DNA of 64,000 nucleotides, taken from the NCBI GenBank assembly GCA_041665845.1, contig JBAYIC010000008.1, positions 1,335-65,334 on the forward strand. Direction: 5' to 3'. A program made the translations under genes and the position numbers. The stretch's first letter is position 1. Every line of letters starts with the position of its first letter. The stretch is from Patescibacteria group bacterium. GTDB taxonomy: Bacteria; Patescibacteriota; Patescibacteriia; Patescibacteriales; UBA12465. This document shows, piece after piece, positions 1 to 64,000 of the stretch. The notes beneath the pieces were generated by a model that saw only the letters and a list, made by a program, of their open reading frames with translations, had not been told where the DNA came from and searched no databases.

Positions 1-270
1 AGCAATCACCATCGGAGTTACAACATTACGAGGTGACATAACCTGCAGTTCTTCTTGGTTATCTATTTTTCCGCTCATAAAATATATTACATATCCGTAA
101 GAAGAATAAATAAATAAAGAAGCGCAAAGAATAATTAAAAAGATGGTTATTGATTTAGCGATTGATTTGCGATGTTCCGATAGCCATAATCCCAGGTTCA
201 TCTCCCTTAAAGATACACCGCCTAAATTATTGTAAGAATTTAAATCCGGTTCATTTTTATCTTTTAACAT
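1..270 (-). CDS. hypothetical membrane protein, N-terminal part only (gene runs off the window start)
   Basis: Reverse-strand ATG at 270-268 opens a frame that reaches position 1 without a stop (MLKDKNEPDLNSYNNLGGVSLREMNLGLWLSEHRKSIAKSITIFLIILCASLFIYSSYGYVIYF...). One clear hydrophobic helix. Absent from the ORF track because it is truncated. Confidence 0.5.
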   Translation of the reverse strand, partial: MLKDKNEPDLNSYNNLGGVSLREMNLGLWLSEHRKSIAKSITIFLIILCASLFIYSSYGYVIYFMSGKIDNQEELQVMSPRNVVTPMVIA

Positions 271-356
271 AAATGTGTTATAATAATTTTGTAGTTTTCT
301 AGAAATTCTACTCACTAGTTAAATAATAGCATATTAGTCATAATTTATAAATATAT

Positions 357-1310
357 ATGAAAGGTTTCTTAGTTCCCTTAAGCGTTAAGCCTGAGAAAAA
401 ATCAGAATATTTAAAAAACATTTCTTTGCTTACAAAAAACTCCGGTCGCTTGTTTTTAATCGCTGGTGATCAAAAAATAGAACACGCAAATGACGATTTT
501 TTTGGTTCTAATATAACACCGGAAGATAACGACCCCGAACATTTATTTAAAATAGCCGCCGCTTCTGAAGGTGGAGTTTTAGCTACTCATCTTGGTTTAA
601 TATCAAAATATGGTAATGATTACCGCAATTTACCGTATATCGTTAAAATCAATGGTCGAACTAATTTAAATAAGGAAGACCAGAATTCAAGTAAACCCTT
701 TTGGAAAGTAGAAGATATTATTAACTTTAAAAAACAAAGCGGTTTAAAAATTGCTGGTATTGGTTATACTATCTATTTAGGAGGAGCTTATGAGGCAAAA
801 ATGCTCTCTCAGGCTGCGAAAGCAATTTTCCAAGCTCATCAAGCCGGTTTAGCCGCAATCATTTGGATCTATCCAAGAGGAAAAAATATTAAAGAAGAAA
901 ATATTCATACAATTGCCGGAGCAGCCGGCGTTGCCGCTTGTATAGACGCTGATTTTGTTAAAGTAAAATACCCCTATGGAATTAAAGATAAAAAAGAAAT
1001 TGCTAAGAAATTTCAAGAAGTAACTACGGCCGCCGGCAGGAGCAAAATAATTTGTGTTGGTGGGAATAAACAACCAGCGAAAGAAATTCTTACCTTTTTA
1101 AATTTACAATTAGAAATTGGTCACAGTTCCGGTTTAGCAATTGGACGCAACTTACACCAACGCCCTTTAGAAGAAGCGACTAGATTAGCACGAGCTATTA
1201 GTGCCATGATTCTTAGAAATGCCTCACTGGTTGAGGCGGAAAAGATATATTTAACTAAAAAACCGGCTTTAAAGAAAAAGCCAAATGGAAAGTTTTTAGG
1301 TCTATTCTAA
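357..1310 (+). CDS. class I fructose-bisphosphate aldolase, DhnA/FbaB (archaeal-type) family
   Basis: 317 aa. Layout typical of COG1830 aldolases: LFLIAGDQKIEH near the N-terminus, probable Schiff-base lysine context DADFVKVKYP, C-terminal GLAIGRN. Confidence 0.75.
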   Translation: MKGFLVPLSVKPEKKSEYLKNISLLTKNSGRLFLIAGDQKIEHANDDFFGSNITPEDNDPEHLFKIAAASEGGVLATHLGLISKYGNDYRNLPYIVKINGRTNLNKEDQNSSKPFWKVEDIINFKKQSGLKIAGIGYTIYLGGAYEAKMLSQAAKAIFQAHQAGLAAIIWIYPRGKNIKEENIHTIAGAAGVAACIDADFVKVKYPYGIKDKKEIAKKFQEVTTAAGRSKIICVGGNKQPAKEILTFLNLQLEIGHSSGLAIGRNLHQRPLEEATRLARAISAMILRNASLVEAEKIYLTKKPALKKKPNGKFLGLF

Positions 1311-1393
1311 AGTTTAAAAGATATAATAATCATTCCTAGCTATCCTTAGCTATTATAAAAACGCTCCATACGGAGCGTTTTTAGGTAAAAGTC

Positions 1394-2869
1394 TTAATTT
1401 TTTATTTTGATTTCTATTCGATCAACTAAATTAGGTGCTTTTTTTATAAATGAGGGATAAAATTGTAATTCATAATTACCTATCTCCGGATAGTCACTTA
1501 AATAAACGTCAATCTGTTTAGCGTTTAGATTAACTAGGCTAGATTTATTGATAATATTAGCGTCACTTTTTAGAATCATTAGCCCTGAAAAAGAAGCTTT
1601 CACTGTTGCTAACTTATTTTTTTCATCATAGTTCTCCAAATTATAGGATAAACTTTCTGGTTTAAATTCGGCCAATTCCTTATCATCTGGTACTAAAATA
1701 TTTAATTTGGCCGAAGCTAATTTAGCTGATTCGCTTCCAGAAAAAGTAACCATAATTACTTTAGCTTTAGCGGTAACTATAAACTGAGAAACTTTATCTC
1801 CGGCTTTAGCTCCAATATTTACATCAACCGGATCTAAAACTTGGTATAAAACTTCCGCTTGAGAATCAAGGGGTTTATTTGCTTCAGCTTTTTTAAGAAT
1901 AAGATCATTAATATCTTTAGTCGCTGATTGGATATCAATTGCTTTTACATATTTTTCTGCTTTTTCACCATAAGTAAAAGCTTCTTCACTTTCAGCATAG
2001 ATTTTATCTTGCAACCCGACCCAAAGACCGGGGATAGTAAAATGAGATGCCTCAATCGCCATATCGGGAGAAGCTTTATCGGCATAAATTTCGACTTCAA
2101 CCTTTCCTCCGGCCGGGATATTAACCGCATTTTTAATCCTAAATAGTTTGTTATCGCTAGAAAGTAATCTAGTCGTTGCAATTAATTGCTGCGCCTTTAT
2201 ATAATTATTAACAATCACCACTTTACCGTTAAGTTCCGTTCCCTGCAGTTCTTCCCCAGTTGCTTCATATTGTTTTTGAACTTCAACATCAAACTCATTG
2301 ATAGCGCCACTAATTTTTTCTCTAGGATCACCTACTTCTGTTGTACTGGTAGCATCACCAATTCTTAAAAAGAGAGTATCGCTCATAGCTTCAACTTGCG
2401 GAGTGATTAAAATCGTTAATTTAGAAAAAGAAAAGTAAAAAACTAAAAGTGCTAACAGTCCGACCATGACTAAAAATTTCCAAACTAAACGACGATAAAG
2501 GGTAAGACTTTTCTTAACTGGAGTAGGCGATTTCTTGTTAGAGCTAGATTCGCCTTCTTCATTCTTATTTTTAATTTCTGAAACTAAATCAGAAAAAAAC
2601 TTTTTTTGAATATCGGTATCTTCTCTATTCACTTGATTTGTTGAATCATCGTTTTTATTATTTCTCAAAGAGGGAAAACTATTTTTAGCTAATGAGACAT
2701 CTGAAAAAAAGTTGCTACTATCAGTAAGATCATCATCTTCTATAACATCAACAATAACCGATTTGTTTTTTTTCGGAGGGACGATTTTTTTTACCGGCTT
2801 CTTGGCTTTTTTAGCCTTAGCTACCGGAGACGAAGCCGAAAGTAATTCGGTTTTTCTTGGTCTTGGCAT
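1394..2869 (-). CDS. hypothetical single-pass membrane protein with Lys-rich N-terminus
   Basis: 491 aa. Basic disordered N-terminus (KAKKAKKPVKKIVPPKK), one TM helix (LVWKFLVMVGLLALLVFYFSF), large C-terminal extracytoplasmic domain. No family recognised. Confidence 0.6.
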   Translation of the reverse strand: MPRPRKTELLSASSPVAKAKKAKKPVKKIVPPKKNKSVIVDVIEDDDLTDSSNFFSDVSLAKNSFPSLRNNKNDDSTNQVNREDTDIQKKFFSDLVSEIKNKNEEGESSSNKKSPTPVKKSLTLYRRLVWKFLVMVGLLALLVFYFSFSKLTILITPQVEAMSDTLFLRIGDATSTTEVGDPREKISGAINEFDVEVQKQYEATGEELQGTELNGKVVIVNNYIKAQQLIATTRLLSSDNKLFRIKNAVNIPAGGKVEVEIYADKASPDMAIEASHFTIPGLWVGLQDKIYAESEEAFTYGEKAEKYVKAIDIQSATKDINDLILKKAEANKPLDSQAEVLYQVLDPVDVNIGAKAGDKVSQFIVTAKAKVIMVTFSGSESAKLASAKLNILVPDDKELAEFKPESLSYNLENYDEKNKLATVKASFSGLMILKSDANIINKSSLVNLNAKQIDVYLSDYPEIGNYELQFYPSFIKKAPNLVDRIEIKIKN

Positions 2870-2953
2870 AAGATAATAGAGAAATTAAAAATTTATAACA
2901 AAAAATGATTAAACTTTTTTACAGCTAATCTTATTATAGCAAACAATATAAAT

Positions 2954-5900
2954 CTAAACAATTATTTCTGAGCCAGCGACTTTAATATTTGAATTAAATT
3001 TTTCCTTTAATTCATTTCTTAAGGCTTCGTTATTTGAGACTCTAAAAGCTGTTTTAATAATTTTAAATTTTTCGTCAGCAATGATGCGAAAAAAAACCTC
3101 CTCTTCTCCGGGAAAAATTGAAAATATTTGTTTTAATTCATTTAAATCGTTGGTCGATAAATCTTTCAAAAAAACTAATAACAACGGGTTAATCGACGGT
3201 AACGATTGTTTTAGCCCTGGCTTAACAATATCGGCCGGTGCAATATTGGCTTTGTTTGGTTTAGGAAAATTACTATTACCAAAGGAGCGACTGCGAATAG
3301 GCGCCGGAGATTCAAGCATTAGACGTTTAAAATCATCGACCGATTTTTGTGGAGTCGCTATGTCTAAAAGCATTACTCGATTAGCTAAAATCTTTAAATC
3401 GCTATCCTTTTCCGAAGCTTTCCCTTCTACGATAATTGTTCTTCCTTCTTGCCATAACTCTGTAGTTTCTTTATAAAGTCGGGGGAAAATTAAAAGCTCA
3501 GTTGAAGCAACCGCGTCTTCAAGCTTCACAAAAATCATTGATTCCCCTTTTCTAGTTATTATTTTTTTTATTGTTGCAATTACACCAGCGGTAATTATCC
3601 GATCATCGCCCTTGTGTCCGGCTAAACTAATAATTGGAACGATATAGCCAAGAACATACGGCTTAAAATAGTTAAAAGGATGCTCACTAACATAAAGTCC
3701 AAGCAATTCTTTTTCCCAAGCTAATTTTTCGTTTTGGTCGGCATCAGGGAAATCTTTTAAAACTGGCCGGCTTTTATCTTCAGGTTTAACATCACCAAAT
3801 AAACTTTCTTGACGACTATCTTTATTTTTTGCTTCTTCTTTATTAAAATTTAAAAACTTTTCCATGTTTGCCAATAAAAAACCACGCTCACCGAAACTAG
3901 TCATGGCGCCGCTCTTTATCAAACTCTCTAAGGATTTTTTATTTAAATCACGATCAGTAACTCTCTCTAAAAGGTTAAAAATATCTTGATAGGCTCCATT
4001 TTTCTTACGTTCTTTAATCAAAGTATCAACAATATGCTCACCTACGTTTTTTATAGCTTTAAGCCCAAAACGAACAGTATCAACTTTTTCATTTTTATCG
4101 ACTATTTTATTTTCTTTAGTTCCAGCAGTTACGACTGTAAAAGTACCAAATGATTCATTAACATCGGGCGCCATAATTTTTATCCCCATATTGCGGCATT
4201 CTTCAATTTCAATCGCAATTCTATCAGAATCGCCCTGATCAGAAGTTAAAAGCGCCGCCATAAATTCAACTGGCCAATGTGCTTTTAGATAAGCAGTTTG
4301 ATAACCGATCATCGCATAACAGGCCGCGTGACTACGATTAAAGCCATACCCGGCAAACGGTTCAATAAAAGAATAAACCTTTTCCGCTAACTCTTTATAG
4401 ACGCCATTTTTAACACAACCTTCAACAAACTTTTCTTTTTGTTCGGCCATTAGAGAAGCAATTTTCTTTCCCATCGCTCGCCGCAAAACATCTGCTTGAC
4501 CCATAGTAAAACCCGCTAAATCACGAGCGATTTGCATAACTTGTTCTTGATAAATAGCAACACCATAAGTATTTTTTAAAATACTTTCAAGCTTTGGATG
4601 CAAATAAGCAACTTTTTTTATTTTATGTTTACCGGCGATATAATCAGGAATCCATTCCATCGGCCCCGGGCGATATAAAGCAACCATCGCAATTATATCC
4701 TCAAAAATAGTTGGCTTAAGTTCACGCAAGTAACGTTTCATGCCCGCTGATTCAAATTGAAAAACACCTGTAGTTTCTCCGGCTTGAAATAATTTATAAG
4801 TTTTTTCATCGCCTAAAGGAATTTGATCAATATCAATTTCTAAACCTCTAGTATTTTTAATAATTTTTAAAGCCGATTCAATAATAGTTAAATTTTTAAG
4901 GCCCAAAAAATCCATTTTTAGTAAGCCCAAGTCTTCAATTGGATGAAGCGAATACTGTGAGATAACGCTTTCATCGGCTGATGAAGCGTGTTGAATGGGA
5001 ACATATTCCGTTAAAGGTTGATCAGTTATTAAAACACCGCAAGCATGAGTTGAGGCATGACGAGCAACGCCTTCAAGTCTTTTAGCATAATCTAAAATCC
5101 TTTTAGCCGCCGCCTCATTATTATACATTTCTCTAAGTTCGGGAACGGTTTTAATGGCTTCCTCAAGTTTAGTAAACATCGGAATGCTTTTGGAAATTTT
5201 ATCGCAGTATTCATAAGGCTCATCTAGCACCCGACCAACATCACGTACCGCCGCCCGAGCGGCCATCGTCCCAAAGGTAATAATTTGAGCAACATGGTCT
5301 TGGCCATATTTTTCGCCGACATAATTTAAAACTTCACCGCGTCTTATATCAGCGAAGTCCATATCAATATCAGGCATAGAAATTCTATCCGGATTTAGAA
5401 ATCTTTCAAAAAGTAGATTATATTCAAGCGGATCAAGATTGGTAATTCCTGTTAAATAGCAAACCAAGGAACCGGCTGCGCTTCCTCTTCCTGGACCAAC
5501 AACAATCTTATTATCCTTAGCCCAATTGATAAAATCAGCAACAATCAAGAAATAAGCCGGCCAACCCATTTTAGCAATAACTGATAATTCATAATCAAGC
5601 CGTTCCTGGACTTCTTTTAATTCAGAGTCGGGCTTCCCGGGATAACGTTTTAAAATTCCTTTTTCACACCATTCCTTTAAATAAGAGTTACCATCATACC
5701 CAGCTGGTACTTCAAAATGGGGTAATTGAATTTGACCAAGTTCAATTTCAACATTACACATCTCGGCAATTTTCAAAGTATTTTCAATGGCTTCCGGGAT
5801 ATGTTTAAAGGCGGCAATCATTTCCGCATTAGAACGCATGGAATAATCGCCATGCCCAAGCATTTTCATTCTATCGGTATCGGTTATTTTCTTTTTATTT

Positions 5901-6574
5901 TGCAGACATAACAAAATATCTTGAGCTTCAGCGTCTTCTTTCTTAAAATAATGGACGTCATTAGTTGCAATCACCGGAATTTTTAATTTTTTAGAAAATT
6001 TAATCAACTCAGAATTTACTTTTTCTAATTCTGGGATTTCCGGATGATCCATTAATTCTAAATAAAAATTTCCCGCTCCAAAAAGAGAATTATATTCTTT
6101 AATTCTTTTTTCTGCTTCTTTTAGTTTATCAGACATGATAAGGCGCGGTATTTCTCCGGCTAAACAGGCGGTTGAAGCAATTATGCCTTCGTGATGCTCA
6201 GTTAAAAGTTCCCAATCTATCCGCGGTTTATAATAAAAGCCCTCAATATAAGCTTTGGAAACGAGTTTTATTAAATTTTTATAACCTTCGTTATTCTTCG
6301 CAAGTAGGAGAAGATGATTACTGCGACCGTCTTCTCTAGTATTTTTATCAAATCTTGAACCAGGCGCTAAATAGGCTTCTACGCCGATTATCGGCTTTAC
6401 ACCGGCCTTTTTTGCCTTCTGATAGAACTCTATAACACCATACATCGAACCGTGATCAGTAATAGCGACCGCCGGTGAACCCTGTTCTTTAGCATAGTTA
6501 ATCATCTCGTCCAGCTTTGTTAAGCCGTCAAGTAAAGAATAGTGGGTATGATTGTGGAGATGGACAAAAGACAT
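2954..6574 (-). CDS. dnaE: DNA polymerase III alpha subunit
   Basis: 1206 aa. PHP domain start MSFVHLHNHTHYSLLDG, catalytic core motifs GRGSAAGSLVCYLTGIT and PDIDMDF, C-terminal OB-fold region. Confidence 0.95.
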   Translation of the reverse strand: MSFVHLHNHTHYSLLDGLTKLDEMINYAKEQGSPAVAITDHGSMYGVIEFYQKAKKAGVKPIIGVEAYLAPGSRFDKNTREDGRSNHLLLLAKNNEGYKNLIKLVSKAYIEGFYYKPRIDWELLTEHHEGIIASTACLAGEIPRLIMSDKLKEAEKRIKEYNSLFGAGNFYLELMDHPEIPELEKVNSELIKFSKKLKIPVIATNDVHYFKKEDAEAQDILLCLQNKKKITDTDRMKMLGHGDYSMRSNAEMIAAFKHIPEAIENTLKIAEMCNVEIELGQIQLPHFEVPAGYDGNSYLKEWCEKGILKRYPGKPDSELKEVQERLDYELSVIAKMGWPAYFLIVADFINWAKDNKIVVGPGRGSAAGSLVCYLTGITNLDPLEYNLLFERFLNPDRISMPDIDMDFADIRRGEVLNYVGEKYGQDHVAQIITFGTMAARAAVRDVGRVLDEPYEYCDKISKSIPMFTKLEEAIKTVPELREMYNNEAAAKRILDYAKRLEGVARHASTHACGVLITDQPLTEYVPIQHASSADESVISQYSLHPIEDLGLLKMDFLGLKNLTIIESALKIIKNTRGLEIDIDQIPLGDEKTYKLFQAGETTGVFQFESAGMKRYLRELKPTIFEDIIAMVALYRPGPMEWIPDYIAGKHKIKKVAYLHPKLESILKNTYGVAIYQEQVMQIARDLAGFTMGQADVLRRAMGKKIASLMAEQKEKFVEGCVKNGVYKELAEKVYSFIEPFAGYGFNRSHAACYAMIGYQTAYLKAHWPVEFMAALLTSDQGDSDRIAIEIEECRNMGIKIMAPDVNESFGTFTVVTAGTKENKIVDKNEKVDTVRFGLKAIKNVGEHIVDTLIKERKKNGAYQDIFNLLERVTDRDLNKKSLESLIKSGAMTSFGERGFLLANMEKFLNFNKEEAKNKDSRQESLFGDVKPEDKSRPVLKDFPDADQNEKLAWEKELLGLYVSEHPFNYFKPYVLGYIVPIISLAGHKGDDRIITAGVIATIKKIITRKGESMIFVKLEDAVASTELLIFPRLYKETTELWQEGRTIIVEGKASEKDSDLKILANRVMLLDIATPQKSVDDFKRLMLESPAPIRSRSFGNSNFPKPNKANIAPADIVKPGLKQSLPSINPLLLVFLKDLSTNDLNELKQIFSIFPGEEEVFFRIIADEKFKIIKTAFRVSNNEALRNELKEKFNSNIKVAGSEIIV

Positions 6575-6665
6575 AGCTCTATTTTAATATACGACCTTAA
6601 GAATAGCAAATAAAAAAGGAGTTCCTAGAAACCCCGTTTTATATGGTTGAATGTTTGTTTGTTAT

Positions 6666-6866
6666 TTAGCCTTTTGCAAAAGCCATGCATAGAGAAACTA
6701 CAGCAATTGGGAAAACAATAATTCCCACTACTACTGAGCCAACAACAGTACCTACTCCAGAGAAGCAGGCCGAAATAACACTAGCAACAAGAGAAACTCC
6801 AATAATATAAAAGAAATTTCTCTCGTTTTCGGAAAATTCCGATTTAAACAATTCAAATCTTTTCAT
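6666..6866 (-). CDS. small hydrophobic membrane protein (hypothetical)
   Basis: 66 aa with two predicted TM helices (FFYIIGVSLVASVISACF, VVGIIVFPIAVVSLCMAF). Lies between parB and dnaE on the same strand. Confidence 0.45.
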   Translation of the reverse strand: MKRFELFKSEFSENERNFFYIIGVSLVASVISACFSGVGTVVGSVVVGIIVFPIAVVSLCMAFAKG

Positions 6867-6922
6867 TTTTTATTGGTATTGGTATTAGTTTAGAAAGTAC
6901 TAATTTAACTAAATATTGTACA

Positions 6923-7807
6923 CTATTTCTTAATTTTTGTCAATATCTCGCCCAGTTCTTCCTCGCTATAAAAATCAACGATAATTTTTCCACCCTTCCC
7001 TTGTCTTTTTATTTCAACTTTAGTACTAAGTAATTCACTAAGTTCATCTTCCTTGGCTTTATCAAAATAATCTTTTTGCTTAGCCAATTTTGTTCCGCCG
7101 AGGCGCTTAATTTCTTGATCAGTTTGAGCAACTGTTAAGTCATGACGCAAAATTTTCTTTAACATGTTGAGCTGTTTTTCCTCGCCTTCTAAACCTAATA
7201 AATATTTAGCATGGGCTTCAGTAATTTTTCCGGAAGCTAAAGCATTTTGCGCTTCTTGAGGTAAAGAAAGTAGACGCAAGGTATTAGCGATGCTAGAACG
7301 AGCCTTACCAACGCGTTTGGCAGCTTCTTCCTGAGTTATATTAAATTCATCAATTAATCTTTTATAAGCTCGGGCCGTTTCAATAGAATTTAAATCTTCA
7401 CGCTGTAAATTTTCAATCAAAGCGACTTCCAATTTCTTTTGTTCGTTATCATCGCGAATAATAACCGGAACTTCTTTAAGTCCTAATAATTTTGCACTAC
7501 GCAATCTTCTTTCTCCGGCAATAAGTTCGAAGCGTTCACCTTTACGAGTTGCAATTAGCGGAGAAATAATTCCATGTTCTTTAATTGATTCTGCTAAATC
7601 ATTAATTGCGCCATCAGCAAAATAGGTTCGGGGTTGAAAAGGATTAAAATCAATTTTATCCGGGTTAACTTTTAAAATTCTCTCATTATCATGTAAAACA
7701 ATTGCGTCTTCACTAACGCCGCTATCAGACTGGAAAGGATTTTGACCATAGGTCATTGTTTTTTTAGGGATAAGAGAGCCGAGTCCTCGGCCTAAACCTT
7801 GTGCCAT
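6923..7807 (-). CDS. parB: chromosome partitioning protein ParB
   Basis: The track ORF is 6923..7849. I prefer the internal ATG at 7807, because MAQGLGRGLGSLIP is the canonical ParB N-terminus and this start removes the overlap with parA. ParB box GERRLRSAKLLG. Confidence 0.9.
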   Translation of the reverse strand: MAQGLGRGLGSLIPKKTMTYGQNPFQSDSGVSEDAIVLHDNERILKVNPDKIDFNPFQPRTYFADGAINDLAESIKEHGIISPLIATRKGERFELIAGERRLRSAKLLGLKEVPVIIRDDNEQKKLEVALIENLQREDLNSIETARAYKRLIDEFNITQEEAAKRVGKARSSIANTLRLLSLPQEAQNALASGKITEAHAKYLLGLEGEEKQLNMLKKILRHDLTVAQTDQEIKRLGGTKLAKQKDYFDKAKEDELSELLSTKVEIKRQGKGGKIIVDFYSEEELGEILTKIKK

Positions 7808-7838
7808 ATAGTAAAATTTAAACGATTGATTATTTTTA

Positions 7839-8603
7839 TTATTTTTCAAAACTTAAAATTTCTCTTGCGAGGCCTTCGTAAGCCTTTCCGCCTTTAGATT
7901 TTGGATCATACTGTAAAATTGTCCGACCATAGCTTGGCGCTTCAGCCAGTCTAACGCTACGTGGAATAACAGACCTAAAAATACGATTCGGAAAATATTT
8001 ATATAATTCTTCCATCACAGATTCTGATAATTTATTGCGTTTATCAAACATGGTGATTACCGCGCCCATGATTCCTAATTCCGGTTTTAAGTTATTTTGG
8101 ACTAAACTAATTGTTTCTAAAAGTTGGCTCAAACCTTCAAGGGCAAAGTATTCGCTTTGAATAGGAATTAAAACTTCATCAGCCGCTACTAAGCTATTAA
8201 CCGTTAAAAGTCCCAAAGAAGGTGGCCCATCAATTATAATAAAGTCATACTCTTTCTTAGCTTCTTCTAAAATATGCGCAAGACGGAACTCACGATTTTC
8301 CATACTAACCAAATCAATTCCTGCTCCGGCTAAAGCTAGAGTTGCGGGGGCGATTTTAAAACCAGATTGCATGGTACGTTTAATAATTTGGTTGAAAGGT
8401 TTATCGCCGACTAAAGCTTCATAAACTCCAAATTCTAAATTACGGTGATCAATTCCTAAACCAGAAGTAGCGTTAGCTTGCGGGTCAACATCAACAAGCA
8501 GCACTTGTTTCCCCAAGTGAGCTAAATAAGCGCTTAAATTAACAGCAGTAGTGGTTTTCCCTACTCCACCCTTCTGATTTACAACGGCAATAACTTTACC
8601 CAT
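7839..8603 (-). CDS. parA: chromosome partitioning ATPase ParA/Soj
   Basis: 254 aa. Deviant Walker A NQKGGVGKTTT. DVDPQ and IIIDGPPSLG motifs. Confidence 0.92.
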   Translation of the reverse strand: MGKVIAVVNQKGGVGKTTTAVNLSAYLAHLGKQVLLVDVDPQANATSGLGIDHRNLEFGVYEALVGDKPFNQIIKRTMQSGFKIAPATLALAGAGIDLVSMENREFRLAHILEEAKKEYDFIIIDGPPSLGLLTVNSLVAADEVLIPIQSEYFALEGLSQLLETISLVQNNLKPELGIMGAVITMFDKRNKLSESVMEELYKYFPNRIFRSVIPRSVRLAEAPSYGRTILQYDPKSKGGKAYEGLAREILSFEK

Positions 8604-8651
8604 AAATTAAATCGGATTTATATACGACAATTATATATTAAAGCTTTCCTT

Positions 8652-8680
8652 TTGACAATTAAAGATATATTTATTATACT
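8652..8680 (+). promoter_or_regulatory. sigma-70 type promoter for tRNA-Leu
   Basis: TTGACA (8652-8657), 17-nt spacer, TATACT (8675-8680), about 45 nt upstream of the tRNA. Confidence 0.6.
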
Positions 8681-8724
8681 AAAATTCGTAATATAAAAGC
8701 GTTACAAGCAAATCCAACATCTAA

Positions 8725-8808
8725 GCCGCGGTGGCGGAATTGGTAGACGCGCACGACTCAAACTCGTGTGGGGGAAACTTCATGAGGGTTCGATTCCCTC
8801 TCGCGGCA
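8725..8808 (+). tRNA. tRNA-Leu (anticodon CAA), CCA not encoded
   Basis: Acceptor GCCGCGG/TCGCGGC with discriminator A. D-arm GCGGAATTGGTAGACGC. Anticodon arm CACGA-CTCAAAC-TCGTG. Long variable arm. T-arm GAGGG-TTCGATT-CCCTC. Confidence 0.9.
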
Positions 8809-8815
8809 CAAAAAA

Positions 8816-8838
8816 AGACCAGGTTAATGGTCTTTTTT
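8816..8838 (+). terminator. rho-independent terminator after tRNA-Leu
   Basis: AGACCA-ggttaa-TGGTCT followed by TTTTTT. Confidence 0.7.
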
Positions 8839-8862
8839 GTTAGTCTAGAAGTTTTATTTTGT

Positions 8863-8891
8863 ACAAAAAATCTCCCATTGGGAGATTTTTC
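8863..8891. terminator. bidirectional rho-independent terminator
   Basis: Perfect 8-bp palindrome AATCTCCC-att-GGGAGATT, flanked by an A-run upstream and a T-run downstream. It can stop both convergent transcripts. Confidence 0.7.
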
Positions 8892-8979
8892 TGGTCTCAA
8901 GATGACCCTCGAACCGAATTTGACATTTGTATAAACATTATATGCTAAAAATTATTATTGGTCAAGAAATTTCCGGATG

Positions 8980-9048
8980 TGGACCCGCGGGGAATTGAAC
9001 CCCGGAAACCAAATGTCAAATTCGATTCCGAGGACCGCCTCCGGGCCC
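8980..9048 (-). ncRNA. tRNA-like 69-nt cloverleaf, non-canonical (possible degenerate or atypical tRNA); identity unresolved
   Basis: Minus-sense GGGCCCG GAGGCGGTCCTC GGAATCGAATTTGACATTTGGTTTC CGGGGTTCAATTCCCCG CGGGTCC A. It has a 7-bp acceptor with a G3:U pair and discriminator A, plus a good T-arm (CGGGG-TTCAATT-CCCCG). The D region folds only as a 4-bp/4-nt-loop hairpin starting at position 8. The anticodon arm is ambiguous (possible loop TTTGACA). The closing helix can extend to 12 bp (8975-9053). Confidence 0.4.
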
Positions 9049-9096
9049 ACATCATGACGAATTATAGCAAAGGATAAATAAACTAAATCTAAAAAG

Positions 9097-9450
9097 TTAC
9101 GCCTTCTTAAACCTAACCGTAAAAATCGGTTCATACTCGACTTTATTTTCATCAACTAATTTTACCAGCTCTCCGCTGACAAATTGGGTTAAGGCTAAAT
9201 CACTAAGCAATTGATTATCGCCGGCAATATTTAATTTAATTCCTTCGAGCTTATCAAACTCTTCTTTAAAATCAGCTTTAACTGAAGCCTCAATTTGTTT
9301 CTTTTTTATTTTTAAGTCATCAAGCTCTTGGACCACCTTTTGATAATCACCGCTATTACTTAAAGCATCGCGAAACATAGATTTGAGTTCGCGTTGTTCT
9401 TTTTTCTTATCTTGGATACGTTTAAAAACTGCGGGTAATTCTTGGGCCAT
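9097..9450 (-). CDS. hypothetical coiled-coil protein
   Basis: 117 aa, charged and heptad-like (KKKEQRELKSMF..., DDLKIKKKQIEASVKADFKEEFDKLEG). The tRNA-like element lies 48 nt downstream on the same strand. Confidence 0.6.
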   Translation of the reverse strand: MAQELPAVFKRIQDKKKEQRELKSMFRDALSNSGDYQKVVQELDDLKIKKKQIEASVKADFKEEFDKLEGIKLNIAGDNQLLSDLALTQFVSGELVKLVDENKVEYEPIFTVRFKKA

Positions 9451-9490
9451 AATTATTGAGAGTTAAATTTTAATTATGAAAAGAATTATA

Positions 9491-10597
9491 TCACTTTATT
9501 ATCCCGCCGCCCAGCACTCTTTCTTTATCATAGAAAACCACGCTTTGGCCAGAAGTAATTGCCCTTTGTGGTTTATTAAATTCTACTAAATACTCTTGCC
9601 CCTTCTTCACAGAAACTAAACATTTAACCGCTTTATGGCCATACCTTATTACCGCTTCGCATTTCAAGAGTTTTTTTGGAGCACTACCGCTTAACCAATT
9701 AACTTTTTTCGCAATTAAATTATTTTTATATAAGACTTCTCCATTCCATTCTTTAACAACGTATAAAATATTATTTTTATAATCCAACCGCGCCGCGTAA
9801 TACGGTCCGGTCCCACCAATTTCTATTCCTCTTCTTTGACCGATAGTATAAAGCGGTAGACCTTGATGAGTACCAATCTCTTTTTTTGTTTCTAGTAATT
9901 TAATCGGACCGGGCGTAAGCGTTAAATATTTTTTTAAGAAATTATTGTGTGGTCCACTTAAAAAGCAAATATCTTGGCTCTCCGCCTTGGATTCAACCTG
10001 TAATTTATACTTAGCCGCTAATTTTCTTACTTGCGGCTTCACATATCCGCCAAGAGGAAATAATAAATGTTTTAATTCTTCCTGAGAAAAAGTATACAAG
10101 AAATAAGACTGATCTTTTAATTTATCTTTTGCTTTAGCAAGCTGATAACTGCGACCAACTTTCTGAATTTTTAAATAATGGCCAGTTGCAACATAATCAT
10201 AACCCAGACGAAGCGCGTATTTAATCAAGCGCCCGATTTTTATTTGTTTATTGCAAACTACACAAGGATTAGGCGTCCGACCAGCGGCATATTCACTTAG
10301 AAAATTATCAACGACCGCTTTTTTAAAGGGCGCCGAAAAATCAAAAGTATATAAAGGAATGCCAACTTTAGCGGCGACCTTTTTTGCATCCATCATCGAT
10401 TCCAAAGAACAACAACGATTTTCCGCCTTTTCGCCAACCGACTCATCTTTCCAGAAATGCAAAAAAATTCCCGCTACTTCATATCCTTGGTTTTTTAGAA
10501 GCTGGGCGGCAACGGACGAATCAACTCCGCCCGACATAGCGACTAAAACTTTAGGCCGCTTTTTTTTATTATTTAAATTTTTACTTATTTTCTTCAT
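9491..10597 (-). CDS. mnmA: tRNA-specific 2-thiouridylase MnmA
   Basis: 368 aa. PP-loop VAMSGGVDSSVAA, catalytic Cys context TPNPCVVCN, C-terminal SGQSVVFYD. Confidence 0.92.
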   Translation of the reverse strand: MKKISKNLNNKKKRPKVLVAMSGGVDSSVAAQLLKNQGYEVAGIFLHFWKDESVGEKAENRCCSLESMMDAKKVAAKVGIPLYTFDFSAPFKKAVVDNFLSEYAAGRTPNPCVVCNKQIKIGRLIKYALRLGYDYVATGHYLKIQKVGRSYQLAKAKDKLKDQSYFLYTFSQEELKHLLFPLGGYVKPQVRKLAAKYKLQVESKAESQDICFLSGPHNNFLKKYLTLTPGPIKLLETKKEIGTHQGLPLYTIGQRRGIEIGGTGPYYAARLDYKNNILYVVKEWNGEVLYKNNLIAKKVNWLSGSAPKKLLKCEAVIRYGHKAVKCLVSVKKGQEYLVEFNKPQRAITSGQSVVFYDKERVLGGGIIK

Positions 10598-11735
10598 TTA
10601 TTTCGCTAAATAATTTTAAATATTCTTGAGAGGCTTTTTCCCAAGTAAACATTGCCGCGCGTACTTTTCCGGCTTCTATTAAATCGGTGCGAATATTAGC
10701 ATCTGTTAAAATTAATTTTATGGCCTCCGCTATGTCTTCCGGTTTAAACGGATTAATAAGCAAGGCGGCCTTACCAAGTACCTCTGGTAAGCTGGAGACG
10801 TTAGAAGAAACAACTGGAAGACCGAAAACCATCGCTTCAAGCGGCGGAAAACCAAAACCTTCATAAAATGAAGGATAAACAAAAACTGCAGCGCTTGAAT
10901 ATAACATTTCTTTTTCTTGTATGCTAATATAGCCTAGAAATTTAATGTCTTCTTTATATGGAGATTTTGCCCAATCAGAAAATACTTTTTTATATTTCCA
11001 GCCTTTAGCTCCAGCTAGAACTAGTTGATTTTTTATTTCCGGATATTTATTTCTTAACTTATTGTAAGCGCTTATCAGGCCGCTAATATTTTTTCTCGGC
11101 TCAATATTGCCAACTGATAAAATAAAACCATTTTTTAAATTTTTCTTTTCCAAGAAATCAGTAATTTTCTCTTGAGGGGTTATTATCTCCTGGCAATTAT
11201 TACCGGAATAAATAACTTTAATTTTTTCCGCCGGGATACTTAAAAGCTCCATTAAATCATGTTTTGTATTTTCCGAAACCGCAACTATCCTATCGGCTCG
11301 GTTTAAAAGTTTTTTAATTCTTAGGGCTTTATGCCAAAAATTCTTACGTTTACTAAAAAATTCCGGATAACGCAAAAAGGATAAATCATGCACAGTTACA
11401 ATTAGTTTAGTCTTATGGCTAACATTTAAAAAATTAAAATGGGGTGCAAAAAATATATCGGTTCCGCCTAAAATTTTATCAAGCTTGGGACGCGAGCAAA
11501 TTCTCTGCAAAAAATAATTGAAAATTTTATTAGGATAACTGGTCGCAAATAATTTACTATTATCTTTTGCCCAGTAATCTAAACGAGCCTCATGGCCTTT
11601 GGAAGAATTATAAAATAATTTATATTTATTTTCTCTATCTTGTTTGAGAATTTCGGATAATAAATTAGCGGTATACTCTGATATGCCGCTATAATTCTTA
11701 TCCATTAAAACTCTGATATCTACTCCTATTTTCAT
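10581..11735 (-). CDS. glycosyltransferase family 4 (GT-B, retaining)
   Basis: 384 aa. C-terminal EX7E-type region YPSFYEGFGFPPLEAMVFGLPVVSS. Its 3' end overlaps the mnmA start by 17 nt. Confidence 0.85.
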   Translation of the reverse strand: MKIGVDIRVLMDKNYSGISEYTANLLSEILKQDRENKYKLFYNSSKGHEARLDYWAKDNSKLFATSYPNKIFNYFLQRICSRPKLDKILGGTDIFFAPHFNFLNVSHKTKLIVTVHDLSFLRYPEFFSKRKNFWHKALRIKKLLNRADRIVAVSENTKHDLMELLSIPAEKIKVIYSGNNCQEIITPQEKITDFLEKKNLKNGFILSVGNIEPRKNISGLISAYNKLRNKYPEIKNQLVLAGAKGWKYKKVFSDWAKSPYKEDIKFLGYISIQEKEMLYSSAAVFVYPSFYEGFGFPPLEAMVFGLPVVSSNVSSLPEVLGKAALLINPFKPEDIAEAIKLILTDANIRTDLIEAGKVRAAMFTWEKASQEYLKLFSEINEENK

Positions 11736-11755
11736 ATCAACAAAATAAGCATATT

Positions 11756-12871
11756 TTATTTTTCAAAATGGCTATTAATAAAACTATTAATTTGATTCTT
11801 AAAATTGTTAACCGAAAACTTTTCCGCCCATTCCCTTATTTCTTGCGGATTAAAATCACTGGATTTAAAATTTTTGATTACTTCTGCTAAGGCCTCTGTT
11901 GTCTGCTCCTTAAAAAATAAGCCCGTCTTTCCCTCGATTACCGTTTCGGTCGCTCCACCCTTCTGATAGGCAATTACAGGCCGACCAGCAGCCATAGATT
12001 CGACCACAGTAATACCAAAATCCTCTTCTTGGGGATTAATAAAAGCTTGGGCATTAGAAAATAAATTTGCTTTCTCGCTTTCGCTTACTCTACCTAAAAA
12101 TTCAATATTAGAAGACTCACCAACCATATTTTTTAATCTTTCCAAATCAACGCCATCACCAAAAATTTTTAATTTATAATCTGCCCCTAATTTTTTAAAA
12201 GCTTCAATTACAATATCAACTCTTTTATACGGTGCAAGACGACAGCCAATTAAGAAATATCTATCTTCCGGTTTTTGATTGCTTAAATCAAGAACTTGAA
12301 ATTTCTCAGTCTCAACCGGCGGATAAATAACTTCTGATTCCCGGCGATAATATTTAGTGATGCGCTTTTGAACAGTTTTAGAATTAGCAATAAATAAATC
12401 AACCCGATCAGCCGCAATTCTATCCCACATTCTAATGCGATTTAAAACAAGCGAAATTATTTTCTTAAACCATTTATTATATTTAAGTTCATTAATATAC
12501 TGATGCGTATCACTCCAAAGATATCTGGTTGGAGTATGACAATAACAAATATGTAGAGTATCGGTTGAGGTAATAACGCCTTTAGCAAAAGAGCTAGTAT
12601 CAGAGATCACCAAATCGTAGCCGCGCAAATCAAAAAATTCAACCGCTAAGGGCATAAAAAATAAATACCACTGGTAATGTTTAATCCCGCCTGGTAATTT
12701 TTGGATAACCGAAGTTTCTATTTTTCGACCCCTAAAATATTTATCAACCTGTTTTTTTTCGTATAATAGAGTATAGATTGGAGCATCCGGAAACATATCG
12801 GTTAAAACCTTCAAAACTTTTTCCGCACCGCCATCTTGAGCAAGATGGTCATGTATTAAAGCTACTTTCAT
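11756..12871 (-). CDS. glycosyltransferase family 4
   Basis: 371 aa. NPQEEDFGITVVESMAAGRPVIAYQKGGATETV motif region. Confidence 0.85.
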   Translation of the reverse strand: MKVALIHDHLAQDGGAEKVLKVLTDMFPDAPIYTLLYEKKQVDKYFRGRKIETSVIQKLPGGIKHYQWYLFFMPLAVEFFDLRGYDLVISDTSSFAKGVITSTDTLHICYCHTPTRYLWSDTHQYINELKYNKWFKKIISLVLNRIRMWDRIAADRVDLFIANSKTVQKRITKYYRRESEVIYPPVETEKFQVLDLSNQKPEDRYFLIGCRLAPYKRVDIVIEAFKKLGADYKLKIFGDGVDLERLKNMVGESSNIEFLGRVSESEKANLFSNAQAFINPQEEDFGITVVESMAAGRPVIAYQKGGATETVIEGKTGLFFKEQTTEALAEVIKNFKSSDFNPQEIREWAEKFSVNNFKNQINSFINSHFEK

Positions 12872-12873
12872 AA

Positions 12874-14289
12874 TTATTCAGCTTCTCTATGTTTAAAAAC
12901 CGCTAAGGGCGTTTTAAATAAAATAGAAATATCCAATAATAAAGACCAATTTTCAATATAATAAATATCCAATTTTGCTTCTTCTTCAAACAATAAATCG
13001 CTACGACCGGAAACTTGAGCTAAGCCGGTTATACCTGGCTTAATAGTTAAGGTTTTGCGATGATAATTTTCATATTTAGCGACTTCTTCTGGTAAATGCG
13101 GACGCGGACCGACTAAACTCATACGACCGATAAAAACTAGAAATAACTCAGGTAATTCATCAATTGAATAACGTCTAATTAATTTTCCGACCCTAGTAAC
13201 CCGTGGATCATCTTTAATCTTGACCATTGGCCCATCTGTTCTAACATTACGATCGGCTAATTCTTTATATCTCATGCTATCGGAATTCGGAATCATGGAG
13301 CGAAACTTAAAATATTTAAAAGGTTTACCGCCCTCACCAACTCGATATAAATATGAACCATTATCACGACGAGAAAAAAAGACCGGGCCGCGAGAATCTA
13401 TAGAAATAATCAAAGCCGCTAAAAGAATAATTGGTGATAAAATAATAATCAAAATACCGGAAACAATCAGATCAAATAATCTTTTAAAAACCTTACCCCA
13501 ACCATCTAAAGTAGTACGTTTTACTTCAACAATTGGAACGCCAATAATTTCCGCGACTTCAGTTCTTAAAACCTTGACTTCAAGTAAATCGGCAACATAG
13601 CGAAAAGTAATATGATTATCATTAGCAAAATCATATAGACGCAAAGTTTCCGCTTTACTTATATTGGGATCGCTCTGAATTATTTCATCAACCTCTCTTT
13701 CTTTAATAAATTCTAAAACCTCTTGGGCGGTTTCTAAAGAAAAATCTCTAACACGTTTTGCAACTTCATAACCCGCTTTCTTGTTACTAGAAAATTCAGC
13801 AATTAAATTATCGGTTGTTTTGGAATTACCAACTAAAATTACTTTATGGACACCAATTCCATAAATAAACAAGCGTCTTTGCAGCCAGCGAATAAAAATA
13901 TGAGCAAAGCTAACATAAGTAATTGTAAAAATAAAACCGGCTAAAACGATAAAACGAGAATCAAATAATTCTCGTTGAAAAAAGATTAAAATTGCAATTA
14001 AAGCCAAGCCGCTAGAACAAGCTAAAAATACCCGTCTTAATTCTTGCGCTAATTTACGAGCGCTTTTTATCTGATAAAGGCCGGACATAGCAAAAATTAA
14101 CAACCACAAAATAGCGATTATCAGTAGAGATTTAATATATCCCGAAAAAGGCAAATTAAAAATTACTGGCCTGAAACTTACTGTCCAATCGGCAAAACGG
14201 AGATAATAAGCTGAAATACCAGCTAAAATTATCATCGCAAAATCAACCGGAATAAACAGGGTCGAAAAAAATAATTCAGTTTTTTTCAT
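12874..14289 (-). CDS. polyprenyl-phosphate sugar phosphotransferase (WbaP/EpsB-like initiating sugar transferase)
   Basis: 471 aa. Four or five N-terminal TM helices. C-terminal bacterial sugar transferase domain (SLVGPRPHLPEE, KPGITGLAQVSGRSDL). Confidence 0.88.
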   Translation of the reverse strand: MKKTELFFSTLFIPVDFAMIILAGISAYYLRFADWTVSFRPVIFNLPFSGYIKSLLIIAILWLLIFAMSGLYQIKSARKLAQELRRVFLACSSGLALIAILIFFQRELFDSRFIVLAGFIFTITYVSFAHIFIRWLQRRLFIYGIGVHKVILVGNSKTTDNLIAEFSSNKKAGYEVAKRVRDFSLETAQEVLEFIKEREVDEIIQSDPNISKAETLRLYDFANDNHITFRYVADLLEVKVLRTEVAEIIGVPIVEVKRTTLDGWGKVFKRLFDLIVSGILIIILSPIILLAALIISIDSRGPVFFSRRDNGSYLYRVGEGGKPFKYFKFRSMIPNSDSMRYKELADRNVRTDGPMVKIKDDPRVTRVGKLIRRYSIDELPELFLVFIGRMSLVGPRPHLPEEVAKYENYHRKTLTIKPGITGLAQVSGRSDLLFEEEAKLDIYYIENWSLLLDISILFKTPLAVFKHREAE

Positions 14290-14311
14290 ATATAAATTTA
14301 TTGTAAACCTT

Positions 14312-14728
14312 TGTTATCAGGGCAGCTGTAAGCCGGATTCTGTTTTAAGCGATCATTTATCTAGGCTTATTATTACTAATAAGCTCAAGCGAGCCACTTT
14401 TCTTTCCTTCTAACCTAAGTCAAAATGAAAGTTTGCTCTTGCTTCTGATAGGGTTTACCACGCTATCTCCGTCACCGGAGAGCGAAACCGGTAGCCTCTT
14501 GCGAGACACCCAGCTCCTTTTCACCTTTTTTCCTGTTAAAAATTGCAGGATTAGTATTGTCTCTGTGGCACTTTCCCTTGACCAAATCGACTTTAACCGA
14601 AATGGCCCGGTGGGTATTACCCACTATCATTAAACCTCAAAAATATTGAGATTTTAGCGAAGTCCGGACTTTCCTCCCCTCTTAAGCTAAACCTAAGAAG
14701 AGTAATCGCCCGCTCACCCTGATAACTC
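14312..14728 (-). ncRNA. rnpB: RNase P RNA, bacterial type A (ends approximate)
   Basis: Minus-sense GAGGGGAGGAAAGTCCGGACTTCGC (the universal GAGGAAAGUCCGG, plus strand ~14665-14690) and ACAGAATCCGGCTTACAGCTGCC near the 3' end (plus strand ~14322-14345). P1 pairing is GTTATCAGGG (5') with CCCTGATAAC (3'). Internal GTGCCACAGAGACAA matches the conserved J11/12 region. Confidence 0.9.
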
Positions 14729-14774
14729 TAAAATGGTACAATAAAAGCCTAAAAAAGGCAAGTCTCAGTTCATA

Positions 14775-17700
14775 TTAGTTAACTTTGCTATCTTGGTAGA
14801 TTTTTTGAACGCTGGAAGCAGTTACCGCCCCTTCCCAAACACCTAAATCATCTAATTCAACACTATTTAATTCACTTCTAATTTCTAAATGATTTGGCTC
14901 TTCTCCGTCTTTAATCCAAAAGAATGGTAAGGATCTCTTTTCTTGGCCATCAACATAAAATTTGAGAAGGTAGCGATATGAATCATAAGTTAAAGCAATA
15001 TGATGCCATTTATCGTCATACGGAATATCAATATCACTTCCCTCGCTAAAAGCTCCATCATTATTATTAAAATAAAAACTACGTCGATAAAAATCTGGAG
15101 ACAACCCCATTTTTATTCTATCATTATAATTTAAAGATATAAGAGATCGTCCCCCAAGTGAAGATATTTCACTGCGCCACCAAAAAGTTAAAGATAGATC
15201 CTTTGTTTTTAGGAAGGTTGGAAAATCAACGTTTAAATTTTTATCCCATCTATTTATAATCCCGGTATTTTCCGATCCCCGCCAAACCCAAGAATTTTCC
15301 GGAAGTATAAGCTTGATATTGTTTATTTCATCAATTGCTTGTAAACCGCCGCCTTCATTTACGAGCTCATTGCCTTCATTAAAATTCCAAAAATATTTGA
15401 GTTCTGCTTCTTTTTGCGCAACTCTCGAACTTATCGGACTAAACGGAACGGCGGCGACAAAATCAGCTAAGATCTCCGTGCTAGATAAAGGACGAGTCCA
15501 AAGAGCTAACTCATCCATAGAAGCCGGACCGCAATCACCGTCGAATTCTAAACTAGAAAAATTGTCAGCTAAAGTTTGGACGAAGGTATGCCTATATTTT
15601 TCCTGGGCGTCAAAATACACTGACCAGTAGCCAGTTTCTTTATCAACCACTAAAGAAAACTGATGCCAAGCATCGTCCGGAAAAACCGGAACAGCATAAT
15701 ATTGCCAAGCTGAATTTGGTAAACCTTCAATTTGCAGGAAGGCTTCATCAAGCATAACTTTTAATTCTTGTCCGCTCTCGTTTCTTAATTTAAAAGTTAA
15801 GCGCGAATAATTGCGTGCCATTTTGGGGCTGCGGTAATAGAAACTAATTGAAAATTTATTTAAATCTATTTTTGAACTCAATTGTCGGCTGAACTTAGGA
15901 TTAACAAAACCAATATCAATTGCGCAATCAAAACGCCCGATCGAATAATTTTGGTCTCCATAACATTCAGAGAAATGCCATAAATCCGAAATGCCCTCAG
16001 AAACTATTGGTTCCTTGGCAACAAACAAATCTGGATTATTAGAACTTTGGTTATTCTCCTGATTATCATTTTGATTATTATTCGAATTATCATTAGTATT
16101 ATTAGTATTTTCAGATTCATCTTCGTTCCAAACTATACTCGGATCATCGGAAACAATTAGATTAAAATCGGAAACATTATTGCCGCTTGATTTAAGACGA
16201 TTCAAAATATAATTATCGTTTATCACCGGCGCCGGGCCTGAACCCTGGAAATATGTCGCCTCCCCAAAACCAACCGCGTCAATAATATCCTCGTCTGTAG
16301 TAGAACTAATTGCGCCTTTGCCTAAATAAATTATATAACCGGAGCTGGTCCAACTAAATTCATTTCTGATCGCAATAGCATCAGCTTTATTTTTATAATA
16401 GCTATTTGCATCATCTCGAACAATCAAATAATAGCCCTTGGCTTTTATTACTGTTCCGCCCGGATATGAACCATCGCTAGTATTTCCTATTCTCATCATT
16501 AAACCGGGATCAACGGCTGTTTTTGCTTTCTCTAAACGAAAACCAGCTTCGGCTAAATCAAAATCATAATTCGTCGGATTATATAATTCAATGAAATCAT
16601 TATTTTCAGTACTGTAAATTTTATTAATCAAAGCGTTTGGAGAATTAAAAGAAGAACTGTTAGTTGTCTGAGTGTTAGAAGAAGACTGATTAGTATTAGG
16701 TTTAATTCCGGCAACTATTTTTGAACTCGCTGGAGCGACTTTAATAGAATCAGCCGCCGATGGAACCGCAGTAATATTCACTGAAGAAACTAATTTAGGA
16801 ATAGCTGTTTTGAGTGATGAACTAGTTGAACTAGAAACAACAGCTTTTAAATTTGAAATAGCTACTGGATTTGCAGTAGCAGAGATTGAAGTTGTAGATG
16901 CTAATTTAATTGTCGGTGCTAAAGCTATTTTTACTACCTCTCTTGTATCATTTAATTCATTATCTTCAGAACTATCTTTAACAATTACTGGTTGTTCATC
17001 TTTAGTTGCTTGATTTATTTTAATTTGAGGAGGACTTAACTGATTATCGGCTATTATGTTATTTGAATTATTCTCGGCCTTATTTTCATTTTCTAAAACT
17101 ATCTGCGTTTCGTTTTTTGTTCCAAATATTTTGTTTTTCCAATTTGAAATGGTTTGAGATGTTGCCTGCGCGATTATTTTTAAAGACGAGATAGGATTAT
17201 TAATTAAACTCCAACGTAATAATAAACGAGCGACAGGCGTTTTACCTCTAATTGAATCATCATCGAAAAAGGTTTGCAGATTTATATCTACCTTTTCATC
17301 TCGTAATGATGGCTGGATAAATTGCGTATAAGGTAGAAAAAAGTAACGGTCGCCCTGATATTCTAAACCAAGATTAAAACCAACTATTTCTGGTAAGGGT
17401 AAGCGGATATCGGTTCTTCGTCCTATTTTAGAAAATTCAAGTGTTTTAGAAAAACAATCACCGTAGCGATTTGCTAAACTTTTATTATCAAAACCATCGG
17501 GCGTAATATCAACGGCATAGTAATCGGGGTTATATTCCAAGGCGCCTAAATTACTAGGATTAGAAATACCGGCACTCTCATACACTTTTTCTGTTAAGCC
17601 AACGCAAGTCCATTCGCCATCGCCCGGCCCTTTTTGGGTTTTAAAATCAAAATCATAACCGATCTTTTCACCGACTAAACTCTTAGCAATTTCAACCGCC

Positions 17701-18068
17701 TTGACAATCTCTAAAGTACTAGCGGCTTTAGGAATTTTTGCACCGAGAAGCTTTTCGCCCAACGCTTCATTTACAAAATATTTTGCCGGCATTTTTACTA
17801 TCCCGCCGACTAAAGCTTCGACAATATAATCTTCCCCGTTTTCTTTGCCGATATAAATTCCGGCATGTCCAGGATAAATTTGTTTCAGAACTTGATTTTC
17901 ATCAACTGAAACTAAATTATCGCCGCTATAACCTACCATCCGACCATCATTTGAGGTTCGATAAACTAGAGTTCCCGGAGTAAGAGCAGAAACATGAGTC
18001 GGCCACACCGAGCAAAACAGCAAGATAGAAAAGACGAACGAAATTAAAAATAATCTTTTTATTTTCAT
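14775..18068 (-). CDS. secreted multidomain protein: putative papain-like N-domain, lamin-tail domain (LTD), two LamG/concanavalin-like domains
   Basis: 1097 aa. Signal peptide MKIKRLFLISFVFSILLFCSVWPTHVSA. LTD signature INKIYSTENNDFIELYNPTNYDFDLAEAGFRL. Two LamG-type modules (DAWHQFSLVVDKETGYWSVYFDAQ...MDELALW and DKWHHIALTYDSYRYLLKFYVDGQ...LDDLGVWEGA). Ser/Thr-rich and Asn-rich linkers. Confidence 0.75.
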   Translation of the reverse strand: MKIKRLFLISFVFSILLFCSVWPTHVSALTPGTLVYRTSNDGRMVGYSGDNLVSVDENQVLKQIYPGHAGIYIGKENGEDYIVEALVGGIVKMPAKYFVNEALGEKLLGAKIPKAASTLEIVKAVEIAKSLVGEKIGYDFDFKTQKGPGDGEWTCVGLTEKVYESAGISNPSNLGALEYNPDYYAVDITPDGFDNKSLANRYGDCFSKTLEFSKIGRRTDIRLPLPEIVGFNLGLEYQGDRYFFLPYTQFIQPSLRDEKVDINLQTFFDDDSIRGKTPVARLLLRWSLINNPISSLKIIAQATSQTISNWKNKIFGTKNETQIVLENENKAENNSNNIIADNQLSPPQIKINQATKDEQPVIVKDSSEDNELNDTREVVKIALAPTIKLASTTSISATANPVAISNLKAVVSSSTSSSLKTAIPKLVSSVNITAVPSAADSIKVAPASSKIVAGIKPNTNQSSSNTQTTNSSSFNSPNALINKIYSTENNDFIELYNPTNYDFDLAEAGFRLEKAKTAVDPGLMMRIGNTSDGSYPGGTVIKAKGYYLIVRDDANSYYKNKADAIAIRNEFSWTSSGYIIYLGKGAISSTTDEDIIDAVGFGEATYFQGSGPAPVINDNYILNRLKSSGNNVSDFNLIVSDDPSIVWNEDESENTNNTNDNSNNNQNDNQENNQSSNNPDLFVAKEPIVSEGISDLWHFSECYGDQNYSIGRFDCAIDIGFVNPKFSRQLSSKIDLNKFSISFYYRSPKMARNYSRLTFKLRNESGQELKVMLDEAFLQIEGLPNSAWQYYAVPVFPDDAWHQFSLVVDKETGYWSVYFDAQEKYRHTFVQTLADNFSSLEFDGDCGPASMDELALWTRPLSSTEILADFVAAVPFSPISSRVAQKEAELKYFWNFNEGNELVNEGGGLQAIDEINNIKLILPENSWVWRGSENTGIINRWDKNLNVDFPTFLKTKDLSLTFWWRSEISSLGGRSLISLNYNDRIKMGLSPDFYRRSFYFNNNDGAFSEGSDIDIPYDDKWHHIALTYDSYRYLLKFYVDGQEKRSLPFFWIKDGEEPNHLEIRSELNSVELDDLGVWEGAVTASSVQKIYQDSKVN

Positions 18069-18086
18069 AATATTTAAATTTAAAAA

Positions 18087-19004
18087 CTAATTATTAAAAT
18101 ATTTTTCCCATTCCGCTTCCGATATCTCCGGCGCTTTAAATTCACTAAAACCAAAATTATTTAAAGTCTCGGCCGCTAAAGCTTTTAGTATTGGCTCTTG
18201 AACAGAAGCATAAATAGTAGTTAAAGATAATTTCGTTTCTTGAGGAAATAACGGAAAATAATCGCTTAAAAGAAACAAAAAATTAGCCTTTAAATGTAAA
18301 GTGGTTTTATTGCTATCGCTATTATCACTCAAAATTAAATTTTTAATAACTTCTATCTGCTGGGCTTGAAAAATTGTTTGCTTATCTGCTAAATTGCTTA
18401 AAGCATTCACCGCCGCTTCTTTTATTTCTATTTTTTCTTCACTATCTAAAATTGCAAAATAATATTCAACAAACTCCGGCTCATTTGTTTTTGCTAGAAA
18501 CAAGCTAATAATTTCCGCCCTTAAAGAGGCATCGCCGTTTTTATCAATTAAATAATCAATAATAAAATCCGGCGGATTATTTGCACCATAAGCAAGTGCA
18601 ATTATTTTTAATATTTCTTTTTTAAACGCTAAATTATCATCACCGTTTTCAAAGAAATAATTTTTAAGATCATCTCTAAGCTTCTTATCATTTTTTAAAG
18701 AACTAGCAATTTTTTCTTCAGATAATAGTCTTAAACGTAAGCATTCTTCATGACAAGGGCCGACTTTAATCATTTCTTTTTTCAAATTAGCCAACTCCAA
18801 CCGAGCAGAACTAATTAATATAAACGCAAGGAACAAATAAATACCGATTAGAACAAACCCCATTAGCACTATGAAAAAAAATTTGCGCCTCTTTGAAAAA
18901 TGCTTAAACTTTAATTTAAATTTTAAAAAATTACGTCCCCAGACAAGCAATCTTCGCACCGTTTTAGATAATAGTTTTTTAATTAGAGTTATCATTTTTC
19001 TCAT
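18087..19004 (-). CDS. hypothetical membrane-anchored helical-repeat (HEAT-like) protein
   Basis: 305 aa. One TM helix (FFFIVLMGFVLIGIYLFLAFILI) followed by helical-repeat-like sequence. No specific family recognised. Confidence 0.55.
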   Translation of the reverse strand: MRKMITLIKKLLSKTVRRLLVWGRNFLKFKLKFKHFSKRRKFFFIVLMGFVLIGIYLFLAFILISSARLELANLKKEMIKVGPCHEECLRLRLLSEEKIASSLKNDKKLRDDLKNYFFENGDDNLAFKKEILKIIALAYGANNPPDFIIDYLIDKNGDASLRAEIISLFLAKTNEPEFVEYYFAILDSEEKIEIKEAAVNALSNLADKQTIFQAQQIEVIKNLILSDNSDSNKTTLHLKANFLFLLSDYFPLFPQETKLSLTTIYASVQEPILKALAAETLNNFGFSEFKAPEISEAEWEKYFNN

Positions 19005-19021
19005 ACTCTTTTAGAATTAAA

Positions 19022-19048
19022 TTATTAAAAACCGGCTTTTCCGGTTCA
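19022..19048 (-). terminator. candidate terminator after the 19160..19516 gene
   Basis: AACCGG-ctttt-CCGGTT palindrome. The minus sense is followed by TTTTTAATAAT. Confidence 0.45.
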
Positions 19049-19159
19049 AAAACTATAACAAATTAAGACTAAAAGAAATCTAAATTTTTCTTTTTAAAAA
19101 AATAAAAAGGCCCGTCTGCAATAGATGGGTCTTTTCGAAACCAAGCTGAGTAGCTAAAA

Positions 19160-19516
19160 CTATGAAGCTAAAAACACATAATCTTTCTGTACTACCTTAG
19201 GTATTAAAGACGATATATAATGAATTTCTTTTTGATCTTCTGAAAAAATCCAAAGTACATCTCCCTCAATAGGTATAGGCGAACGAGAAACTCCAATAAC
19301 GATTGATAAGATATTATCTTTATCAATTATAAACGTATCCGGAGCAAAGAAAAATTTCTTTTGATCATAATTGATTAAAATTTCTCTTAAATAGCCTCGA
19401 CATCTAAAATACCGACTTTCATGATTTCCAGATTCCTTAATCAAGAAAACTAATTTGGACTTAAGCGATTTTTTACGTAATTCCAAATCCTCTAAATTCT
19501 GTTTTTTCCACGACAT
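19160..19516 (-). CDS. ORFan protein (hypothetical)
   Basis: The track ORF 19160..19540 starts at a TTG only ~8 nt from the predicted -10 box. I prefer ATG 19516 (MSWKKQNLEDLELRKK...). No recognisable domain. Confidence 0.55.
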   Translation of the reverse strand: MSWKKQNLEDLELRKKSLKSKLVFLIKESGNHESRYFRCRGYLREILINYDQKKFFFAPDTFIIDKDNILSIVIGVSRSPIPIEGDVLWIFSEDQKEIHYISSLIPKVVQKDYVFLAS

Positions 19517-19547
19517 TTTTAACTTTTTTGAAATGAACAATGCAGAT

Positions 19548-19577
19548 AATATATCACAAAAAAGCGCATGTTGTCAA
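19548..19577 (-). promoter_or_regulatory. consensus extended -10 promoter
   Basis: Gene-sense TTGACA-acatgcgcttttttgTGa-TATATT (18-nt spacer). Confidence 0.6.
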
Positions 19578-19616
19578 CCGTCCGCGCTTGTCTTGTTTCT
19601 ATTATACCCCTAACTA

Positions 19617-21836
19617 TTACTCAGCAAACAACTGGTCAATTTGTTCCTTAAAGGCAGGATCGAGTTGAATAGTTCTAGCGGCTGTTGCCCGAGCCTTATT
19701 GGTATTTCCAACTAATGTATATAATTTAGTTAAATTAAACCAAACTTCAGCGTCATCACTATAAATTCCTGATAATCTTTCAACAACAGTGATTGCTCTT
19801 AAATAGTCTTTGTTATTAGCTAAATAAGTTGCCGCTAAAATTAAAGCATTGCTCGAACCGATTTGATTCACTGCCCCAGCATCAATACACTTCTCTAAAG
19901 CCGGGATAACTTCAGTATCAGATTTTGTCTGCATATAAATCTGAGCTAAACGGCAATACGAATGAGGATATTTAGGATTTAGGCTAATTGCATACTGTAA
20001 AGTCTCAATTGCTTCTTGCGACCTGCCCTGCATTAAAAGAGATTGCGCTTTAACAAAATAAACAGGAATTCTTCCCGGACTAGCAGCGACTGCTTTATCA
20101 GCGGCAAGTAAAGAAAGATTGGAATAATAGTCTCTTTTAATTTCATCTTCATTGAAAAGTCTCGAACCTAAATCATAAACCTGCGCTAATTGTAATTGAA
20201 ATAGATTATCTTTCTCATTATACTCAGCATTTTTTTCAGCTAAGAGAACTAGGTATTCGTATTCGGTTTGCAATTTATCAGATGACAAAGAGGCCAAAAG
20301 CTCTGGGTTACCAGCTACCAAATTGATAAGAGTCGCTCTCCCGTCTCTATCTAGAGCCGTTCCGGTTAAACTTTCTCTAAAAATATTGAAACCTTCTTCC
20401 GTCCTGCCAATGATAACAAAAGAATAGCCGTCTATTACCCCCTTAAGCATTCGATAAGGCTTAAGATTAGCATTGGAAACTACAATTAAAGAAATAATCA
20501 GTAGCACAATTAAGGCTAACCATTCTCTACTTGTATCTTTTAGCCAACTAGAATTAACAGTTACCTCCCTATCAGCCTCAATAGCATTATCATTCGGAAG
20601 CCAATAGATAAAACCAATCATTATCATCAGCCCAATATAGGTAACAAAGGAATCAAAAACCGCTAAATTCTGAATAAAATAGGCAGTCATCAAAGCAACC
20701 ACGACAACTATTTCTAAATTACGACGCCCCGCCTCTGTTTGATTGATTTTTTTACCATTCTTTTTTAATTCACACCAAAGATAATAAAGGGCAAAAATAA
20801 GAATACTTAAATAGGTTATAAATCCCGCTAAACCGGTTGTAGAAATAATATCAATTAAATTATTATGTGCTCTATCAAAATAAGTTTCGACCCTATCGTA
20901 ATCAAAAAATTTAGGATTAAATTGACGATCAAAAATAATTGCATAATTACCAAAGCCGGTTCCAAGTAGTGGATGATATTTGAAATCACGAGCGGCTCCT
21001 TGCCAAGATAATAATCTAGTTTGAAAAGTAGTCTTTTGTGAAGTTAAATTTCTTAAAAAACTATTTTGGAACCAGGTAGCTTGTTGCTGTGAAAAAATAA
21101 TAGCAACAATAATAACCATCAAAGCGCAAACGGTTAAAAAACTGTACTTTATTTTTTTTTGGCTATGGAAAATACCAATTAATAACATAGCCATGAATAT
21201 ACTAGCCGCTAAACCAATAATTGCCCCAGAAGTATGCATGTTTTTAAACTGTAAAAGCATGATGATCGTCGGAATAAAATAAAGATAACGCCAATTATTT
21301 CTAGTACGAAAAAATAAAATTGTGGCAAAAAAGATGTTAAATATTAAATAACCACTAACGTAGGCCGTATTTCCAATTGTGCTGTAACCATGTTTACCCA
21401 ACAAACCAATCAAACTAACTATAACAGCGGCCGTGATTGATGCTAAAAATAATATTTGCCATTCTTTCCAGGTTCGAAAAACCGTAATCAAAATAAAAAA
21501 GAAAATTAAGAAATGTAAAAGATGAAAGAAACCAAGCATTCTTTCAACGTCTCCCCAAAAGCTTAAATTAAAATCAACACCGGTAAAACATGATAACAAA
21601 ATAATGGCGAAGTATGAAATTAGCCCGACTACCATTAAATTTAATTTTGGCCGATAACTAGGATAACGCCAAATCAAAACTACCCAGAAAGCAAAAAGCA
21701 ATTCCATCAAAATATTAAAGGAAATTTGTTTGGAACTGATGTAAGGAAAAAGTAAATCAGCAAAAACAAAGAGGACAAAAAATAAAGAAATAATTAATCC
21801 CCCTTGAAGAATACGTAAATAAATTTTTGACGACAT
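19617..21836 (-). CDS. O-antigen ligase/polymerase-like (Wzy_C) membrane protein fused to C-terminal TPR repeats
   Basis: 739 aa with about 11 TM helices. Loop with FDRAHNNLIDIISTTGLAGF is typical of the O-antigen ligase family. The C-terminal ~300 aa is TPR-like (AQVYDLG..., AISLNPKYPHSYCRLAQIYM, AARTIQLDPAF). Confidence 0.8.
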   Translation of the reverse strand: MSSKIYLRILQGGLIISLFFVLFVFADLLFPYISSKQISFNILMELLFAFWVVLIWRYPSYRPKLNLMVVGLISYFAIILLSCFTGVDFNLSFWGDVERMLGFFHLLHFLIFFFILITVFRTWKEWQILFLASITAAVIVSLIGLLGKHGYSTIGNTAYVSGYLIFNIFFATILFFRTRNNWRYLYFIPTIIMLLQFKNMHTSGAIIGLAASIFMAMLLIGIFHSQKKIKYSFLTVCALMVIIVAIIFSQQQATWFQNSFLRNLTSQKTTFQTRLLSWQGAARDFKYHPLLGTGFGNYAIIFDRQFNPKFFDYDRVETYFDRAHNNLIDIISTTGLAGFITYLSILIFALYYLWCELKKNGKKINQTEAGRRNLEIVVVVALMTAYFIQNLAVFDSFVTYIGLMIMIGFIYWLPNDNAIEADREVTVNSSWLKDTSREWLALIVLLIISLIVVSNANLKPYRMLKGVIDGYSFVIIGRTEEGFNIFRESLTGTALDRDGRATLINLVAGNPELLASLSSDKLQTEYEYLVLLAEKNAEYNEKDNLFQLQLAQVYDLGSRLFNEDEIKRDYYSNLSLLAADKAVAASPGRIPVYFVKAQSLLMQGRSQEAIETLQYAISLNPKYPHSYCRLAQIYMQTKSDTEVIPALEKCIDAGAVNQIGSSNALILAATYLANNKDYLRAITVVERLSGIYSDDAEVWFNLTKLYTLVGNTNKARATAARTIQLDPAFKEQIDQLFAE

Positions 21837-22064
21837 AATATAAAATTAAAATTTAATTGAGCGGTAATTTTTAATAAAATTAAAAAATCCTAATATAATT
21901 ATAACAGATTCTTGCTAAACCCCAAGCCCCTTGACTTATTATTTATTATATGTTAACTTATGAAGTCACCCGTTCTTTCGAAATATATAAGAGGATAGCC
22001 ACAGCAGCAGTAAAATTTGCTGGGGGTTAAAAGATAATAAATCTTTACCCCTAATTCTAAACAT

Positions 22065-22226
22065 ATGTTTAGACTTTTCAACAGCTTTTTTTCACTACTA
22101 CTCACAATTATTGTGTTAAAATGGCTTCTCCCTCCTGATACAGCTGATTTAGCAAATCAAATCTTGGTCAATATTTTGACTATTATTAGAGATTTGATAG
22201 CTATAATCACGCTACCACCAACATAA
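22065..22226 (+). CDS. possible 53-aa hydrophobic peptide (below the ORF-track size cut-off)
   Basis: ATG 22065 to TAA 22224-22226: MFRLFNSFFSLLLTIIVLKWLLPPDTADLANQILVNILTIIRDLIAIITLPPT. A strong terminator follows directly. No clear RBS or promoter. Confidence 0.3.
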   Translation: MFRLFNSFFSLLLTIIVLKWLLPPDTADLANQILVNILTIIRDLIAIITLPPT

Positions 22227-22229
22227 CTT

Positions 22230-22256
22230 AAAGAGCTTTCTACGGAAAGCTCTTTT
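22230..22256 (+). terminator. rho-independent terminator
   Basis: AAAGAGCTTTC-tacg-GAAAGCTCTTT, 11-bp perfect stem, then TTT. Confidence 0.7.
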
Positions 22257-22281
22257 AATTTTCCTAAATTTTCCCTAAGTA

Positions 22282-22310
22282 TTGACATTTTTATATAAAT
22301 ATGCTATAGT
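22282..22310 (+). promoter_or_regulatory. consensus extended -10 promoter of the paralog pair
   Basis: TTGACA (22282-22287), 17-nt spacer ending in TGc, TATAGT (22305-22310). About 90-nt leader. Confidence 0.65.
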
Positions 22311-22401
22311 TCTCAGAAGGAAAATCTAATTTCCCTACCCTCGATATGGGGAGAGTCATATCAAAAAAATAAAAGTAAAGCACCTTAAAAATTAATCGCA
22401 C

Positions 22402-23451
22402 ATGAAAAAGAATCGCATTTTTTTCGTATTTTCGACCGCTATGATGGCCGTATGTTTTTTTATCCTGGCTCTTGCCATGGACGGACAGGCACAAAGTTCT
22501 AAGTTCCTCGATACCTATAACAAGGTACTGGAACTGAACAAGGACCGATTTGCAAACTTAAACGATCTCCCAATTGGAGCTCTGGTACTTTTCCCATCAC
22601 GATTCGGTGATAACAGCCTGGAGGCCTGGAAAACAGTTTCCTCCGATAACATGGGAGGTAAACATGACTGTATCTGGTATATGACCGGACGTTATATGGA
22701 CGCTGTTGCTGTTCATAGCCAAGCCGAAGCTACTCCTCCGACTCCATCAGACCAGCAAGCTAAACAGCAATTACCTAATCCGCCCGCCGAAAAACAACCG
22801 CTTTGGTGGTGGAGCTTGATTGCTCCTGCTTTGTGTATTATCTTTCTGCTTTGGTATTGGTTTTGGTCTAACCAAAAAAAGAACCCGAATCATTACCCTG
22901 CGGTCGGAGAAAATTTGGAAAGAATGTCTAAAACAGAAGCAATGATGAGCTTAAAAAACTTTTTGGGTGAAGGAGATATTCTTCTTAATATCCATCAGGG
23001 AAAATTGAAGCGGCGTTTTGGTCCCAGAAAACTTGCTTGCCGAATGATGTTCGGAGACGGGTTTTATCGCAATGTTTGGATGAAACAGAACGATGGGATT
23101 ACGGTTATGCTGATTAAAAACGGCGAAGTCATCAGAAAAGTGCACCGCAGAAGTACAGGATCTAATGGATTCTTCACTGGAACCCTAACCGTTCCTAACG
23201 GTTGGTACATTGAGTACTTTGAGTTTGTTCAGGTAATTTTTGAGAAAATCACCGCCGAAAGTGATGCAAGTCAGTTAACTGAACAACCTAAAAAAGAACA
23301 GGCTAATGAAATCTGTTTGGATTTAAACACGATCATGGAAGCAGCTAAAGATTTTCGCAAGATAAAAATTGTGAAAAATCAAAAAGGAAAAACGAAAGTT
23401 GAAATCTCAAAATTCATCGGAGACAAAAAACCAAAAAACAAAAAACACTGA
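22402..23451 (+). CDS. unknown bitopic membrane protein, paralog A (signal peptide, LysM-like segment, TM, C-terminal domain, Lys-rich tail)
   Basis: 349 aa. N-terminal hydrophobic signal. LELNKDRFANLNDLPIGALVLFPS. GKHDCIWYMTGRY. TM LWWWSLIAPALCIIFLLWYWFW. NPNHYPAVGENL. RMMFGDGFYRNVWM. KKPKNKKH tail. Confidence 0.8.
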   Translation: MKKNRIFFVFSTAMMAVCFFILALAMDGQAQSSKFLDTYNKVLELNKDRFANLNDLPIGALVLFPSRFGDNSLEAWKTVSSDNMGGKHDCIWYMTGRYMDAVAVHSQAEATPPTPSDQQAKQQLPNPPAEKQPLWWWSLIAPALCIIFLLWYWFWSNQKKNPNHYPAVGENLERMSKTEAMMSLKNFLGEGDILLNIHQGKLKRRFGPRKLACRMMFGDGFYRNVWMKQNDGITVMLIKNGEVIRKVHRRSTGSNGFFTGTLTVPNGWYIEYFEFVQVIFEKITAESDASQLTEQPKKEQANEICLDLNTIMEAAKDFRKIKIVKNQKGKTKVEISKFIGDKKPKNKKH

Positions 23452-23453
23452 AA

Positions 23454-24500
23454 ATGAAAAAAAACTTTTTGTTGATTATCGTTGTGATTCTTGTTCTGGC
23501 TTTAAACAGTCAGGCTAGAAGTCCGAGACCGCGGATGACTCTCGATGAGGAATTTCAAAGAACCTATCAAAGGGTTCTTGAAATGAATCAAACAAGATTC
23601 AAAGATCTCAAGAGAATTCCAATCGGAGAAACTATTCTCGTTCCCTCACGCTGGGATGAGCGGGATATAGAAATGTTCGAGTTACGACCACCAACCAACG
23701 GTCGACACGATTGCATCTATCTGCTTGTTCACCGATATGTTTATGGTGAGGCAAGTATAGAGGATTCTGGCCCAGCTAGTGGAAATATATCAAACACGAG
23801 CGTTCCCGCAATCACAACAACACCAGAAGAATCTCCTAAAAAATCCAACGGCTTATGGTGGTTAGCTATTCTCCCAATTATTCCGATAACAATAGGCGGA
23901 AGAAAATGGTGGGAAAACAGACACAATCCGGATAGTTATCCTCCGGTTGGTAAGAACTTGGACTCCTTGGAACCGGCCGCAGTTGTGGCTGAAGTTCAAA
24001 GAGTATTCGAAGTGAACGGCAATAAAGTTCTCGAAGTTAAACGCGGAACTTTATGTCGCTTAAGCGGACCTAATAAAATCAAAGTCAGGATGAAATTCGG
24101 TGATAATAAAGACAGGAATGTCTGGATACTTCCGAATGAATCAGTCTGTAAGATTAAAGTCCGAAACATTTTCGGACAAGAGTCTTACGAATATTGCCGT
24201 AGTGCTTGCACTAATGGCATGATATTAGACCATTTCGAACTTCCCAAAGGCTGGGAGTTCGTTATCAACCGGGCAACCTTAACAACAGTGCCCGAAATTA
24301 CTACCGCCACAGTTATCCCAACTGTAATACCAACTGCAGTGGAAAAAACTGATGTTATTCTCCCGTTGGTTGAAAACCAAAGAAGGCCACCGCGGTGTAC
24401 AAAAAATAAGCACCGCTGTAAGACCTGTAAAAAATTCAACCCCAAATATGGGAAGAAAAAAAGGATCTGCGGCTTCAAAGCAAAGCCGCGAAAATTGTAA
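23454..24500 (+). CDS. unknown bitopic membrane protein, paralog B, with Cys-rich basic C-terminal tail
   Basis: 348 aa. Colinear with paralog A (LEMNQTRFKDLKRIPIGETILVPS, GRHDCIYLLVHRY, LWWLAILPIIPITIGG, NPDSYPPVGKNL, RMKFGDNKDRNVWI). Tail is RRPPRCTKNKHRCKTCKKFNPKYGKKKRICGFKAKPRKL. Starts 2 nt after the stop of paralog A. Confidence 0.8.
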   Translation: MKKNFLLIIVVILVLALNSQARSPRPRMTLDEEFQRTYQRVLEMNQTRFKDLKRIPIGETILVPSRWDERDIEMFELRPPTNGRHDCIYLLVHRYVYGEASIEDSGPASGNISNTSVPAITTTPEESPKKSNGLWWLAILPIIPITIGGRKWWENRHNPDSYPPVGKNLDSLEPAAVVAEVQRVFEVNGNKVLEVKRGTLCRLSGPNKIKVRMKFGDNKDRNVWILPNESVCKIKVRNIFGQESYEYCRSACTNGMILDHFELPKGWEFVINRATLTTVPEITTATVIPTVIPTAVEKTDVILPLVENQRRPPRCTKNKHRCKTCKKFNPKYGKKKRICGFKAKPRKL

Positions 24501-24565
24501 AGAATTGCCTAAAAAATAAGCTAAAAAGTTGTAAAAAAACAACTAGTTAGCAATCCTCTTACAAA

Positions 24566-24600
24566 ACGCCTCAGCTATCAACACTGAGGCGCTTTTTTTA
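24566..24600. terminator. rho-independent terminator between convergent genes
   Basis: CGCCTCAG-ctatcaaca-CTGAGGCG followed by TTTTTTT. The A-rich 5' flank allows use from the opposite strand. Confidence 0.7.
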
Positions 24601-24630
24601 TTCTATTTTTTTATTCTATTTTGCTATAAT

Positions 24631-25485
24631 CTAATCTCCTAAAAGATTACCGCCGCCGTCTTCAATCATCAAAACTCCTTCTGCGGAAGTAGCTGCAGTA
24701 GTAGTTGTGGAAGTAGTTGGCTGACAAGCTTTAAGGCTGGTTTTATATGTTTCCCAAGTTGCATTATGACTCTTCTTGGAAGCTTCTCTAATTTTTTCCA
24801 TACTACCCTTAAAGGTTTCCACACAAGCATTGAAAGCTTCTTTTTGTTTACTAGCAACCGCTACGGTTGTAGTCGCAGTATTAGAGTTGATAACTGCTTT
24901 TTGACAAGTTGTTCTTGCAGAAATGGCCTCATTAACCATAGTTGCTTGATAAGTATTAGCAGTTTTTAGAGAATCGTCCTTACTCTCAATCGCAGCAATA
25001 ACACAAGCGGCCATTTCTGGTTTAACATAGGCTCGGCTAACTGACTCCGATCTTTTAGGATCTTCTTTTTTTATTCCCCAAAGAGCAGTTCCTACCTTTT
25101 TAATCTGCTCATAAAGATTAATCAATTGTGGAGCGGCAATTTTTTCAAATTTTTTTTCTTCTTTCTTTAATTCATTTTTTAATTCATTCTTTTTTAATTC
25201 CGTATTAGCTGTAGTAGTACCAACAGAGGAAGTTCCTTTTCTTACTCCATAAAGCGCATTTCCTTGCTTCATTATTTTTTCAAAATTTTTAATCTGATCC
25301 GGAGTTAATATTTTTTCCAAACCAGTCATTGCTTTTTTAGAAGCTGGGTTACTCATTAATTTTGGTTCTGGTTTTGCATCACCATTACCTTGAGTAGAGT
25401 TATTGTCTTCGGCAAAAATTGGTCCCGAGAAAGCTAAAGATAGACCCATAATTAGTGCCAAAGACCAAATAATAGTTTTTTTCAT
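24631..25485 (-). CDS. hypothetical secreted protein with internal duplication
   Basis: 284 aa. Signal peptide MKKTIIWSLALIMGLSLAFSGPIFA. Two related segments (FEKIMKQGNALYGVRK / YEQIKKVGTALWGIKK). ELKKNELKNELKKEEKK run. Several Cys. Confidence 0.6.
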   Translation of the reverse strand: MKKTIIWSLALIMGLSLAFSGPIFAEDNNSTQGNGDAKPEPKLMSNPASKKAMTGLEKILTPDQIKNFEKIMKQGNALYGVRKGTSSVGTTTANTELKKNELKNELKKEEKKFEKIAAPQLINLYEQIKKVGTALWGIKKEDPKRSESVSRAYVKPEMAACVIAAIESKDDSLKTANTYQATMVNEAISARTTCQKAVINSNTATTTVAVASKQKEAFNACVETFKGSMEKIREASKKSHNATWETYKTSLKACQPTTSTTTTAATSAEGVLMIEDGGGNLLGD

Positions 25486-25515
25486 ACTTTTATTATTTAG
25501 TTAATTATTTTTATA

Positions 25516-26655
25516 TTATACCACACGAATTGCCCGAGCAACAGTTAAAGCAACTCTTTTATCAAATGGATCGGGTAAAATTAAATCAACGCTCGGATTT
25601 TCAACGAGACCGGCTAAATTTTCTGCAGCTCGAACTAACATCTCGTCGGTAATTTGTTTAACTTTATTATCAAGGGCACCGCGAAATATTCCCGGAAAAG
25701 CTAAAACATTATTTACCTGATTAGGAAAATCACTGCGGCCAGTTGAAACTATAAAAGCTCCGGCCGCCTTTGCCTCATCAGGCATTATTTCGGGAGTCGG
25801 ATTAGCAAGTGCAAAAATTATCGGCTTTTCTTTCATTGATTTAACCATTGCTTGAGTTAATACTCCCGGCGCGCTCACGCCAATAAAAACGTCCGCTCCT
25901 TTTACAACATCAACTAAACTTCCAACGTGTTGATTGGGGTTGGTGAATTTAGCTAAACTCTTTTTAGCTTCGCTTAAATTAGGTCGAGTACTATAAATAG
26001 CTCCCTCCCTGTCACAAGAAATTATATTTTTGAAACCATAGTCATAAAGCAAATTAGCAATTGCATCTCCAGCCGCTCCCGCACCGTTAATAACCAAGCT
26101 AATTTCGTTTTTATTTGAACCGCGGACTTTAAGGGCGTTAATAAGCCCCGCTAAAACAACAGTCGCCGTTCCATGTTGATCATCATGCATTACCGGAATA
26201 TCAAGTTCTGCTTTTAATCTTGCCTCAATATTAAAACAACGTGGAGCCGAAATATCTTCTAAATTAACCCCGCCAAAATTAGGTGCTAAATATTTAACAG
26301 TTTTAATAATTTCTTCTTCGTCTTGAGTATCAAGACAAATCGGGAAAGCATCAACTCCAGCAAATTCTTTAAATAATGCACATTTTCCTTCCATCACCGG
26401 CAAGGCTGCCTCTGGGCCTAAGTTTCCTAAACCTAGAATTGCACTACCATCGCTTATCACCGCGACCGTATTGCCTTTGAGAGTTAAAGAATAGGCCAAA
26501 GATTTATCAGAAGCTATCCGGCGTGATATTTCCGCGACGCCAGGGCTATAAGCTAAAGCTAATTCCGCACGACTTGTTAGAGGAACTTTACTTCTAACTT
26601 CTAATTTTCCTTGATATTTTTTATGAAGTAAAACCGCTTCTTCGTAAATATCCAT
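25516..26655 (-). CDS. NAD(P)-dependent malic enzyme (short, MaeB N-domain type)
   Basis: 379 aa. LALAYSPGVA, VAVISDGSAILGLGNLG, dinucleotide fold VINGAGAAG, FALANPTPE. Confidence 0.9.
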   Translation of the reverse strand: MDIYEEAVLLHKKYQGKLEVRSKVPLTSRAELALAYSPGVAEISRRIASDKSLAYSLTLKGNTVAVISDGSAILGLGNLGPEAALPVMEGKCALFKEFAGVDAFPICLDTQDEEEIIKTVKYLAPNFGGVNLEDISAPRCFNIEARLKAELDIPVMHDDQHGTATVVLAGLINALKVRGSNKNEISLVINGAGAAGDAIANLLYDYGFKNIISCDREGAIYSTRPNLSEAKKSLAKFTNPNQHVGSLVDVVKGADVFIGVSAPGVLTQAMVKSMKEKPIIFALANPTPEIMPDEAKAAGAFIVSTGRSDFPNQVNNVLAFPGIFRGALDNKVKQITDEMLVRAAENLAGLVENPSVDLILPDPFDKRVALTVARAIRVV

Positions 26656-26673
26656 ATAATTATGATTTAGTTA

Positions 26674-27108
26674 TTATCTTTTAAGAATCAGTGCACCAGA
26701 ACCAGAGGGGAAAACTATTTCTGCATTTTTTTCATTTATTTCGGCCCAAATAGCAAAATTATCGGGATGGCCATCAAGAATTTGAAATTTTTCTTTCTTA
26801 TAATTAGCCCTATCTTTGAATTCGGCCTCATAAATAAAACCAATTTCATGTCCATTTTCACCATTATAAGTAAAAATATTTTCTCTTATATCTAAGAGGC
26901 GAATATTAATAAGCTCGGCCGCCAACTCTTCTTGCAATTCCCTTTTTAAAGCTTCTACGGAAGTTTCGCCAAATTCTATGCCGCCGCCGACAAGACGATA
27001 AAAATGAGCATCTTTAACCGAATCATAACCAGGAGAAACTAAGACTCGATTATCTTTTTTAATGATAACAACTGATAAAGCGCGGATTTTCCCAGCATGT
27101 AAAGACAT
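26674..27108 (-). CDS. NUDIX hydrolase
   Basis: 144 aa. Nudix box GGGIEFGETSVEALKRELQEELA. Confidence 0.85.
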   Translation of the reverse strand: MSLHAGKIRALSVVIIKKDNRVLVSPGYDSVKDAHFYRLVGGGIEFGETSVEALKRELQEELAAELINIRLLDIRENIFTYNGENGHEIGFIYEAEFKDRANYKKEKFQILDGHPDNFAIWAEINEKNAEIVFPSGSGALILKR

Positions 27109-27156
27109 ATAATATATTAATATTTATTTTTTGATTATTTAATTTTAGCATAATTA

Positions 27157-27185
27157 TTGACAAAAGGTAAATAAAATTATAATAT
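27157..27185 (+). promoter_or_regulatory. candidate sigma-70 promoter
   Basis: TTGACA (27157-27162), then TATAAT at a 15-nt spacer or TAATAT at a 17-nt spacer. Confidence 0.5.
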
Positions 27186-27236
27186 GAGCGGAAAGTTAAA
27201 AAAATCGTATTTTGTCGCACCTTCAAAATTTTATTT

Positions 27237-27767
27237 ATGAGAAATAAAGCAATCCTAGCTCAAGCTAGATTTTACACAAGAATTAAAGCAACTCGTCTAA
27301 TGTTACCTATTATTTTTATTCTATCGGTTCCATTAATTAGAGTGGTCGATAAAGCACATATTAATATTTTTCTGTTTGCTGCCGGCATGACGTTTGTTAA
27401 TTATGTCATAGCGTATGCTTACACAAGAATAAAAGATGGACGAGAACAAATTAAAGAACTACTCCCTAATCTCAGAGAGCGCTATCACGCTTATTTAAAA
27501 ACCATGCACGGGCTTTGCCGGGAAGCGGAACAAATTAAGTTAGCCCCCCTTGAAGATTTTGCCGATCAAAATTTTTTAGAAACTCTTGCTACTATGAAAG
27601 CGAGTTACGAAAAAGTGGCATTAGTGTTTATATGCAAGATGGAGGCGGAAAGAAACAAGGAATTTGCCTTTAAAACAAAGCTCCGAGAGTCGGAGCATAT
27701 AAGCAAACTGGCAAATATTTTATTATCTGATTTAAAACTTGCTGAAAAAATTGTGGCAAATTGCTAA
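27237..27767 (+). CDS. hypothetical membrane protein
   Basis: 176 aa. Two N-terminal TM helices, then a helical soluble region. No family recognised. Confidence 0.55.
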   Translation: MRNKAILAQARFYTRIKATRLMLPIIFILSVPLIRVVDKAHINIFLFAAGMTFVNYVIAYAYTRIKDGREQIKELLPNLRERYHAYLKTMHGLCREAEQIKLAPLEDFADQNFLETLATMKASYEKVALVFICKMEAERNKEFAFKTKLRESEHISKLANILLSDLKLAEKIVANC

Positions 27768-27810
27768 AACAAAATTGTAAACAATTTTATCAACAAAAAA
27801 ACCATGCTTC

Positions 27811-28398
27811 TCAAAAACATGGTTTTTTATTTATATTTTTTAAAGCGGTTATAACTTTAGTAATTGCGACTTCTAATATGTAGGGGATAAATTTTGCTTT
27901 ATCATCCTTATTTAAATTAGCTAACTTTTCTAAAGACCAGATTTCAAAACCCTGAGATTTACCGGCCTCTGTTTTTAAATCTTTAATATCGCCAGAATAA
28001 ATATATAAATAACTCGCTCTAAAAGAATTATTTATTGTTTTAGTAACATCATCCTCAGAACGTTTCTTTATTTTATCTATAAAAATTAAATCACTGGCTT
28101 TAATTTTAGTTCCCGTTTCTTCTAAAGTTTCTTTTATAGCAGTTTTTTCATAGCTATCGCCTATTTCGACATGCCCACCAACAGTAGCATCTAATAAATC
28201 GGGATAAGTATCTTTATCCTTAGCTCGATGCTGAAGAATTACTTCATGATTTGGAGTAACAAAATAAACATGAACTTCCCGGTGGAGTAGCCCATGTTTA
28301 TGTATTTCTTCTCTAGTTTTTTCGCCAATTATTTTATCATTAACATCGACGATGTTGAGTATTGATTTCATGGCTATATTATAGCCCAAATCGCTCAA
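27811..28398 (-). CDS. NUDIX hydrolase
   Basis: 195 aa. Nudix box GGHVEIGDSYEKTAIKETLEETG. Confidence 0.85.
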   Translation of the reverse strand: MSDLGYNIAMKSILNIVDVNDKIIGEKTREEIHKHGLLHREVHVYFVTPNHEVILQHRAKDKDTYPDLLDATVGGHVEIGDSYEKTAIKETLEETGTKIKASDLIFIDKIKKRSEDDVTKTINNSFRASYLYIYSGDIKDLKTEAGKSQGFEIWSLEKLANLNKDDKAKFIPYILEVAITKVITALKNINKKPCF

Positions 28399-28400
28399 AT

Positions 28401-29915
28401 TTAAAAACTATGACGGCTAAATCCGCTAGCTGATGAGCGTCTGGATACCGGGCGACTTTTAGAGGGGCTCCCTTGCGCATTTCCGCCAAAAAATGGTTGA
28501 CCAAGTGTTCTACTTTCAGAAGCACCTCGAAATGAGGGCCTGTTTGATGAGGGATGGTTCGACGCTTTTTCAAACGCTGGACGAGAGGATGAGGGATGAC
28601 TACGTCTAGCCGCCGCACTACTAGATAGTTGAGGACGTTCTGATTTAAAGCCTGTAGCATATCCTGTAGCATTTCTAGGTTTTCCAGAGAAAGATTTTTT
28701 TCTAGCAGAACCAAAACTTTTAGCGGATGAGAATGATGACTCTTTAGCAAATTGAACAAATTCAGTGCGCTTAATATTTTTATTAATCAATTTTTCAATT
28801 ATCATAATCTCCTTGCGTTCATCAGCGGTAGCAAAAGTAATTGCTTTTCCTGATTTACCGGCTCGAGCAGTTCGGCCGATGCGATGAACATAATCCTCGG
28901 AATTATCCGGTAAATTATAATTAACAACTAATTCGATTCCGTTAACGTCCAAGCCCCGTGCGGCAACATCAGTTGCGACTAAGATACGTTCCTTTTTAGA
29001 TTTAAAACCCTCCAGAGCGGCACGACGACGGCCTAAAGAGAGGTTAGAATGAATTTCAACCGCTTTATGACCTAAAGATACTAATTTCATGGTTAAGGCT
29101 TTAACACCGTGCTTAGTCCGGCAAAAAACCAAAACTGAACCAGTATAAGTAACTAGAACTTTCAATAAATGATCGAAACGTTCTTCACCTTTAATAATAA
29201 AAATTTCTTGATCAACTTGAGCGGCCGTTGTTCCTGGAGGGGCGACTTCAATGCTAACCGGTAGTTTCATATAACTAGCAGCAATTTTTACAATCGCGGC
29301 CGGCATAGTTGCCGAAAATAACATCGTTTGACGTGCTTTCGGTGCTTGATCTAAAATTGCTTTAATTTGCGGGGCAAAACCCATATCAAGCATCATATCA
29401 GCTTCATCTAAAACTAAAGTGACGATATTATCAAGCTTGAAAGTTCGACGTTTAAGATGATCAATCAAACGTCCCGGAGTAGCTACAACAATATGCGGCT
29501 TTTTACGTAAAGCAAAAAGTTGGCGATCTAATGATTCGCCGCCGATTAGAACTGCCGTTCTTAGACCTAATGGTTGACCTAATTTTTTTAAACTTTCTTC
29601 AACCTGAATTGCTAATTCTCGAGTTGGAGCAACAACTAATCCTTGACCTTTTAGCTTACCAATTCGTTCTAACATGGGAATCCCATAAGCAAAAGTCTTA
29701 CCGGTTCCGGTTTGAGCAATACCAATTAAATCCTGACCAGCAATTGCGGACGGAATAGTCTTTTGTTGGATTGGTGTGGGATTTTCTAAATTAAGTTTAG
29801 AGAGGATTTCTAAGATCGAATTGCTAATACCTAAATCAGCAAATTTTGGTTCTTTTATGTCTTTTTCATCAGAAAAAGCAAGCGCTTCCGCGTGTGTGTT
29901 TGTAATATTTTTCAT
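28401..29915 (-). CDS. DEAD-box ATP-dependent RNA helicase with Ser/Arg-rich C-terminal tail
   Basis: 504 aa. Q motif, AQTGTGKT, PTRELA, VLDEADMMLD, SAT, HRIGRTARAG. About 110-aa S/R/P-rich tail. Confidence 0.92.
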   Translation of the reverse strand: MKNITNTHAEALAFSDEKDIKEPKFADLGISNSILEILSKLNLENPTPIQQKTIPSAIAGQDLIGIAQTGTGKTFAYGIPMLERIGKLKGQGLVVAPTRELAIQVEESLKKLGQPLGLRTAVLIGGESLDRQLFALRKKPHIVVATPGRLIDHLKRRTFKLDNIVTLVLDEADMMLDMGFAPQIKAILDQAPKARQTMLFSATMPAAIVKIAASYMKLPVSIEVAPPGTTAAQVDQEIFIIKGEERFDHLLKVLVTYTGSVLVFCRTKHGVKALTMKLVSLGHKAVEIHSNLSLGRRRAALEGFKSKKERILVATDVAARGLDVNGIELVVNYNLPDNSEDYVHRIGRTARAGKSGKAITFATADERKEIMIIEKLINKNIKRTEFVQFAKESSFSSAKSFGSARKKSFSGKPRNATGYATGFKSERPQLSSSAAARRSHPSSSRPAFEKASNHPSSNRPSFRGASESRTLGQPFFGGNAQGSPSKSRPVSRRSSASGFSRHSF

Positions 29916-30001
29916 ATAAAAATAAGTGACCCGATTATCTATTAGGCCACTTATTTTATGACTTTATATAACTGATATTCGAATCTTGATTTAATACCTT
30001 A

Positions 30002-30030
30002 AAAATAGCACGTATTTTTAATTAAGTCAA
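30002..30030 (-). promoter_or_regulatory. extended -10 promoter of the helicase gene
   Basis: Gene-sense TTGACT, 17-nt spacer ending TGc, TATTTT. The leader contains an 8-bp hairpin AAGTGGCC...GGTCACTT. Confidence 0.5.
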
Positions 30031-30060
30031 GAGTTTAAGCTGAATTTCGATTTATCGTTT

Positions 30061-31167
30061 TTATCTCTTCGCTCCGGAATAAGCAATTGATCGAACAATA
30101 TTCCAAGCTAAAGCGTTAACTGGATCATGAGCATAAACCCAGCGGAAAGTTTTAATCGCGACTTTTTCGCTATTTAGATTGCGTTGGAGTGGTAATAAGC
30201 CATAAGCGATAACCATAATCGCGTTTTCATCAATATTATTAGTCATAACCGCACTTCGGGCATAGACCTTCTTAAATTCAACCTTGGCTTGAGCTTCAGC
30301 AGTTGTGCTTCGTTCACTTGGCCAACGGCCACTTCCAATCTTTAAAACATCGGACCATTCCGCTTCGGTATTTGGTAATTTGCCATAAGCTTGGAAATAG
30401 GAGTTAACAACTGCTCCTCTTTCCCCCGCTCCTAAACGCTGAGTTCCGCGAGTTCCATAAACGATAAAGTCGTTAATGGTTGCTTTTTCATCAGCGCTGA
30501 TTTTTTTATCAAGTCCGAGAATTGTCTTATATTTTGTTAAACCATTTTGTTCACCGCTCAAGTTTTCGCTATTTCCCAAATGACCTAATAATTGATTAGT
30601 ATCTTTAGTATTTAAGATTACCGCCTCTGAAGCAATTTCAGCTAAAACAGTATTAGCCGGAACAGCTGGCGTCGCTGGCGTCGCTGGAGTTTCGGTTGGA
30701 GTTGCTGGAGTTGCTGGTTCAGCTGGTGTAGCGGCTTGGCAATTTCTCTGAGCGGCTGTTTGTTGAGCAGAAGTTAAAGTACAAGTACTTGGGGATGTAC
30801 TAACGACTGATCTAGTTTGAAGATTTCCAAAACAAGAAGCACTCCAATCGGAATAAGTAACAGAAGTACAAGCAGGAGTTGCGCTACCTCCTCCGCCTCC
30901 TCCGCCGCCACCAGCAGCGTTACAAGCGCTACCGCTTAAAGTATAGCCGGAATTACAAGTTATCGTACAAGTTGGATAAGCAGCGACTGAGCCGTTTGAA
31001 ACGGTTAAGGGACTGCAGTTGGTAACTGAACCCGTTAATCCAGTTGCTAAAGTAGGCCCATTCAAATTTTGTTCTGGGCTAACAACGGCCGACACAGATG
31101 ATGTTCCAATTAATATTATTAGAGCGGAAAGGACAAAACTAATTATTATTTGATTTTTTATTTTCAT
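30061..31167 (-). CDS. hypothetical secreted protein (Cys-rich module, Gly9 run, PAT-repeat linker, conserved C-terminal domain)
   Basis: The track ORF starts at TTG 31209. I prefer ATG 31167 (MKIKNQIIISFVLSALIILIGTSSVSA, a signal peptide). GGGGGGGGG, then PAEPATPATPTETPATPATPAVPA. Confidence 0.7.
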   Translation of the reverse strand: MKIKNQIIISFVLSALIILIGTSSVSAVVSPEQNLNGPTLATGLTGSVTNCSPLTVSNGSVAAYPTCTITCNSGYTLSGSACNAAGGGGGGGGGSATPACTSVTYSDWSASCFGNLQTRSVVSTSPSTCTLTSAQQTAAQRNCQAATPAEPATPATPTETPATPATPAVPANTVLAEIASEAVILNTKDTNQLLGHLGNSENLSGEQNGLTKYKTILGLDKKISADEKATINDFIVYGTRGTQRLGAGERGAVVNSYFQAYGKLPNTEAEWSDVLKIGSGRWPSERSTTAEAQAKVEFKKVYARSAVMTNNIDENAIMVIAYGLLPLQRNLNSEKVAIKTFRWVYAHDPVNALAWNIVRSIAYSGAKR

Positions 31168-31234
31168 AAATTTTAAGAGTAAAATCTTTAGCGGGCCGAT
31201 ATAAATCAACCCGCTTAAATTCTAATTAGTTCTT

Positions 31235-34200
31235 TTATTCATAGTTTACCCAATAACTTGTTGAATACGATCCAGATGCTGTAGAGGAAGGAATCTTTAC
31301 CATAACATGAACATCTGTCTGTATGCCATCAAGAGTGGCATCGGCATCTGTTGATACGGTTAAGTTGGCCGGAAAAGTATTCGCCGTTGCAAATGGCACC
31401 GCAGTTTCTGCAGAGCTACCTGTCCCAGATCCAATTTGTTCTGAATAATATTTCATGTTACCAGCGGCGGTTAAACTATTTGAACCCGATGTCCAATTAT
31501 TAAACTTGAGGGCAAAATCGTTTTGATTTGTTGGAAGAGTTATTCTTATTTTCCATTCCCAACCGTTAGTATAAGTATTATCAGCTGCGCCTCCGGTTGT
31601 TTGATTTGTAATATTGGTAGTGCTAACAATACCGAAAGTACCAGCACCAGCAGCAACAGTTGTAAAGTCATAATCAGCATTAGCAGCCAAGGCATTGCCC
31701 GATAGATCTTTAACTCCGGTTGATATTCTATAAATATAATTTCCGGAATTACTTAGATCAGAAGTTGGGTTAATATAAATTTTAGTAGAAGCGCCGTTAT
31801 TTTCTAAACTTATTGTAGCAGCAACCTCAGTATCAGTTCCAATATTAACCGCATCAGCAGTTCCTAAATCATTATAAAGTTTTATTGTATTGTTATTAAC
31901 TGTTAATTGATCTAGGGCTTCGCTCATCGTTATTGTTATTGTTGAATTAATTGCAACTCCAGTTGCGGCATCGGCAACTGAAACTGCCGTAATTGTCGGA
32001 GCGGTACTTTCCGAACTTATTCCAGCAGCTGTATAGACAGCGGCAACAGCGTTATTTCCAACCAAGTCTTTAATATTTGTGGTATTTGGAGTTACTTTGA
32101 CCCATTTACTGCTCGGGATTGAAGATCCGTCAGTTACTTCATCTAAAGTAATTCTAACAATTGTCTTTGTTGCGTCAGTAAAGATAATTGTCGCATTAGC
32201 TAAGGATAAAGTTTGAATGTTCAAACCTGAGTTATTATCAGCATATTGAACAGTCCAATTACTGTTAGTTAAAGCGGTGTCCGCTAAAACTTCATCAGAA
32301 GTAATAGTAACAGTATCTCCGCCACCGTTAACAGAAGCGGCTGCTATAGTAATTGTTGGAGTGACTGCTTCTTTGGCAACAGCGGCAGAGGCTACTCCTG
32401 AAGTTGAAACCGGATTACCAGCAAGATCAGTAACCGTAGCAGCTAAAACAACTGTTTCTGTCACTCCGTTTACAATATAAGAAGTATCAATCGCTTCGTT
32501 CAAGGTAATTGTGTAAACAGTATCGCCAGCGCTCCAAACACCAGTGGCATTAGTTAAAGTTAAAGCTCCTCCCGTGGAACCAGTAATAGAGGTAATTCCT
32601 GTCAATGAATCAACGTCTAGCGTTGCGGGAATCATGGCTTCACTAAAAGTTAGAGCTACCGTGTCTCCACCTTTATCAATAGAAACCCCGGCTACAGTAT
32701 ACGTAGGAATATTGGCGTCAACCGCGTCAGAATCTTGAGTAATAGGAGTAACGTAGGTGTTGCTTGGATTACCAGCTGCGTCAGTTACAATCAAGCCAAC
32801 AATTGGGATGACTGCACCAGCAATAACATCAGTTCCGCTATTAGTAACAGTAAAGGTGGCGGTTAAAGTTGTATTACTGGTGACGGCCAAACTTCCTAGA
32901 GCAAATCCACCAATAGTCCCACCAGTTAAGGTAGTTCCAGTTGCTACTCCATCATCATCAATAGTAATTGTAGCGGTAACAACATCACCGACATTCATCG
33001 CGACATTAGGGATAGAAACGCCGGTAATGTTTGGCAAGTTAGCATCAATTAAATCACTGGCTTGAGCAATCGGCGTAGAATAAGCTGTGTTGACGTTCAA
33101 AGCGGTGTCAGTTAAAACCAAATTTGTAACTGGAATACTCGCGCTAGCCGCAACATCCGTGCCATTATCGGTTATTGTAAAAGTCGCGGTATAAGTAGTG
33201 TCCCCTGTTTTGGTTAAAGCTCCGAGATTAAAACCACCAATAGCACCGGAAACGAGAGTAAAAGTATCAGCATCAGTGCCGGTTGTAATGGTCGCCGTAA
33301 CAGTATCACCAACATTCATTGTAACATCAGGAATTGAAACGGAAACTATATCAGGATTATTAGCATCAATTGCGTCGGCGTTTTGTGTGATATCAGCTGT
33401 ATAAGTATTACTTGGATTCCCGGCGGCATCAAGTAATGTTAATCCGACTACTGGCACAACCGCGCCAGTGGCGATATCCGTGCCGTTATCGGTTACTGTG
33501 AAAGTAGCTGTAATAGTTGTATTACCAACAATGATTACGCTGGCCGGATTTAAAGTAAACCCACCGATAGTTCCACCTGTTAAGGTGGTGCCAGTGGCGT
33601 CTCCATCATCAGCAATAGTAATGGTAGCGGTAACAGTATCACCAACATTCATAGCTGAATTAGGAATACTAACATTAGTTATGTCTGGGGAATGAGCATC
33701 TACGACAAGCGTGTTAGCAGTTACCGTTGTATAAGCAACATTAGTGTTTCCTGCAGTATCGGCAAACACTACACTAGCCGGTAAAGCATTAGAAGCTCTA
33801 TCCGTATCATTTTCTGCTACTGTATAAGTAAAAGTATAAGTATTATCGCCAACATCAGTGAATGAACCAACGGCTTTAGTATTTACTGTGACAGCGCTTT
33901 GTACGTACAAAGGAGCATCAGCGGTAACTGTTACCGTAATAACATCACCAACATTAGCATAGCCAGATGATGGTGATATTGCAATTGCACTTACTATTGG
34001 CGCATTAGCGTCAACGGTGACGGTACCGCTAGAAGTAGGAGCACTAATATAAGCTATACTCGAATTAGTTGCTGCATCAATAAGAATAACACTAACCGGA
34101 ATAGCACCAACAGAAGCGCGGTCGGTATCAAGAGAAACTACCGTGTATGTTCCAGTGTATACTCCGCCAGTCGCATCGGCGAAAGCGCCTAAAGGCTGGC

Positions 34201-35374
34201 CATTAATTGTAATAGCTCCGGCAGTGTAGCCGGCAGCATCGGCAGTAATTGTTACTGGGATTGCGTCACCAATTTTATAAGCTCCGGCAGTAATTGCAAC
34301 ACCGGAAATTATCGGTCGATTTGCGTCAATTGCATCGGCGTTTTGTGTAATATCAGCCGTATAAGTATTACTTGGATTGCCAAGAGCATCAAGCAAGGTT
34401 AATCCGACTACTGGTACAACAGCACCGACGGCTACATCTGTGCCACCATTAGCGATAGTAAAGGTAGCGGTTATTGAAGTATTGCCAACAATAATTACAC
34501 TGGCTGGATCTAAAGTAAATCCACCAATAGTTCCACCAGTTAAGGTAGTTCCAGTTGCTACTCCATCATCATCAATGGTAATAGTGGCAGTAACAACATT
34601 ACCGACTTTCATTGCAACATTAGGAATAGAAACACCGGTAATGTTCGGCAAGTTAGCGTCAATCGAATCTCCCGCCTGGGAGATTGGCGTTGAATAAGTC
34701 AAACTCGCATTAGTGGCGGTATCAGTTAAAACTAAATTAGCAACGGGAACATCTGAACCCGCAGCAACATCCGTACCGTTATCAGTCACTGTGAAAATAG
34801 CGGTATAAGAAGTTGCGCTTGTTTTTGCTAATGACCCGAGAGCGAATCCACCAACAGTTCCGGAAGTAAGAGTATAGGCATCTGAGTCACTGCCAGTAGT
34901 GATTGTGGCTGTTACAACATCGCCAACGTTCATAGCTGTATTAGGAATGGAAATATTAGATATTGTCGGTTTAGTATTATCAACTGTAAAAACAGCATTA
35001 GAGGTATCACCGATAAGAGTATCGGCGTTTGAGGTGACTTTAATTTTATAAGTTGCCGCATCACCGCCAGCAGTAGCTGTGTCCCAGGCCTCGCTTCCAT
35101 CATTAGCGGTCCCGGCAACAATTAAAGTATAGCTGTTGGAATCACAATTAGCGCCCACACAATAATAAATATTAACTGTAGCTGGATCAGCTTCGGGAGT
35201 TGTGGCCCAAGTAATATTTTTTGAGCCATTCCAATTTTCACCGCCATTAGGGGTAGTTACGGAAACAGCGCTAATAGCCGCTTTGGCCGATGGCACAACC
35301 ATCATCATTCCCATTCCAATAACCAAAAGGGCTATAATGAACAGAGAAATTTTGTTTTTTAAAAAGTTTTTCAT
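31235..35374 (-). CDS. giant surface (S-layer-like) protein made of tandem Ig-like repeat modules
   Basis: 1379 aa. Signal peptide with AKA cleavage context. At least 9 repeats of ~100 aa (…SIPN.AMNVGD.VTATIT…GG.IGGF.L…TATFT..N.GTD…IDAN). C-terminal SbsA/Big_5-like segment (ITAVSVADAATGVAINSTITITMSEAL). Thr/Ala/Val/Gly-rich. Confidence 0.85.
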   Translation of the reverse strand: MKNFLKNKISLFIIALLVIGMGMMMVVPSAKAAISAVSVTTPNGGENWNGSKNITWATTPEADPATVNIYYCVGANCDSNSYTLIVAGTANDGSEAWDTATAGGDAATYKIKVTSNADTLIGDTSNAVFTVDNTKPTISNISIPNTAMNVGDVVTATITTGSDSDAYTLTSGTVGGFALGSLAKTSATSYTAIFTVTDNGTDVAAGSDVPVANLVLTDTATNASLTYSTPISQAGDSIDANLPNITGVSIPNVAMKVGNVVTATITIDDDGVATGTTLTGGTIGGFTLDPASVIIVGNTSITATFTIANGGTDVAVGAVVPVVGLTLLDALGNPSNTYTADITQNADAIDANRPIISGVAITAGAYKIGDAIPVTITADAAGYTAGAITINGQPLGAFADATGGVYTGTYTVVSLDTDRASVGAIPVSVILIDAATNSSIAYISAPTSSGTVTVDANAPIVSAIAISPSSGYANVGDVITVTVTADAPLYVQSAVTVNTKAVGSFTDVGDNTYTFTYTVAENDTDRASNALPASVVFADTAGNTNVAYTTVTANTLVVDAHSPDITNVSIPNSAMNVGDTVTATITIADDGDATGTTLTGGTIGGFTLNPASVIIVGNTTITATFTVTDNGTDIATGAVVPVVGLTLLDAAGNPSNTYTADITQNADAIDANNPDIVSVSIPDVTMNVGDTVTATITTGTDADTFTLVSGAIGGFNLGALTKTGDTTYTATFTITDNGTDVAASASIPVTNLVLTDTALNVNTAYSTPIAQASDLIDANLPNITGVSIPNVAMNVGDVVTATITIDDDGVATGTTLTGGTIGGFALGSLAVTSNTTLTATFTVTNSGTDVIAGAVIPIVGLIVTDAAGNPSNTYVTPITQDSDAVDANIPTYTVAGVSIDKGGDTVALTFSEAMIPATLDVDSLTGITSITGSTGGALTLTNATGVWSAGDTVYTITLNEAIDTSYIVNGVTETVVLAATVTDLAGNPVSTSGVASAAVAKEAVTPTITIAAASVNGGGDTVTITSDEVLADTALTNSNWTVQYADNNSGLNIQTLSLANATIIFTDATKTIVRITLDEVTDGSSIPSSKWVKVTPNTTNIKDLVGNNAVAAVYTAAGISSESTAPTITAVSVADAATGVAINSTITITMSEALDQLTVNNNTIKLYNDLGTADAVNIGTDTEVAATISLENNGASTKIYINPTSDLSNSGNYIYRISTGVKDLSGNALAANADYDFTTVAAGAGTFGIVSTTNITNQTTGGAADNTYTNGWEWKIRITLPTNQNDFALKFNNWTSGSNSLTAAGNMKYYSEQIGSGTGSSAETAVPFATANTFPANLTVSTDADATLDGIQTDVHVMVKIPSSTASGSYSTSYWVNYE
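32907..33049. repeat. intragenic DNA repeat, copy 1 (partner 34521..34663)
   Basis: 143 bp, about 90% identical by eye to 34521..34663. The offset of 1614 bp is in frame. Confidence 0.8.
33367..33665. repeat. intragenic DNA repeat module (partner 34327..34625)
   Basis: About 300 bp, roughly 75-80% identical by eye at an in-frame offset of 960 bp. Both start CAATTGC(G/A)TCGGCGTTTTGTGT(G/A)ATATCAGC. Confidence 0.75.
34521..34663. repeat. intragenic DNA repeat, copy 2 (partner 32907..33049)
   Basis: See the partner entry. Begins CCACCAATAGT(T/C)CCACCAGTTAAGGTAGTTCCAGTTGCTACTCCATCATCATCAAT. Confidence 0.8.
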
Positions 35375-35498
35375 AGTTTTGAAATCAAAGAAAAAGATAA
35401 ACTTGTTTCTCTAATTTTATTTTTTAGTTTTTAAAATTCTATTATATATATTTAAATTAATTATTTTTTAATTATTTCTATTTAACAATAAATGTTAT

Positions 35499-35572
35499 AA
35501 AGTGAAACACGAAATTATCAGATATGGTAGTGGTTGAATGCATCACCACATCCTTTACTCGCGTTTCACTTT
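35499..35572 (-). promoter_or_regulatory. large stem-loop upstream of the S-layer-like gene (candidate 5' leader structure or operator)
   Basis: 14-nt arms at 35499-35512 and 35559-35572. They pair completely only in minus-sense RNA (AAAGTGAAACGCGA / TCGTGTTTCACTTT, one G:U pair). An inner hairpin is GTGGT...ACCAC. Confidence 0.4.
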
Positions 35573-35619
35573 GTAATATCTATTGTATTTCACACAATTT
35601 AATCACTTATTTTTCTTAA

Positions 35620-35675
35620 AAAAACAAAAAAACATCACAAAAGACGGTTCAACCACATTTATGATGCTTTTTTTA
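35620..35675. terminator. bidirectional terminator ending the corA operon
   Basis: CATCACAAA...TTTATGATG hairpin (35633-35666). In minus sense the single mismatch becomes G:U, and it is followed by TTTTTTTGTTTTTTT. Confidence 0.6.
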
Positions 35676-35858
35676 ATTTCACATTTTCTCTGAAAATTTA
35701 AAGTCATGACCTAATAAATTTTTATAACCACAAATCAAAAACTTTTGGTTATAAATTTTACCGGATCTCAATTTTATTTTTTCCTTATTTTTATTTTATT
35801 TTTATCTTACCATTATTATAAAACTTTTTGACAAAGGGCGCAAGTATTTGTCTTTCAA

Positions 35859-36302
35859 TTATTTAATCTTAGTTAAATCACTATTAATAACAATTAGCTT
35901 CATGCCTAAAAGTTCTTCTTTATAATTAATTTCCGGGATCGGATTTAACAAAAATATTTTTTCTTTCAAATGAAATGCTAGTCCAATTTCTAAAAAAGTA
36001 TTACCGCCAATATAATTTGCAATTCCATTTTTATCGTAATTCAAAACTAAAACAGCTTCCGACCATTCAATTTTTTCAAAATGGGCGCGGATAGCGGCTT
36101 CTTTTCTATCCCAAATCCAGCCCGTTTCGCTCGTTTCGGCCTTTCGTCTCTCATAATATTCTTTAATCGGGACGACATTTCCCTCTTCGTCCATTACTTC
36201 AGAGATTGGTAATTTTACCTCATGTCCCAAGACTTCTAGTTGCCTCTTAACATCCAACATCTCATCATAAAAAGCGATACTCCCGCAAAGAGTGATTTTC
36301 AT
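35859..36302 (-). CDS. hypothetical protein (nucleoside 2-deoxyribosyltransferase-like fold suspected, weak)
   Basis: 147 aa. The N-terminal MKITLCGSIAFYDEM pattern resembles the NDT-like superfamily. No catalytic residues verified. Confidence 0.45.
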   Translation of the reverse strand: MKITLCGSIAFYDEMLDVKRQLEVLGHEVKLPISEVMDEEGNVVPIKEYYERRKAETSETGWIWDRKEAAIRAHFEKIEWSEAVLVLNYDKNGIANYIGGNTFLEIGLAFHLKEKIFLLNPIPEINYKEELLGMKLIVINSDLTKIK

Positions 36303-37234
36303 AATTTTAGAGTTTTAAGAAGCAATGGTAAAATCTGCTTCCTTAATAATAATTTATTATTTTTAGCTATTTGGTTTTCATTAAATGTTAGAGTTAAAGA
36401 TGCGGATAATAAAGCTCTAGTTTCCTCATCAATTGCTACAAAAATATTATAATTTTTCTTAATATCAGCCGCGTTTAAAAAGATATACTTCAATTGATAT
36501 TTCTCTTTTAGTTCTATCAAAACCGTCTTTATTTCCTCAATTTTTTTCTCAACAATTTTATTTAAATTAAAACCTTCAAGCTGCGCTATTCCGATCCCAT
36601 TATCAAAATTCTTAAAATCGCTAATAATAGACTCCTCCAAATGCTCTTTGATATATTCTGTTTTATATAAGAACATCTTACTTATAAAATCAGGCGGAAT
36701 TTTTACTCCATAATCATTTTCTAAAGCTTCAACCGCCGCCCTATCTCTCTCGTTTGCAACATCGGATTGGAAATTAAGAGTATTTGAATAAATAGCGCCT
36801 AAAAGTAAGAAAACGCTATTTTTATCAAGCGGTAATTTTTGTTGTTTTATTTTTTCAAATATTAAAGTCGCGGCCGCTCCTACTTTTTCAATTTGTATTT
36901 TAGCTTGCGGGAATAATTCTGGCGCTCTGTGAGTTTCTCTGTGGTCTATAACCTCGATAACATCCTCGGCTCTGATAACCTCGGACATTCCTTTGAGCTC
37001 ACTTGCATCAACCAAAATAAACTTATCAAATTCTGTTTCCGGGTTATATACTAAACCACTTGTTATCGTGAGTTGCTCTAATACATATCTAGCTTCAATA
37101 TGAGGCTCGCCATATATACCAGCAACATATTCATTTTTCTTATCAGTACTATTTAAAAAGGCGGCGTAAGCATAAGCACAAGCAACGCCATCTAAATCTT
37201 GACCAATTTTTGCAGTAATAAGTATTTTAGACAT
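36299..37234 (-). CDS. DHH/DHHA2 phosphoesterase (family II inorganic pyrophosphatase-like)
   Basis: 311 aa. DLDGVACAYAYA (DHH motif I/II region). VIDHRETH stands in place of the DHH motif. The C-terminal half is DHHA2-like. Confidence 0.55.
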   Translation of the reverse strand: MSKILITAKIGQDLDGVACAYAYAAFLNSTDKKNEYVAGIYGEPHIEARYVLEQLTITSGLVYNPETEFDKFILVDASELKGMSEVIRAEDVIEVIDHRETHRAPELFPQAKIQIEKVGAAATLIFEKIKQQKLPLDKNSVFLLLGAIYSNTLNFQSDVANERDRAAVEALENDYGVKIPPDFISKMFLYKTEYIKEHLEESIISDFKNFDNGIGIAQLEGFNLNKIVEKKIEEIKTVLIELKEKYQLKYIFLNAADIKKNYNIFVAIDEETRALLSASLTLTFNENQIAKNNKLLLRKQILPLLLKTLKL

Positions 37235-37237
37235 ATT

Positions 37238-37870
37238 TTATTTTTTCCCACTTATAATCCATCTTCCTCTATCCGCGAGTAATTCCATTTTTATATCTTT
37301 AAAATCAGAAAACATTTCTTTTATTTCTTCTTTGGTATATGAACTATGTGGTAAGCCTTTTTCTGGGCCAGAAAGCGGGATGCGCGTTCCCGATTCTATT
37401 TCTTCATGATCAACCATCATCGTCCAATGAGAACTTCCTTCATTATCAGGTAAAGTAATAAAAAAATATCCACCAGGCAACAAAGCCGGGTAAATCTGTT
37501 TAATTAAACTACGAACTTGTTTTTTAAGACCATGGTGAATAGCGGCGATGGAAATGATTAAATCATATTTAGCTGGCGCTAAACTATATTCATACATATC
37601 CGCACATTGAATATTTGAATCATCTTTTAAACTTGTTTTAGTTATTTCAACTGCAGTCGGACTAGAATCTATACCGTCTGTTTTAAAACCAATATTTTTT
37701 AAAAATATTAAATATTTACCATTACCACAACCAAGATCTAAAGCTTTTTTAACTTTAAAATTACTAACAGCAATAAAATGAATAAATTCCGGAATCAACC
37801 CTTTTCTTAAAGTCGCATATTCTTCGCCACCATTTTTATAATCTTGATATATTTTATCCCAAACCGTCAT
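37238..37870 (-). CDS. class I SAM-dependent methyltransferase
   Basis: 210 aa. Motif I ALDLGCGNGKY. Post-I DGIDSS. Confidence 0.8.
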   Translation of the reverse strand: MTVWDKIYQDYKNGGEEYATLRKGLIPEFIHFIAVSNFKVKKALDLGCGNGKYLIFLKNIGFKTDGIDSSPTAVEITKTSLKDDSNIQCADMYEYSLAPAKYDLIISIAAIHHGLKKQVRSLIKQIYPALLPGGYFFITLPDNEGSSHWTMMVDHEEIESGTRIPLSGPEKGLPHSSYTKEEIKEMFSDFKDIKMELLADRGRWIISGKK

Positions 37871-37881
37871 ATTATTTTAAT

Positions 37882-38808
37882 TTAAATAATTTTTTTTCTT
37901 CTTAAAAAAAGCAACAAAATAGCAACGGAAACAAAAATAGCGGCGATAATTCCCCAATAAGCACTTGCATTATCGTCGTAAGGTAAGCGAACATTCATGC
38001 CGTAAAAACTAGTTATCATTGTTGGTAAAGCTAAAATAACGGTTGAAACAGTTAAAACTTTCATAACTCGATTTAAGCGGTTAGTAGAGATAACTTCGTG
38101 CGCTTGTCTAATATTAACAATATTCGTTAAGTTACTTTTTGATCTTTCAACCAACTGCTCATTATTAAGCTGAAGATCATCGATTAAATCTTTTTCTTCT
38201 TGGTCAAGCTCGATTGTTTTACCTGAGATTATATTTAATAATACATGACGAACTGGTAAAAGAGCATTAATAAATTCATTAAGCAGAACTTCATAGCTCA
38301 CAAAATTAACGATATCTTGATCTTTAAAATTACCGACGTTCAAACTAAAATAATTTATTCTTTTATTTATCTTGTTTAGCAATGAGCTATAAATATTTTC
38401 AACCTCAAAAAACATCTGCAAGAATAGATAAGGCTTTTGGGTGGTATAATAGTCCTTGTTTTCATCAACCAGGGAAATTAAAAAATCTGGATTTTCCCTA
38501 GAAACAATCATTAAAAAATCATGGCGAATAACAAACATGATTGGAAACGTTGAAATTTGTCTAATACTTCCCTTTTGTTCAGGAACACGAGCAAAAATAT
38601 AAGCAACTTCGTTTTTAATTTCCATACGAGGCGCCTCATAAGGATCAAGGGCATCCATTATTAAACCTTCCTCTAAGTTGAATTTTTCCGAAATAAAATT
38701 TATTTCTTCGGTATTAGGGTCGCTTACATAAATTAAACTTCCCGCTTGAAAATCAGTTAATCTTTTTAATTCTGGGCTACCCTCTGGACGTAAATAGTAT
38801 TTAATCAT
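37882..38808 (-). CDS. corA: CorA-family magnesium/cobalt transporter
   Basis: 308 aa. Two C-terminal TM helices with the signature FYGMNV. Confidence 0.9.
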   Translation of the reverse strand: MIKYYLRPEGSPELKRLTDFQAGSLIYVSDPNTEEINFISEKFNLEEGLIMDALDPYEAPRMEIKNEVAYIFARVPEQKGSIRQISTFPIMFVIRHDFLMIVSRENPDFLISLVDENKDYYTTQKPYLFLQMFFEVENIYSSLLNKINKRINYFSLNVGNFKDQDIVNFVSYEVLLNEFINALLPVRHVLLNIISGKTIELDQEEKDLIDDLQLNNEQLVERSKSNLTNIVNIRQAHEVISTNRLNRVMKVLTVSTVILALPTMITSFYGMNVRLPYDDNASAYWGIIAAIFVSVAILLLFLRRKKII

Positions 38809-38867
38809 ACAAATATTATCCCTACTTTATTATATTTTTATTATACATCAGGCAAAACCTTATGCCA

Positions 38868-38901
38868 ACAAAAAAGCGGCCTCCGAACAAACGAAGACCG
38901 C
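38868..38901 (-). terminator. strand-specific terminator of the 39991->38929 ORFan unit
   Basis: Minus-sense GCGGTCTTCG-tttgtt-CGGAGGCCGC (two G:U pairs, which are C:A mismatches on the plus strand), followed by TTTTTTGTT. Confidence 0.65.
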
Positions 38902-38928
38902 TATCATATTTTAGCAGCTAATTTCATA

Positions 38929-39648
38929 TCATTTCATTATATTGTTAATGATTTCAGCTACCTCATCTTTATTGGCTTGATCAGTAATCTGCACAAAGAC
39001 AATCCGTGGGTAAATTTTCCCATTATTTTCTTTTACCCGAATAGATTGCACACAATAACTTCCGTCTGTGACCTGAACGTAGGCCTCTTTAATTGGACAA
39101 AATCCATCACGTGAATGCTTCCCAAAAACTGCCTTACGCAATTCGCCGATATTGCCATCGGTAAAATAATTAAAGCAACGGCTACCAGCCTTGGAATGTT
39201 TGCATAAATTACCACCGTCAGGAATATTAAGATTGATTTCATCAACAACCTGCAAGAGTTGCGACGTAAGTTCGTGCGACCATAAAGCCGTTAAAATTGG
39301 ATTCGTATTATTGCTCATTAAATGCCAAACTCCACGTTTAGCACTCCCAAAATTAAGGGCCCAAAGACCTTTTCCTGGCCTTAGTAACAAAGCCCTTCTA
39401 CCTCTGGTTCTTTTCTTTAATTGAGCAATCGAGAGATTGAACGTTTCGTCATCAAGACTCATCAATCCAACCATCGATTGGCGATTAACAAAGGCTCTTT
39501 TTACAAAGTAGTTAATACCCGCAATAGTGAGCTTAGTCTCGGGCTCAATTTGCTGATATAACCTACCATCTGGTTCTCTAAGTACGAAAGCCTTGCCTTC
39601 ATAATTACCGTAAACATAAATCCTGCTCATGGGATTAATATTTAGCAA
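38929..39648 (-). CDS. ORFan protein with a four-Cys cluster
   Basis: 239 aa (alternative start MSRIYVYG at 39630). Cys pattern CKHSKAGSRC...FC...YC. Motif GKGLWALNFG. No family recognised. Confidence 0.65.
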   Translation of the reverse strand: MLNINPMSRIYVYGNYEGKAFVLREPDGRLYQQIEPETKLTIAGINYFVKRAFVNRQSMVGLMSLDDETFNLSIAQLKKRTRGRRALLLRPGKGLWALNFGSAKRGVWHLMSNNTNPILTALWSHELTSQLLQVVDEINLNIPDGGNLCKHSKAGSRCFNYFTDGNIGELRKAVFGKHSRDGFCPIKEAYVQVTDGSYCVQSIRVKENNGKIYPRIVFVQITDQANKDEVAEIINNIMK

Positions 39649-39991
39649 TTACAATGGCCTGGTGATACACAAACCCCTCACTTACCCGTTTTAGGGATCT
39701 ACTTTCATTCCCTAACATGAATATAGCAAATTGGGTTTTGAGGCGTTTTTGGGCTTCTTCTTTTGTAAGCACAGTGTATATGCTTGGATAGTTAATATCA
39801 TTACAAAAGCTGAACCAGTGTTCTTCGACGATACACGTATCGCCGATGGAGAGATTTGGGCGGTTTTCGATGTTTTTGATGTTTTGGATAGTATCGCTAC
39901 TATTTAATTTTACTACATCGATTTTTTCCGGAATGCAACTAAATAAGCATTCCAATAACAGTACGGTAAAAAGGATGATTTTTGTTTTCAT
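39635..39991 (-). CDS. ORFan putative lipoprotein
   Basis: 118 aa. MKTKIILFTVLLLECLFSC has a lipobox-like LFSC. Overlaps the next gene by 14 nt. Confidence 0.6.
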   Translation of the reverse strand: MKTKIILFTVLLLECLFSCIPEKIDVVKLNSSDTIQNIKNIENRPNLSIGDTCIVEEHWFSFCNDINYPSIYTVLTKEEAQKRLKTQFAIFMLGNESRSLKRVSEGFVYHQAIVIAKY

Positions 39992-40045
39992 TGATTAAAT
40001 TTATAATATTCAGAAACTAATTATTAACGTACAATGCAATAAAAA

Positions 40046-40074
40046 AATTTATCATGAAGCTATATTTTTGTCAA
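40046..40074 (-). promoter_or_regulatory. consensus extended -10 promoter (ORFan cassette type)
   Basis: Gene-sense TTGACAAAAATATAGCTTCATGATAAATT: -35 TTGACA, 17-nt spacer ending in TGa, -10 TAAATT. Confidence 0.65.
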
Positions 40075-40092
40075 TATTTGGTAGATTTGCCC

Positions 40093-40120
40093 TTGCAAAG
40101 AATTTAATATTTGCTAAAAT
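40093..40120 (+). promoter_or_regulatory. extended -10 promoter driving the leader or sRNA
   Basis: TTGCAA (40093-40098), 16-nt spacer ending TGc, TAAAAT (40115-40120). Confidence 0.55.
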
Positions 40121-40126
40121 GATTTC

Positions 40127-40293
40127 ATGCTTAATTTATCAAACAAAAACTACCGCAACAATAACTTTAGTTACTGGATGTTTACCCGGTTAGTTTTTAT
40201 TGATAAAAAAGCGAATTGCTAATAGTAGAATACTGAAAGCAAATTAAATATCAATAAATTCCGACCGGATTCATAATCCGGTCTTTGTTTTTT
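40127..40293 (+). ncRNA. candidate ~165-nt structured leader (attenuator or riboswitch-like) or small RNA
   Basis: Bounded by the promoter at 40093-40120 and the terminator at 40263-40293. Contains a long imperfect hairpin (TTTATTGATA 40196-40205 / TATCAATAAA 40249-40258, with an inner AATTGCT/AGCAAATT pairing). No room for a separate promoter before the CDS at 40352. Confidence 0.4.
40263..40293 (+). terminator. rho-independent terminator inside the 5' region of the 40352 gene
   Basis: GACCGGATT-cat-AATCCGGTC followed by TTTGTTTTTT. Confidence 0.7.
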
Positions 40294-40351
40294 AAAAACT
40301 TAATTAGTAATAATAGTAATAACCAAATTGTCTCACTCTAAATTATTTATC

Positions 40352-41176
40352 ATGAATCCAAAAAGTAGTAATCAGTTCGTAAGTTCTCATTCAATTTTAA
40401 AATTAAATGAATTGAATGCCGCCCAGTGTAAAATATTAATAAATAAATTGAACCTGGTTAAAAATCAAGATTCCTTTGTTGAGTTCGATTGTGTTCCCAA
40501 CGGAAGTTTAAATCTTTTTCGTTATGGCGATGGCCTCAAATCCGCCAAGATAACTAAGAATCTTGTTAATTTGTTATTATTTGATGACATCAAAAATCCT
40601 GGATTGAACGAAGAAATCGGAGAGATAACTAGTTCTTTTTTAGGAAAAGATTCCTTCTGGTTAGAAAGAAAAATTATTTCTACTAAAAATTCTGGACTAG
40701 CAATTGATTTTCGCACTGGAGTAAAGCTTGGTCTTTGGAAATTAATTACTTCTGAGTCTTACTCCGATGATTACTTGAAGGAATTAGGTTGGGGAAAATC
40801 TTTTTGCGTAAAACCAGGGGAGCTTAATTGGGAACAACCTTTTTGTGTAAAAAATGAAGAAGGTTTAACTAAAATATGGCATCCTAATTGGAGAACGCTG
40901 GGCTATAAGAATGGTTTCTCCACTAAAGAGTCCATTACGAAATTTATTGAAAAGACTCCAACTTACTTACAAAAGTTCTATGCACCCTTTCCGGCGAGCG
41001 ATAAAGAACCAACTCGCAAAATGTATTATCGTTTAATATTCTTTGTTGAGGCTGGCGCAAAGAAAATAGATTTTTGCGGTGGGCTTTGGATCAGTAATTT
41101 TGGATTTAAAATTTTCCAAGACGAAAATTCAATCGTTGGATTTATATCTCCTTTAACAACAGGAGTATTTTTCTAA
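40352..41176 (+). CDS. ORFan protein
   Basis: The track ORF starts at TTG 40328. I prefer ATG 40352 (MNPKSSNQF...). 274 aa with no recognised domain. The C-terminal motif GGLWISNFG resembles GKGLWALNFG of the 38929 gene. Confidence 0.65.
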   Translation: MNPKSSNQFVSSHSILKLNELNAAQCKILINKLNLVKNQDSFVEFDCVPNGSLNLFRYGDGLKSAKITKNLVNLLLFDDIKNPGLNEEIGEITSSFLGKDSFWLERKIISTKNSGLAIDFRTGVKLGLWKLITSESYSDDYLKELGWGKSFCVKPGELNWEQPFCVKNEEGLTKIWHPNWRTLGYKNGFSTKESITKFIEKTPTYLQKFYAPFPASDKEPTRKMYYRLIFFVEAGAKKIDFCGGLWISNFGFKIFQDENSIVGFISPLTTGVFF

Positions 41177-41197
41177 CAAACAAAAGACTTAATAAAA

Positions 41198-41230
41198 AAG
41201 CGCTCACACCAAGTTGAGCGCTTCTTTTTT
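41198..41230 (+). terminator. rho-independent terminator
   Basis: AAGCGCTCA-caccaagt-TGAGCGCTT followed by CTTTTTT. Confidence 0.75.
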
Positions 41231-41261
41231 AATAAAATAGCCGCCAGATTCCTCTGACGGC
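41231..41261 (-). terminator. strand-specific terminator of the 42428->41303 unit
   Basis: Minus-sense GCCGTCAGA-ggaa-TCTGGCGGC (one G:U pair, a C:A mismatch on the plus strand), followed by TATTTTATT. Confidence 0.6.
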
Positions 41262-41302
41262 CATAAAATAAGTTTAAAATTGATTTGATGTCAAGTTCAG
41301 CA

Positions 41303-41701
41303 TTAAGAGAAGAAAGCTGGTATATCATCAGGAATTTTTGGATTCCGATTGAAATTGTAATCAGCTATTCTTTTTAAGAGTATCGGGTCATTCTTAAATT
41401 CTTTTCTAAGAATCAAGTAGGCCTGATATCCCTTCTCTAAAATACTTTTCGGATAGAAATGCCCTTCGATTAAATCATTTTCATCAACTGGACAACGCTT
41501 CATTCCGTATTGATAATGTACCGCCGATAATTCTTCAGCGAGTATCTGATTAACCACTCTTAATCTTTCGTAATTCCTTGCTCGCCCAGGATGATAATTA
41601 TAAAAATTTAGAAAAAAATTAGCGAAGGCGAATTGATTATTTTTTATTTCTATAAACTCCTCAAACAAAAGAGGAATCTCATTAAAGTTTTTTCCATTCA
41701 T
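41303..41701 (-). CDS. ORFan protein
   Basis: 132 aa, cytoplasmic-looking, no recognised domain. Confidence 0.6.
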   Translation of the reverse strand: MNGKNFNEIPLLFEEFIEIKNNQFAFANFFLNFYNYHPGRARNYERLRVVNQILAEELSAVHYQYGMKRCPVDENDLIEGHFYPKSILEKGYQAYLILRKEFKNDPILLKRIADYNFNRNPKIPDDIPAFFS

Positions 41702-41714
41702 AACTAATAGTGTT

Positions 41715-42428
41715 TCATTTAGAAATTCCGAAATGTTTCAAATCCTTGGAAGATTTCTCTACCAAGTTATATGAGAAATTTTTTCTCTCATATTGCAGTT
41801 CGGGGAACAAGATAATTTTTGTCATAATATTTCCTCCGGCATCAATCAATAAATTAGCTGAAATATTATAATCACGAAGCGAAAAGACTCTTATATCCTC
41901 TACTTCCCAGCTCTTAGGAAGAAAACTCCAAACAAGTTCGCCGATTAAAGCTATCTCTTCGGATTGTTTTTTCCAATCGATTTTTTTGTCCTGATTGTTA
42001 TTTTTTACAATCATTCTACTCAAGCTTATCCAAAGCATAATAAATTTATCACGCTTTAAACTGGATAATTCTTCATTAAATAAACAACAAGATAAATCAT
42101 TCGCTAATTTTACAATAGATTCTTTGTCTTCTTTTCCTAAAAGACCAAAATAGCGAGTAGTATCCGAAGATTGGCGGAAATTTTCTAATTCCATCACTAA
42201 AAAATAGCCTTCTGGCCTAGTGATTGATGGCTCAGCTTCTAAGAATTGTTGGTAACTAACCGTTTTTATAAGGTTTCTTTCTAAAAAATTAGCCTTATAG
42301 GTATCAGGCTTGGATTTAATCCTTGCTAATTCCTGACCATGATCGGTTACAATTGCTAAGTAATCATAGGGCTCCTGAGTAAAAGCAACAAATGGAACAA
42401 ACAAAAACAAAAAAAAGATTTTTTTCAT
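41715..42428 (-). CDS. ORFan secreted protein
   Basis: 237 aa. Signal peptide MKKIFFLFLFVPFVAFTQEP. No recognised domain. Confidence 0.6.
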   Translation of the reverse strand: MKKIFFLFLFVPFVAFTQEPYDYLAIVTDHGQELARIKSKPDTYKANFLERNLIKTVSYQQFLEAEPSITRPEGYFLVMELENFRQSSDTTRYFGLLGKEDKESIVKLANDLSCCLFNEELSSLKRDKFIMLWISLSRMIVKNNNQDKKIDWKKQSEEIALIGELVWSFLPKSWEVEDIRVFSLRDYNISANLLIDAGGNIMTKIILFPELQYERKNFSYNLVEKSSKDLKHFGISK

Positions 42429-42497
42429 GACGCGACGATTAAAGGTTTAGAAAAAAAGGATTAATTAAAGATTAATTAATTGTTAAAGTAATAAAAC

Positions 42498-42526
42498 AAT
42501 ATAACACTAAATTATATTTTTGTCTA
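42498..42526 (-). promoter_or_regulatory. extended -10 promoter (ORFan cassette type) overlapping the stop codon of the HD gene
   Basis: Gene-sense TAGACAAAAATATAATTTAGTGTTATATT. The -35 TAGACA contains the TAG stop of the upstream operon. Confidence 0.55.
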
Positions 42527-43105
42527 GAGTAGTATTTTTTCAGCTAGCCGATAAGTTTTTTCTAGCTCTTCGACAATTGGATTACTGAGCCTTTCTTTGA
42601 GTAGTTTAACAATTTCTTCATACAACCAAAGTTTTTTTTCTTTAGGTGAATTAAAATCATCCCAGAGCGCTTCACCTTTTTCTTGATAAGCACTAATCAT
42701 TGATTCTAAATTATGAATTTTATCAGCCGCACAAACCATTAATGATTCGTCGCTATCGTTTTCTAACCCAGCTAAATACCTCGATTTACGATCCTCCCAA
42801 GTTGCCTTATCATCTCTTTCAACATTAGGATTTTTATCCTCACTTATTCCCTTAACTATTTCAGCGACTTTAGGACCGAAATCTTTAATTAAATCAGCGT
42901 AATAATAATCTTCGACATCCTCCAAGACATCATGCAAAAGTCCAGCAATAATTATATCTTCATCATCTGTATAATTACTTAGTATCCAAGCAACCGCGAA
43001 AGGATGGCTGATGTAAGGTAAATTAACATCGCCTTTTCGAACTTGTCCGGCATGTAGGCGACTAGCAGAATTAATCGCTTTTTGGATTCTTGGGGTTAAT
43101 TTCAT
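42524..43105 (-). CDS. HD-domain (p)ppGpp hydrolase-like protein (small alarmone hydrolase type)
   Basis: The track ORF (to 43246) overlaps TspO by 121 nt. The internal ATG 43105 (MKLTPRIQKAINSASRLHAGQVRKG) gives a typical HD_4 start. HPFAVA...LLHDVLEDV. Confidence 0.8.
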   Translation of the reverse strand: MKLTPRIQKAINSASRLHAGQVRKGDVNLPYISHPFAVAWILSNYTDDEDIIIAGLLHDVLEDVEDYYYADLIKDFGPKVAEIVKGISEDKNPNVERDDKATWEDRKSRYLAGLENDSDESLMVCAADKIHNLESMISAYQEKGEALWDDFNSPKEKKLWLYEEIVKLLKERLSNPIVEELEKTYRLAEKILL

Positions 43106-43125
43106 ATTTTTATCACGTGATTCAG

Positions 43126-43521
43126 TTATCTGTTTAAATAAGTAATGGTGAGCTGTAAAATAGTCGCAAACATGACCCAGAGTAAATAAGGTATTTGAAT
43201 ATAAGCAACCCAACGCATGTGAGGATAAATAGCAATCATCGCCCAAACAAGTGTTATCAAAACTAATAAAATATCAGCTGCAGCCAATAAATTATTTTTT
43301 AAACCAAATTGAATATAAGTAAAAGAAAAATTAAAAATAAGATTAAGAATAAAAGGTAAAACAACAAGCCAGGTAATTTGCTTCTGCCAAGCCATTAAAA
43401 ATACCTTGCCATAGGATATAACGATTAGAACATAAAGAAATGTCCAAACTGGACCAAAGAGCCAAGCGGGCGGTGACCAAGTTGGTTTAATAAGTTGCGA
43501 GTACCAATTGTAAGTGTTCAT
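43126..43521 (-). CDS. tspO: TspO/MBR family tryptophan-rich sensory protein (short, apparently lacks the first TM helix)
   Basis: 131 aa. KPTWSPPAWLFGPVWTFLY signature. Four hydrophobic helices instead of the usual five. Confidence 0.75.
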   Translation of the reverse strand: MNTYNWYSQLIKPTWSPPAWLFGPVWTFLYVLIVISYGKVFLMAWQKQITWLVVLPFILNLIFNFSFTYIQFGLKNNLLAAADILLVLITLVWAMIAIYPHMRWVAYIQIPYLLWVMFATILQLTITYLNR

Positions 43522-43534
43522 AAAATTAAACTTT

Positions 43535-44065
43535 TTATATCTTATAAAAATAAACTTTCTTGTTTTTGATAACTATTACCTTCTCTTGATTAAATTGTGG
43601 AACCCTGAAACTTCTACTTATTATTTGCGTCCCTGGTTTGCATTCTTGCTTAAATTTCTCACCCAATTTTTCCATCGTTGCGTTATTTAAGTAACAATAA
43701 ATTAAATCCGCATTTTTTAAATCAATTTTAAAAAAATTATCTTTGAGTAATTCAATTCTACTAGACTGTAATCTTAGTTTTATTTTACTAATTAAATAGA
43801 GGCTAAGCAAATTTTCAACACCAATGCATTTTGACTGGGGGAATTTTTTTTCGGCAATATGCAAAAATCTTGCTCGTCCGCAACCTAACTCATAAATTAC
43901 AGATTCTTTTCCTATCTGAACTTCATTTAAAACTTTATTAATCGTTTCATGATCGGTAGAAATGAAGGGCGCGTAACCCTTGAAAAAAACATTATAGAAT
44001 TGAGTAACAAAAAAGATAAAATAAATTATTAAGGCTAGTAAAATTATAGGCAGTAAATAATACAT
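43535..44065 (-). CDS. membrane-anchored class I SAM-dependent methyltransferase
   Basis: 176 aa. N-terminal TM helix. Motif I VIYELGCGRARF. Confidence 0.7.
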   Translation of the reverse strand: MYYLLPIILLALIIYFIFFVTQFYNVFFKGYAPFISTDHETINKVLNEVQIGKESVIYELGCGRARFLHIAEKKFPQSKCIGVENLLSLYLISKIKLRLQSSRIELLKDNFFKIDLKNADLIYCYLNNATMEKLGEKFKQECKPGTQIISRSFRVPQFNQEKVIVIKNKKVYFYKI

Positions 44066-44067
44066 AA

Positions 44068-44493
44068 TTATTTAATTTTCTCTACCAATTTAGTAAACTG
44101 CTCAATCTCTTTATCATTTAAACCAGAAAAAGATTTGCTAGCTGATTTGATATATTGTTTTTTAAAATTATTGAAATCTTTTTCAGCGTTAGCCGTTAAT
44201 TTTATATTCACACCGCGGCGATCAGAAGAATTCTCTTCCCTTTTAACTAATTTCTTTCCTACCAAACCATTAGTAAACTGGGTAACCGCCCCGGGAGTAA
44301 CATGAAGAAAATTAGCAATTTCTTTTACCGAAGCTACGCCTTTATTTTCATAAATAAAAAATAGAATCATTACTTGTGGTTTTCCCAATATCGAACCGCC
44401 AAAAGAAAAACATTGTTCTTTATGAATAGAATGGATTGCTCGTCTTAATTCTTCAATTAAACCTTTTAATAATTCTTGTCTTTTATTTTTCAT
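44068..44493 (-). CDS. MarR-family transcriptional regulator
   Basis: 141 aa. Winged-HTH region VKEIANFLHVTPGAVTQFTNGLVGKKLVKREENSSDRRGVNIKLT. Confidence 0.85.
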   Translation of the reverse strand: MKNKRQELLKGLIEELRRAIHSIHKEQCFSFGGSILGKPQVMILFFIYENKGVASVKEIANFLHVTPGAVTQFTNGLVGKKLVKREENSSDRRGVNIKLTANAEKDFNNFKKQYIKSASKSFSGLNDKEIEQFTKLVEKIK

Positions 44494-44520
44494 ATATTTA
44501 AATCTATTTCGATGAATATT

Positions 44521-45756
44521 TTATTCATGTCTTAAAGCTTCAATCGGATCTAATTTAGACGCGTTTACGGCCGGCAAAACACCAAAACTAATACCAATAA
44601 CAGCTGAAACACCAAAACCGATGCCAACGGCGTAAAGTGGTAGCACAAAATTCCAAGCTAAACCATTAGCAACCGCAATAGTAGTGAGTACCCAGGTTAA
44701 AAAAGCACCAAATAAAATACCAATAGCGCCACCGATTAAAGTTACAACAACCGCTTCCACCAAAAATTCTTGTAAAATGTTGGAATTTTTAGCACCCAAA
44801 GCTTTACGCAAACCAATTTCCGCCGTTCTCTCCGTTACCACTACATACATAATATTCATAATCCCTACGCCGCCAACAATTAAAGAGATAGCGGCGATGG
44901 CAATCAGTAAAATAGTAATGCTATCAAAAATAGTATTAACAATATCCATGACCTGTTCTTGGGTCATAATTTCAAAATCATCTTTATCGGGGTTAGTGAT
45001 GTTATGATTGCGACGCATAACACTCTTAATATCTTCAGCCGTGACTGCGCTCAAATCATTGTTTTCTACTTGAACAACACCTTGAAGCAAATAATTTATG
45101 CCCAGCATTTTTTTCTGAGCAGTAACAAGTGGAATAAATAAATAATCATCATTACCGCCGCTCATGCCGCTAGAAGCTTCATAAACACCGATAACCTGAA
45201 AATTCAAAGAACCGATGCGCAAGATTTTCCCGATCGGATCATCTTGTCCAAATAATGATGAGGCAATTTTATAGCCGAGAACAACTACCTGTGCGCCACT
45301 AGCATCTTCAGCGGCCGTAAAAACTCTTCCAGATTGCAACTTATTTTTATCAATTTCAAACATCGTCGCTGAAGCTCCGACATAAATTGAGGTTTTATTA
45401 TTGTTACGATAACTAGCAGACCCCTGACCAAGCACCATGCCATAATTATTAACGACATTCGGTAATTTTTTAATATCATCCAAATCGCGCTGCTTAAAAC
45501 TAGTAATGGTAATTCCGGAACTCACATCTTCTCTGGGACTGCGGTTTTTATTATTTGATGGAACTTTAGTTTGAATATAAAGAGTATTGGTCCCGAAAGT
45601 ATCAATTTCTTTATTAATTAATTCACGAAAACCGGCGCCGGCGGATAATACCAAAATAACCGTAGCAATCCCAATCATGATTCCTAAAGTCGTTAAAAGC
45701 GTACGGCCTTTATTAGCGAGCAATGCCCTGAAAGCTTGTCTTATAGCATTAAGCAT
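44521..45756 (-). CDS. ABC transporter permease, MacB/FtsX family
   Basis: 411 aa. N-terminal TM helix, large periplasmic MacB_PCD domain, C-terminal FtsX helices (ERTAEIGLRKALGA). Confidence 0.88.
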   Translation of the reverse strand: MLNAIRQAFRALLANKGRTLLTTLGIMIGIATVILVLSAGAGFRELINKEIDTFGTNTLYIQTKVPSNNKNRSPREDVSSGITITSFKQRDLDDIKKLPNVVNNYGMVLGQGSASYRNNNKTSIYVGASATMFEIDKNKLQSGRVFTAAEDASGAQVVVLGYKIASSLFGQDDPIGKILRIGSLNFQVIGVYEASSGMSGGNDDYLFIPLVTAQKKMLGINYLLQGVVQVENNDLSAVTAEDIKSVMRRNHNITNPDKDDFEIMTQEQVMDIVNTIFDSITILLIAIAAISLIVGGVGIMNIMYVVVTERTAEIGLRKALGAKNSNILQEFLVEAVVVTLIGGAIGILFGAFLTWVLTTIAVANGLAWNFVLPLYAVGIGFGVSAVIGISFGVLPAVNASKLDPIEALRHE

Positions 45757-45761
45757 AAAAT

Positions 45762-47027
45762 TTATTCGTATCTTAAAGCGTCAATTGGATCAAGTTTGGC
45801 GGCTTTAATCGCCGGAAATAAACCGAAAACAATACCGGTTAAAATTGAAACTCCGACCGATAATATTATCGAAGTTGCCGAAATAATAAACTCCCAATCA
45901 TAACCTAATTTAGTCATAACTAGAGAAATTAAATATGATATTAAAACTCCAATAATGATTCCCACGGCCCCGCCAAGACTAGTAAGCAAAACTGCTTCCA
46001 GCAAAAACTGGTTGCGAATTGCTTTTCGAGTTGCACCAACCGCTTTGCGTAATCCTATTTCTCGAGTTCTTTCACCGACAGTAGCGACCATAATATTTAA
46101 AATACCGATTCCGCCCACCACTAAAGAAATCCCAGCCATAGCTACTAAAAATAAACTAAGGGCATCGGTTATCGTAGATAACATCTTAACCGCCTCGGCT
46201 TGATTACGAATCTCAAAATCTAAATCTGCTTCATCTAATATATGATGTTGTTGTTTGATGGCCGCTTTTACGGAGGCAATGGTCGCCTCAATATTTTCAG
46301 CGTTATCCACTTTAATATAAATAGCGTTCAGATGATTTATTCCGAGAATTTGATTTTGACCGATAGCGAGGGGTAAAAAAACTAATAAATCTTGATTTTG
46401 AAAAAAGGAAGAACCTCTGGGAGCAATAACACCGATAACTCTCAGTGGTACTCCACCAGCATCTTCTTGAGTAACACTTTTTATTTTAATAATTTGACCA
46501 ACCGGGTTAACACCCGCCTCCTTAAATAGTTCATCGCTAATTTCCGATCCTAAAACAACAACATTAGCACCACCGGAACTTTCCGCCGCACTAAAAAACT
46601 GACCAGATTGCATAGTAAAATTAGCAATTTTAGTATATTCCTCATCAGTTCCCGTAAAAGAGGCATCGACTGTTTTATTATTCCAAACAACTGTAGCCGC
46701 TCCGGAAACCGAAGCATTAATAGCACTCGCATAAGGAACGCGTCCCTTATCTCGCAAGGCTTGAGCATCGCTTTCAACCAAGCTGGTGATGACTAATCCT
46801 GGAATTGGTGCACCATTTTCGGCCACTCTCCCTGGTTGGACAAAAAGTAAATTACTTCCCAATTTTGTTACTTGACCTAGAATTAAACTTTGAGCACCAC
46901 CGCCCAAAGACATAATAATAATAACACCGGCTACGCCAATAGTTATACCGAGAATCGTTAACATCGTTCGGCCTTTGCGGGCACGAAGATTTTTAACTAC
47001 TAATTTTACAATGGAAAGTGGTTTCAC
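45762..47027 (-). CDS. ABC transporter permease, MacB/FtsX family (second copy)
   Basis: 421 aa. Same architecture as the first copy. ERTREIGLRKAVGA. Confidence 0.88.
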   Translation of the reverse strand: MKPLSIVKLVVKNLRARKGRTMLTILGITIGVAGVIIIMSLGGGAQSLILGQVTKLGSNLLFVQPGRVAENGAPIPGLVITSLVESDAQALRDKGRVPYASAINASVSGAATVVWNNKTVDASFTGTDEEYTKIANFTMQSGQFFSAAESSGGANVVVLGSEISDELFKEAGVNPVGQIIKIKSVTQEDAGGVPLRVIGVIAPRGSSFFQNQDLLVFLPLAIGQNQILGINHLNAIYIKVDNAENIEATIASVKAAIKQQHHILDEADLDFEIRNQAEAVKMLSTITDALSLFLVAMAGISLVVGGIGILNIMVATVGERTREIGLRKAVGATRKAIRNQFLLEAVLLTSLGGAVGIIIGVLISYLISLVMTKLGYDWEFIISATSIILSVGVSILTGIVFGLFPAIKAAKLDPIDALRYE

Positions 47028-47045
47028 AAATTTGTGATAAGCTAA

Positions 47046-47762
47046 TTATTTAACAAGATCTTTATCGGCGTCGGCAATTGTTCTTTTTTCAACCTTATCA
47101 TCCGATAAAATATTTCCATCCTTAATTCTAATAATCCTTTTTGCATGATTAGCAGTATCAGTTTCGTGAGTAACAAGAATAATCGTGCGACCTTGATTAT
47201 TTAATTGTTGCAGTATAAACATCACCGTATTCCCCGATTTAGAATCTAAATTTCCAGTCGGTTCATCAGCAAAAATAACGGCCGGATTACAAACTAAAGC
47301 ACGAGCAATCGCAACCCGCTGTTTTTCACCACCAGAAATTTGATTAGTATAATAATTCAAACGATGGCCTAGACCAACCGACTCTAAAGATTTTTTAGCA
47401 AGCGCATCATGATTTTTTAATTTACTATAAGTTAAGGGTAATTTAACATTATCCAAAACGGTTGTTCTCGGTAGTAAATTAAAAGATTGGAACACAAAAC
47501 CAATTTCTTTATTGCGCAACTCAGCTAAATAATTATCATTAAAATCGGTAATATCCTTACCCTTAAATTCATATAAACCGGACGTTCCCCGCTCCAAAAA
47601 ACTAAGAATATGCATCAAGGTTGATTTTCCACTTCCTGATGGTCCCATGATAGCAACGAATTCACCCTGATCAATTTTAAAGTTTAAACCATGAAGAACC
47701 GGGGTCACAACATCGCCGGTATTATATTCCTTCTGTAAGTTTTCAATATTAATTAAATTCAT
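47046..47762 (-). CDS. ABC transporter ATP-binding protein (MacB/LolD-type)
   Basis: 238 aa. Walker [10 protein letters not shown], signature ISGGEKQR, Walker [12 protein letters not shown]. Confidence 0.92.
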
Positions 47763-47783
47763 AGAGGCAAGACTTACAATAAA

Positions 47784-49541
47784 TTATTCTTTAATTAAAG
47801 TAACTATTTCTTGACCTTGGCTCAAGCCGCTTAAAATTTCAACTAAACCGCCATCCGCTTGCAGACCGGTTTGGACCTTAACTTGATCAAAAACTTTTGT
47901 TTTAGGATCTTTAATTAATCTAACATATTGTTCACCATTTTGATTAATAATCGCACTGCTAGAAACTGCTAAAGCATTTTCTCGAGCGGCAACTAAAACG
48001 GTCATATTAACTGTCATTCCTGGTTTAATCTCAGAAATATTTGGTAAATCAGCTTTTACTAAATAATTAACTACTCCGGAGATTACCGTTGAGGCCGGGT
48101 TAATGGTTAAAATCTTTCCTTCGAAATGGCGATCCGGGCCTAAAGCGTCAAACGTATAATCAACCGTTTGACCAATCTTCAAGCTCGCAACATTTGATTC
48201 ACTAACGTAAGCTTCCGTATGCAAAGAATTAATATTTTGCAAAGTAAAAACTGATTTCATGGCCGTTGCTTGTTCGCCAACCTTAGTATCTACTTGCGTA
48301 ATTGTTCCATCAGCTGGCGCTTTTAAGATTGTATTATCAAAAGCTGTTTGCGCGGCTTCAACCGTTCCGGCCGCCGACAATAATTGTGCACGAGCGGCAT
48401 CAATATCAGCTGGTCGAGCTTTCGCTTTTTGTTGAGCTAAGGTTGCTTCTGCTTGTTGCAAGGCGGCTTTAGCGCTATTAATTTGATTCTGAGCAGAATT
48501 AATTTGTGAGGTTGCCGATTGTTTATTATTAGTAACAGCGTTGATAGCGGCTGTTAAAGCGTCAGTCAAAGCTTGGCGGGAAGATTTAATCAGAGTGATT
48601 CCCGAATTTTCGCTAGATACAGCAGTATTAATCGTTAATTTGTAACTATCTAATTGAGCTTGGCTAAACTGTGAACTAATAGTTGTACTTTGCAAGGCGG
48701 TATAACAATAATTCAAAGCACTTATGTTTTGATTTAAAGCCGCTAAAGCATCACTGACCGCTTGATAAATATTAGTATCACTTTTATAGGCTTGGGCCGT
48801 CGCTAAACTATTACTAGCAATACTAAGAAGAGGCTGGACTTGACTATTAGCACTTTTAAAATTAATTACACTTGAAGAATCACTTACTCCAAAAACATAT
48901 TTTAAATTATTATCATCTAAGATTTGTTTTTGTTTATCTAAATCCGCTTTAACGGCTATTAATTGATTAGCAATATTAACTAAAATAGCGGAACGTTTAT
49001 TATCAGAAACTGAAATCGGCGATTGTAAGTCGTCTAAGGTTGCTTGGGCTTGGTTGATTGCTGTTTCGGTAGAATTTTGGATATTGGTTAATTGACTAAG
49101 AGTATTATTGTAGGCAACACGCGCCGAATCGACCGATTTTTGAGAAACATCAATTTGCTCCGCACTCGCTCCCGCCAAAACTTTACGGTAATTAGCGTTA
49201 GCCTGAGCTAATTGACCGCTCGCACTGGTTAAAGATGCTTTAACGTTAGCTTGGCTTAAAGTAGCTAAAACATCGCCTGTTTTAACTTGATCTCCGGTTT
49301 TAACGGAAATTGTTTCTACTACGCCGCTAGACTGAAAACTTAAACTCAAATTAGTCTCGCTAACCACTTGTCCTGTAGTTAAAACCGTTTGTTCAAGATT
49401 CTGCTGATTAACGGTAGTAGTTGAAATATTGGCCGCATTGTTTTTTGGTCGATATTGATAATACAAAACGCCTCCAATAATTAGCAGAATAATAATAGTC
49501 CAGATAATTTTCTTTTTAGTAAAGATGGAACGAATACTCAT
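47784..49541 (-). CDS. efflux periplasmic adaptor (HlyD/MacA family) with an unusually long coiled-coil hairpin
   Basis: 585 aa. N-terminal TM anchor. Biotinyl/lipoyl-like GDQVKTGDVLATL. About 300 aa of Q/A/S/N-rich coiled coil. C-terminal beta-barrel (GMTVNMTVLV). Confidence 0.85.
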   Translation of the reverse strand: MSIRSIFTKKKIIWTIIILLIIGGVLYYQYRPKNNAANISTTTVNQQNLEQTVLTTGQVVSETNLSLSFQSSGVVETISVKTGDQVKTGDVLATLSQANVKASLTSASGQLAQANANYRKVLAGASAEQIDVSQKSVDSARVAYNNTLSQLTNIQNSTETAINQAQATLDDLQSPISVSDNKRSAILVNIANQLIAVKADLDKQKQILDDNNLKYVFGVSDSSSVINFKSANSQVQPLLSIASNSLATAQAYKSDTNIYQAVSDALAALNQNISALNYCYTALQSTTISSQFSQAQLDSYKLTINTAVSSENSGITLIKSSRQALTDALTAAINAVTNNKQSATSQINSAQNQINSAKAALQQAEATLAQQKAKARPADIDAARAQLLSAAGTVEAAQTAFDNTILKAPADGTITQVDTKVGEQATAMKSVFTLQNINSLHTEAYVSESNVASLKIGQTVDYTFDALGPDRHFEGKILTINPASTVISGVVNYLVKADLPNISEIKPGMTVNMTVLVAARENALAVSSSAIINQNGEQYVRLIKDPKTKVFDQVKVQTGLQADGGLVEILSGLSQGQEIVTLIKE

Positions 49542-49593
49542 AAAATAGGTGATTAATATTTTTTATTTTTTAAATATGTTAATTAATTATTAC

Positions 49594-49622
49594 TTTAGTT
49601 GATTATTATTTTAGCAACTAAA
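49594..49622. promoter_or_regulatory. palindrome overlapping the efflux-operon promoter (candidate MarR operator)
   Basis: TTTAGTTG (49594-49601), then 13 nt, then CAACTAAA (49615-49622). The right arm overlaps the TGc element (49614-49616) and the intervening 13 nt contain the -10 box (49608-49613). Confidence 0.4.
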
Positions 49623-49636
49623 CTAAAATTTGTCAA
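49608..49636 (-). promoter_or_regulatory. extended -10 promoter of the 8-gene efflux operon
   Basis: Gene-sense TTGACA, 17-nt spacer ending TGc, TAAAAT. Confidence 0.6.
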
Positions 49637-49667
49637 GTAAAAAGGGCTCGATTGAAACCGAACCCTT
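49637..49667 (-). terminator. strand-specific terminator of the KH-domain ORFan
   Basis: Minus-sense AAGGGTTCG-gtttcaat-CGAGCCCTT (one G:U pair, a C:A mismatch on the plus strand), followed by TTTTT. It abuts the next promoter. Confidence 0.65.
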
Positions 49668-49704
49668 CTCAACAATTTTTAGAAAATCCTTATGCTTTTT
49701 TATG

Positions 49705-50538
49705 TTAAATGACATAAAGTTTTTTACCTAATCTTTCGGCGGAGCTTTTTATGTTAAGCCCGTCTTTTCCAATTACAATTCCCTTCATTTCTTCAGGAAT
49801 TTTAAGATTAACTGCATGCTTATCTTGAATGCGGGCGGTATTAAGTAAAACCACTCGATAAGTATGTGTTAATTTGCAGCGATGATCCTGAGTATAAAGA
49901 ATACAGCGTTTGCCCAGTTCAAAATAATGCTCTGGGATATCGGTGAATTCAAACTCCTCATGGCCACCGAGATCCATGACCGCCGTCAATCCAAAGTCTT
50001 TTGAAGCTTGAAAAAACTTATTAGCAAAGTAAGCTTGCTTACGACGTTGCCATTCTTTTTTTGCTTCATCAACTTTCAAATGCGCTTCAATCATTTCGAA
50101 AGTAGCGGGAACTTGCCCAAAATAATTTTCTTCTAAATCAAGAATAAACTGATCATGGAAGAAAAGTTTTTTAGTAAGGCCAACAGCTTCTTTTTGACGA
50201 CCTCGCAGAGCGCCAACAACAAGCAAGGGGGCGATAAATTCATCGGTAACCGGATTAATCTTTCGCACAATAAAATAATTGCGCACTTCAAATCCAGAAT
50301 TACCTTTATGTTCAGACTCATATCCCCACTCTTTTAAAATAGAGACTTCCCCTTCACAGTCACCGGGAATTGTCGGCCATTTTTCCTCGACGGGCTCGAT
50401 TTTGAACTCTGGTGTTACTAAACTCAAAACTTTCTCGCCAATTGGTAAGACTCTCCAGCCGCCATTCGTTTCCAAATATTGGCGCTGGACCCAGAACAGT
50501 TTTCCAACGATTTCTTCGTTTACTTCCAGAAGTTTCAT
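49705..50538 (-). CDS. ORFan protein with a C-terminal KH (RNA-binding) domain
   Basis: 277 aa. The last ~45 aa are IPEEMKGIVIGKDGLNIKSSAERLGKKLYVI, which fits the KH GXXG loop (IGKDG). The N-terminal ~230 aa is unrecognised. Confidence 0.65.
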   Translation of the reverse strand: MKLLEVNEEIVGKLFWVQRQYLETNGGWRVLPIGEKVLSLVTPEFKIEPVEEKWPTIPGDCEGEVSILKEWGYESEHKGNSGFEVRNYFIVRKINPVTDEFIAPLLVVGALRGRQKEAVGLTKKLFFHDQFILDLEENYFGQVPATFEMIEAHLKVDEAKKEWQRRKQAYFANKFFQASKDFGLTAVMDLGGHEEFEFTDIPEHYFELGKRCILYTQDHRCKLTHTYRVVLLNTARIQDKHAVNLKIPEEMKGIVIGKDGLNIKSSAERLGKKLYVI

Positions 50539-50612
50539 TTTTTATCATGTTTTAGTTTTTGGTGAAAATTTTATTTTGTTTTTAATGTTATTAATGTTCA
50601 AAGCAATAAAAA

Positions 50613-50641
50613 AATATATCACGAAGTTATGTTATTGTAAA
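50613..50641 (-). promoter_or_regulatory. extended -10 promoter (ORFan cassette type)
   Basis: Gene-sense TTTACAATAACATAACTTCGTGATATATT. The downstream TTTTTTTATTGCTTTGAACATTAATAAC resembles the 40046-40074 unit. Confidence 0.6.
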
Positions 50642-50692
50642 GACTAATCGTAACACTGGCCACAGCCCAACCGAGCTACTAAGCTACTAACA

Positions 50693-50721
50693 TTTCATAC
50701 AATATATTAATATGCTATAAT
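50693..50721 (+). promoter_or_regulatory. candidate promoter of the sensor cluster
   Basis: Weak -35 TTTCAT, 17-nt spacer ending TGc, TATAAT (50716-50721). Confidence 0.45.
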
Positions 50722-50748
50722 TATTTTATACTCTTTATATATTTTTTT

Positions 50749-51546
50749 ATGAAAAAAAGAAATAACTTTCTTCTTGGCGGGATTATCTTCACTATTATTG
50801 CAATTATTGGTATCGGTCTTTGGTATCAAAATAGCTTGCAAGATAATTCCTTGTCTAACGTAGAAAATAAAGGCGTGCTAGTCGTCGGGAGCAGCTTACC
50901 TTATGGCCAAATGGAGTTTTTTGATAACAACAAGCCGGCCGGTATAGACGTTGATATTGTAACGGAGATAGCTAAACGTTTAGGCGTTAAATTAGATTTT
51001 AAAAACTATGATTGGGACGATCTCTTCATCGCAACCAACAAAGGCGAAATTGATTTAGCAATTTCTAGTATTACAATTACACCGGAACGTGAACGACTTA
51101 TACTTTTTAGTATTCCCTACTTCAATGCCGGTCAAGCAATAATAACCAATACTAATAATGAAATTAAAGGAATAAATGATCTCAAAGATAAAAAAATTGC
51201 CGTTGAAAAAAATACTACTGGCCATGCCGAAGCAAAGAAGTATACCCAAGAAAATTTAATTTATACCTTTCTCAATCCTGAAAATGATAACGATATGACT
51301 CATATTATAAACGACCTTAAAAACAATGAGTTTGACGCTATAATTGTTGATTATGTTCAAGCTTTAGATATCACTAAAAAACATGCAGGGGTAAAGATAG
51401 TTGGCGTTCCGTTTACTAAAGAAAATTACGGTATCGCTACAAAAATTAGCAATGATTCTTTAATAAAAGAAGTTAATTTTATTCTACAGGGCATGATTGA
51501 TGACGGTACCTTAGAAACAATAAAAACAAATTGGACTAAATTTTAA
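50749..51546 (+). CDS. membrane-anchored solute-binding protein, family 3 (amino-acid/polar ligand type)
   Basis: 265 aa. N-terminal TM anchor. SBP_bac_3-like sequence (GVLVVGSSLPYGQMEFFDNNKPAGIDVDIVTEIAKRLG, DLAISSITITPER). Confidence 0.8.
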   Translation: MKKRNNFLLGGIIFTIIAIIGIGLWYQNSLQDNSLSNVENKGVLVVGSSLPYGQMEFFDNNKPAGIDVDIVTEIAKRLGVKLDFKNYDWDDLFIATNKGEIDLAISSITITPERERLILFSIPYFNAGQAIITNTNNEIKGINDLKDKKIAVEKNTTGHAEAKKYTQENLIYTFLNPENDNDMTHIINDLKNNEFDAIIVDYVQALDITKKHAGVKIVGVPFTKENYGIATKISNDSLIKEVNFILQGMIDDGTLETIKTNWTKF

Positions 51547-51567
51547 TTTAATTAGATTAGAAAAATT

Positions 51568-51951
51568 ATGAAAATTTTAATTATTGACGATGACGAAAAC
51601 GCAACTACAACTCTTAAAGCTCTTTTAATGAGCCAAGACGGTTATGAAATTGACGTTGCTTTCAGCGGCCAAAAAGGGTTAGAAAAAATGAAGGCTACTT
51701 CTGATTATAATTTAATTATTCTTGATGTTATGATGCCTGGTTTGAGCGGAATTGATGTTTGCAGAGAGATGTCTCAAAATGAAAAATTAAAAAATATTCC
51801 CGTTCTCCTAGCTTCTGCTCTACCGATTACCTCTAAAGAATTAGGGGAATTAATGGAGGAATTTAAAGCCTTGAACGTTGTGAAAGGCGCTCTAGAAAAA
51901 CCCTTTGTTTTAGAAAATTTGTTAGCGGAAATAAAAAAAACAGTTCAGTAA
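51568..51951 (+). CDS. stand-alone response-regulator receiver protein (CheY-like)
   Basis: 127 aa. Acidic pocket IIDDDE. Phospho-acceptor context LIILDVMMPGLSG. No output domain. Confidence 0.88.
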   Translation: MKILIIDDDENATTTLKALLMSQDGYEIDVAFSGQKGLEKMKATSDYNLIILDVMMPGLSGIDVCREMSQNEKLKNIPVLLASALPITSKELGELMEEFKALNVVKGALEKPFVLENLLAEIKKTVQ

Positions 51952-51984
51952 ATTTTTAAAAAGTTATTAATTTTTTAAAAAGTT

Positions 51985-53034
51985 ATGAAAAAAATTATAA
52001 TTATCCTCATCGTTGGGATTGGTTTAATTGCCGGATTTATTTATTTCTTAAATCATTCCTTAACTGAAAAAGAAATTTCAATTGCTGGAGAAAAACCGGC
52101 GATGATCGGATTTTCCATGGGAACAACTCGTGAAGAAAGGTGGTTTAAAGACCGTGATTTCTTTATTGAAAGAGCGCAAAAATTAGGAGCAGTCGTTAAT
52201 GTGACTTTATCCGACTACGACGCAGAAAAGCAAAATCTACAAATAGAAAGTTTAATCAGCCAAGGTGTAAAAGTTATTATAGTTATCCCAGCTGACTCAG
52301 AAAAAATTGCCCCGGCGATTAAAGAGGCTAATCAGGCTGGCATAAAAATAATTGCTTATGATAGACTGATAAAAGATAGCAATATTGATTCATATATCTC
52401 TTTTAATAACGTTAAAGTTGGCGAATTAGAAGCCCAAAGTGTCTTATCTGTTGTCGATAAAGGTAACTTTGCTTATATTGGTGGATCACCAACAGATAAT
52501 AATGCTTCTCTACTCAAAGAAGGAACGATGAATATTTTAAAGCCAAAAATTGAGAATGGTGATATTAATTTAGTAATCGATCAGTTTATGACCGATTGGA
52601 AGCCGGAAGAAGCATACAAAACTATCAAAAATTATTTGCAATCCGGGGGAAAACTAGATGCCGTTATTGCCGCTAATGACGGTACGGCTTCCGGGGTAAT
52701 TCAAGCACTTCAAGAATTTGGTTTAGCGGGAAAGATTCCGGTATCAGGTCAAGATGCTGAATTATCGGCAACCCAAAGAATAGTAGCCGGTACGCAAACT
52801 TCTACTGTCTATAAACCGATTAATTCCTTAGCCTATATGGCGGCAGAAATTGCAGTCGCTATGGCTAACGGCACAACGCCAACTACTATGAATTTTATTG
52901 ACAACGGGAAAGTTCAAGTTCCTTCCTTTTTTCTAGAACCAATTATAGTCGATAAAAATAATATGGATGATACAATCATTAAAGACGGATTTCATACCTA
53001 TGAAGAAGTTTACCAATCGGTGATTAAACAATAA
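51985..53034 (+). CDS. membrane-anchored periplasmic sugar-binding protein (Peripla_BP_4, XylF/RbsB-like)
   Basis: 349 aa. N-terminal TM anchor. VKVIIVIPADSEKIAPAIKEANQAGIKIIAYDR, AVIAANDGTASGVIQAL. Confidence 0.8.
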   Translation: MKKIIIILIVGIGLIAGFIYFLNHSLTEKEISIAGEKPAMIGFSMGTTREERWFKDRDFFIERAQKLGAVVNVTLSDYDAEKQNLQIESLISQGVKVIIVIPADSEKIAPAIKEANQAGIKIIAYDRLIKDSNIDSYISFNNVKVGELEAQSVLSVVDKGNFAYIGGSPTDNNASLLKEGTMNILKPKIENGDINLVIDQFMTDWKPEEAYKTIKNYLQSGGKLDAVIAANDGTASGVIQALQEFGLAGKIPVSGQDAELSATQRIVAGTQTSTVYKPINSLAYMAAEIAVAMANGTTPTTMNFIDNGKVQVPSFFLEPIIVDKNNMDDTIIKDGFHTYEEVYQSVIKQ

Positions 53035-53051
53035 ATTGAAATCAACTTTGT

Positions 53052-54953
53052 ATGCCCGGTATAAAAAAGAGAATCTTAACTACATTTTTTTCAATCATTG
53101 CTATTCTTTTAATTTCAGAAGGCTTTTTTATAACCATAGATTATATTATTTTGTCGAAGTATATGGTTTTAACCGACAACATGATATCAGAATATCGTCT
53201 TATTGATAACACTAATTCTTTAATCACCTATTTTAACAAAAGAATCAAATCCCCTCTAGACCAAACGGAAATCAATCAATTCAACGCAGTTTATTCTGAG
53301 ACTAAAAATTTGTTACTCAAATTAGATAAAACAATTACTAGCAGCAAAAGCAAGATTGTCTTTTCTTCCTTAAAAAACAGTATTAACGATATTATTTTTA
53401 ATGTTGAAATAGGGGTGAATGATCTAAAAAATGGAAATTATTTAGAAGCGGTTGATAGATACAATGAGGCTAACCGCAAAGGTGGTTTTATTAAAGAAAA
53501 TACTACCAATCTTATCCTCAAAGAGTTGGAATACGCTAAAAATTTACAAGTTGAAATTGATAAAGTTAGACTCATGAGCCAAATCATCGGTGCTTTATTA
53601 CTACTTATAACGTCGATTGGTTCCGTTTGGTATGCGATTATCTTTTCTCAGCGTTTTATTTCTCCAATTATTGATTTAACTAAAATCGCTAAAGATATCG
53701 AATCAGGGAATTTAAATGCTCAAATAAACAACTCCGTATTAGAAAGTAGTGATGAAGTTTCAAGCTTAGCGAATTCTTTCAACGCGATGGTTGTCTCACT
53801 TAGAAATAATATTAAAAAGCTGCAAGAATATAACACGGAAATAAAAAATTCTCGCAATTACTTAAAATCAGAAAGACGCAAATTACAACAATACTTAGAT
53901 ACTGCTGGTATTATAGTTTTAGTCTTTGACTATAATAATCATATTTTGTTGATAAATAAAAAAGGACAAGAACTTTTAGGGATTAAAAATAAAGAAGCTA
54001 TTGGTTTAGATTGGATTATAAGTTTCGTTGCTAAAAAATATCAACTAAAAACTAAAAATTTATTAGCGCTTCTGATTGGTGATCCAACAATCATTGATAC
54101 CTTGGAAAATGTAATCGTCTCAAAAGATAAAACAGAAAAAAATATTGTTTGGCATTTTAGTCCTTTAAGTAGTGAAACTAATGTTTCACAAACAATTTTA
54201 GCGACGGGAATTGATGTGACCGAACTAACTAAGGCTAAAATTACCATCAATCAACTTAAAGAAGTTGATACTCTAAAAAATGAAGTTTTAAATATTGCTA
54301 CCCACGAACTCAAGACTCCTCTTATTTCTATCGTCGGTTTATCGGAAGTAATGGAAAAACAACCAAAAACTATGCCTTCGGAATATAAAAATTTTATTTC
54401 TATAATTCATCAGGAAGGCATTAAGCTCACCGGATTGATTAAAACAATGCTTACCGCGAGCCGCAATGAAATTGGAAATCAGACGGTTACTAAAGAAAAA
54501 TTCAACCTGGCGGATTTGGTTATGTCGCTTCAAACTTCTCTTGAAATTCTAGTAAAAAGAACTGATTCTAAGATTAAATTTAATATTCAAACCACCAAAA
54601 TTGATATCGAAAGTGATAAAATAAAAATATCTCAAATAATTTATAATTTTGTTGATAACGCTGTAAAATATGGTCCCAATAACCAAACAATTGATATAAA
54701 TCTTTCTTTAACCGACGACAAATTTGCTAGAGTAGAGGTTCGAGGAGACGGAAAAGGAATTCCAAAATTAATGCAAAAGAAATTGTTCATGAAATTCTCT
54801 CAACTCGAGCCTTCTTTATCACGCTCTCAAGATGGTATGGGCTTAGGGCTTTATATTTGCAAACAAAACATAGAAAGCTTAGGCGGTCATATCGGAGTTG
54901 AAAGTGAAGAAAATAAAGGAGCGACTTTCTATTTTACAATACCTTTGACTTAA
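53052..54953 (+). CDS. sensor histidine kinase (2 TM, HAMP, PAS, HisKA, HATPase_c)
   Basis: 633 aa. HAMP region SPIIDLTKIAKDIESGNL...LANSFNAMV. H-box IATHELKTPL. G-boxes DGKGIP and GMGLGLYICK. Confidence 0.9.
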   Translation: MPGIKKRILTTFFSIIAILLISEGFFITIDYIILSKYMVLTDNMISEYRLIDNTNSLITYFNKRIKSPLDQTEINQFNAVYSETKNLLLKLDKTITSSKSKIVFSSLKNSINDIIFNVEIGVNDLKNGNYLEAVDRYNEANRKGGFIKENTTNLILKELEYAKNLQVEIDKVRLMSQIIGALLLLITSIGSVWYAIIFSQRFISPIIDLTKIAKDIESGNLNAQINNSVLESSDEVSSLANSFNAMVVSLRNNIKKLQEYNTEIKNSRNYLKSERRKLQQYLDTAGIIVLVFDYNNHILLINKKGQELLGIKNKEAIGLDWIISFVAKKYQLKTKNLLALLIGDPTIIDTLENVIVSKDKTEKNIVWHFSPLSSETNVSQTILATGIDVTELTKAKITINQLKEVDTLKNEVLNIATHELKTPLISIVGLSEVMEKQPKTMPSEYKNFISIIHQEGIKLTGLIKTMLTASRNEIGNQTVTKEKFNLADLVMSLQTSLEILVKRTDSKIKFNIQTTKIDIESDKIKISQIIYNFVDNAVKYGPNNQTIDINLSLTDDKFARVEVRGDGKGIPKLMQKKLFMKFSQLEPSLSRSQDGMGLGLYICKQNIESLGGHIGVESEENKGATFYFTIPLT

Positions 54954-54970
54954 AAATAAAAAATAAAAAT

Positions 54971-55360
54971 ATGAAAATTTTAATCGTCGATAACGACGCC
55001 AGTACAATCACCACGCTTAAAGCCTTGCTTTCAAGCGAAATTACCTTTAAAATAGACGCCGCTTACAGCGGACAAGAAAGCTTAGATAAAATGACTGCAA
55101 GTCCAGACTATGACTTAGTCCTGATGGACGTCATGATGCCTAATATGAGCGGGATGGATGTTTGTAAAATCATGGGCAAAGACCCGCGCCTACAAACAAT
55201 CCCTGTGTTAATTATGTCTTCGGCCGTTCCAATTCCCCCAGAAGAATTCTATGAATCGTTAAAAAAATCCGGATCGCTTAACGTTATAAAAGGCGTTCTA
55301 GAAAAACCATTTACCAGCGAAAATCTTTTTTCTCAAATTAATAAAACCGCAAGAAAATAA
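54971..55360 (+). CDS. stand-alone response-regulator receiver protein, paralog of 51568..51951
   Basis: 129 aa. IVDNDA, LVLMDVMMPNMSG. Colinear with the other receiver through to the shared C-terminus NV(V/I)KG(A/V)LEKPF. Confidence 0.88.
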   Translation: MKILIVDNDASTITTLKALLSSEITFKIDAAYSGQESLDKMTASPDYDLVLMDVMMPNMSGMDVCKIMGKDPRLQTIPVLIMSSAVPIPPEEFYESLKKSGSLNVIKGVLEKPFTSENLFSQINKTARK

Positions 55361-55372
55361 CGATCTAAAAAA

Positions 55373-56059
55373 ATGGCTAACAAAATAAGGGAGGATTTAG
55401 TGAAACGATTGAAAGAAATCCAAAAGAACCTGGATGATAGCAAAGAAATTGGCGCTCAAAAACTTGAACAGCTTAGTAACGAGGTAAAAAAATCATTTGA
55501 TAAAGCAATAAATTCTCTTGACTTCAAGATAAACGTTTTTAATGAACTCAAAATTAGACGCGATAATTTAAGAGCTTGGAAAATTAGTTCGCTAAAAACA
55601 TTCTTTCCGATTAATTTTAAATATCTTCTAAGCATGCCTTTTATATACGGCATGATTATTCCAGGACTGTTTTTCCATTTAGGCTTAGAGATATACCATC
55701 AATTTTGTTTTAGGCTTTACGGAATTCCTCGCGTTAAATCAAGGGATTATTTTGTCTATAATAGGCGCCTACTTCCCTATCTTAATTGGATAGAAAAATT
55801 AAATTGTTTCTACTGCAGTTATTTTAACAATCTTTTACGGTATGCGATTGAGATTTCCGGCCGAACTGAACGTTATTGGTGTCCGATTAAATACGCGACT
55901 AAAGTAGAGGATACCCATTCTCAATATAATAAATTTGTAGATTATTTAGATGCCGAAAATTTCAGAGGGAAATGGCAAGAACTAAGAGACTTCTCTGATA
56001 TTGACCAGCTAGAACAAAGCAAAGAAGATAAATGCGATTTTGTAAAAAAACAAAGCTGA
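55373..56059 (+). CDS. hypothetical membrane protein with a Cys motif
   Basis: 228 aa. N-terminal coiled coil, hydrophobic hairpin (LLSMPFIYGMIIPGLFFHLGLEIYHQF), CFYCSYF...YWCP. Confidence 0.6.
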   Translation: MANKIREDLVKRLKEIQKNLDDSKEIGAQKLEQLSNEVKKSFDKAINSLDFKINVFNELKIRRDNLRAWKISSLKTFFPINFKYLLSMPFIYGMIIPGLFFHLGLEIYHQFCFRLYGIPRVKSRDYFVYNRRLLPYLNWIEKLNCFYCSYFNNLLRYAIEISGRTERYWCPIKYATKVEDTHSQYNKFVDYLDAENFRGKWQELRDFSDIDQLEQSKEDKCDFVKKQS

Positions 56060-56075
56060 TAATAACAATCACCGT

Positions 56076-57137
56076 ATGAAAAAGATAATTTTATTATTTG
56101 TTTTAACAATAATATTTTTTCTGTCCGGAACAACTAAGGCGGAAAATGATATTAATAAGACTACCGGCTACATTCTTTTACAAGTAGAAAAAAATGGCGA
56201 AGCTTGGTATGTCTATCCTCAAAATCAAAAAAGGTATTATTTGGGGCGCCCCGATGATGCTTTTAAAATTATGAAACAGCTAGCTCTCGGAGCTAAGCAT
56301 GATTATATTTTTAAGACTGATATTTTCCCCGATAGACTATCAGGCGTAATTCTTTTGGATGTTGAAAAAAATGGTGAAGCTTATTATATTTATCCTTCAA
56401 ATAAGAAAAAATATTATTTAGGTCGTCCTGACGATGCCTTTAAAATAATGCGTGAGTTAGGGTTAGGAATTAATAATTCTGATTTAAATAATATTTCCTC
56501 TGCTGTAATTGAAGAACCAATTCAAGAGTCGACTAATATTTCTCAAACGAATAAGAAGATTCTTATCGGCGGCGTTCCTTTCACTTCGCAGGCGCCTTAC
56601 GGCGACTGGGCTGATATGCGCCAAGAAAACGGTTGCGAAGAAGCTTCCGCATTAATGGCAGTCAAATGGGCGAGAAATGAAGGTTTAACTAAAGATGAAG
56701 CCTTAAAAGAAATAACTGGGCTTTCTGATTTTCTGTTAAAAAAATATGGCGAATACAATGATGTTTCAAACCAAGATACAGTCGATTGGATTTTTAGAGA
56801 TTATTTTAACTATAACAAGATTAGCCTAACCCGTAATATAACTTTAGCTGATATAATTTATGAATTAAGCCTGGATCATGTAGTTCTTACTCAAATGGAT
56901 GGCCAATTAATGCACAACCCAAATTTTAAAGCACCTGGCCCAGAGAGGCATATGATAGTTATCCGCGGTTATGATCCAACTACAAAAGAATTAATTACTA
57001 ACGATCCCGGAACTAGAAAGGGTGAACTTTATCGCTATGATGCTGATTCATTATACAAAGCGATTCGTGATTATCCAACCGGCTATCATAAAGCAATCAC
57101 CAAGATAGAAAAAAGTATGCTAGTAGTAACTAAATGA
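56076..57137 (+). CDS. secreted protein: two 41-aa N-terminal repeats plus a C-terminal peptidase C39-like (C39_2/BtrH-like) domain
   Basis: 353 aa with a signal peptide. Repeats are YILLQVEKNGEAWYVYPQNQKRYYLGRPDDAFKIMKQLALG and VILLDVEKNGEAYYIYPSNKKKYYLGRPDDAFKIMRELGLG. Candidate catalytic Cys in ENGCEEASALMA. Confidence 0.6.
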   Translation: MKKIILLFVLTIIFFLSGTTKAENDINKTTGYILLQVEKNGEAWYVYPQNQKRYYLGRPDDAFKIMKQLALGAKHDYIFKTDIFPDRLSGVILLDVEKNGEAYYIYPSNKKKYYLGRPDDAFKIMRELGLGINNSDLNNISSAVIEEPIQESTNISQTNKKILIGGVPFTSQAPYGDWADMRQENGCEEASALMAVKWARNEGLTKDEALKEITGLSDFLLKKYGEYNDVSNQDTVDWIFRDYFNYNKISLTRNITLADIIYELSLDHVVLTQMDGQLMHNPNFKAPGPERHMIVIRGYDPTTKELITNDPGTRKGELYRYDADSLYKAIRDYPTGYHKAITKIEKSMLVVTK

Positions 57138-57148
57138 TTTGAAATAAT

Positions 57149-57976
57149 TTAATTAGAATTTAAAACTAGAGTGTTTTTATATATTGTATTACCTTTTTTA
57201 GCGTAATAAATAAGAGTTTTCCCATCATTACTCATAAACTGATCATAAATTTGATCATAAGCGTTTCCTGCTTGGTCGTCAAAAATCAAAGAATCTCCAG
57301 CATCGGTTCTTGCCTGATAAACAAAATGGGCAGAATCTGGAGTAAAAAAATAGGGCGGAAAAATAAAATCAGATAACTGACCAATCTTACCATCAACAAC
57401 GACCGCCTCCTTAGAATCAACTTGAACGCCATAAGCAAAATGACGACTGTTCGGGCTAAATACCATAAAAAGTATTTTATCATAATAATTACCAATTTCA
57501 CCGTTTAAAGATACTGCTGATTTACCCTCAGTATCAAGAATATAAGCAAATTGCGAACCATCGGGAGAATTCAAAAAATTTAAATTAGACATACTGCTTA
57601 TTCCCTCCGGTAAAGTTAATAGCTCACTTTCTTGCCAAGAAAGAGGGCTTGTTGAAACGATAGTTTCTTCTGTTAGCACTTCCGCTCCTTCGTTGTTAGA
57701 TAAAGGTAAAGATAACTCAGAGGAAATATCGGATGATACGAAAGATACGGCGGAAATATTATTTTTTATTTTTTGACTAAAATTATTTTCTCTTATTAGA
57801 TATAAACTCATCAAACCTTTAATAAAGATAATAAAAATTAAAGAAAATAGAAGCAGGCTGCAAAAAACAACCAGACTTCCAAAAAATAAATCATATTCAA
57901 CGAGCAAACTTTTTTTGTTGTGAGAAATTATCGGCTTACTAACCGTTTTTTTCTTTTTTGCAATTACTTTTTTCAT
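57149..57976 (-). CDS. membrane-anchored protein with PD40/TolB-like beta-propeller repeats (tentative)
   Basis: 275 aa. One TM helix, then repeating SPDGSQFAY / SPNSRHFAY / TPDSAHFVY / SNDGKTLIY units about 45 aa apart. Confidence 0.55.
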   Translation of the reverse strand: MKKVIAKKKKTVSKPIISHNKKSLLVEYDLFFGSLVVFCSLLLFSLIFIIFIKGLMSLYLIRENNFSQKIKNNISAVSFVSSDISSELSLPLSNNEGAEVLTEETIVSTSPLSWQESELLTLPEGISSMSNLNFLNSPDGSQFAYILDTEGKSAVSLNGEIGNYYDKILFMVFSPNSRHFAYGVQVDSKEAVVVDGKIGQLSDFIFPPYFFTPDSAHFVYQARTDAGDSLIFDDQAGNAYDQIYDQFMSNDGKTLIYYAKKGNTIYKNTLVLNSN

Positions 57977-58063
57977 ATTTATTTAATTTGAATTATATTC
58001 TCGTCATCAATTATCTATACATTAAAATTATAGCACTAAAATTAATTCAAAGAAAATGATTTA

Positions 58064-58102
58064 GATAAAATTAAAGCCCCGGAACTCTTCGAGTCCAGGG
58101 CT
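58064..58102 (-). terminator. strand-specific terminator of the 58941->58165 unit
   Basis: Minus-sense AGCCCTGGA-ctcgaagagt-TCCGGGGCT (one G:U pair, a C:A mismatch on the plus strand), followed by a T-rich tract. Confidence 0.6.
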
Positions 58103-58164
58103 TTTTAATCACAAATGTTTTTTTAATTTTTGACGGCGAGGTTAAACCTCTACATCACCGCTTC

Positions 58165-58503
58165 TTACTTTGAAGTTTTAGATAACCCAACAACTGTTAA
58201 ATCAGTTGCTTTTACTCCGCGCCCCATTAAAGAATCAGCAATTTGTTGCGCAATGGCAAAGTTAACTCGCGTATCATTTGATTCTTCTTCAAATACAACA
58301 ATTCTTAAATTGCCTTTTTCAGGAAAGCAAACTTGGGGAAGAAACTTGCCGTCAAGTTTAAAGAAAATGTTGTATTGATTTGCGCCCTCAATTGATACCG
58401 GGCGCATTTTCAAAATTACTTTTTTCGATAAATTTCTCAAATTACTCATCGGCTCAGTACTTCTAAGCCGCCAGTTTCCGTTAACAATGATCACAAACAA
58501 CAT
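58165..58503 (-). CDS. ORFan protein
   Basis: 112 aa, no recognised domain. Confidence 0.55.
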   Translation of the reverse strand: MLFVIIVNGNWRLRSTEPMSNLRNLSKKVILKMRPVSIEGANQYNIFFKLDGKFLPQVCFPEKGNLRIVVFEEESNDTRVNFAIAQQIADSLMGRGVKATDLTVVGLSKTSK

Positions 58504-58521
58504 AGTTTTCTTTGGTTTTAG

Positions 58522-58941
58522 TTAGACATCAAATTCTTCAATTTCAATCCAAAATCCAACATCAGTCGGATTTAGTTTTGCAAAATCTTCGCGGGAAACA
58601 ATTTCACCGCCTTTTAGATCAGGGTGAGAATAAAATATCTTACCGATATCTTTCCGATGTGGTTGCGCCAGAGGCAATAAGTGGTGGGTTGTAAAACCAG
58701 AGTTATCTCGCTTATACTCCATCAACTTACTAGCGTCTATTCTTTTGCAGCAAATGCAACCGAACATTTTCATGCTACCGGACGGACTTGGTTTTAACCA
58801 AGCCCAATATGCGCCGCAATTGCAACTAGCTCCAACAACTCTCCAACCATCTTTTAAGAAATCAAACCAGAAATCTGGGATTTCCTCCATGTTTAAATCT
58901 TTAGTCGCCTGTACGACTTTCTCTAAATCTTTTCTTTTCAT
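58522..58941 (-). CDS. ORFan protein with a Cys cluster
   Basis: 139 aa. SCNCGAYWAW...FGCICCKR (five Cys). No recognised domain. Confidence 0.6.
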   Translation of the reverse strand: MKRKDLEKVVQATKDLNMEEIPDFWFDFLKDGWRVVGASCNCGAYWAWLKPSPSGSMKMFGCICCKRIDASKLMEYKRDNSGFTTHHLLPLAQPHRKDIGKIFYSHPDLKGGEIVSREDFAKLNPTDVGFWIEIEEFDV

Positions 58942-59008
58942 CGATTAATAGTTTTTGGGTTTTTAAATTTTATAATTAATTTTTGTTAAAGGTCTATAAT
59001 AATCAAAA

Positions 59009-59037
59009 AATATATCAGAAAGGTATATTTTTGTCAA
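59009..59037 (-). promoter_or_regulatory. consensus extended -10 promoter (ORFan cassette type)
   Basis: Gene-sense TTGACAAAAATATACCTTTCTGATATATT. Confidence 0.65.
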
Positions 59038-59040
59038 TTT

Positions 59041-59068
59041 TTGTCAATTCTATCTAGTATGATATAAT
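59041..59068 (+). promoter_or_regulatory. divergent extended -10 promoter for 59095..60135
   Basis: TTGTCA (59041-59046), 16-nt spacer ending TGa, TATAAT (59063-59068). Confidence 0.55.
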
Positions 59069-59094
59069 AATTATATAATAATATCTATTAAAAT

Positions 59095-60135
59095 ATGAAA
59101 AAAGCTTTCTTAATGCTTTCCTTTTTTTTATTATCTGCGATATCAGTACAAGCAACTATCATCGGCTTCGCTAATAATAGCTTATGGATTTCAGCGCCAG
59201 CCAATATTATCGAAGGTCAATCAGTAAAGATATATGCTAATATCGTGAACGGCGAACTAGGGCGATTTGAAGGCGACTTGGAATTTTATGCTAACGATAT
59301 ATCTATCAGTAATACTATCCACTTTAATATCGACGAAGAGAAAAGCCAGTTATTTAATACTACTTGGATTGCTAAGTCTGGAGAATATAAATTCAGTGCT
59401 AAATTAACTAATTACGCAATTTATAAAGATGGAAAGAAGCAGCTCAATGATCAAATTAATAATTATTTGAGTGGTGATTCAGAATTACTTTTTGTCGATG
59501 TTGATACTGATAGTGATGGGATTGGCAATGAAGCCGAAACCAAGGCCGGTACCAATCCTTTAAAAGCTGATACTGATGGCGATGGCTATGATGATAAAAT
59601 AGATACTTCTCCGCTTGATAGTCAACTCTTCCCTGGCCTAGATACTGACAAAGATGGTGTTTCTGATAAAGTGGATACCGATATTGATAATGATGGATTA
59701 TACAACTTCGAGGAAGAAAAATTAAAAACTGATCCCTACAACAAGGATACCGACGGTGATAGCGTATTTGATAGACAAGACTTTTCTCCGCTTGATTCTA
59801 AAATATGGGCAGAAAATAAAGTTGAAAATAAAGTTGAAAATAAACCCGAAGACAAACCCGCAACTTTAGTTAAAAATGATCCAGTTATTTTAAACAACCA
59901 ACCTATAGAAAAAGTACTAAACGAAACCACCTTAAATGAAGCTGTTGTAAATACTAATGAAGAAAAAATAAAGAAAGAAATATCTTCCAGTCAACTAGAA
60001 GAAAACGAAAAAAAAGAAAAAGAAAACAATAAGAATTTAATCATGCCTATTCTTAAAGGTTTATTGTTATTTAGTTTTTTAGGATTAATGATTAGTCTTA
60101 TTCTTTTATTTAAGGCGAAGCGTTCTGATAGATAA
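59095..60135 (+). CDS. secreted, C-terminally anchored protein with thrombospondin type-3-like calcium-binding repeats
   Basis: 346 aa with a signal peptide. DTDSDGIGNEAE, DTDGDGYDDKID, DTDKDGVSDKVDTDIDNDGLYNFEE, DTDGDSVFDRQD. ENKVENKVENKPEDKP. C-terminal TM helix plus KAKRSDR. Confidence 0.8.
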   Translation: MKKAFLMLSFFLLSAISVQATIIGFANNSLWISAPANIIEGQSVKIYANIVNGELGRFEGDLEFYANDISISNTIHFNIDEEKSQLFNTTWIAKSGEYKFSAKLTNYAIYKDGKKQLNDQINNYLSGDSELLFVDVDTDSDGIGNEAETKAGTNPLKADTDGDGYDDKIDTSPLDSQLFPGLDTDKDGVSDKVDTDIDNDGLYNFEEEKLKTDPYNKDTDGDSVFDRQDFSPLDSKIWAENKVENKVENKPEDKPATLVKNDPVILNNQPIEKVLNETTLNEAVVNTNEEKIKKEISSSQLEENEKKEKENNKNLIMPILKGLLLFSFLGLMISLILLFKAKRSDR

Positions 60136-60150
60136 TAAGCGGATAGCATC

Positions 60151-60179
60151 TTTACAAGAAAGCGCACTTATGATAATAC
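60151..60179 (+). promoter_or_regulatory. extended -10 promoter
   Basis: TTTACA, 17-nt spacer ending TGa, TAATAC. Confidence 0.5.
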
Positions 60180-60227
60180 CTTATGATGTGTTAATGAGTT
60201 CTTTATCAATAATTTAAAACTATAGAC

Positions 60228-61310
60228 ATGGCAAAACCGATTTTTAATGAAACAGAAATCTCTACTTTTAATTCAAAGTTACAGGAAATTCAAAACGATA
60301 AGTTGACTTTTCCTGACTATAAAAGTAAAGAAAACGCAACAAATTGCGTAATCAATGCCTATTTTGCTCAAGCAGTCTCACGAATTTGTAAGGACAGAAT
60401 GGATGATTTGCTCAACTACCTACTGGTTATTGTAGGAACTAAAGGGGGGCGCGCCGATATCAATGTCTGGCAAGGATTTGCTGATTGCGATAACGAAATT
60501 TACACTGACATTCTAAAAGAATGTAATACCCCCCTCAATTTGCGCTATCTTCACATGTTCTTAAAAGCTACTTTAGTAGCCTATCGGAGCTGGGCTCTTA
60601 CTGCCTTTGTTAAATTCCTTAGAGGGAACAAGGTTTCCGGAGGAAAAGCAGAACAACTTGAAGGGTTCGGTTATTTTCACAAGGATTCCGGTTGGAACGA
60701 ATTGCAAGTTAAGGCGGTTGGAGCAGTATTTTTCGATGAGTGGAGTATAATTTCCAAACTTTTTATGGAATATGACTCGGAACTTACCGATAGAGTTTAC
60801 GAGGAAGGCCAGAAAAATTGGGATATACCCTATAGTGCTCAATTTGCTGCAACCAGTAGAATTGTAAATAAGGAGTTTATCCAAGAATTAATCTCCTTGC
60901 TTGAAAAAAGAAACTTAGCTCCAATCCCAACTAACCCTAAAAAGGCTTTTCAGCCAAGAGTCCCAAAGGTATTCAAACCTGGGGATATTATTAAAAAAAA
61001 CACCATCAGCGACCTCCCGCCTCTTTCGATTGTTGAAATCAAAGTGAAAATGCGCCTAAAACATGGGGGAAATAATGTTCCCGGAACTGTCCAAATTGTT
61101 TTAGTTGAAACGCCAATACCACGTTGCTACCTAAATATTTGGAGGATTGTTGAAGATAAGGCCTATCTTCCTGGTAACGATACATCTACTTTTGATCGTG
61201 ACCGGCAAGCTCTGGAAGGCGCAATATACAAAGGGTTATGGGAATATGGAGTACAGGCTCAAAAGGGCGGGTACAAATATCCTCATGATTATATCGGGTT
61301 GTTGAGATGA
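60228..61310 (+). CDS. ORFan protein (360 aa)
   Basis: No signal peptide, TM helix or recognisable motif. Has its own promoter and terminator. Confidence 0.65.
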   Translation: MAKPIFNETEISTFNSKLQEIQNDKLTFPDYKSKENATNCVINAYFAQAVSRICKDRMDDLLNYLLVIVGTKGGRADINVWQGFADCDNEIYTDILKECNTPLNLRYLHMFLKATLVAYRSWALTAFVKFLRGNKVSGGKAEQLEGFGYFHKDSGWNELQVKAVGAVFFDEWSIISKLFMEYDSELTDRVYEEGQKNWDIPYSAQFAATSRIVNKEFIQELISLLEKRNLAPIPTNPKKAFQPRVPKVFKPGDIIKKNTISDLPPLSIVEIKVKMRLKHGGNNVPGTVQIVLVETPIPRCYLNIWRIVEDKAYLPGNDTSTFDRDRQALEGAIYKGLWEYGVQAQKGGYKYPHDYIGLLR

Positions 61311-61346
61311 TATTGACCTATTAGTTCTAACTACAGGAAAATAAAT

Positions 61347-61383
61347 ACAGGCGACTTTGTTTTTAAAGGTTGCCTGTTTTTTT
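61347..61383 (+). terminator. rho-independent terminator
   Basis: ACAGGCGAC-13 nt-GTTGCCTGT followed by TTTTTTT. Confidence 0.7.
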
Positions 61384-61404
61384 GTTGGTTACATAATCAT
61401 TAAA

Positions 61405-61440
61405 TTTAAAAGCCCAATCTTTCGAAAGGGCTTTTATTTT
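61405..61440. terminator. candidate terminator for the 61817->61476 gene
   Basis: AAAAGCCC...GGGCTTTT with an internal TTTCGAAA palindrome. A/T runs on both sides. Confidence 0.5.
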
Positions 61441-61475
61441 GCGTTTTTAAAATTTTTTAGCGATACGACTTGGAC

Positions 61476-61817
61476 TTAATAAATCCGATATTTATTATCA
61501 TTGACCCACTCGTCTTTGATAACGTTATTAAATGCCGCAGCATGTGAAGGACGCTTCTGCATAGCGACAATAATAACTTTTTGAGTATCGGCGATACTTC
61601 GCCTAATAGGATTACGGCCAAACCAGTTTATAGACTGTTGTCTTTTGAGCATACTCAAGGCCTGAAATAAAGCAATCAGATCATCAGGTTCCATCTTATT
61701 GATGGCCTGAGTGAAGGTAAAGAGCCTTTCAAGAAGCAACCCTGCTCGGTCGCCTTCTATTGGCTTGGAAATTTCCATAAAAAATTTTTCGGTACTGTTG
61801 GTGTTTTCGGTGTTCAT
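61476..61817 (-). CDS. ORFan protein
   Basis: 113 aa, no recognised domain. Confidence 0.55.
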   Translation of the reverse strand: MNTENTNSTEKFFMEISKPIEGDRAGLLLERLFTFTQAINKMEPDDLIALFQALSMLKRQQSINWFGRNPIRRSIADTQKVIIVAMQKRPSHAAAFNNVIKDEWVNDNKYRIY

Positions 61818-61849
61818 TTGTTCAGTGTTTTTTTGGTTTAATTACTTCA

Positions 61850-62050
61850 TTATTTTTTCTTTCCAAATACTGCTTCACCGGCTATTCCTACTGGTATAAC
61901 TACCAAGAAAAAGGCGAGTACGCCAACAGGAACGGTCAATAATAATGTATGCTTAACGCCATTGCTAGCCCAAAATGCTAAAAGCATAATTAGGCCAAAT
62001 CCTAATAGCAAAGATGCTCTGGATAAGTTTTTTTTGTTTTTTTCTTTCAT
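61850..62050 (-). CDS. small two-TM membrane protein (hypothetical)
   Basis: 66 aa. LLLGFGLIMLLAFWA and LTVPVGVLAFFLVVIPVGIAG. Confidence 0.5.
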   Translation of the reverse strand: MKEKNKKNLSRASLLLGFGLIMLLAFWASNGVKHTLLLTVPVGVLAFFLVVIPVGIAGEAVFGKKK

Positions 62051-62096
62051 TTTTTTTCTATTTTAAGGTTCTGTAAACTAATTTCACTATCAAGAA

Positions 62097-62125
62097 AAGA
62101 TATCATAAGACATGTTTTCTGTCAA
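62097..62125 (-). promoter_or_regulatory. extended -10 promoter (ORFan cassette type)
   Basis: Gene-sense TTGACAGAAAACATGTCTTATGATATCTT. Confidence 0.55.
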
Positions 62126-62196
62126 TATGCATAAAACCTCATAACCTCGCTATAAAGTTAAATAAAGGATATACTATAAGCCCTAATGTTAAAAAT

Positions 62197-63264
62197 ATGA
62201 CGACGCTCACAAAAAAACAAAAATTTTGGTATCTTATATTTGCGCTTACACTTGTCACTATACCTGGGCTAGTTAAGGCGCAGACGTATTCCAATTACGA
62301 TTGGCATGATAATACTCCGATTATTACGCCTTCCGGATCACCAGAAATTATTTTCCCCGTTCAAGGAGGGGCGGTTTTTATCGATGATTTCGGTGATGGA
62401 CGCAGTGGCGGACGTCTTCATGAAGGTAATGATTTAATGGCCCCTAAAATGACGCCGATTCTTGCAGCGCGCGGAGGAACAGTAACCTTCGCTCCAATAA
62501 CCGAACCTAGTTACGGTTATGTCCTTAACATTTCTGGTGATGATGGTTATAAATATAATTATCTCCATATTAATAATGACACTCCGGGAACAGATGATGG
62601 TCAAGGCAATGCCCAATATGCTTACGCGCCCGGTATCAGTCGAGGCGTTAAAGTTGTTCAGGGCCAACATATCGCTTGGGTCGGTGATTCCGGTAATGCT
62701 GAATCAACTGGCTCACATCTTCATTTTGAAATTCGCCTACCAGATGATACGGCCATTAGTCCTTATGAATATTTGCAGACCGCCCTAAAAATATATGCCT
62801 ATAATATTGCGGCTGTAGAAGCTGCTAGTCCAACGATTAATTTTGATAAGGGATTAACAATTACCGACGGCGTACCTGTTTATTGTGAAGCTGGTTCACT
62901 AATTCGCATTCCGACGACTTCCTCTGTTTATTATTGTGGCGCCGATGGTAAACGTTATGTCTTCCCTAACTCTAGCACTTACGCTACTTGGTATTCCGAT
63001 TTCTCGAGTGTTAAAACTATCAGCCTCGAAGAGATGAGTAAAATTATGCTCGGCGGAAATGTTACTTATAAACCTGGAGTTAAGCTCGTAAAAATTCAGA
63101 CCGATCCTCATGTTTATGCTGTTGATTTAAACGGTACGCTACGCCTGATACTTACCCCGGCAATCGCTGAAAAATATTATGGAAAAGATTGGAATAAGCG
63201 GGTGGAAGATATTCCCGATACTTTTTTTATAAACTATAAAATTGGCGAAGCGGTGAATAATTAA
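62197..63264 (+). CDS. M23-family metallopeptidase with a C-terminal unknown domain
   Basis: 355 aa with a signal peptide. HEGNDL and GSHLHFEI zinc-ligand motifs. Confidence 0.88.
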   Translation: MTTLTKKQKFWYLIFALTLVTIPGLVKAQTYSNYDWHDNTPIITPSGSPEIIFPVQGGAVFIDDFGDGRSGGRLHEGNDLMAPKMTPILAARGGTVTFAPITEPSYGYVLNISGDDGYKYNYLHINNDTPGTDDGQGNAQYAYAPGISRGVKVVQGQHIAWVGDSGNAESTGSHLHFEIRLPDDTAISPYEYLQTALKIYAYNIAAVEAASPTINFDKGLTITDGVPVYCEAGSLIRIPTTSSVYYCGADGKRYVFPNSSTYATWYSDFSSVKTISLEEMSKIMLGGNVTYKPGVKLVKIQTDPHVYAVDLNGTLRLILTPAIAEKYYGKDWNKRVEDIPDTFFINYKIGEAVNN

Positions 63265-63313
63265 TTTAATTTGGTAAATTAAAAAGCCGCTTTTTGAATA
63301 TAAACGGTTTAAA

Positions 63314-63342
63314 TTGACAAAAAAGCAAAAAAATAATAATAT
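63314..63342 (+). promoter_or_regulatory. sigma-70 promoter for the PNP gene
   Basis: TTGACA (63314-63319), 17-nt spacer, TAATAT (63337-63342). Confidence 0.55.
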
Positions 63343-63392
63343 TCTGAGAAAACAAAAAAGCACATTTACAATAAACTTTTAAAAAACTCGAA

Positions 63393-64000
63393 ATGGAAGA
63401 TTTAAAATTAAGAGCAGCAAATTATGCTGCTGCTATTATTAAGAAAATGTTTAATCTACAACCTGAACCGATTGGCATTATTTTAGGAACTGGCTGGGGT
63501 GAGGTATTAACCATGGAAAGCCAAAAAGAGGTTTCTCTGAGAGAGATTCCAGCTTTTGAACATAGTTTGCCAGAACTCGAAGGCCATAAAAGAACAATCA
63601 CCGTCGGTGATATTGCCGGTAAACAAGTCATCGCTCTTAACGGACGCCTACATCTTAATGAAGTTCCGTTCAGTGAAGACTGGCTAAAATTGGTTCGTTT
63701 GCAAACCGAAATGCTTATTGCGGCCGGAGTGAAACAACTAATCGTTACTAACGCGGTCGGTTGCTTAAAATGCTTCCCGGAAAGATTTGCACAGTTGGCG
63801 GAAGCATTCTTAAAAACTGGTAGCACGGATCCTTTTCCTGATCCTGAACTTCAAATCGGTGATGTCGCTGTAATTGATGGCTTTGTGAGCGTCTTTGCGC
63901 CGGTAATGCCATTATGGGGCGGTGAGTTTTGTTCTGCTGATGATGCTCTTAGTGAAAGGTTGATAAATATCGCCATGAAATCTCAGGGCGATTTACTGAT
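63393..64000 (+). CDS. purine nucleoside phosphorylase family protein (PNP/MTAP-type), 3' end outside the window
   Basis: ATG 63393. The frame stays open to the window end: MEDLKLRAANYAAAIIKKMFNLQPEPIGIILGTGWGEV...LEGHKRTITVGDIAGKQVIALNGRLHLNE...LIVTNAVG. Not in the ORF track because it has no stop. Confidence 0.8.
   Translation, partial: MEDLKLRAANYAAAIIKKMFNLQPEPIGIILGTGWGEVLTMESQKEVSLREIPAFEHSLPELEGHKRTITVGDIAGKQVIALNGRLHLNEVPFSEDWLKLVRLQTEMLIAAGVKQLIVTNAVGCLKCFPERFAQLAEAFLKTGSTDPFPDPELQIGDVAVIDGFVSVFAPVMPLWGGEFCSADDALSERLINIAMKSQGDLL

Follow-up and report, generated by a model that had tools for sequence, protein, structure and literature searches.

What is a tRNA-shaped structure doing on the minus strand between a protein gene and a convergent tRNA-Leu gene, and why does an inverted copy of its core lie just downstream? 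The locus is part of a 64-kb stretch of Patescibacteria DNA (the window, by which we mean the whole stretch analyzed). The first-pass annotation had drawn a four-way junction without linkers on the minus strand at 8980-9048, comprising an acceptor with a G:U third pair and A73, a D hairpin and a T arm, with a closing helix extended to 12 bp (8975-9053), and MFE folding reproduces all of these. The other features reported there also stand: the inverted copy of the core (8911-8929 versus 9010-9028, 19 nt at 95% identity), a downstream terminator (hairpin and U-run at 8865-8890), the stop codon of a 117-aa gene 48 nt upstream and the convergent tRNA-Leu. Competition between the cloverleaf and a long duplex, likewise proposed, proved to be real and under selection, and among the 9-10 variants seen in relatives there is covariation in the cloverleaf as well as in the long-range pairing. 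On balance, we think that the locus is probably a self-contained sense/antisense cassette, in which a small RNA (RNA2) is the dedicated antagonist of a stable tRNA mimic (RNA1).

The cassette occupies about 230 bp of the minus strand, with two predicted promoters and one terminator in the order P1, RNA1, P2, RNA2, terminator (Table 1), the two RNA genes standing in tandem. No terminator lies between the stop codon of the 117-aa gene and RNA1. There is also none between RNA1 and RNA2, so transcripts from P1 must contain both RNAs. The convergent gene is tRNA-Leu(CAA), at 8725-8809. In public annotations the cassette is covered by a spurious 118-aa ORF, in a frame that differs from that of the ORF beginning at the AUG of GAUGUGG. 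Pfam and PADLOC searches of the neighboring genes tied no protein to the cassette.

Table 1. Predicted features of the two-RNA cassette in window coordinates
Feature	Position	Strand	Basis
P1, extended -10 promoter TGCTATAAT for RNA1	9061..9069	-	Predicted from sequence and conservation
RNA1, 79-nt tRNA-shaped RNA, ends predicted	8975..9053	-	MFE fold, RNAalifold consensus, covariance model
D-like hairpin GAGG-CGGU-CCUC, RNA1 nt 13-24	9030..9041	-	Alignment
Long variable arm, RNA1 nt 25-49, 8-10 bp	9005..9029	-	Alignment, covariation
T arm CGGGG-UUCAAUU-CCCCG, G53:C61-type closing pair, loop UUCRAUU	8988..9004	-	Alignment
P2, sigma-70-type promoter TTGACC-17-TATAAT for RNA2	8937..8965	-	Predicted; 11/12 consensus matches
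RNA2, ~66-nt RNA, ends predicted	8865..8930	-	Fold and conserved complementarity
RNA2 core complementary to RNA1 arm and D-stem 3' strand	8907..8929	-	Covariation
Intrinsic terminator AAAAAUCUCCC-AAU-GGGAGAUUUUUU	8865..8890	-	Hairpin and U-run, conservation

The MFE structure of RNA1 is a 12-bp closing stem and three hairpins with zero junction linkers (-42.4 kcal/mol, z = -4.7; none of 200 shuffled sequences was as stable). The stem is made up of a 5-bp extension and a 7-bp "acceptor", GGGCCCG/CGGGTCC, with the G:U third pair and A73, and the cloverleaf core is 8980-9048. The same cloverleaf is the RNAalifold consensus of nine RNA1 variants, with 96.4% of alignment cells paired and four covarying pairs; covariance-model matches in relatives score 95-107 bits, and the scaffold is 97% identical across variants. 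P1 lies exactly 7 nt ahead of the first base of the closing stem (GATGT). Its TGnTATAAT motif is 95% identical in the nine variants, and the 7-nt distance is fixed although those 7 nt are only 58% identical. P1 is kept in one locus (L088) that has a different upstream neighbor.

The three hairpins of RNA1 have evolved in different ways. The T-arm stem is invariant, and the sole change in its loop is A/G at the purine-57 position. The D-hairpin stem is invariant except for one G:C to G:U change, and the hairpin has complementarity to RNA2 too, by way of G:U pairs that are conserved. Its loop is YGGU in eight of the nine variants and UGAC in L105, a loss of the GG that, on alignment evidence, weakens the case for a tRNA-like elbow. 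The long arm (10 bp with loop UUGAC in the window) is only 70% identical and yet still paired, three of its pairs having double changes; U36, C39 and A40 are invariant, and all variants have a YUNR loop (UUGA in the window; CUGA, UUAG and UUAA elsewhere). YUNR is a U-turn motif that serves fast antisense recognition (PMC6562991). The long variable arm is the predicted RNA1 segment that recognizes RNA2. In two variants (L107 and L110) the top of the arm is weaker in intramolecular pairing, and the "arm" could be a target site more than a hairpin. Since all variants come from one narrow clade, the scaffold is near-invariant, G3:U70 included, and its conservation is uninformative as to which features matter.

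From its 5' end, RNA2 comprises a single-stranded tail, a segment antisense to RNA1 nt 13-44 and the terminator, with no other domain and no ORF; when RNA2 is folded alone, nt 1-15 stay unpaired. Across variants, P2 has the form TTGACY-17-TATAAT, with hexamers 93-94% identical and a spacer that is only 40% identical but is 17 nt long in every one. Such a pattern, conserved hexamers flanking a free spacer of fixed length, is the footprint expected of a promoter in use. The terminator is 98% identical among variants. Its motif is specific to the cassette, being present in 21 of 124 loci, exactly those with the cassette, and occurring once in the window. One locus (L132) has lost RNA1 by deletion, yet P2, RNA2 and the terminator are kept; no locus with RNA1 and without RNA2 was found among those examined.

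The inverted repeat that relates the two RNAs is the best non-palindromic one in the 64-kb window at spacings of 200 nt or less. The complementarity reaches ~32 nt when G:U pairs and one bulge are allowed, and in all variants it begins 0-3 nt from the predicted P2 start. Compensatory double changes occur in 14 of the 19 RNA1:RNA2 pairs (eight distinct variants), a count that none of 500 shuffles matched, and the 19-pair helix is 96.7% paired across variants as against 46% or less when the register is slid. Duplex energies are -34 to -36 kcal/mol for cognate partners and -9.5 to -29 for non-cognate ones. The dimerization gain for cognates is -1.6, -13.3 and -9.3 kcal/mol, the smallest being the window's own pair, which gains little, and it is 0 for all non-cognate combinations. 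The cloverleaf and the RNA1:RNA2 duplex are mutually exclusive folds, and as far as sequence comparison goes, selection is shown to act on both. A search of the window for other targets (15-mer at three or fewer mismatches) gave seven matches where 4.4 are expected, none of them convincing.

Within the material searched, the cassette is limited to one subclade of uncultivated Falkowbacteria (Patescibacteria), where it is found in ~20 contigs as 9-10 distinct variants. Its site is a variable hot spot adjoining tRNA-Leu, and it shifts as a unit relative to the accessory genes there. A tie to the accessory 307-343-aa genes or to a radical-SAM gene was rejected, because these are absent in the window and in L004 and their order relative to the cassette varies. 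A single-sequence nhmmer query found only three close relatives, and a T-loop regular expression run on 80 orthologous loci found nothing beyond these. A metagenome scan with a D-arm plus T-loop pattern returned 12 stretches, of which one (L088) was real; because the pattern demanded the D-arm sequence, diverged relatives would escape it. A pattern scan of IMG/VR gave 0 matches, and BLASTN against phage and plasmid collections gave none.

These observations suggest the following model, in which we infer the transcript ends, the direction of control, the involvement of an RNase and a binding partner for RNA1. P1 would start a very stable tRNA-shaped RNA1, built of an invariant acceptor/T-arm "top half", a small D hairpin and, at the anticodon position, a freely evolving hairpin with a YUNR loop. 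P2 would start RNA2, which seems to have arisen long ago as an inverted duplicate of part of RNA1's 5' half. The unstructured 5' tail of RNA2 would meet the loop and upper arm of RNA1, and pairing would then extend over 23 bp or more, reaching ~32 bp if G:U pairs are counted, and so open the arm and the D hairpin and destroy the tRNA shape; the resulting duplex would be long enough for RNase III. RNA1 would be the effector, acting by tRNA mimicry of its conserved top half. Because RNA2 is only antisense image and terminator, and the arm drifts near-neutrally while the partners continue to match, the two RNAs would form a closed two-partner system. With no terminator dedicated to P1, this pairing would also be possible in cis within a P1 read-through precursor.

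A bolder form of the sense/antisense reading, which we regard as unlikely, makes the cassette an RNA-only addiction or toxin-antitoxin (TA)-like module. The tRNA mimic, which has the full AlaRS acceptor identity set and a canonical T arm, would disturb factors that handle tRNA (RNase P, the CCA-adding enzyme, AlaRS, EF-Tu and the ribosome are candidate targets), and a labile RNA2, made in excess from the near-consensus P2, would restrain it by unfolding. The strong P2, the orphan RNA2 of L132 and the lack of an RNA1-only locus among those examined are indirect hints of an RNA toxin and an RNA antitoxin.

We also doubt that the locus is purely a cis-acting switch, in which a single RNA spanning P1 to the terminator would alternate between cloverleaf and long hairpin, with P2 unused or incidental. 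P1 transcripts do have to carry both RNAs, the full-length transcript has the long hairpin as its MFE structure (1-10 kcal/mol below the cloverleaf-constrained fold), and the covariation is equally compatible with pairing in cis or in trans. The constraint on P2, with its kept hexamers and fixed spacer length, speaks against an idle promoter, as do the start of the complementarity at the predicted start of RNA2 in every variant and the survival of P2, RNA2 and terminator in L132 without RNA1. The structural switch of the first-pass annotation is therefore retained as to the competing folds and given up as to the single RNA: the downstream copy heads a separate predicted transcription unit with its own P2 and terminator, a point missed at first pass, and the switch is best called a two-RNA sense/antisense pair.

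The repeats might instead act as DNA, whether by inverting a promoter, as the termini of a small transposable element or as paired operator sites for a protein, and we find this decidedly improbable. Inverted repeats of 19-23 bp around an 80-bp segment that holds P2 do have the architecture of an inverton, the accessory cassette does occupy a variable hot spot, and co-evolving DNA sites would also show compensatory change in both arms. An inverton was rejected on the single orientation of the cassette in all ~20 contigs, which come from many samples, and on the lack of any recombinase among the neighboring genes examined; nor is there a transposase among them. The 80-bp segment is, moreover, very short for recombinase looping. 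The tolerated mismatches are strand-biased (~32 G:U against 5 A:C cells on this strand, counted as cells and not as independent events), the complementarity to the D hairpin continues only through G:U pairs, and there is separate conservation of the cloverleaf, a fold without any function in DNA.

There is little chance that RNA1 is a 3'-end processing or stability module of the 117-aa gene's mRNA, a possibility raised at first pass, with RNase P cutting a tRNA-like fold in the manner of mascRNA. RNA1 does follow the stop codon with no terminator between, and the mascRNA model (RF01684) gives its best Rfam score (31.9 bits, E = 7e-5), but this is below the gathering threshold of 42.5. RNA1 has its own conserved promoter at a fixed 7-nt distance, and it is intact where a convergent gene (L088) or the radical-SAM gene (L099) parts it from the 117-aa gene. 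Furthermore, 76 of 80 orthologous loci lack the element although the gene itself is highly conserved.

Still less can be said for the other early suggestion, an atypical working or decayed tRNA-Ala, or for a tmRNA-like alanine-accepting domain, in any of which the inverted copy would be incidental; we give this family of explanations scarcely any chance. G1:C72, G2:C71, G3:U70 and A73 are the known AlaRS acceptor identity set, and RNA1 has it (G3:U70, G2:C71 and A73 are invariant in its nine variants) along with a canonical T arm. ARAGORN makes no call on RNA1 in default or -ps mode and a marginal one, tRNA-Ser(tga), at the 80% threshold (-ps80), and Rfam at gathering score recognizes only the tRNA-Leu and RNase P RNA. 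The "anticodon" stem is 8-10 bp and its loop 5-9 nt (5 bp and 7 nt in canonical tRNA), and the would-be anticodon varies among close relatives (UGA, UAG, UAA) under an unchanged acceptor. There is no 8-9 linker, no variable loop and no other junction linker, and the D loop is 4 nt where the canonical loop has at least 7 with G18G19. In addition, the predicted 5' end is flush with the 12-bp stem, which buries the acceptor end. A decoding tRNA is rejected on the absent standard calls and the non-conserved anticodon. A decaying pseudogene is excluded by the 97% identity of the scaffold, to be compared with 58-69% at third-codon positions of the neighboring gene, and the inverted copy, since it covaries, is not incidental.

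Two other known classes were tried and rejected. The tmRNA model (RF00023) aligns both ends of RNA1, and only these (21.2 bits against a threshold of 47). ARAGORN -m makes no tmRNA call, the 79-nt RNA1 has no tag ORF and no pseudoknot, and a likeness of GGAAUCGA to tmRNA GGAUUCGAC is lost in relatives. A YrlA Y RNA was suggested by the presence of GGTGATGTGGGCG in a published M. smegmatis YrlA primer, and it fails by its topology, its motif and its linkage to rsr. The YrlA module has a permuted order (T, acceptor stem-loop, D), and its ends exit at the anticodon side; its gene is found no more than ~4 kb from a same-strand rsr (TROVE) gene, and the RNA contains the motif GNCGAAN0-1G (PMC4201824). 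Like that module, RNA1 is a bacterial tRNA mimic that does not decode, it has conserved T and D arms and its ends form a long stem, but its order is D, arm, T, and neither the permutation nor the linkage nor the motif is found. An AUCGAAU in the window, similar to that motif, is not conserved among relatives, and no TROVE domain is listed for those cassette neighbors that have Pfam hits on record.

A gene for a small protein, perhaps leaderless, with the AUG of GAUGUGG as its start codon has next to no chance of being the explanation: this frame is open through RNA1 in all variants and public gene callers place their ORF here in another frame, but the stop position and length vary (33, 36 and 68 codons), variable positions show no third-codon bias, and the variation tracks base pairing. 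The toxin ORF of a type I TA system was rejected likewise, for want of a conserved length or frame and of third-codon bias.

Among known systems, the preferred sense/antisense reading has its closest parallels in type I TA pairs (tisB/istR-1, zorO/orzO, hok/sok) and in RNA-IN/RNA-OUT of IS10. Like them, the cassette has two adjacent promoters, inverted-repeat complementarity (19-32 nt here) with partners that co-evolve within each locus, and a YUNR-loop hairpin facing a single-stranded 5' tail, and it is small, accessory and patchy in distribution. Unlike them, it encodes no toxin or transposase or other protein in either RNA, one partner is a tRNA-shaped four-way junction, and its genes are in tandem and predicted to be co-transcribed as well. 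With type VIII TA systems (SdsR/RyeA; CreT/CreA) the cassette would share components that are both RNAs and a suspected effector target in translation or the tRNA machinery; decay is permitted in the direction seen in L132, where the antagonist is kept and the suspected effector is gone. The mechanisms differ, in that CreA works through Cascade on a promoter and not by antisense pairing, and CreT sequesters tRNAs through codons and not as a tRNA mimic (PMC8501985, PMC10097628).

In architecture, RNA1 resembles mascRNA/MEN-beta, likewise a minimal cloverleaf in which the D and anticodon arms are short and the T arm is canonical. The latter is eukaryotic and cut from the 3' end of a long noncoding RNA, whereas RNA1 has a promoter to itself, is closed by a 12-bp stem and is matched by an antisense partner. 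With the tRNA-like domain of tmRNA it shares G3:U70, A73, a GGGUUCRAUUCCC T arm and a long helix at the anticodon position, and it differs in its true D hairpin and in lacking the mRNA-like domain, tag ORF and pseudoknots. Engineered "tRNA scaffold" RNAs, which are synthetic, carry a functional hairpin at the anticodon position of a tRNA body, as RNA1 does. ColE1 RNA I is a cloverleaf-like antisense RNA that recognizes its partner through loops, but it overlaps its target gene in antisense and governs plasmid replication.

To our knowledge, bacteria have few tRNA mimics that do not decode, the known examples being tmRNA and YrlA, and we know of none with a dedicated antisense RNA, nor of more than a very few described regulatory RNAs in the Candidate Phyla Radiation (CPR). 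Our literature search found no paper on tRNA-like RNAs in Patescibacteria or the CPR, or on such RNAs paired with type VIII TA systems. The comparative evidence for RNA1:RNA2 pairing is unusually clean, with its 14 compensatory pairs coming from just eight variants. If the addiction-module reading were true, this would be the first TA pair with a tRNA-mimic toxin, and the engineered "tRNA scaffold" would have its counterpart in nature. If the antagonist model is true, the cassette amounts to a regulatory or addiction module of minimal size that involves no protein and could be reprogrammed because its specificity arm is modular, and it would indicate that there is a tRNA-handling factor worth titrating in bacteria with very small genomes.

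The first-pass annotation had drawn a minus-strand element as a four-way junction with an inverted copy of its own core downstream. Both observations were confirmed as written, and comparison of variants indicates that the element belongs to a real, selected small-RNA unit, in which a tRNA-shaped RNA (RNA1) is accompanied by a co-evolving antisense partner (RNA2). This ~230-bp cassette, delimited by a TGnTATAAT box and a terminator, lies in a low-GC (~35%) Patescibacteria genome, where it follows a conserved hypothetical gene of 117 aa and precedes the convergent tRNA-Leu, parA, parB and dnaE.

Features of the cassette and its surroundings (identity is the mean pairwise value among variants)
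Feature	Position	Strand	Identity	Remarks
mnmA	9491-10597	-
Conserved hypothetical gene	9097-9450	-		117 aa
P1, predicted promoter of RNA1			95%	TGnTATAAT, 7 nt upstream of GATGT in every variant; intervening 7 nt 58%
RNA1	8975-9053	-		GAUGU-GGGCCCG-GAGGCGGUCCUC-GGAAUCGAAUUUGACAUUUGGUUUC-CGGGGUUCAAUUCCCCG-CGGGUCC-ACAUC-C
RNA1 scaffold			97%	Closing stem, D stem, T arm
RNA1 long arm			70%	In anticodon position
P2 -35, predicted promoter of RNA2			94%	TTGACY
P2 spacer			40%	Length always 17 nt
P2 -10			93%	TATAAT
RNA2 (predicted, ~66 nt)	8865-8930	-
Cassette terminator			98%	AUCUCCC-NNN-GGGAGAUUUUUU; confined to cassette-bearing loci
Inverted-repeat arms	8911-8929, 9010-9028			19 nt, 95%
Second hairpin	8812-8845			AAAAAAGACC-N-GGTCTTTTTTT
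tRNA-Leu(CAA)	8725-8809
RNase P RNA	14313-14722	-		Class A, bacterial; 177.8 bits
Mechanical ORF	8955-9155			66 aa

ViennaRNA exactly reproduced the junction as the minimum free energy (MFE) structure of RNA1 (-42.4 kcal/mol, z = -4.7), and none of 200 shuffled sequences folded as well. The stem that closes the junction has 12 bp, of which the inner 7 are acceptor-like with G:U as third pair and A73; it is combined with a D-like hairpin (4-bp stem, 4-nt loop), a long arm (10 bp with loop UUGAC in the window) and a canonical T arm, with zero linker nucleotides between helices. The cloverleaf covaries among relatives: 96.4% of cells pair in an alignment of nine distinct sequences (≤56% when the register is slid), and double changes occur in four pairs, among them acceptor pair 6:67 (C:G to U:A) and arm pair 27:47, in which G:C replaced A:U three times. 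A YUNR motif in which U36 is invariant is retained in the arm loop, and the RNAalifold consensus is the same cloverleaf with an 8-bp arm.

The inverted copy is equally real: among non-palindromic inverted repeats spaced by no more than 200 nt, its arms rank first in the window. Between RNA1 nt 26-44 and the first 19 paired nt of RNA2, pairing holds in 96.7% of cells, with compensatory double changes in 14 of the 19 pairs; 0 of 500 shuffles matched these values, and register slides reach at most 46%. Complementarity extends through the D hairpin (RNA1 nt 13-24) via conserved G:U pairs with the G in RNA1, and RNA2 as a whole is an ancient inverted duplicate of RNA1 nt ~8-44 that has partly degenerated. 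In a hand count of cells, which are not independent events, the helix tolerates ~32 G:U (minus strand) versus 5 A:C-type cells, a bias that favors an RNA-level constraint on the minus strand. Arm duplexes reach -34 to -36 kcal/mol when the partners match, against -9.5 to -29 kcal/mol when they do not, and only matched RNA1/RNA2 partners gain energy by dimerization. Because complete pairing unfolds both the arm and the D hairpin, the cloverleaf and the RNA1:RNA2 helix are mutually exclusive. We also note two RNA2 subtypes among the loci compared (L004, L107 and L110 versus the window, L003, L097, L099 and L105), one in which 6 nt (GAUAUU) are inserted and an AAGGAUYAYYUU hairpin is present, the other with GAGG(G)UCAUCUUGAGACC; in both, G:U pairs preserve the complementarity to the invariant D hairpin.

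Conservation of the cassette is sharply segmental. A near-random spacer of fixed length flanked by conserved hexamers is the classical footprint of a used promoter, and the P2 hexamers and spacer thus place the inverted copy right at the 5′ terminus of another predicted transcript, RNA2, whose own predicted fold begins with an unpaired 5′ tail and continues through a small hairpin into the terminator. P2 is near-consensus; P1, of the extended -10 type, lacks a good -35. This suggests that RNA2 is in excess. The second hairpin, flanked by A and T runs between the cassette terminator and tRNA-Leu, is a shared bidirectional terminator present in relatives without the cassette.

Using the 117-aa protein, we collected 80 orthologous loci, and a covariance model trained on four initial element copies finds the element in three of them (L002-L004); in the others the 117-aa gene is followed directly by a terminator and tRNA-Leu, or by unrelated cargo. 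The model finds no second copy in the window, and the element was not found in IMG/VR, phage or plasmid collections. One metagenome scan added one true match (L088), and exact-protein look-ups of the closest 117-aa variants brought the total to ~20 contigs with 9-10 distinct variants, all Falkowbacteria-like and from one subclade. These genomes are not near-identical, since third-codon positions of their 117-aa genes are 58-69% identical. Because the large-collection scans accepted only D-arm sequences close to the exact one, more divergent members of the family may have escaped them.

The 117-aa protein itself is coiled-coil-like, has no Pfam or PADLOC match, and is very highly conserved across Patescibacteria (209 matches; 35 invariant columns in 22 sequences), always encoded between mnmA and tRNA-Leu/parAB; the names 'SMC interacting' and 'Zn-ribbon' in some sources are unsupported. 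Many MAG records with this Patescibacteria-type locus (L002, L007-L010, L035 and others) are titled 'uncultured Gammaproteobacteria', 'Saccharimonadales' or 'Bacillota', probably wrongly. The gap before tRNA-Leu(CAA) is an insertion hot spot (L001, L003:3127-4116, L088:676-1599, L097, L099:2165-2845, L114-L119), with cargo that differs among relatives: opposite-strand proteins of 307-343 aa without Pfam match, a LAGLIDADG_3 endonuclease, a 947-aa beta-helix protein, or a radical-SAM protein that PADLOC matches weakly to prokaryotic viperin (pVip; 39.6 bits). At L007:2855-2960, about five tandem copies of AAAAACACGGGGCT and then AAAAAAACAGGAAT-like units directly follow the 117-aa gene, in the place of the cassette.

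Among alternative readings, the structural switch suggested earlier stands as part of the picture: no terminator separates P1 from RNA2, so P1 transcripts would contain RNA1 and RNA2 together and could pair within themselves, in cis, and the full-length MFE structure is a long hairpin, more stable than the cloverleaf state by 1-10 kcal/mol. Pairing in cis and in trans both fit the sequence and cannot be separated by it. Alanine identity elements (G1:C72, G2:C71, G3:U70, A73) are all present and invariant in RNA1 variants, but this conservation is uninformative because the acceptor stem barely varies in so narrow a clade, and, given the constant 7-nt spacing behind P1, the transcript is predicted to begin right at the 12-bp stem, which buries the acceptor end. 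RNA1 may be processed by RNase P and charged by AlaRS; the gene for the RNA of RNase P, the enzyme expected to act on a tRNA-like transcript, lies 5 kb from the element. The reading as a 3′ module of the mRNA for the 117-aa protein is contradicted by RNA1's own predicted promoter and by the intact element in L088 and L099, where a convergent 307-aa gene and a radical-SAM gene, respectively, lie between. Nor is RNA1 a decaying tRNA, given a 97% identical scaffold against a near-saturated neutral background.

ARAGORN calls only tRNA-Leu(CAA), leaving the element uncalled at default and -ps settings, and Rfam at gathering thresholds adds only RNase P RNA. At an 80% threshold ARAGORN calls tRNA-Ser(tga), which equals the alternative drawing in the first-pass annotation (anticodon UGA). 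A decoding tRNA is rejected: the anticodon-position stem is overlong, its loop measures 5-9 nt, and the central triplet is UGA, UAG or UAA among close relatives while the acceptor is identical. The best permissive local Rfam match is the mascRNA model (31.9 bits, threshold 42.5); tmRNA scores 21.2 bits (threshold 47), aligning only the acceptor strands and T arm, and is rejected for this score and the lack of an ORF or pseudoknot. YrlA is rejected because the order of arms differs, no TROVE (rsr) domain is listed for the neighbors with recorded Pfam matches, and GNCGAAN0-1G is not conserved. Protein coding is rejected, as ORF lengths are not conserved and third-codon bias is absent; the 118-aa ORF without Pfam match that public gene calls lay over the cassette (L098:2117-2473, also L101-L103) and the similar mechanical ORF in the window are probably spurious.

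We propose that RNA2 is a dedicated antagonist of RNA1. It contains an antisense image and a terminator and nothing else, and the arm evolves at a roughly neutral rate provided that it and its partner match, hence free of constraint from any third-party target. Complementarity begins at the RNA2 5′ end, a feature shared with IS10 RNA-IN/RNA-OUT. The RNA1 loop has the U-turn (YUNR) motif that speeds antisense recognition in hok/sok and plasmid systems (PMC6562991). RNA2 would nucleate on the arm loop and unzip the lower half of the tRNA shape, and RNA1 would be the effector, its invariant acceptor/T-arm top half mimicking tRNA for some cellular factor.

Several traits of the cassette fit the predictions of a toxin-antitoxin-like logic, a hypothesis that we consider rather improbable: a locus with RNA2 only and none with RNA1 only, a compact stable RNA1, a patchy distribution and a hot-spot location. 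At L132:1700-1860, all that is left of RNA1 is a mutated 3′ remnant (CCGTGGGTCCATATCCGG) immediately following a radical-SAM gene insertion, and P2, the 'orphan' RNA2 and the cassette terminator are intact; no locus with RNA1 alone was found. The cassette is previously undescribed, and what is new in it is the way it joins two established categories, bacterial tRNA mimics and antisense pairs encoded in one locus.

Follow-up and report, generated by a model that had tools for sequence, protein, structure and literature searches.

We analysed a 64,000-nucleotide window (the whole stretch of DNA under study) from a Falkowbacteria-like Patescibacteria MAG, in which the first gene lacks a Pfam match in about 16 of 31 transcription units. 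Four of these units are preceded by copies of one sequence module, all on the minus strand; a repeat search of the window independently recovered the same sites as a 54-nt family, D7 (40021-40074, 42473-42526, 50588-50641 and 58984-59037; 70-83% identity). The module, ~55 nt long, begins with the -35 hexamer and ends near +20; its consensus is TTGACA / AAAATATAnC TTnnT Gn / TATATT / TTTTT / ATT(A/G)C(C/T)TT..., and an ORF on the same strand begins 45-110 nt downstream of every copy. It contains an 11-5-11 inverted repeat: the left arm (AAAAATATAnC) comprises the last A of the -35 and the first 10 spacer bases, and the right arm (GnTATATTTTT), its reverse complement, runs from the G of the extended -10 through the -13 base, -10 box and T-run. 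The earlier note had pointed to the spacer start, the TGA before the -10 box and the T-run, overlooking that the first and last are two arms of a single palindrome; all three are shared because they lie in the arms of one inverted repeat.

The first copy (40021-40074; 45.5 bits with a matrix trained solely on eight copies from other genomes, window copies left out; 9 of 11 arm pairs) consists of the -35 TTGACA (40069-40074), left arm (40059-40069), loop (40054-40058), right arm (40043-40053) and -10 TAAATT (40046-40051), with a predicted start near 40040 and the shared leader ATTGCATTGTACGTTAATAA. Its unit (38869-39991, minus strand) encodes hyp118 (39635-39991), with a lipoprotein-like N-terminus, and hyp233 (38929-39630), and ends in a terminator at 38869-38902. 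The second copy (42473-42526; 32.4 bits; 9 Watson-Crick and one G-T of 11 arm pairs) has a -35 TAGACA (42521-42526), whose TAG doubles as the stop codon of the co-directional upstream HD-domain gene, a -10 TATATT (42498-42503) and the leader ATTACTTTAACAATTAA. Behind it (41231-42428, minus strand) lie the signal-peptide-like hyp237 (41715-42428), hyp132 (41303-41701) and a terminator with two G-U pairs (41231-41264).

The third copy (50588-50641; 34.1 bits; 8 of 11 arm pairs), with -35 TTTACA (50636-50641), -10 TATATT (50613-50618) and leader ATTGCTTTGAACATTAATAA, lies ahead of a minus-strand unit (49639-50538) made up of hyp277 (49705-50538; true start probably 50550), which carries a C-terminal KH domain, and a terminator (49639-49667). 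The fourth (58984-59037; 43.3 bits; 10 of 11 arm pairs) has -35 TTGACA (59032-59037), directly preceded by a 10-nt tandem duplicate TTGACAAAAA, and -10 TATATT (59009-59014); its unit (58067-58941, minus strand) contains the Cys-rich hyp139 (58522-58941), hyp112 (58165-58503) and a terminator (58067-58102).

The earlier note had listed seven upstream regions, and all seven quoted 29-30-mers matched the window verbatim, with letters, coordinates and strands correct. Its observation that similarity extends past the hexamers held for the 40.0, 42.5, 50.6 and 59.0 kb sites and failed for those at 62.1, 19.5 and 60.15 kb, and its description of the cassette as preceding almost every ORFan unit was overstated, the family standing at 4 of the ~16 units and seven having been listed. 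The further ~30-nt alignment reported for the 40.0 and 50.6 kb units was reproduced, with 45 of 54 positions identical (83%) up to TTAATAA. Each of the seven units does have its own terminator, and in four the sense fold is far more stable than that of the opposite strand (e.g. -24.8 vs -10.3 kcal/mol), in agreement with stems that are complete in the gene sense only.

Matrix scores separated the sites sharply. The four family sites reached 32-45 bits, whereas the maximum among the other 27 upstream regions of the window was 9.9 bits, leaving a gap of more than 20 bits; furthermore, an extended pattern with up to three mismatches matched exactly those four sites in the window (0.2 expected). 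The other three listed sites were rejected as family members by scores within the range of other promoters, and they are generic sigma-70-type promoters resembling those of the efflux operon, helicase and tRNA-Leu: the extended -10 promoter of hyp66b/hyp113 (62097-62125, minus strand; TTGACA-17-TGATATCTT; 9.9 bits; 3 of 11 arm pairs), that of hyp126 (19548-19590, minus strand; TTGACA-18-TGATATATT; -8.3 bits) and that of hyp360 (60151-60179, plus strand; TTTACA, TGATAATAC; -3.2 bits). The hyp126 promoter overlaps a terminator-like hairpin of the upstream Wzy_C-TPR gene, with the -35 in the loop and the U-tract as spacer. These results make a discrete, conserved promoter class highly probable.

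Each conserved block could be assigned to a promoter element class as in Kuo et al. 2025 (PMC12641261). From 5' to 3' these are the -35, a 17-bp spacer laid out as AT-tract / GC / AT-tract / TG, a TRTG-type extended -10 and the -10; an AT-rich discriminator follows, then a Y-R-Y start and, last, the initial transcribed region. Because every block is a known core-promoter element, the housekeeping sigma factor most likely recognises the module as a complete, efficient promoter. SigA/sigma-70 promoters of the TRTG type share TTGACA, the 17-bp spacer, T(R)TGn, TAnnnT, the AT-rich discriminator, the Y-R-Y start and the four-region spacer layout; the TRTG element ('-16 region') occurs in Firmicutes and other Terrabacteria (Voskuil & Chambliss 1998, as cited in PMC12641261). 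Unlike in such promoters, the full 55 nt of the module, spacer and initial transcribed region included, is conserved between unrelated genes and genomes, and its spacer and its -10 plus discriminator are reverse complements. The promoters of tRNA-Leu, RNase P RNA and the cold-shock genes were not of this class, so calling the module the strongest promoter is unsupported.

The two arms change together, including the -10 box. In the true register 90% of cells were paired, vs 42-67% in slid registers; -13/-21 pairs were of all four types (GC 5, AU 2, CG 2, UA 1), and the -10 variants TATTCT, TATTGT and TATTAT were matched by left arms AGAATA, ACAATA and ATAATA, respectively. The match of each site to its own arm was 165, vs 147.6 ± 2.9 when arms were permuted between sites (p<5e-5). 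Non-Watson-Crick arm pairs (9 G-T vs 5 A-C) gave no clear strand signal. Perfect copies folded at -7.4 to -10.4 kcal/mol (z -2.7 to -5.1), the window hairpins were weak (0 to -3.8 kcal/mol), and even the perfect copies, at -7 to -10 kcal/mol, were weaker than local GC-rich terminators (-12 to -19).

We found the module ahead of different genes in different genomes: purF-like (L026), PncC-family (L014), membrane-protein and HEAT-like. Since it precedes purF-like and PncC-family genes elsewhere in Patescibacteria, the class is not tied to ORFans. The metagenome scan pattern specified just the -35, CTT and the right arm, so copies were ascertained through their -35 and right arm; the spacer AAAATATAn, left free, was nevertheless present in ~10 of 16 matches, and spacer and leader are likewise conserved in other genomes. 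L011 and L020 are Patescibacteria MAGs, and the two L020 copies, L020a and L020b, are identical at 60 of 65 nt. Window copy 2 and the L026 copy ahead of the purF-like gene share ~88% identity over 50 nt, the orthologous hyp277 promoters of L002 and L003 retain the module amid diverged flanks, and the copy 4 module recurs in L015 before an orthologue at 93% identity. The -13 base, -10 box and leader form per-genome sub-variants (e.g. -13 A in the window and G in L020; -10 TATTAT in L039), which points to intragenomic copying or concerted evolution of the module.

Most genes behind the window copies proved to be conserved, linked and lineage-specific, at odds with the proposal of strain-variable accessory cassettes. 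Homologues of hyp277, hyp237, hyp118 and hyp233 (47-86% identity) lie together in one conserved block of several related genomes; in L028 and L029 the hyp237 homologue immediately follows that of hyp277, and homologues of hyp118/hyp233 occur at 48-53% identity in L029, L032 and L033. Only the hyp139/hyp112 unit looks species-restricted, with no homologue outside its own 90% cluster; hyp360, at the 60.15 kb site, has 61 homologue clusters. Of the compositional difference the earlier note had seen in hand-counted samples, total GC of whole genes showed none (0.36 vs 0.353, p=0.33); GC3 was raised (0.339 vs 0.271, p=1.4e-4), with C-ending and G-ending codons both up, within the window and not in the module-driven genes of L020 and L026.

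In geometry the hairpin (an A-tract, a stem with a loop of 4-6 and a T-tract) matches the bidirectional intrinsic terminators abundant in these genomes, which share the 11-nt arms including 4-5 A/T and the long T-run and, like perfect module copies, stand directly behind genes and tRNAs. Unlike them, the module has an AT-rich stem core with two G-C pairs, and every copy has TTGAC(A) before it and a co-oriented ORF behind it. Foreign copies begin 7-9 nt past tRNA-Asn (L024) and tRNA-Glu (L014). Among copies that directly adjoin a co-directional gene or tRNA and leave no space for a second terminator, six of seven were perfect palindromes, vs one of ten with a divergent neighbour or separate terminator (Fisher p=0.0037, 0.011 prior to addition of two L039 copies; 17 sites, including one at 5988 in L030 from a palindrome scan, with categories partly set after the data were seen). 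Looser promoter-only matches in the new loci L035-L039 followed no clear context rule. Directly behind a co-directional gene or tRNA, the hairpin and U-tract would end the upstream transcript about where the new one starts, forming a combined stop/restart signal; without an incoming transcript, the case for window copies 1, 3 and 4, nothing would keep the left arm from decaying. That the hairpin acts as such a terminator is a tentative reading, somewhat short of even odds.

A dyad without present function, in a good promoter spreading by copying or gene conversion as a 'putative mobile promoter', is a weaker though real possibility; the quasi-palindrome could be kept or restored by template-switch repair between its arms, or be what is left of an ancestral terminator that gained a -35. 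Window copies retain every promoter element despite decayed left arms, conservation across the orthologous hyp277 series is lowest in the left arm, and the genome-specific sub-variants fit copying, but perfect palindromes cluster immediately behind co-directional genes or tRNAs. The published definition, at least 80% identity over 50-100 nt ahead of non-homologous genes (Matus-Garcia, Nijveen & van Passel 2012, PMC3488235), describes the module, which shares with those promoters similar upstream regions of that length and occurrence within a genome and across genera. It differs in that just some pairs reach 80% identity, its boundaries are promoter elements, it holds an internal co-varying palindrome and no mobilising element is visible; with its edge exactly at the -35 and no terminal repeats or target duplications found, functional constraint fits better than transposition.

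It is unlikely that the palindrome is instead the operator of a conserved dimeric regulator covering spacer and -10, with the four units and their counterparts as a co-switched regulon. As in MarR-, LexA- and Fur-type sites the dyad lies over the -10, the inner half-sites TATAnC/GnTATA have their centres 11 bp apart, the window's efflux-operon promoter (49593-49636) shows that operator-like palindromes around the -10 occur in the lineage, and the module-driven genes are physically linked in relatives. Promoter-embedded operators, however, retain a half-site, whereas the module arms co-vary at several positions and L020 alone has three (TATATT, TATTCT, TATTGT), which is incompatible with a fixed protein recognition sequence; moreover, the driven genes vary by genome, and no cognate regulator gene was identified or linked to the sites. 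That nothing more than good agreement with the genome-wide housekeeping consensus of an AT-rich genome unites all seven sites is very unlikely, and already contradicted for the four family sites by the score gap, the independently recovered repeat family and the conservation of unspecified spacer and leader. It holds for the other three: TTGACA-17-TGn-TAnnnT also precedes the efflux operon, the helicase gene, hyp349, SBP and TSP3, nearly every promoter of the window carries TGn, and the strict generic motif (TTKACA-N14-TGnTAnnnT) occurs six times, efflux-operon and hyp349 promoters included, vs 0.2 in shuffles, bearing out the earlier caveat that part of the signal is genome-wide consensus. 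Most improbable is insertion of the units between core genes as mobile accessory cassettes of integron, moron or island type, each bringing its own promoter and terminator, with the palindrome as recombination site. The 40.0 kb unit is missing from the syntenic site of one relative (L026), hyp139/hyp112 is confined to the window species and a near relative, two foreign copies follow tRNA genes, a classic integration target, and GC3 is raised in the window. Like phage morons and integron cassettes, the units are small, with their own expression signals, between unrelated genes, but they lack a prophage context, neither an integrase nor a recombinase nor a phage gene was found near the four units (Pfam, NCBIfam, PHROGs), their 3' ends carry no attC-type site or second palindrome copy, phage, plasmid and viral collections gave no match, and most of their genes are conserved and syntenic in relatives. 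A 5-bp central spacer is also atypical of tyrosine-recombinase cores.

We therefore favour, at about even odds (roughly 0.5), a reused housekeeping promoter module whose hairpin can also terminate upstream transcripts. The module is reused within and between Patescibacteria genomes ahead of unrelated genes. The original idea of accessory cassettes behind a shared promoter survives as a discrete promoter class for several function-unknown units, stripped of ORFan-specificity and strain-variable cassettes; given this shared class and a terminator behind each unit, common control or common strength of these units is plausible.

All seven upstream sequences quoted in the earlier note (40.0, 42.5, 50.6, 59.0, 62.1 and 19.5 kb on the minus strand, 60.15 kb on the plus strand) were exact, and each showed sigma-70/SigA-type extended -10 features: a -35 near TTGACA, a 16–18 bp spacer, TG at -15/-14 and TAnnnT. 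Every site preceded a transcription unit in the same orientation, with 7–74 nt between the -10 and the start codon, as was also seen in the loci from other genomes and metagenomes used for comparison (hereafter foreign loci). The seven sites are predicted sigma-70/SigA-type extended -10 promoters. We lined up the best promoter-like site for 31 transcription units, and a near-TTGACA -35, a 16–18 bp spacer (mostly 17) and TGn plus TAnnnT proved common to annotated and unannotated genes, including HlyD, helicase, SBP, TSP3, hyp349, hyp491, hyp275 and others. The strict pattern TTKACA-N14-TGnTAnnnT occurred six times versus 0.2 in shuffles. Since annotated and unannotated genes share the generic motif, and two of the six strict matches fall outside the original list, the genome-wide consensus accounts for part of the signal, a caveat that the earlier note had itself entered and that is borne out here.

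The recurring cassette described at these sites is real, yet narrower than claimed and structured otherwise. A repeat search without prior input returned a 54-nt, four-copy family (copies 1–4: 40021–40074, 42473–42526, 50588–50641 and 58984–59037, all minus strand; the module), and an extended pattern allowing up to three mismatches matched exactly these four sites versus 0.2 expected. A weight matrix trained on eight module copies from other genomes scored the family sites at 32–45 bits; the highest score among the other 27 upstream regions was 9.9, the three other flagged sites scoring 9.9, -3.2 and -8.3 bits. By repeat family, pattern and matrix, the claimed similarity past the hexamers stands for the four family sites and falls away at 62.1, 60.15 and 19.5 kb.

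The three extra similarities reported, namely the spacer start AAAATATA, the TGA ahead of the -10 and the T-run behind it, are a single feature, one palindrome: the A closing the -35 hexamer and the AAAATATAnC behind it are the reverse complement of GnTATATTTTT, from which a 5-nt loop separates them. Pairing of these 11-nt arms reached 8–10 of 11 positions in the window family copies versus 3–4 of 11 at the three non-family sites, and across 15 copies 90% of cells were paired versus 42–67% in slid registers. Rfam searches of the window and nine loci returned RNase P RNA and tRNAs only, with no match at the module or its leaders. In copy 4 (59009–59068), the -35 region is tandemly duplicated (TTGACAAAAATTGACAAAAA), and the copy stands back to back with the promoter of a divergent TSP3-repeat gene, whose -35 (TTGTCA, 59041–59046) falls within the reverse complement of the duplicated upstream TTGACAAAAA copy.

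The two arms co-vary. The base at -13 and its partner occur in G-C, A-U, C-G and U-A combinations, with a covariation score reached by one of 500 shuffles, and a changed -10 box is matched in the left arm: TATTCT (foreign locus L020 at 4572, and its orthologue in L030) by AGAATA, TATTGT (L020 at 14143) by ACAATA, and TATTAT (two copies in L039) by ATAATA. Permuting the left arms among 17 sites, one of which came from a palindrome scan, lowered total complementarity from 165 to 147.6 ± 2.9 (p < 5 × 10⁻⁵). We considered whether the inverted repeat is a transcription-factor operator marking a regulon and hold this reading to be unlikely, as there is no conserved half-site and the arms differ within one genome and co-vary; a protein recognizing one fixed sequence would hardly tolerate three arm sequences in a single genome. 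No cognate regulator gene was found linked to the module sites. A promoter on the opposite strand of the palindrome was also rejected, inspection revealing neither a -35 nor a TG on that strand. Elsewhere in the window, the promoter of the efflux operon (HlyD-ABC-MacB-MacB-MarR; TTGACA-17-TGCTAAAAT, 49593–49636, minus strand) sits between the arms of an inverted repeat, TTTAGTTTAGTTG ... CAACTAAAG, kept in L002, L003 and L030, which is probably an operator of the MarR encoded in the same operon (44068–44493).

We then followed the module into other genomes. Orthologous promoters of hyp277, the gene behind copy 3, keep the module in L002 and L003 while the surrounding intergenic DNA has diverged; more distant hyp277 orthologues (47–55% identity) have ordinary promoters. 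A metagenome scan that fixed only TTKACA, YTT, TG, TAWATTTTTT and ATT recovered 16 loci (contig GC 0.30–0.45), about 10 of which also matched AAA(A/G)T(A/G)TAn in the spacer, a stretch that the scan had left free, with the leader ATTACCTTAACAA present in several; L011 and L020 are NCBI 'Patescibacteria group bacterium' MAGs. In all-against-all BLASTP, proteins downstream of modules cross-matched only between true orthologues, and among the module-driven foreign genes are one for a PncC-family amidohydrolase in L014 and one for a purF-like amidotransferase in L026. Standing before unrelated genes in several genomes, the module is a conserved promoter class that is neither tied to particular genes nor ORFan-specific. 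Module-type promoters also precede purD at 7148 in L035 (minus strand; right half of the module only) and the purF-like gene at 4879 in L026 (plus strand), and a link between the class and purine biosynthesis genes in some genomes is possible.

Similarity between copies begins exactly at the -35 and stops at about +20 to +35, and alignments of the copies revealed no terminal repeats at the module edges. The 40.0 and 50.6 kb copies are 83% identical over 54 nt (other window pairs, 70–72%) and have ATTGCnTTGnACnTTAATAA in common as a private variant, while two L020 copies, ahead of 551-aa and 105-aa ORFs, agree at 60 of 65 nt. Such private variants go by genome, with TGG in L020, mostly TGA in the window and a -10 of TATTAT in L039. 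Putative mobile promoters have been described as upstream regions with at least 80% identity over 50–100 nt and non-homologous downstream genes (PMC3488235), and on both counts the module matches this description. Neither pattern scans of viral contigs nor BLASTN searches of phages and plasmids with the consensus gave anything above chance level, and a phage or plasmid origin of the module was dropped on that ground.

The palindrome followed by a T-run raises a terminator role, which we regard as plausible from sequence and context. Scanning these genomes for palindromes composed of an A-tract, 11-nt arms, a 4–6-nt loop and a T-tract yielded two kinds of element: ordinary GC-rich bidirectional terminators, such as the one directly after tRNA-Leu (8811–8838), and the AT-rich module, invariably with TTGAC(A) ahead, or TTGCG in L026. 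Perfect module hairpins, all in foreign copies, have significant z-scores, folding energies of -7.4 to -10.4 kcal/mol and 7–8 T behind them; local terminators fold at -12 to -19 kcal/mol and the window module copies at 0 to -3.8. The module hairpin has fewer than three G-C pairs, and a consensus terminator scanner requires at least three. The module starts 7–9 nt past a tRNA gene in L024 and L014 and 9–33 nt past a co-directional gene in L020 (twice), L026 and L039; at 42.5 kb its -35 overlaps the stop codon of an HD gene. Six of the seven copies abutting a co-directional gene or tRNA (of 17 in all) are perfect palindromes versus one of the ten with a divergent neighbour or separate upstream terminator (Fisher p = 0.0037, in a small sample with categories partly post hoc; p = 0.011 before the addition of two L039 copies collected after the idea had formed). 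Divergent neighbours stand at three of the four window copies. A looser, promoter-only detector, run on five new loci, returned mostly generic promoters with no clear context pattern. The association between palindrome quality and upstream context suggests a terminator and falls short of proof.

Our boldest interpretation, to which we give a probability of about one in three, is that the ~27-nt palindrome is a natural bifunctional stop/restart element of genome-reduced Patescibacteria. The palindrome would act as the hairpin and U-tract that end the upstream transcript, tRNAs included, and would at the same time furnish the following promoter with its spacer, extended -10, -10 and discriminator; the left arm would co-evolve with the -10 box because one palindrome serves both terminator and promoter. 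Copying of the module onto new genes inside genomes would complete the scheme. The 19.5 kb site (19545–19620, minus strand) is a second, different terminator-promoter overlap in this genome: a Wzy_C-TPR gene is followed by a terminator-like hairpin (AAGCGCG...CGCGCTT; the 76-nt stretch folds at -15.9 kcal/mol) whose loop contains the -35 of the next promoter and whose U-tract is the spacer of that promoter.

The genes behind the sites had been read as ORFans in what looked like dispersed accessory cassettes, and this did not hold for most of them. Homologues exist elsewhere for hyp277 (11, at 47–100% identity, with relatives at 86% and 76%, one in a 'Candidatus Falkowbacteria' MAG), for hyp118, hyp233 and hyp237 (in L029, L032 and L033) and for hyp360 (61 homologue clusters); among these genes only hyp139 (WCT50_04240) counts as an ORFan, with no homologue past its own cluster, which fits the accessory reading, as does the absence of the 40.0 kb unit (hyp118/hyp233) from the syntenic site in L026. 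L029, L032, L033 and L034 share the order PNP (minus strand), hyp277-like, hyp237-like, NUDIX, CSD, zf, ABC-F, hyp282-like (minus strand), hyp118-like, hyp233-like, CorA, which makes the module-driven genes of the window a conserved, linked, lineage-specific set that is dispersed here; the L029 hyp118-like gene carries a degenerate module version. An integron cassette array is very unlikely, with no integrase among ~60 window proteins scanned and the palindrome lying at the 5' end and being itself the promoter. A phage moron or prophage island is likewise very unlikely, with no PHROGs match for 10 proteins and chance-level matches only in viral, phage and plasmid DNA. The reported compositional difference survived only in part: whole-gene GC was equal in all classes, and GC3 was higher in module-driven genes (0.339 versus 0.271, p = 1.4 × 10⁻⁴). 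Both C- and G-ending codons rose. Module-driven genes of L020 and L026 had no GC3 shift, so the shift does not belong to the promoter class as such; on both counts, codon bias was rejected as an indicator of high expression.

Pfam, NCBIfam and PHROGs searches of the genes behind the seven sites found only a weak C-terminal KH domain in hyp277, whose 100% identical NCBI entry is named KH domain-containing protein, and PDB sequence searches with five of these genes gave no significant match. Foldseek of the hyp277 AlphaFold model (pLDDT 72.7) against the PDB matched only the 40-residue KH domain, to NusA. Translation of hyp277 (minus strand) probably starts 12 nt earlier than listed, at an ATG (50539–50550); CACCAAAAACTAAAA-ATG is kept in L002 and L003. 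Absence of a Pfam match differs from ORFan status: hyp228 (55373–56059, plus strand) has no Pfam domain and 451 homologues (E ≤ 1 × 10⁻²⁰) across Patescibacteria, with 53–82% identity among the 120 best of the 451 (Magasanikbacteria, Falkowbacteria, Gracilibacteria, Peregrinibacteria and others), and is a widely conserved Patescibacteria protein with several Cys motifs.

The window has 35.4% GC, and a Pfam scan of about 60 genes left roughly 25 without a match, the annotated ones including dnaE, parAB, mnmA, glycosyltransferases, a MacB/HlyD efflux operon with MarR, a two-component system, CorA and a DEAD-box helicase. Most genes have no Shine-Dalgarno. Rfam found tRNA-Leu and a bacterial class A RNase P RNA (14313–14722, minus strand, 177.8 bits), and the ORF listed inside the latter (14433–14633) is spurious; ORF 63422–63826 (minus strand) is a shadow of the purine nucleoside phosphorylase-like gene that starts at 63392 (plus strand) and continues past the window end (63392–64000). 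The tandem genes hyp349 and hyp348 (22402–24500, plus strand) encode similar secreted or membrane proteins, have the top GC3 among the window's large genes (0.40–0.41) and have a homologue in L026. A 1379-aa Big_5-domain protein (31235–35374, minus strand) has internal DNA repeats with periods of ~321–333 and 960 nt (families D1–D6).

Between hyp118 and hyp282 lies a ~220-nt intergenic block (40093–40352, plus strand) that is 83% identical to its L026 counterpart (12147–12363), exceeding the flanking genes, with further counterparts in L029 (~7256–7520), L032 and L033. Its conserved promoter is TTGCAA-N16-TGCTAAAAT. The predicted fold comprises a hairpin, a helix joining the distant segments TTTATTGAT and ATCAATAAA, and a hairpin resembling a terminator (GACCGGATT...AATCCGGTC), which runs into T-rich sequence shortly before the hyp282-family gene. 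Compensatory changes occur in three predicted pairs among five sequences, and Rfam gave no match (best E 0.67); the block may encode a riboswitch-like leader or a small RNA.

The module combines known kinds of element: a housekeeping promoter, promoter reuse and a terminator-like hairpin. Its anatomy fits, element by element, the scheme of Kuo et al. 2025, which has a four-region spacer able by itself to shift promoter strength up to 600-fold, a discriminator that is AT-rich in Terrabacteria, and a Y-R-Y start (PMC12641261). A limited literature collection yielded no paper on a promoter class in CPR bacteria or on a natural bacterial element that joins terminator and promoter, which is absence of evidence only. 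The result corrects the ORFan-insertion idea, several units belonging to a conserved, linked gene set worth characterizing jointly. Almost nothing is known of how transcription is organized in Patescibacteria (CPR), with their small genomes, few regulators and many genes of unknown function, and a discrete, recognizable promoter class provides a handle for annotating their transcription units and, for genetic tools, a promoter that may prove strong. Should the hairpin act as a terminator as well, two signals would be packed into one sequence, with a spacer/-10 covariation signature that ordinary promoter models do not predict.

Follow-up and report, generated by a model that had tools for sequence, protein, structure and literature searches.

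The window analysed here is the whole 64,000-nucleotide stretch of DNA, which comes from a Patescibacteria (CPR) genome. Its minus strand carries, between positions 38868 and 40074, a genuine two-gene operon encoding a small, predicted membrane-anchored lipoprotein (geneA) and a presumably cytoplasmic protein of a rare family (geneB). Judged by sequence comparison, this bicistronic operon is conserved across the clade of this Falkowbacteria-type Patescibacterium. The features of the locus are as follows.

40046..40074, minus strand: sigma-70-type promoter of geneA-geneB, predicted by promoter scan (-35 TTGACA at 40074..40069, 17-nt spacer)
40051..40046, minus strand: -10 hexamer of the geneA-geneB promoter, part of the extended -10 TGaTAAATT
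39635..39991, minus strand: geneA, 118 aa, predicted SPII lipoprotein (ORF call)
38929..39630, minus strand: geneB, 233 aa from ATG 39630, without a signal peptide
39097..39204, minus strand: putative CHHC zinc site in geneB (C143 at 39204..39202, H145 at 39198..39196, H172 at 39117..39115, C178 at 39099..39097)
38865..38902, minus strand: intrinsic terminator, AGCGGTCTTCG-TTTGTT-CGGAGGCCGCT then TTTTTTGTTGG (hairpin at 38902..38875)
38840..38868, minus strand: separate CorA promoter, TTGGCA-17-TATAAT (promoter scan, 11/12 matches)
40093..40293, plus strand: structured RNA candidate beside the operon and not part of it (promoter, ~165-nt transcript, terminator)
40093..40120, plus strand: divergent promoter TTGCAA-16-TGcTAAAAT, back-to-back with the geneA promoter
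40263..40293, plus strand: terminator GACCGGATTCATAATCCGGTC and T-run of the RNA element, 58 nt upstream of the divergent gene ATG
40352..41176, plus strand: divergent gene, 274 aa (best start ATG 40352, not TTG 40328)

An ORF caller had begun geneB at TTG 39648, giving a 239-aa product. This longer form is an artefact. The N-terminus is M-S-R-I, from ATG 39630, in all orthologues and in the NCBI model, and so this ATG is almost certainly the true start of a 233-aa protein. It lies 4 nt past the geneA stop codon and the two genes abut. An earlier reading of the sequence had described two overlapping genes; both minus-strand reading frames are where it placed them, but the overlap disappears with the corrected start.

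Promoter-like sites taken alone show no excess over chance in this region (14 observed, 14.4 expected from shuffles). Good evidence that the geneA promoter is real comes from the block 'TATTGACAaaaatata.ctt..TGATAAtTT', which is kept 5' of geneA in six of six independent related loci, where the flanking proteins are just 40-55% identical. At the other end of the operon, the terminator hairpin has 11 pairs, seven of them G-C and two G-U, and is followed by a T-run. It folds with -24.8 kcal/mol in the gene sense (z = -3.8) versus -10.3 kcal/mol in the antisense, because the two G-U pairs turn into A-C mismatches there. An equivalent hairpin and T-run lies 3' of geneB in all six related loci, and terminator-like sites are over-represented in the region (13 versus 2.6 expected). 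The CorA promoter, whose TTATAAT box relatives also keep, delimits the cassette on its lower side, and the terminator insulates geneA-geneB from the downstream CorA gene. The promoter, the terminator and the CorA promoter are all conserved in the six independent loci. By sequence, geneA-geneB is transcribed as an independent unit, from a promoter of its own to a rho-independent terminator. A discrete unit of this kind, with a TTGACA-N17-TAAATT promoter (the site at 40074..40046) preceded by an upstream TG and with a sense-specific terminator, is what had been proposed from the sequence alone, and both signals hold up.

Synteny of the operon

GeneB is 100% identical to NCBI WCT50_04125 (MAG: hypothetical protein, Patescibacteria group bacterium), and geneA to WCT50_04130; the window is part of a metagenome-assembled genome of low GC (35%). 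The nearest named relatives are Candidatus Falkowbacteria. Genomic contexts were taken from metagenomes and from GTDB species genomes, among which is a complete Falkowbacteria chromosome of 977 kb (CP066698.1). All the related Falkowbacteria-type genomes that were found have the cassette at one and the same place, flanked by the divergent 274-aa gene and CorA. The arrangement is the same in every context: the divergent gene (235-275 aa), an intergenic region of ~370 nt, the lipoprotein gene (109-118 aa), geneB and CorA, with a SAM-methyltransferase usually next. Synteny extends to seven or more related genomes, CP066698.1 among them. Far from being absent from close relatives, the cassette is present and syntenic in loci L001, L002, L005, L014, L016 and L024; three further loci only repeat these sequences, identically or nearly so (L013 that of L002, L017 that of L001 and L030 that of L014).

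The pairing of geneA and geneB, their order and their 2-4-nt spacing are kept in six of seven genomes at protein identities of only 40-55%, the exception being L016, in which the two genes are 71 nt apart. Both are real genes under purifying selection that evolve faster than their housekeeping neighbour; dN/dS against the closest relative, L024, is 0.22 in geneA and 0.13 in geneB, compared with 0.02 in CorA, and the divergent gene has a value of 0.17.

The L016 locus differs in another respect. Its CorA is 90% identical to that of the window and its HD-domain neighbour 86%, whereas its geneB is only 41% identical. The L016 geneB (4412..5131) is closest to another subfamily, P0011 (63%), and the geneB tree disagrees with the CorA tree. 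In-situ replacement of geneB or fast, accelerated evolution could produce such a mismatch; the CorA grouping, for its part, finds no support in the methyltransferase gene.

The two proteins

GeneA opens with MKTKIILFTVLLLECLFSC; its signal peptide is MKTKIILFTVLLLECLFS, and the lipobox-like L-F-S-C occupies codons 16-19 (39946..39935). As in Sec/SPII lipoproteins, a positively charged, basic n-region and a hydrophobic h-region (MKTK-IILFTVLLLECLFS) precede the cysteine, and these are conserved in seven orthologues of 40-85% identity. Cys19, the +1 position, is invariant in all seven CPR orthologues. The lipobox is L-L-S-C in five of the seven, L-F-S-C in the window and its closest relative, and F-F-G-C in L016, with positions -2 and -3 deviating in some copies. 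The orthologue consensus L-L-S-C fits the SPII lipobox [LVI][ASTVI][GAS]C, whereas the window copy has F at -2 and, unlike a typical SPII signal, an E in the h-region, where the closest relative has G. Taken together with the invariant cysteine, these features mean that geneA fits a predicted Sec/SPII lipoprotein, as had been suggested from its lipobox.

The mature geneA protein of ~100 aa has a second invariant cysteine, C53 (DTCIVE), and an invariant C-terminal K-Y. This mature domain resembles none of the known lipoprotein families, and searches of Pfam, PHROGs, NCBIfam, PADLOC and PDB returned nothing for geneA. No homologue outside the clade was found by sequence searches or in the neighbourhoods of distant geneB homologues.

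A lipobox had been considered unexpected in a monoderm CPR bacterium. That expectation is mistaken, since lipoproteins are common in monoderms: monoderm Firmicutes, Actinobacteria and Mollicutes all make them in large numbers with Lgt and LspA. For Saccharibacteria, predictions of Sec/SPII signal peptides have been published (PMC7427843). The invariant lipobox cysteine in seven CPR orthologues adds small but direct evidence for lipoprotein processing in the clade. A motif scan of the 64-kb window, which is only part of the genome, gave no match for lgt or lspA.

GeneB belongs to a family that is undescribed and rare, and it is not lineage noise. Close homologues form seven clusters at 49-54% identity. 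When 1.84 billion cluster representatives were searched with a profile, 72 family clusters (defined at 50% identity) came out with E<1e-3, 42 of them with E<1e-10; a second database search gave 56 clusters. The family is spread over Patescibacteria, Clostridia (the named members are Clostridiales) and three prophage-like early regions. With about 70 clusters for geneB, and orthologues of both proteins in every related genome examined, the term ORFan that had been applied to the cassette no longer fits. The accompanying claim of no homology fails for raw sequence databases but holds for curated libraries, in which neither protein matches any family. Pfam, NCBIfam, PHROGs, PADLOC and the PDB sequences have no geneB match. 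Scans of the curated libraries with both proteins, their neighbours, distant family members and whole alignments found nothing significant, and PDB sequence searches with single sequences and profiles returned noise only.

In its orthologues, its purifying selection and its patchy occurrence across phyla and phage-like contigs, geneB resembles the Pfam-style DUF families of Patescibacteria and phages; it differs from them in that it still lies outside Pfam, NCBIfam, PHROGs and PADLOC. The invariant or near-invariant residues of the family are R3, Y10, L17, W90, A91, G100, H103 and D158, and its motif is GLWAxxxGSAxxGVxH. HNH, PD-(D/E)xK, 2OG-oxygenase and ADP-ribosyltransferase motifs were considered by eye and rejected: they agree neither with the spacing nor with the predicted secondary structure or the invariant positions, and HMM searches give no signal. 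The divergent gene and geneA were also considered as distant paralogues of geneB; hhalign shows neither to be one.

An AlphaFold model of geneB built from a 58-sequence alignment is confident (pLDDT 92, pTM 0.61) and supersedes an earlier, poor run with 8 sequences (pLDDT 52). The model has an N-terminal six-stranded beta domain (residues 1-60) and two short helices, followed by a larger, mixed, mostly beta C-terminal part with a helix at its end. A Foldseek comparison of the kind suggested in the sequence-only reading finds no fold match for the model in PDB or BFVD at E<=1e-3. The best matches are 8jou_B (the fiber-tail adaptor of phage GP4) and a minor tail protein of Mycobacterium phage DS6A, both small beta-sandwich phage tail proteins with which about 100 geneB residues align at a Foldseek probability of 0.91-0.99. 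The E-values (2e-2 and 5e-3), the target-normalised TM-scores (0.38-0.39) and the rmsd (~8 A) are however too poor, and so the matches fall below any threshold for fold assignment. The alignment spans less than half of geneB and none of its conserved motifs. The geneB family is rare, crosses phyla, occurs in phage-like contigs and combines a confident, unmatched model with a clear zinc-site signature; it could reasonably be entered in Pfam and taken up in structural or biochemical work.

A metal site in geneB had been proposed from four cysteines. Such a site is plausible, but with different ligands: of the four cysteines only C143 and C178 are kept family-wide, and they are joined by H145 and H172. 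The pattern is C-x-H...H-x5-C. Its C, H, H and C occur together in 57 of 81 unique family members, and nearly all of the remaining 24 lack every one of the ligands. C143 and C178 are found in ~72% of members, always with H145 and a histidine 3-6 residues before C178 (H172 in the window). C152 occurs in 3/8, 3/34 and 3/58 sequences of three alignments, and C193, present in all eight close relatives, is found in only 10 of 58 sequences family-wide. This all-or-none pattern looks like a tetrahedral zinc site, and C143, H145, H172 and C178 probably form a putative structural zinc site. The site is lost wholesale in ~30% of members, in which H103 and D158 stay invariant, and this suggests a structural rather than a catalytic role.

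Origin and possible function

The genomic contexts of nine distant geneB members are heterogeneous. Three of the nine resemble phage early regions and six, on Clostridia-type chromosomes, are small islands or isolated genes. In the phage-like contexts a cro-like HTH_26 gene lies one or two genes upstream of the geneB homologue, and other phage-like markers are pRha, KilAC-type ORF6N/C, HicA, an S24 repressor, SSB, YopX, MazG and DUF1599. CorA, a geneA-like lipoprotein and the divergent gene are near none of the nine members, and genes like the geneA, divergent and 41715..42428 genes do not accompany the distant homologues. A riboswitch upstream of the distant homologues was rejected, as Rfam gave only an unrelated glmS of a neighbouring gene.

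The best explanation overall, which we favour with modest confidence, is a clade-conserved operon for an exported lipoprotein and a cytoplasmic geneB, possibly a phage-derived envelope or conflict module. GeneA (~10 kDa) would leave the cytoplasm through Sec, receive a lipid at Cys19 and stay tethered to the external side of the cell membrane. GeneB, a beta-rich protein of two domains, would stay in the cytoplasm; its structural zinc site would be dispensable, and its invariant polar cluster of R3, Y10, H103 and D158 probably forms a ligand-binding or catalytic site. The phage-like contexts, the small islands and the faster evolution than that of housekeeping neighbours lead to the guess, the weakest step of this scheme, that geneB was an accessory, originally phage-borne gene that became fixed in the clade together with a surface lipoprotein. 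At low confidence, its role might then be at the envelope or at a phage-host (or symbiont-host) or conflict interface, and not in core metabolism.

Several results run against the phage-derived part of this explanation. The family is absent from 50,697 sequenced phages (INPHARED) and from PLSDB plasmids by tblastn with four members, and pattern scans of IMG/VR found nothing. PADLOC and PHROGs have no match for geneA, geneB or the divergent gene, and HMMs of the PHROGs and PADLOC type are also silent on the distant geneB homologues. The loci of the CPR clade are without other phage genes nearby and the position of the cassette is fixed, which fits a lineage-specific housekeeping function too. 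The functional link between geneA and geneB comes only from tight co-transcription, because geneA does not accompany geneB outside the clade.

Prophage surface lipoproteins reportedly block superinfection, the examples being Ltp of phage TP-J34, Llp of T5, and Cor. GeneA resembles them, as a functional analogy only, in being a small membrane-anchored accessory lipoprotein with a phage link through the family of its partner. It differs in having no sequence similarity to them, a fixed chromosomal position and no surrounding prophage, and the phage-borne geneB homologues have no lipoprotein partner.

GeneA and geneB may instead be two functionally unrelated genes that share a promoter, geneA being one of numerous rapidly evolving surface proteins of CPR bacteria, for instance for host attachment, and geneB an independent cytoplasmic enzyme or binder. 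GeneA is without relatives outside the clade, geneB homologues elsewhere never stand beside a geneA-like gene, and the two products are predicted to be in different compartments; the 71-nt gap of L016 also fits such a loose association. We nevertheless regard it as doubtful, in view of the pairing, order and 2-4-nt spacing retained in six of seven genomes despite protein identities of 40-55%.

A more ambitious form of the favoured explanation is unlikely as a whole. According to it, geneB would be a new two-domain beta fold with an optional CHHC site and an invariant Tyr/His/Asp centre, shared by temperate phages of Clostridia and Patescibacteria and domesticated in Falkowbacteria with a surface lipoprotein as a fixed phage-exclusion or host-interaction module, and the adjoining RNA, tied to this locus as well, would stand for a class of cis-regulatory or small RNA that is itself new.

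Quite improbable is a lineage-specific housekeeping module for cation homeostasis, with geneB as a metal binder or sensor and geneA as an extracytoplasmic partner of the CorA Mg2+/Co2+ channel. It would account for the CorA adjacency conserved in all CPR loci, for the metal-type CHHC site of geneB and for the purifying selection on both genes. A strong terminator, itself conserved, however divides the cassette from CorA, which has a promoter of its own; none of the nine distant family members has CorA nearby, and the cassette evolves far faster than CorA. The loss of CHHC in ~30% of members while H103 and D158 are invariant makes the site look structural, which also goes against a metal sensor.

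The sequence-only reading had seen a recently acquired foreign ORFan island, inserted horizontally and without relatives. The composition of the locus bears on this in both directions. A codon-adaptation check gives geneA the lowest score of 56 window genes, 0.558 (mean 0.664, sd 0.047; z about -2.3), together with a high GC3, and finds geneB mildly atypical (z about -1.1), but the scores of several other window genes are similar to that of geneA. The 100-nt sample at 39101-39200 has the 43% GC reported for it. Cassette GC is 37.1% against a window mean of 35.4% (sd 3.3 over equal-sized windows, 29% of which are at least as GC-rich), inside the normal range of the window. Because of the synteny, low expression is a more likely cause of the low geneA and geneB codon scores than recent transfer. 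Despite these codon scores and the failure of either protein to match a curated family, a foreign island is very hard to credit when all related genomes found have these genes, with their promoter and terminator, at one position flanked by the divergent gene and CorA, and when geneB has about 70 family clusters. Conservation and synteny across the clade had themselves been named as the finding that would count against a foreign origin. Recent insertion is refuted by synteny; any acquisition would have to be ancient and date back to the origin of the clade.

The anatomy first read from the sequence is real and is strengthened by conservation, while its interpretation as ORFan, foreign, four-cysteine and carrying an odd lipobox is largely wrong. 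About half of CPR/Patescibacteria genes are hypothetical, and the cassette is a typical yet well-defined piece of this CPR dark matter. Its conserved promoter and terminator are usable examples of CPR transcription signals. The undescribed geneB family and the candidate RNA merit a database entry more than a headline, and current understanding is unchanged unless a function emerges.

Neighbouring RNA element and genes

The 360-nt intergenic region between geneA and the divergent gene has a nucleotide conservation far above that of the surrounding coding sequences. The RNA element within it has a conserved hairpin and a 10-bp long-range stem (TTTTTATTGAT/ATCAATAAA). The segment enclosed by the long-range stem is variable in sequence and apparently can still form hairpins. 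In an alignment of only six sequences, 96% of cells are paired (slid controls: 30-60%), and compensatory changes occur at four pairs. The element is in all six related loci and, in Rfam, 40093..40293 has no match. It is a candidate for a small RNA or for a terminator-type cis-regulatory leader of the 40352..41176 gene.

The product of the divergent gene is found in every relative at 43-55% identity, and at 84% in L024, with many invariant Trp, Gly and Cys positions; none of Pfam, PHROGs, NCBIfam, PADLOC and PDB contains a match to it. Two insertions of ~20 aa are present in the copies of the window and of L024. Two convergent terminator-like hairpins, at 41198..41223 on the plus strand and 41264..41237 on the minus strand, separate the divergent gene from a 132-aa gene at 41303..41701 (minus strand). 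A promoter-like TTGACA-18-TATTTT at 41294..41265 (minus strand) directly abuts the minus-strand hairpin.

None of the related loci has a counterpart of the 41303..41701 gene; the divergent gene of L016 directly adjoins the counterpart of the next gene, 41715..42428. On the loci compared, 41303..41701 is the only lineage-specific, truly ORFan-like gene of the neighbourhood. The 41715..42428 gene (minus strand) encodes a 237-aa protein that begins with a cleavable-looking signal peptide (MKKIFFLFLFVPFVAFTQE) and is kept in relatives at ~47% identity. Between this type of gene and the cassette, L001 and L002 have an inserted block of CSD, zf_Tbcl_2 and ABC-F genes, with a NUDIX gene in addition in L001, which shows local rearrangement.

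Elsewhere in the 64-kb window, Rfam gave only two matches at gathering level, a tRNA at 8725..8808 (plus strand) and a bacterial class A RNase P RNA at 14313..14722 (minus strand), which scores 178 bits. Two adjacent genes of ~349 aa at 22402..24500 (plus strand) have, after geneA, the most atypical codon usage and GC3 (CAI-like score 0.57, GC3 0.40-0.41). On composition, these genes are better candidates for foreign origin than the cassette.
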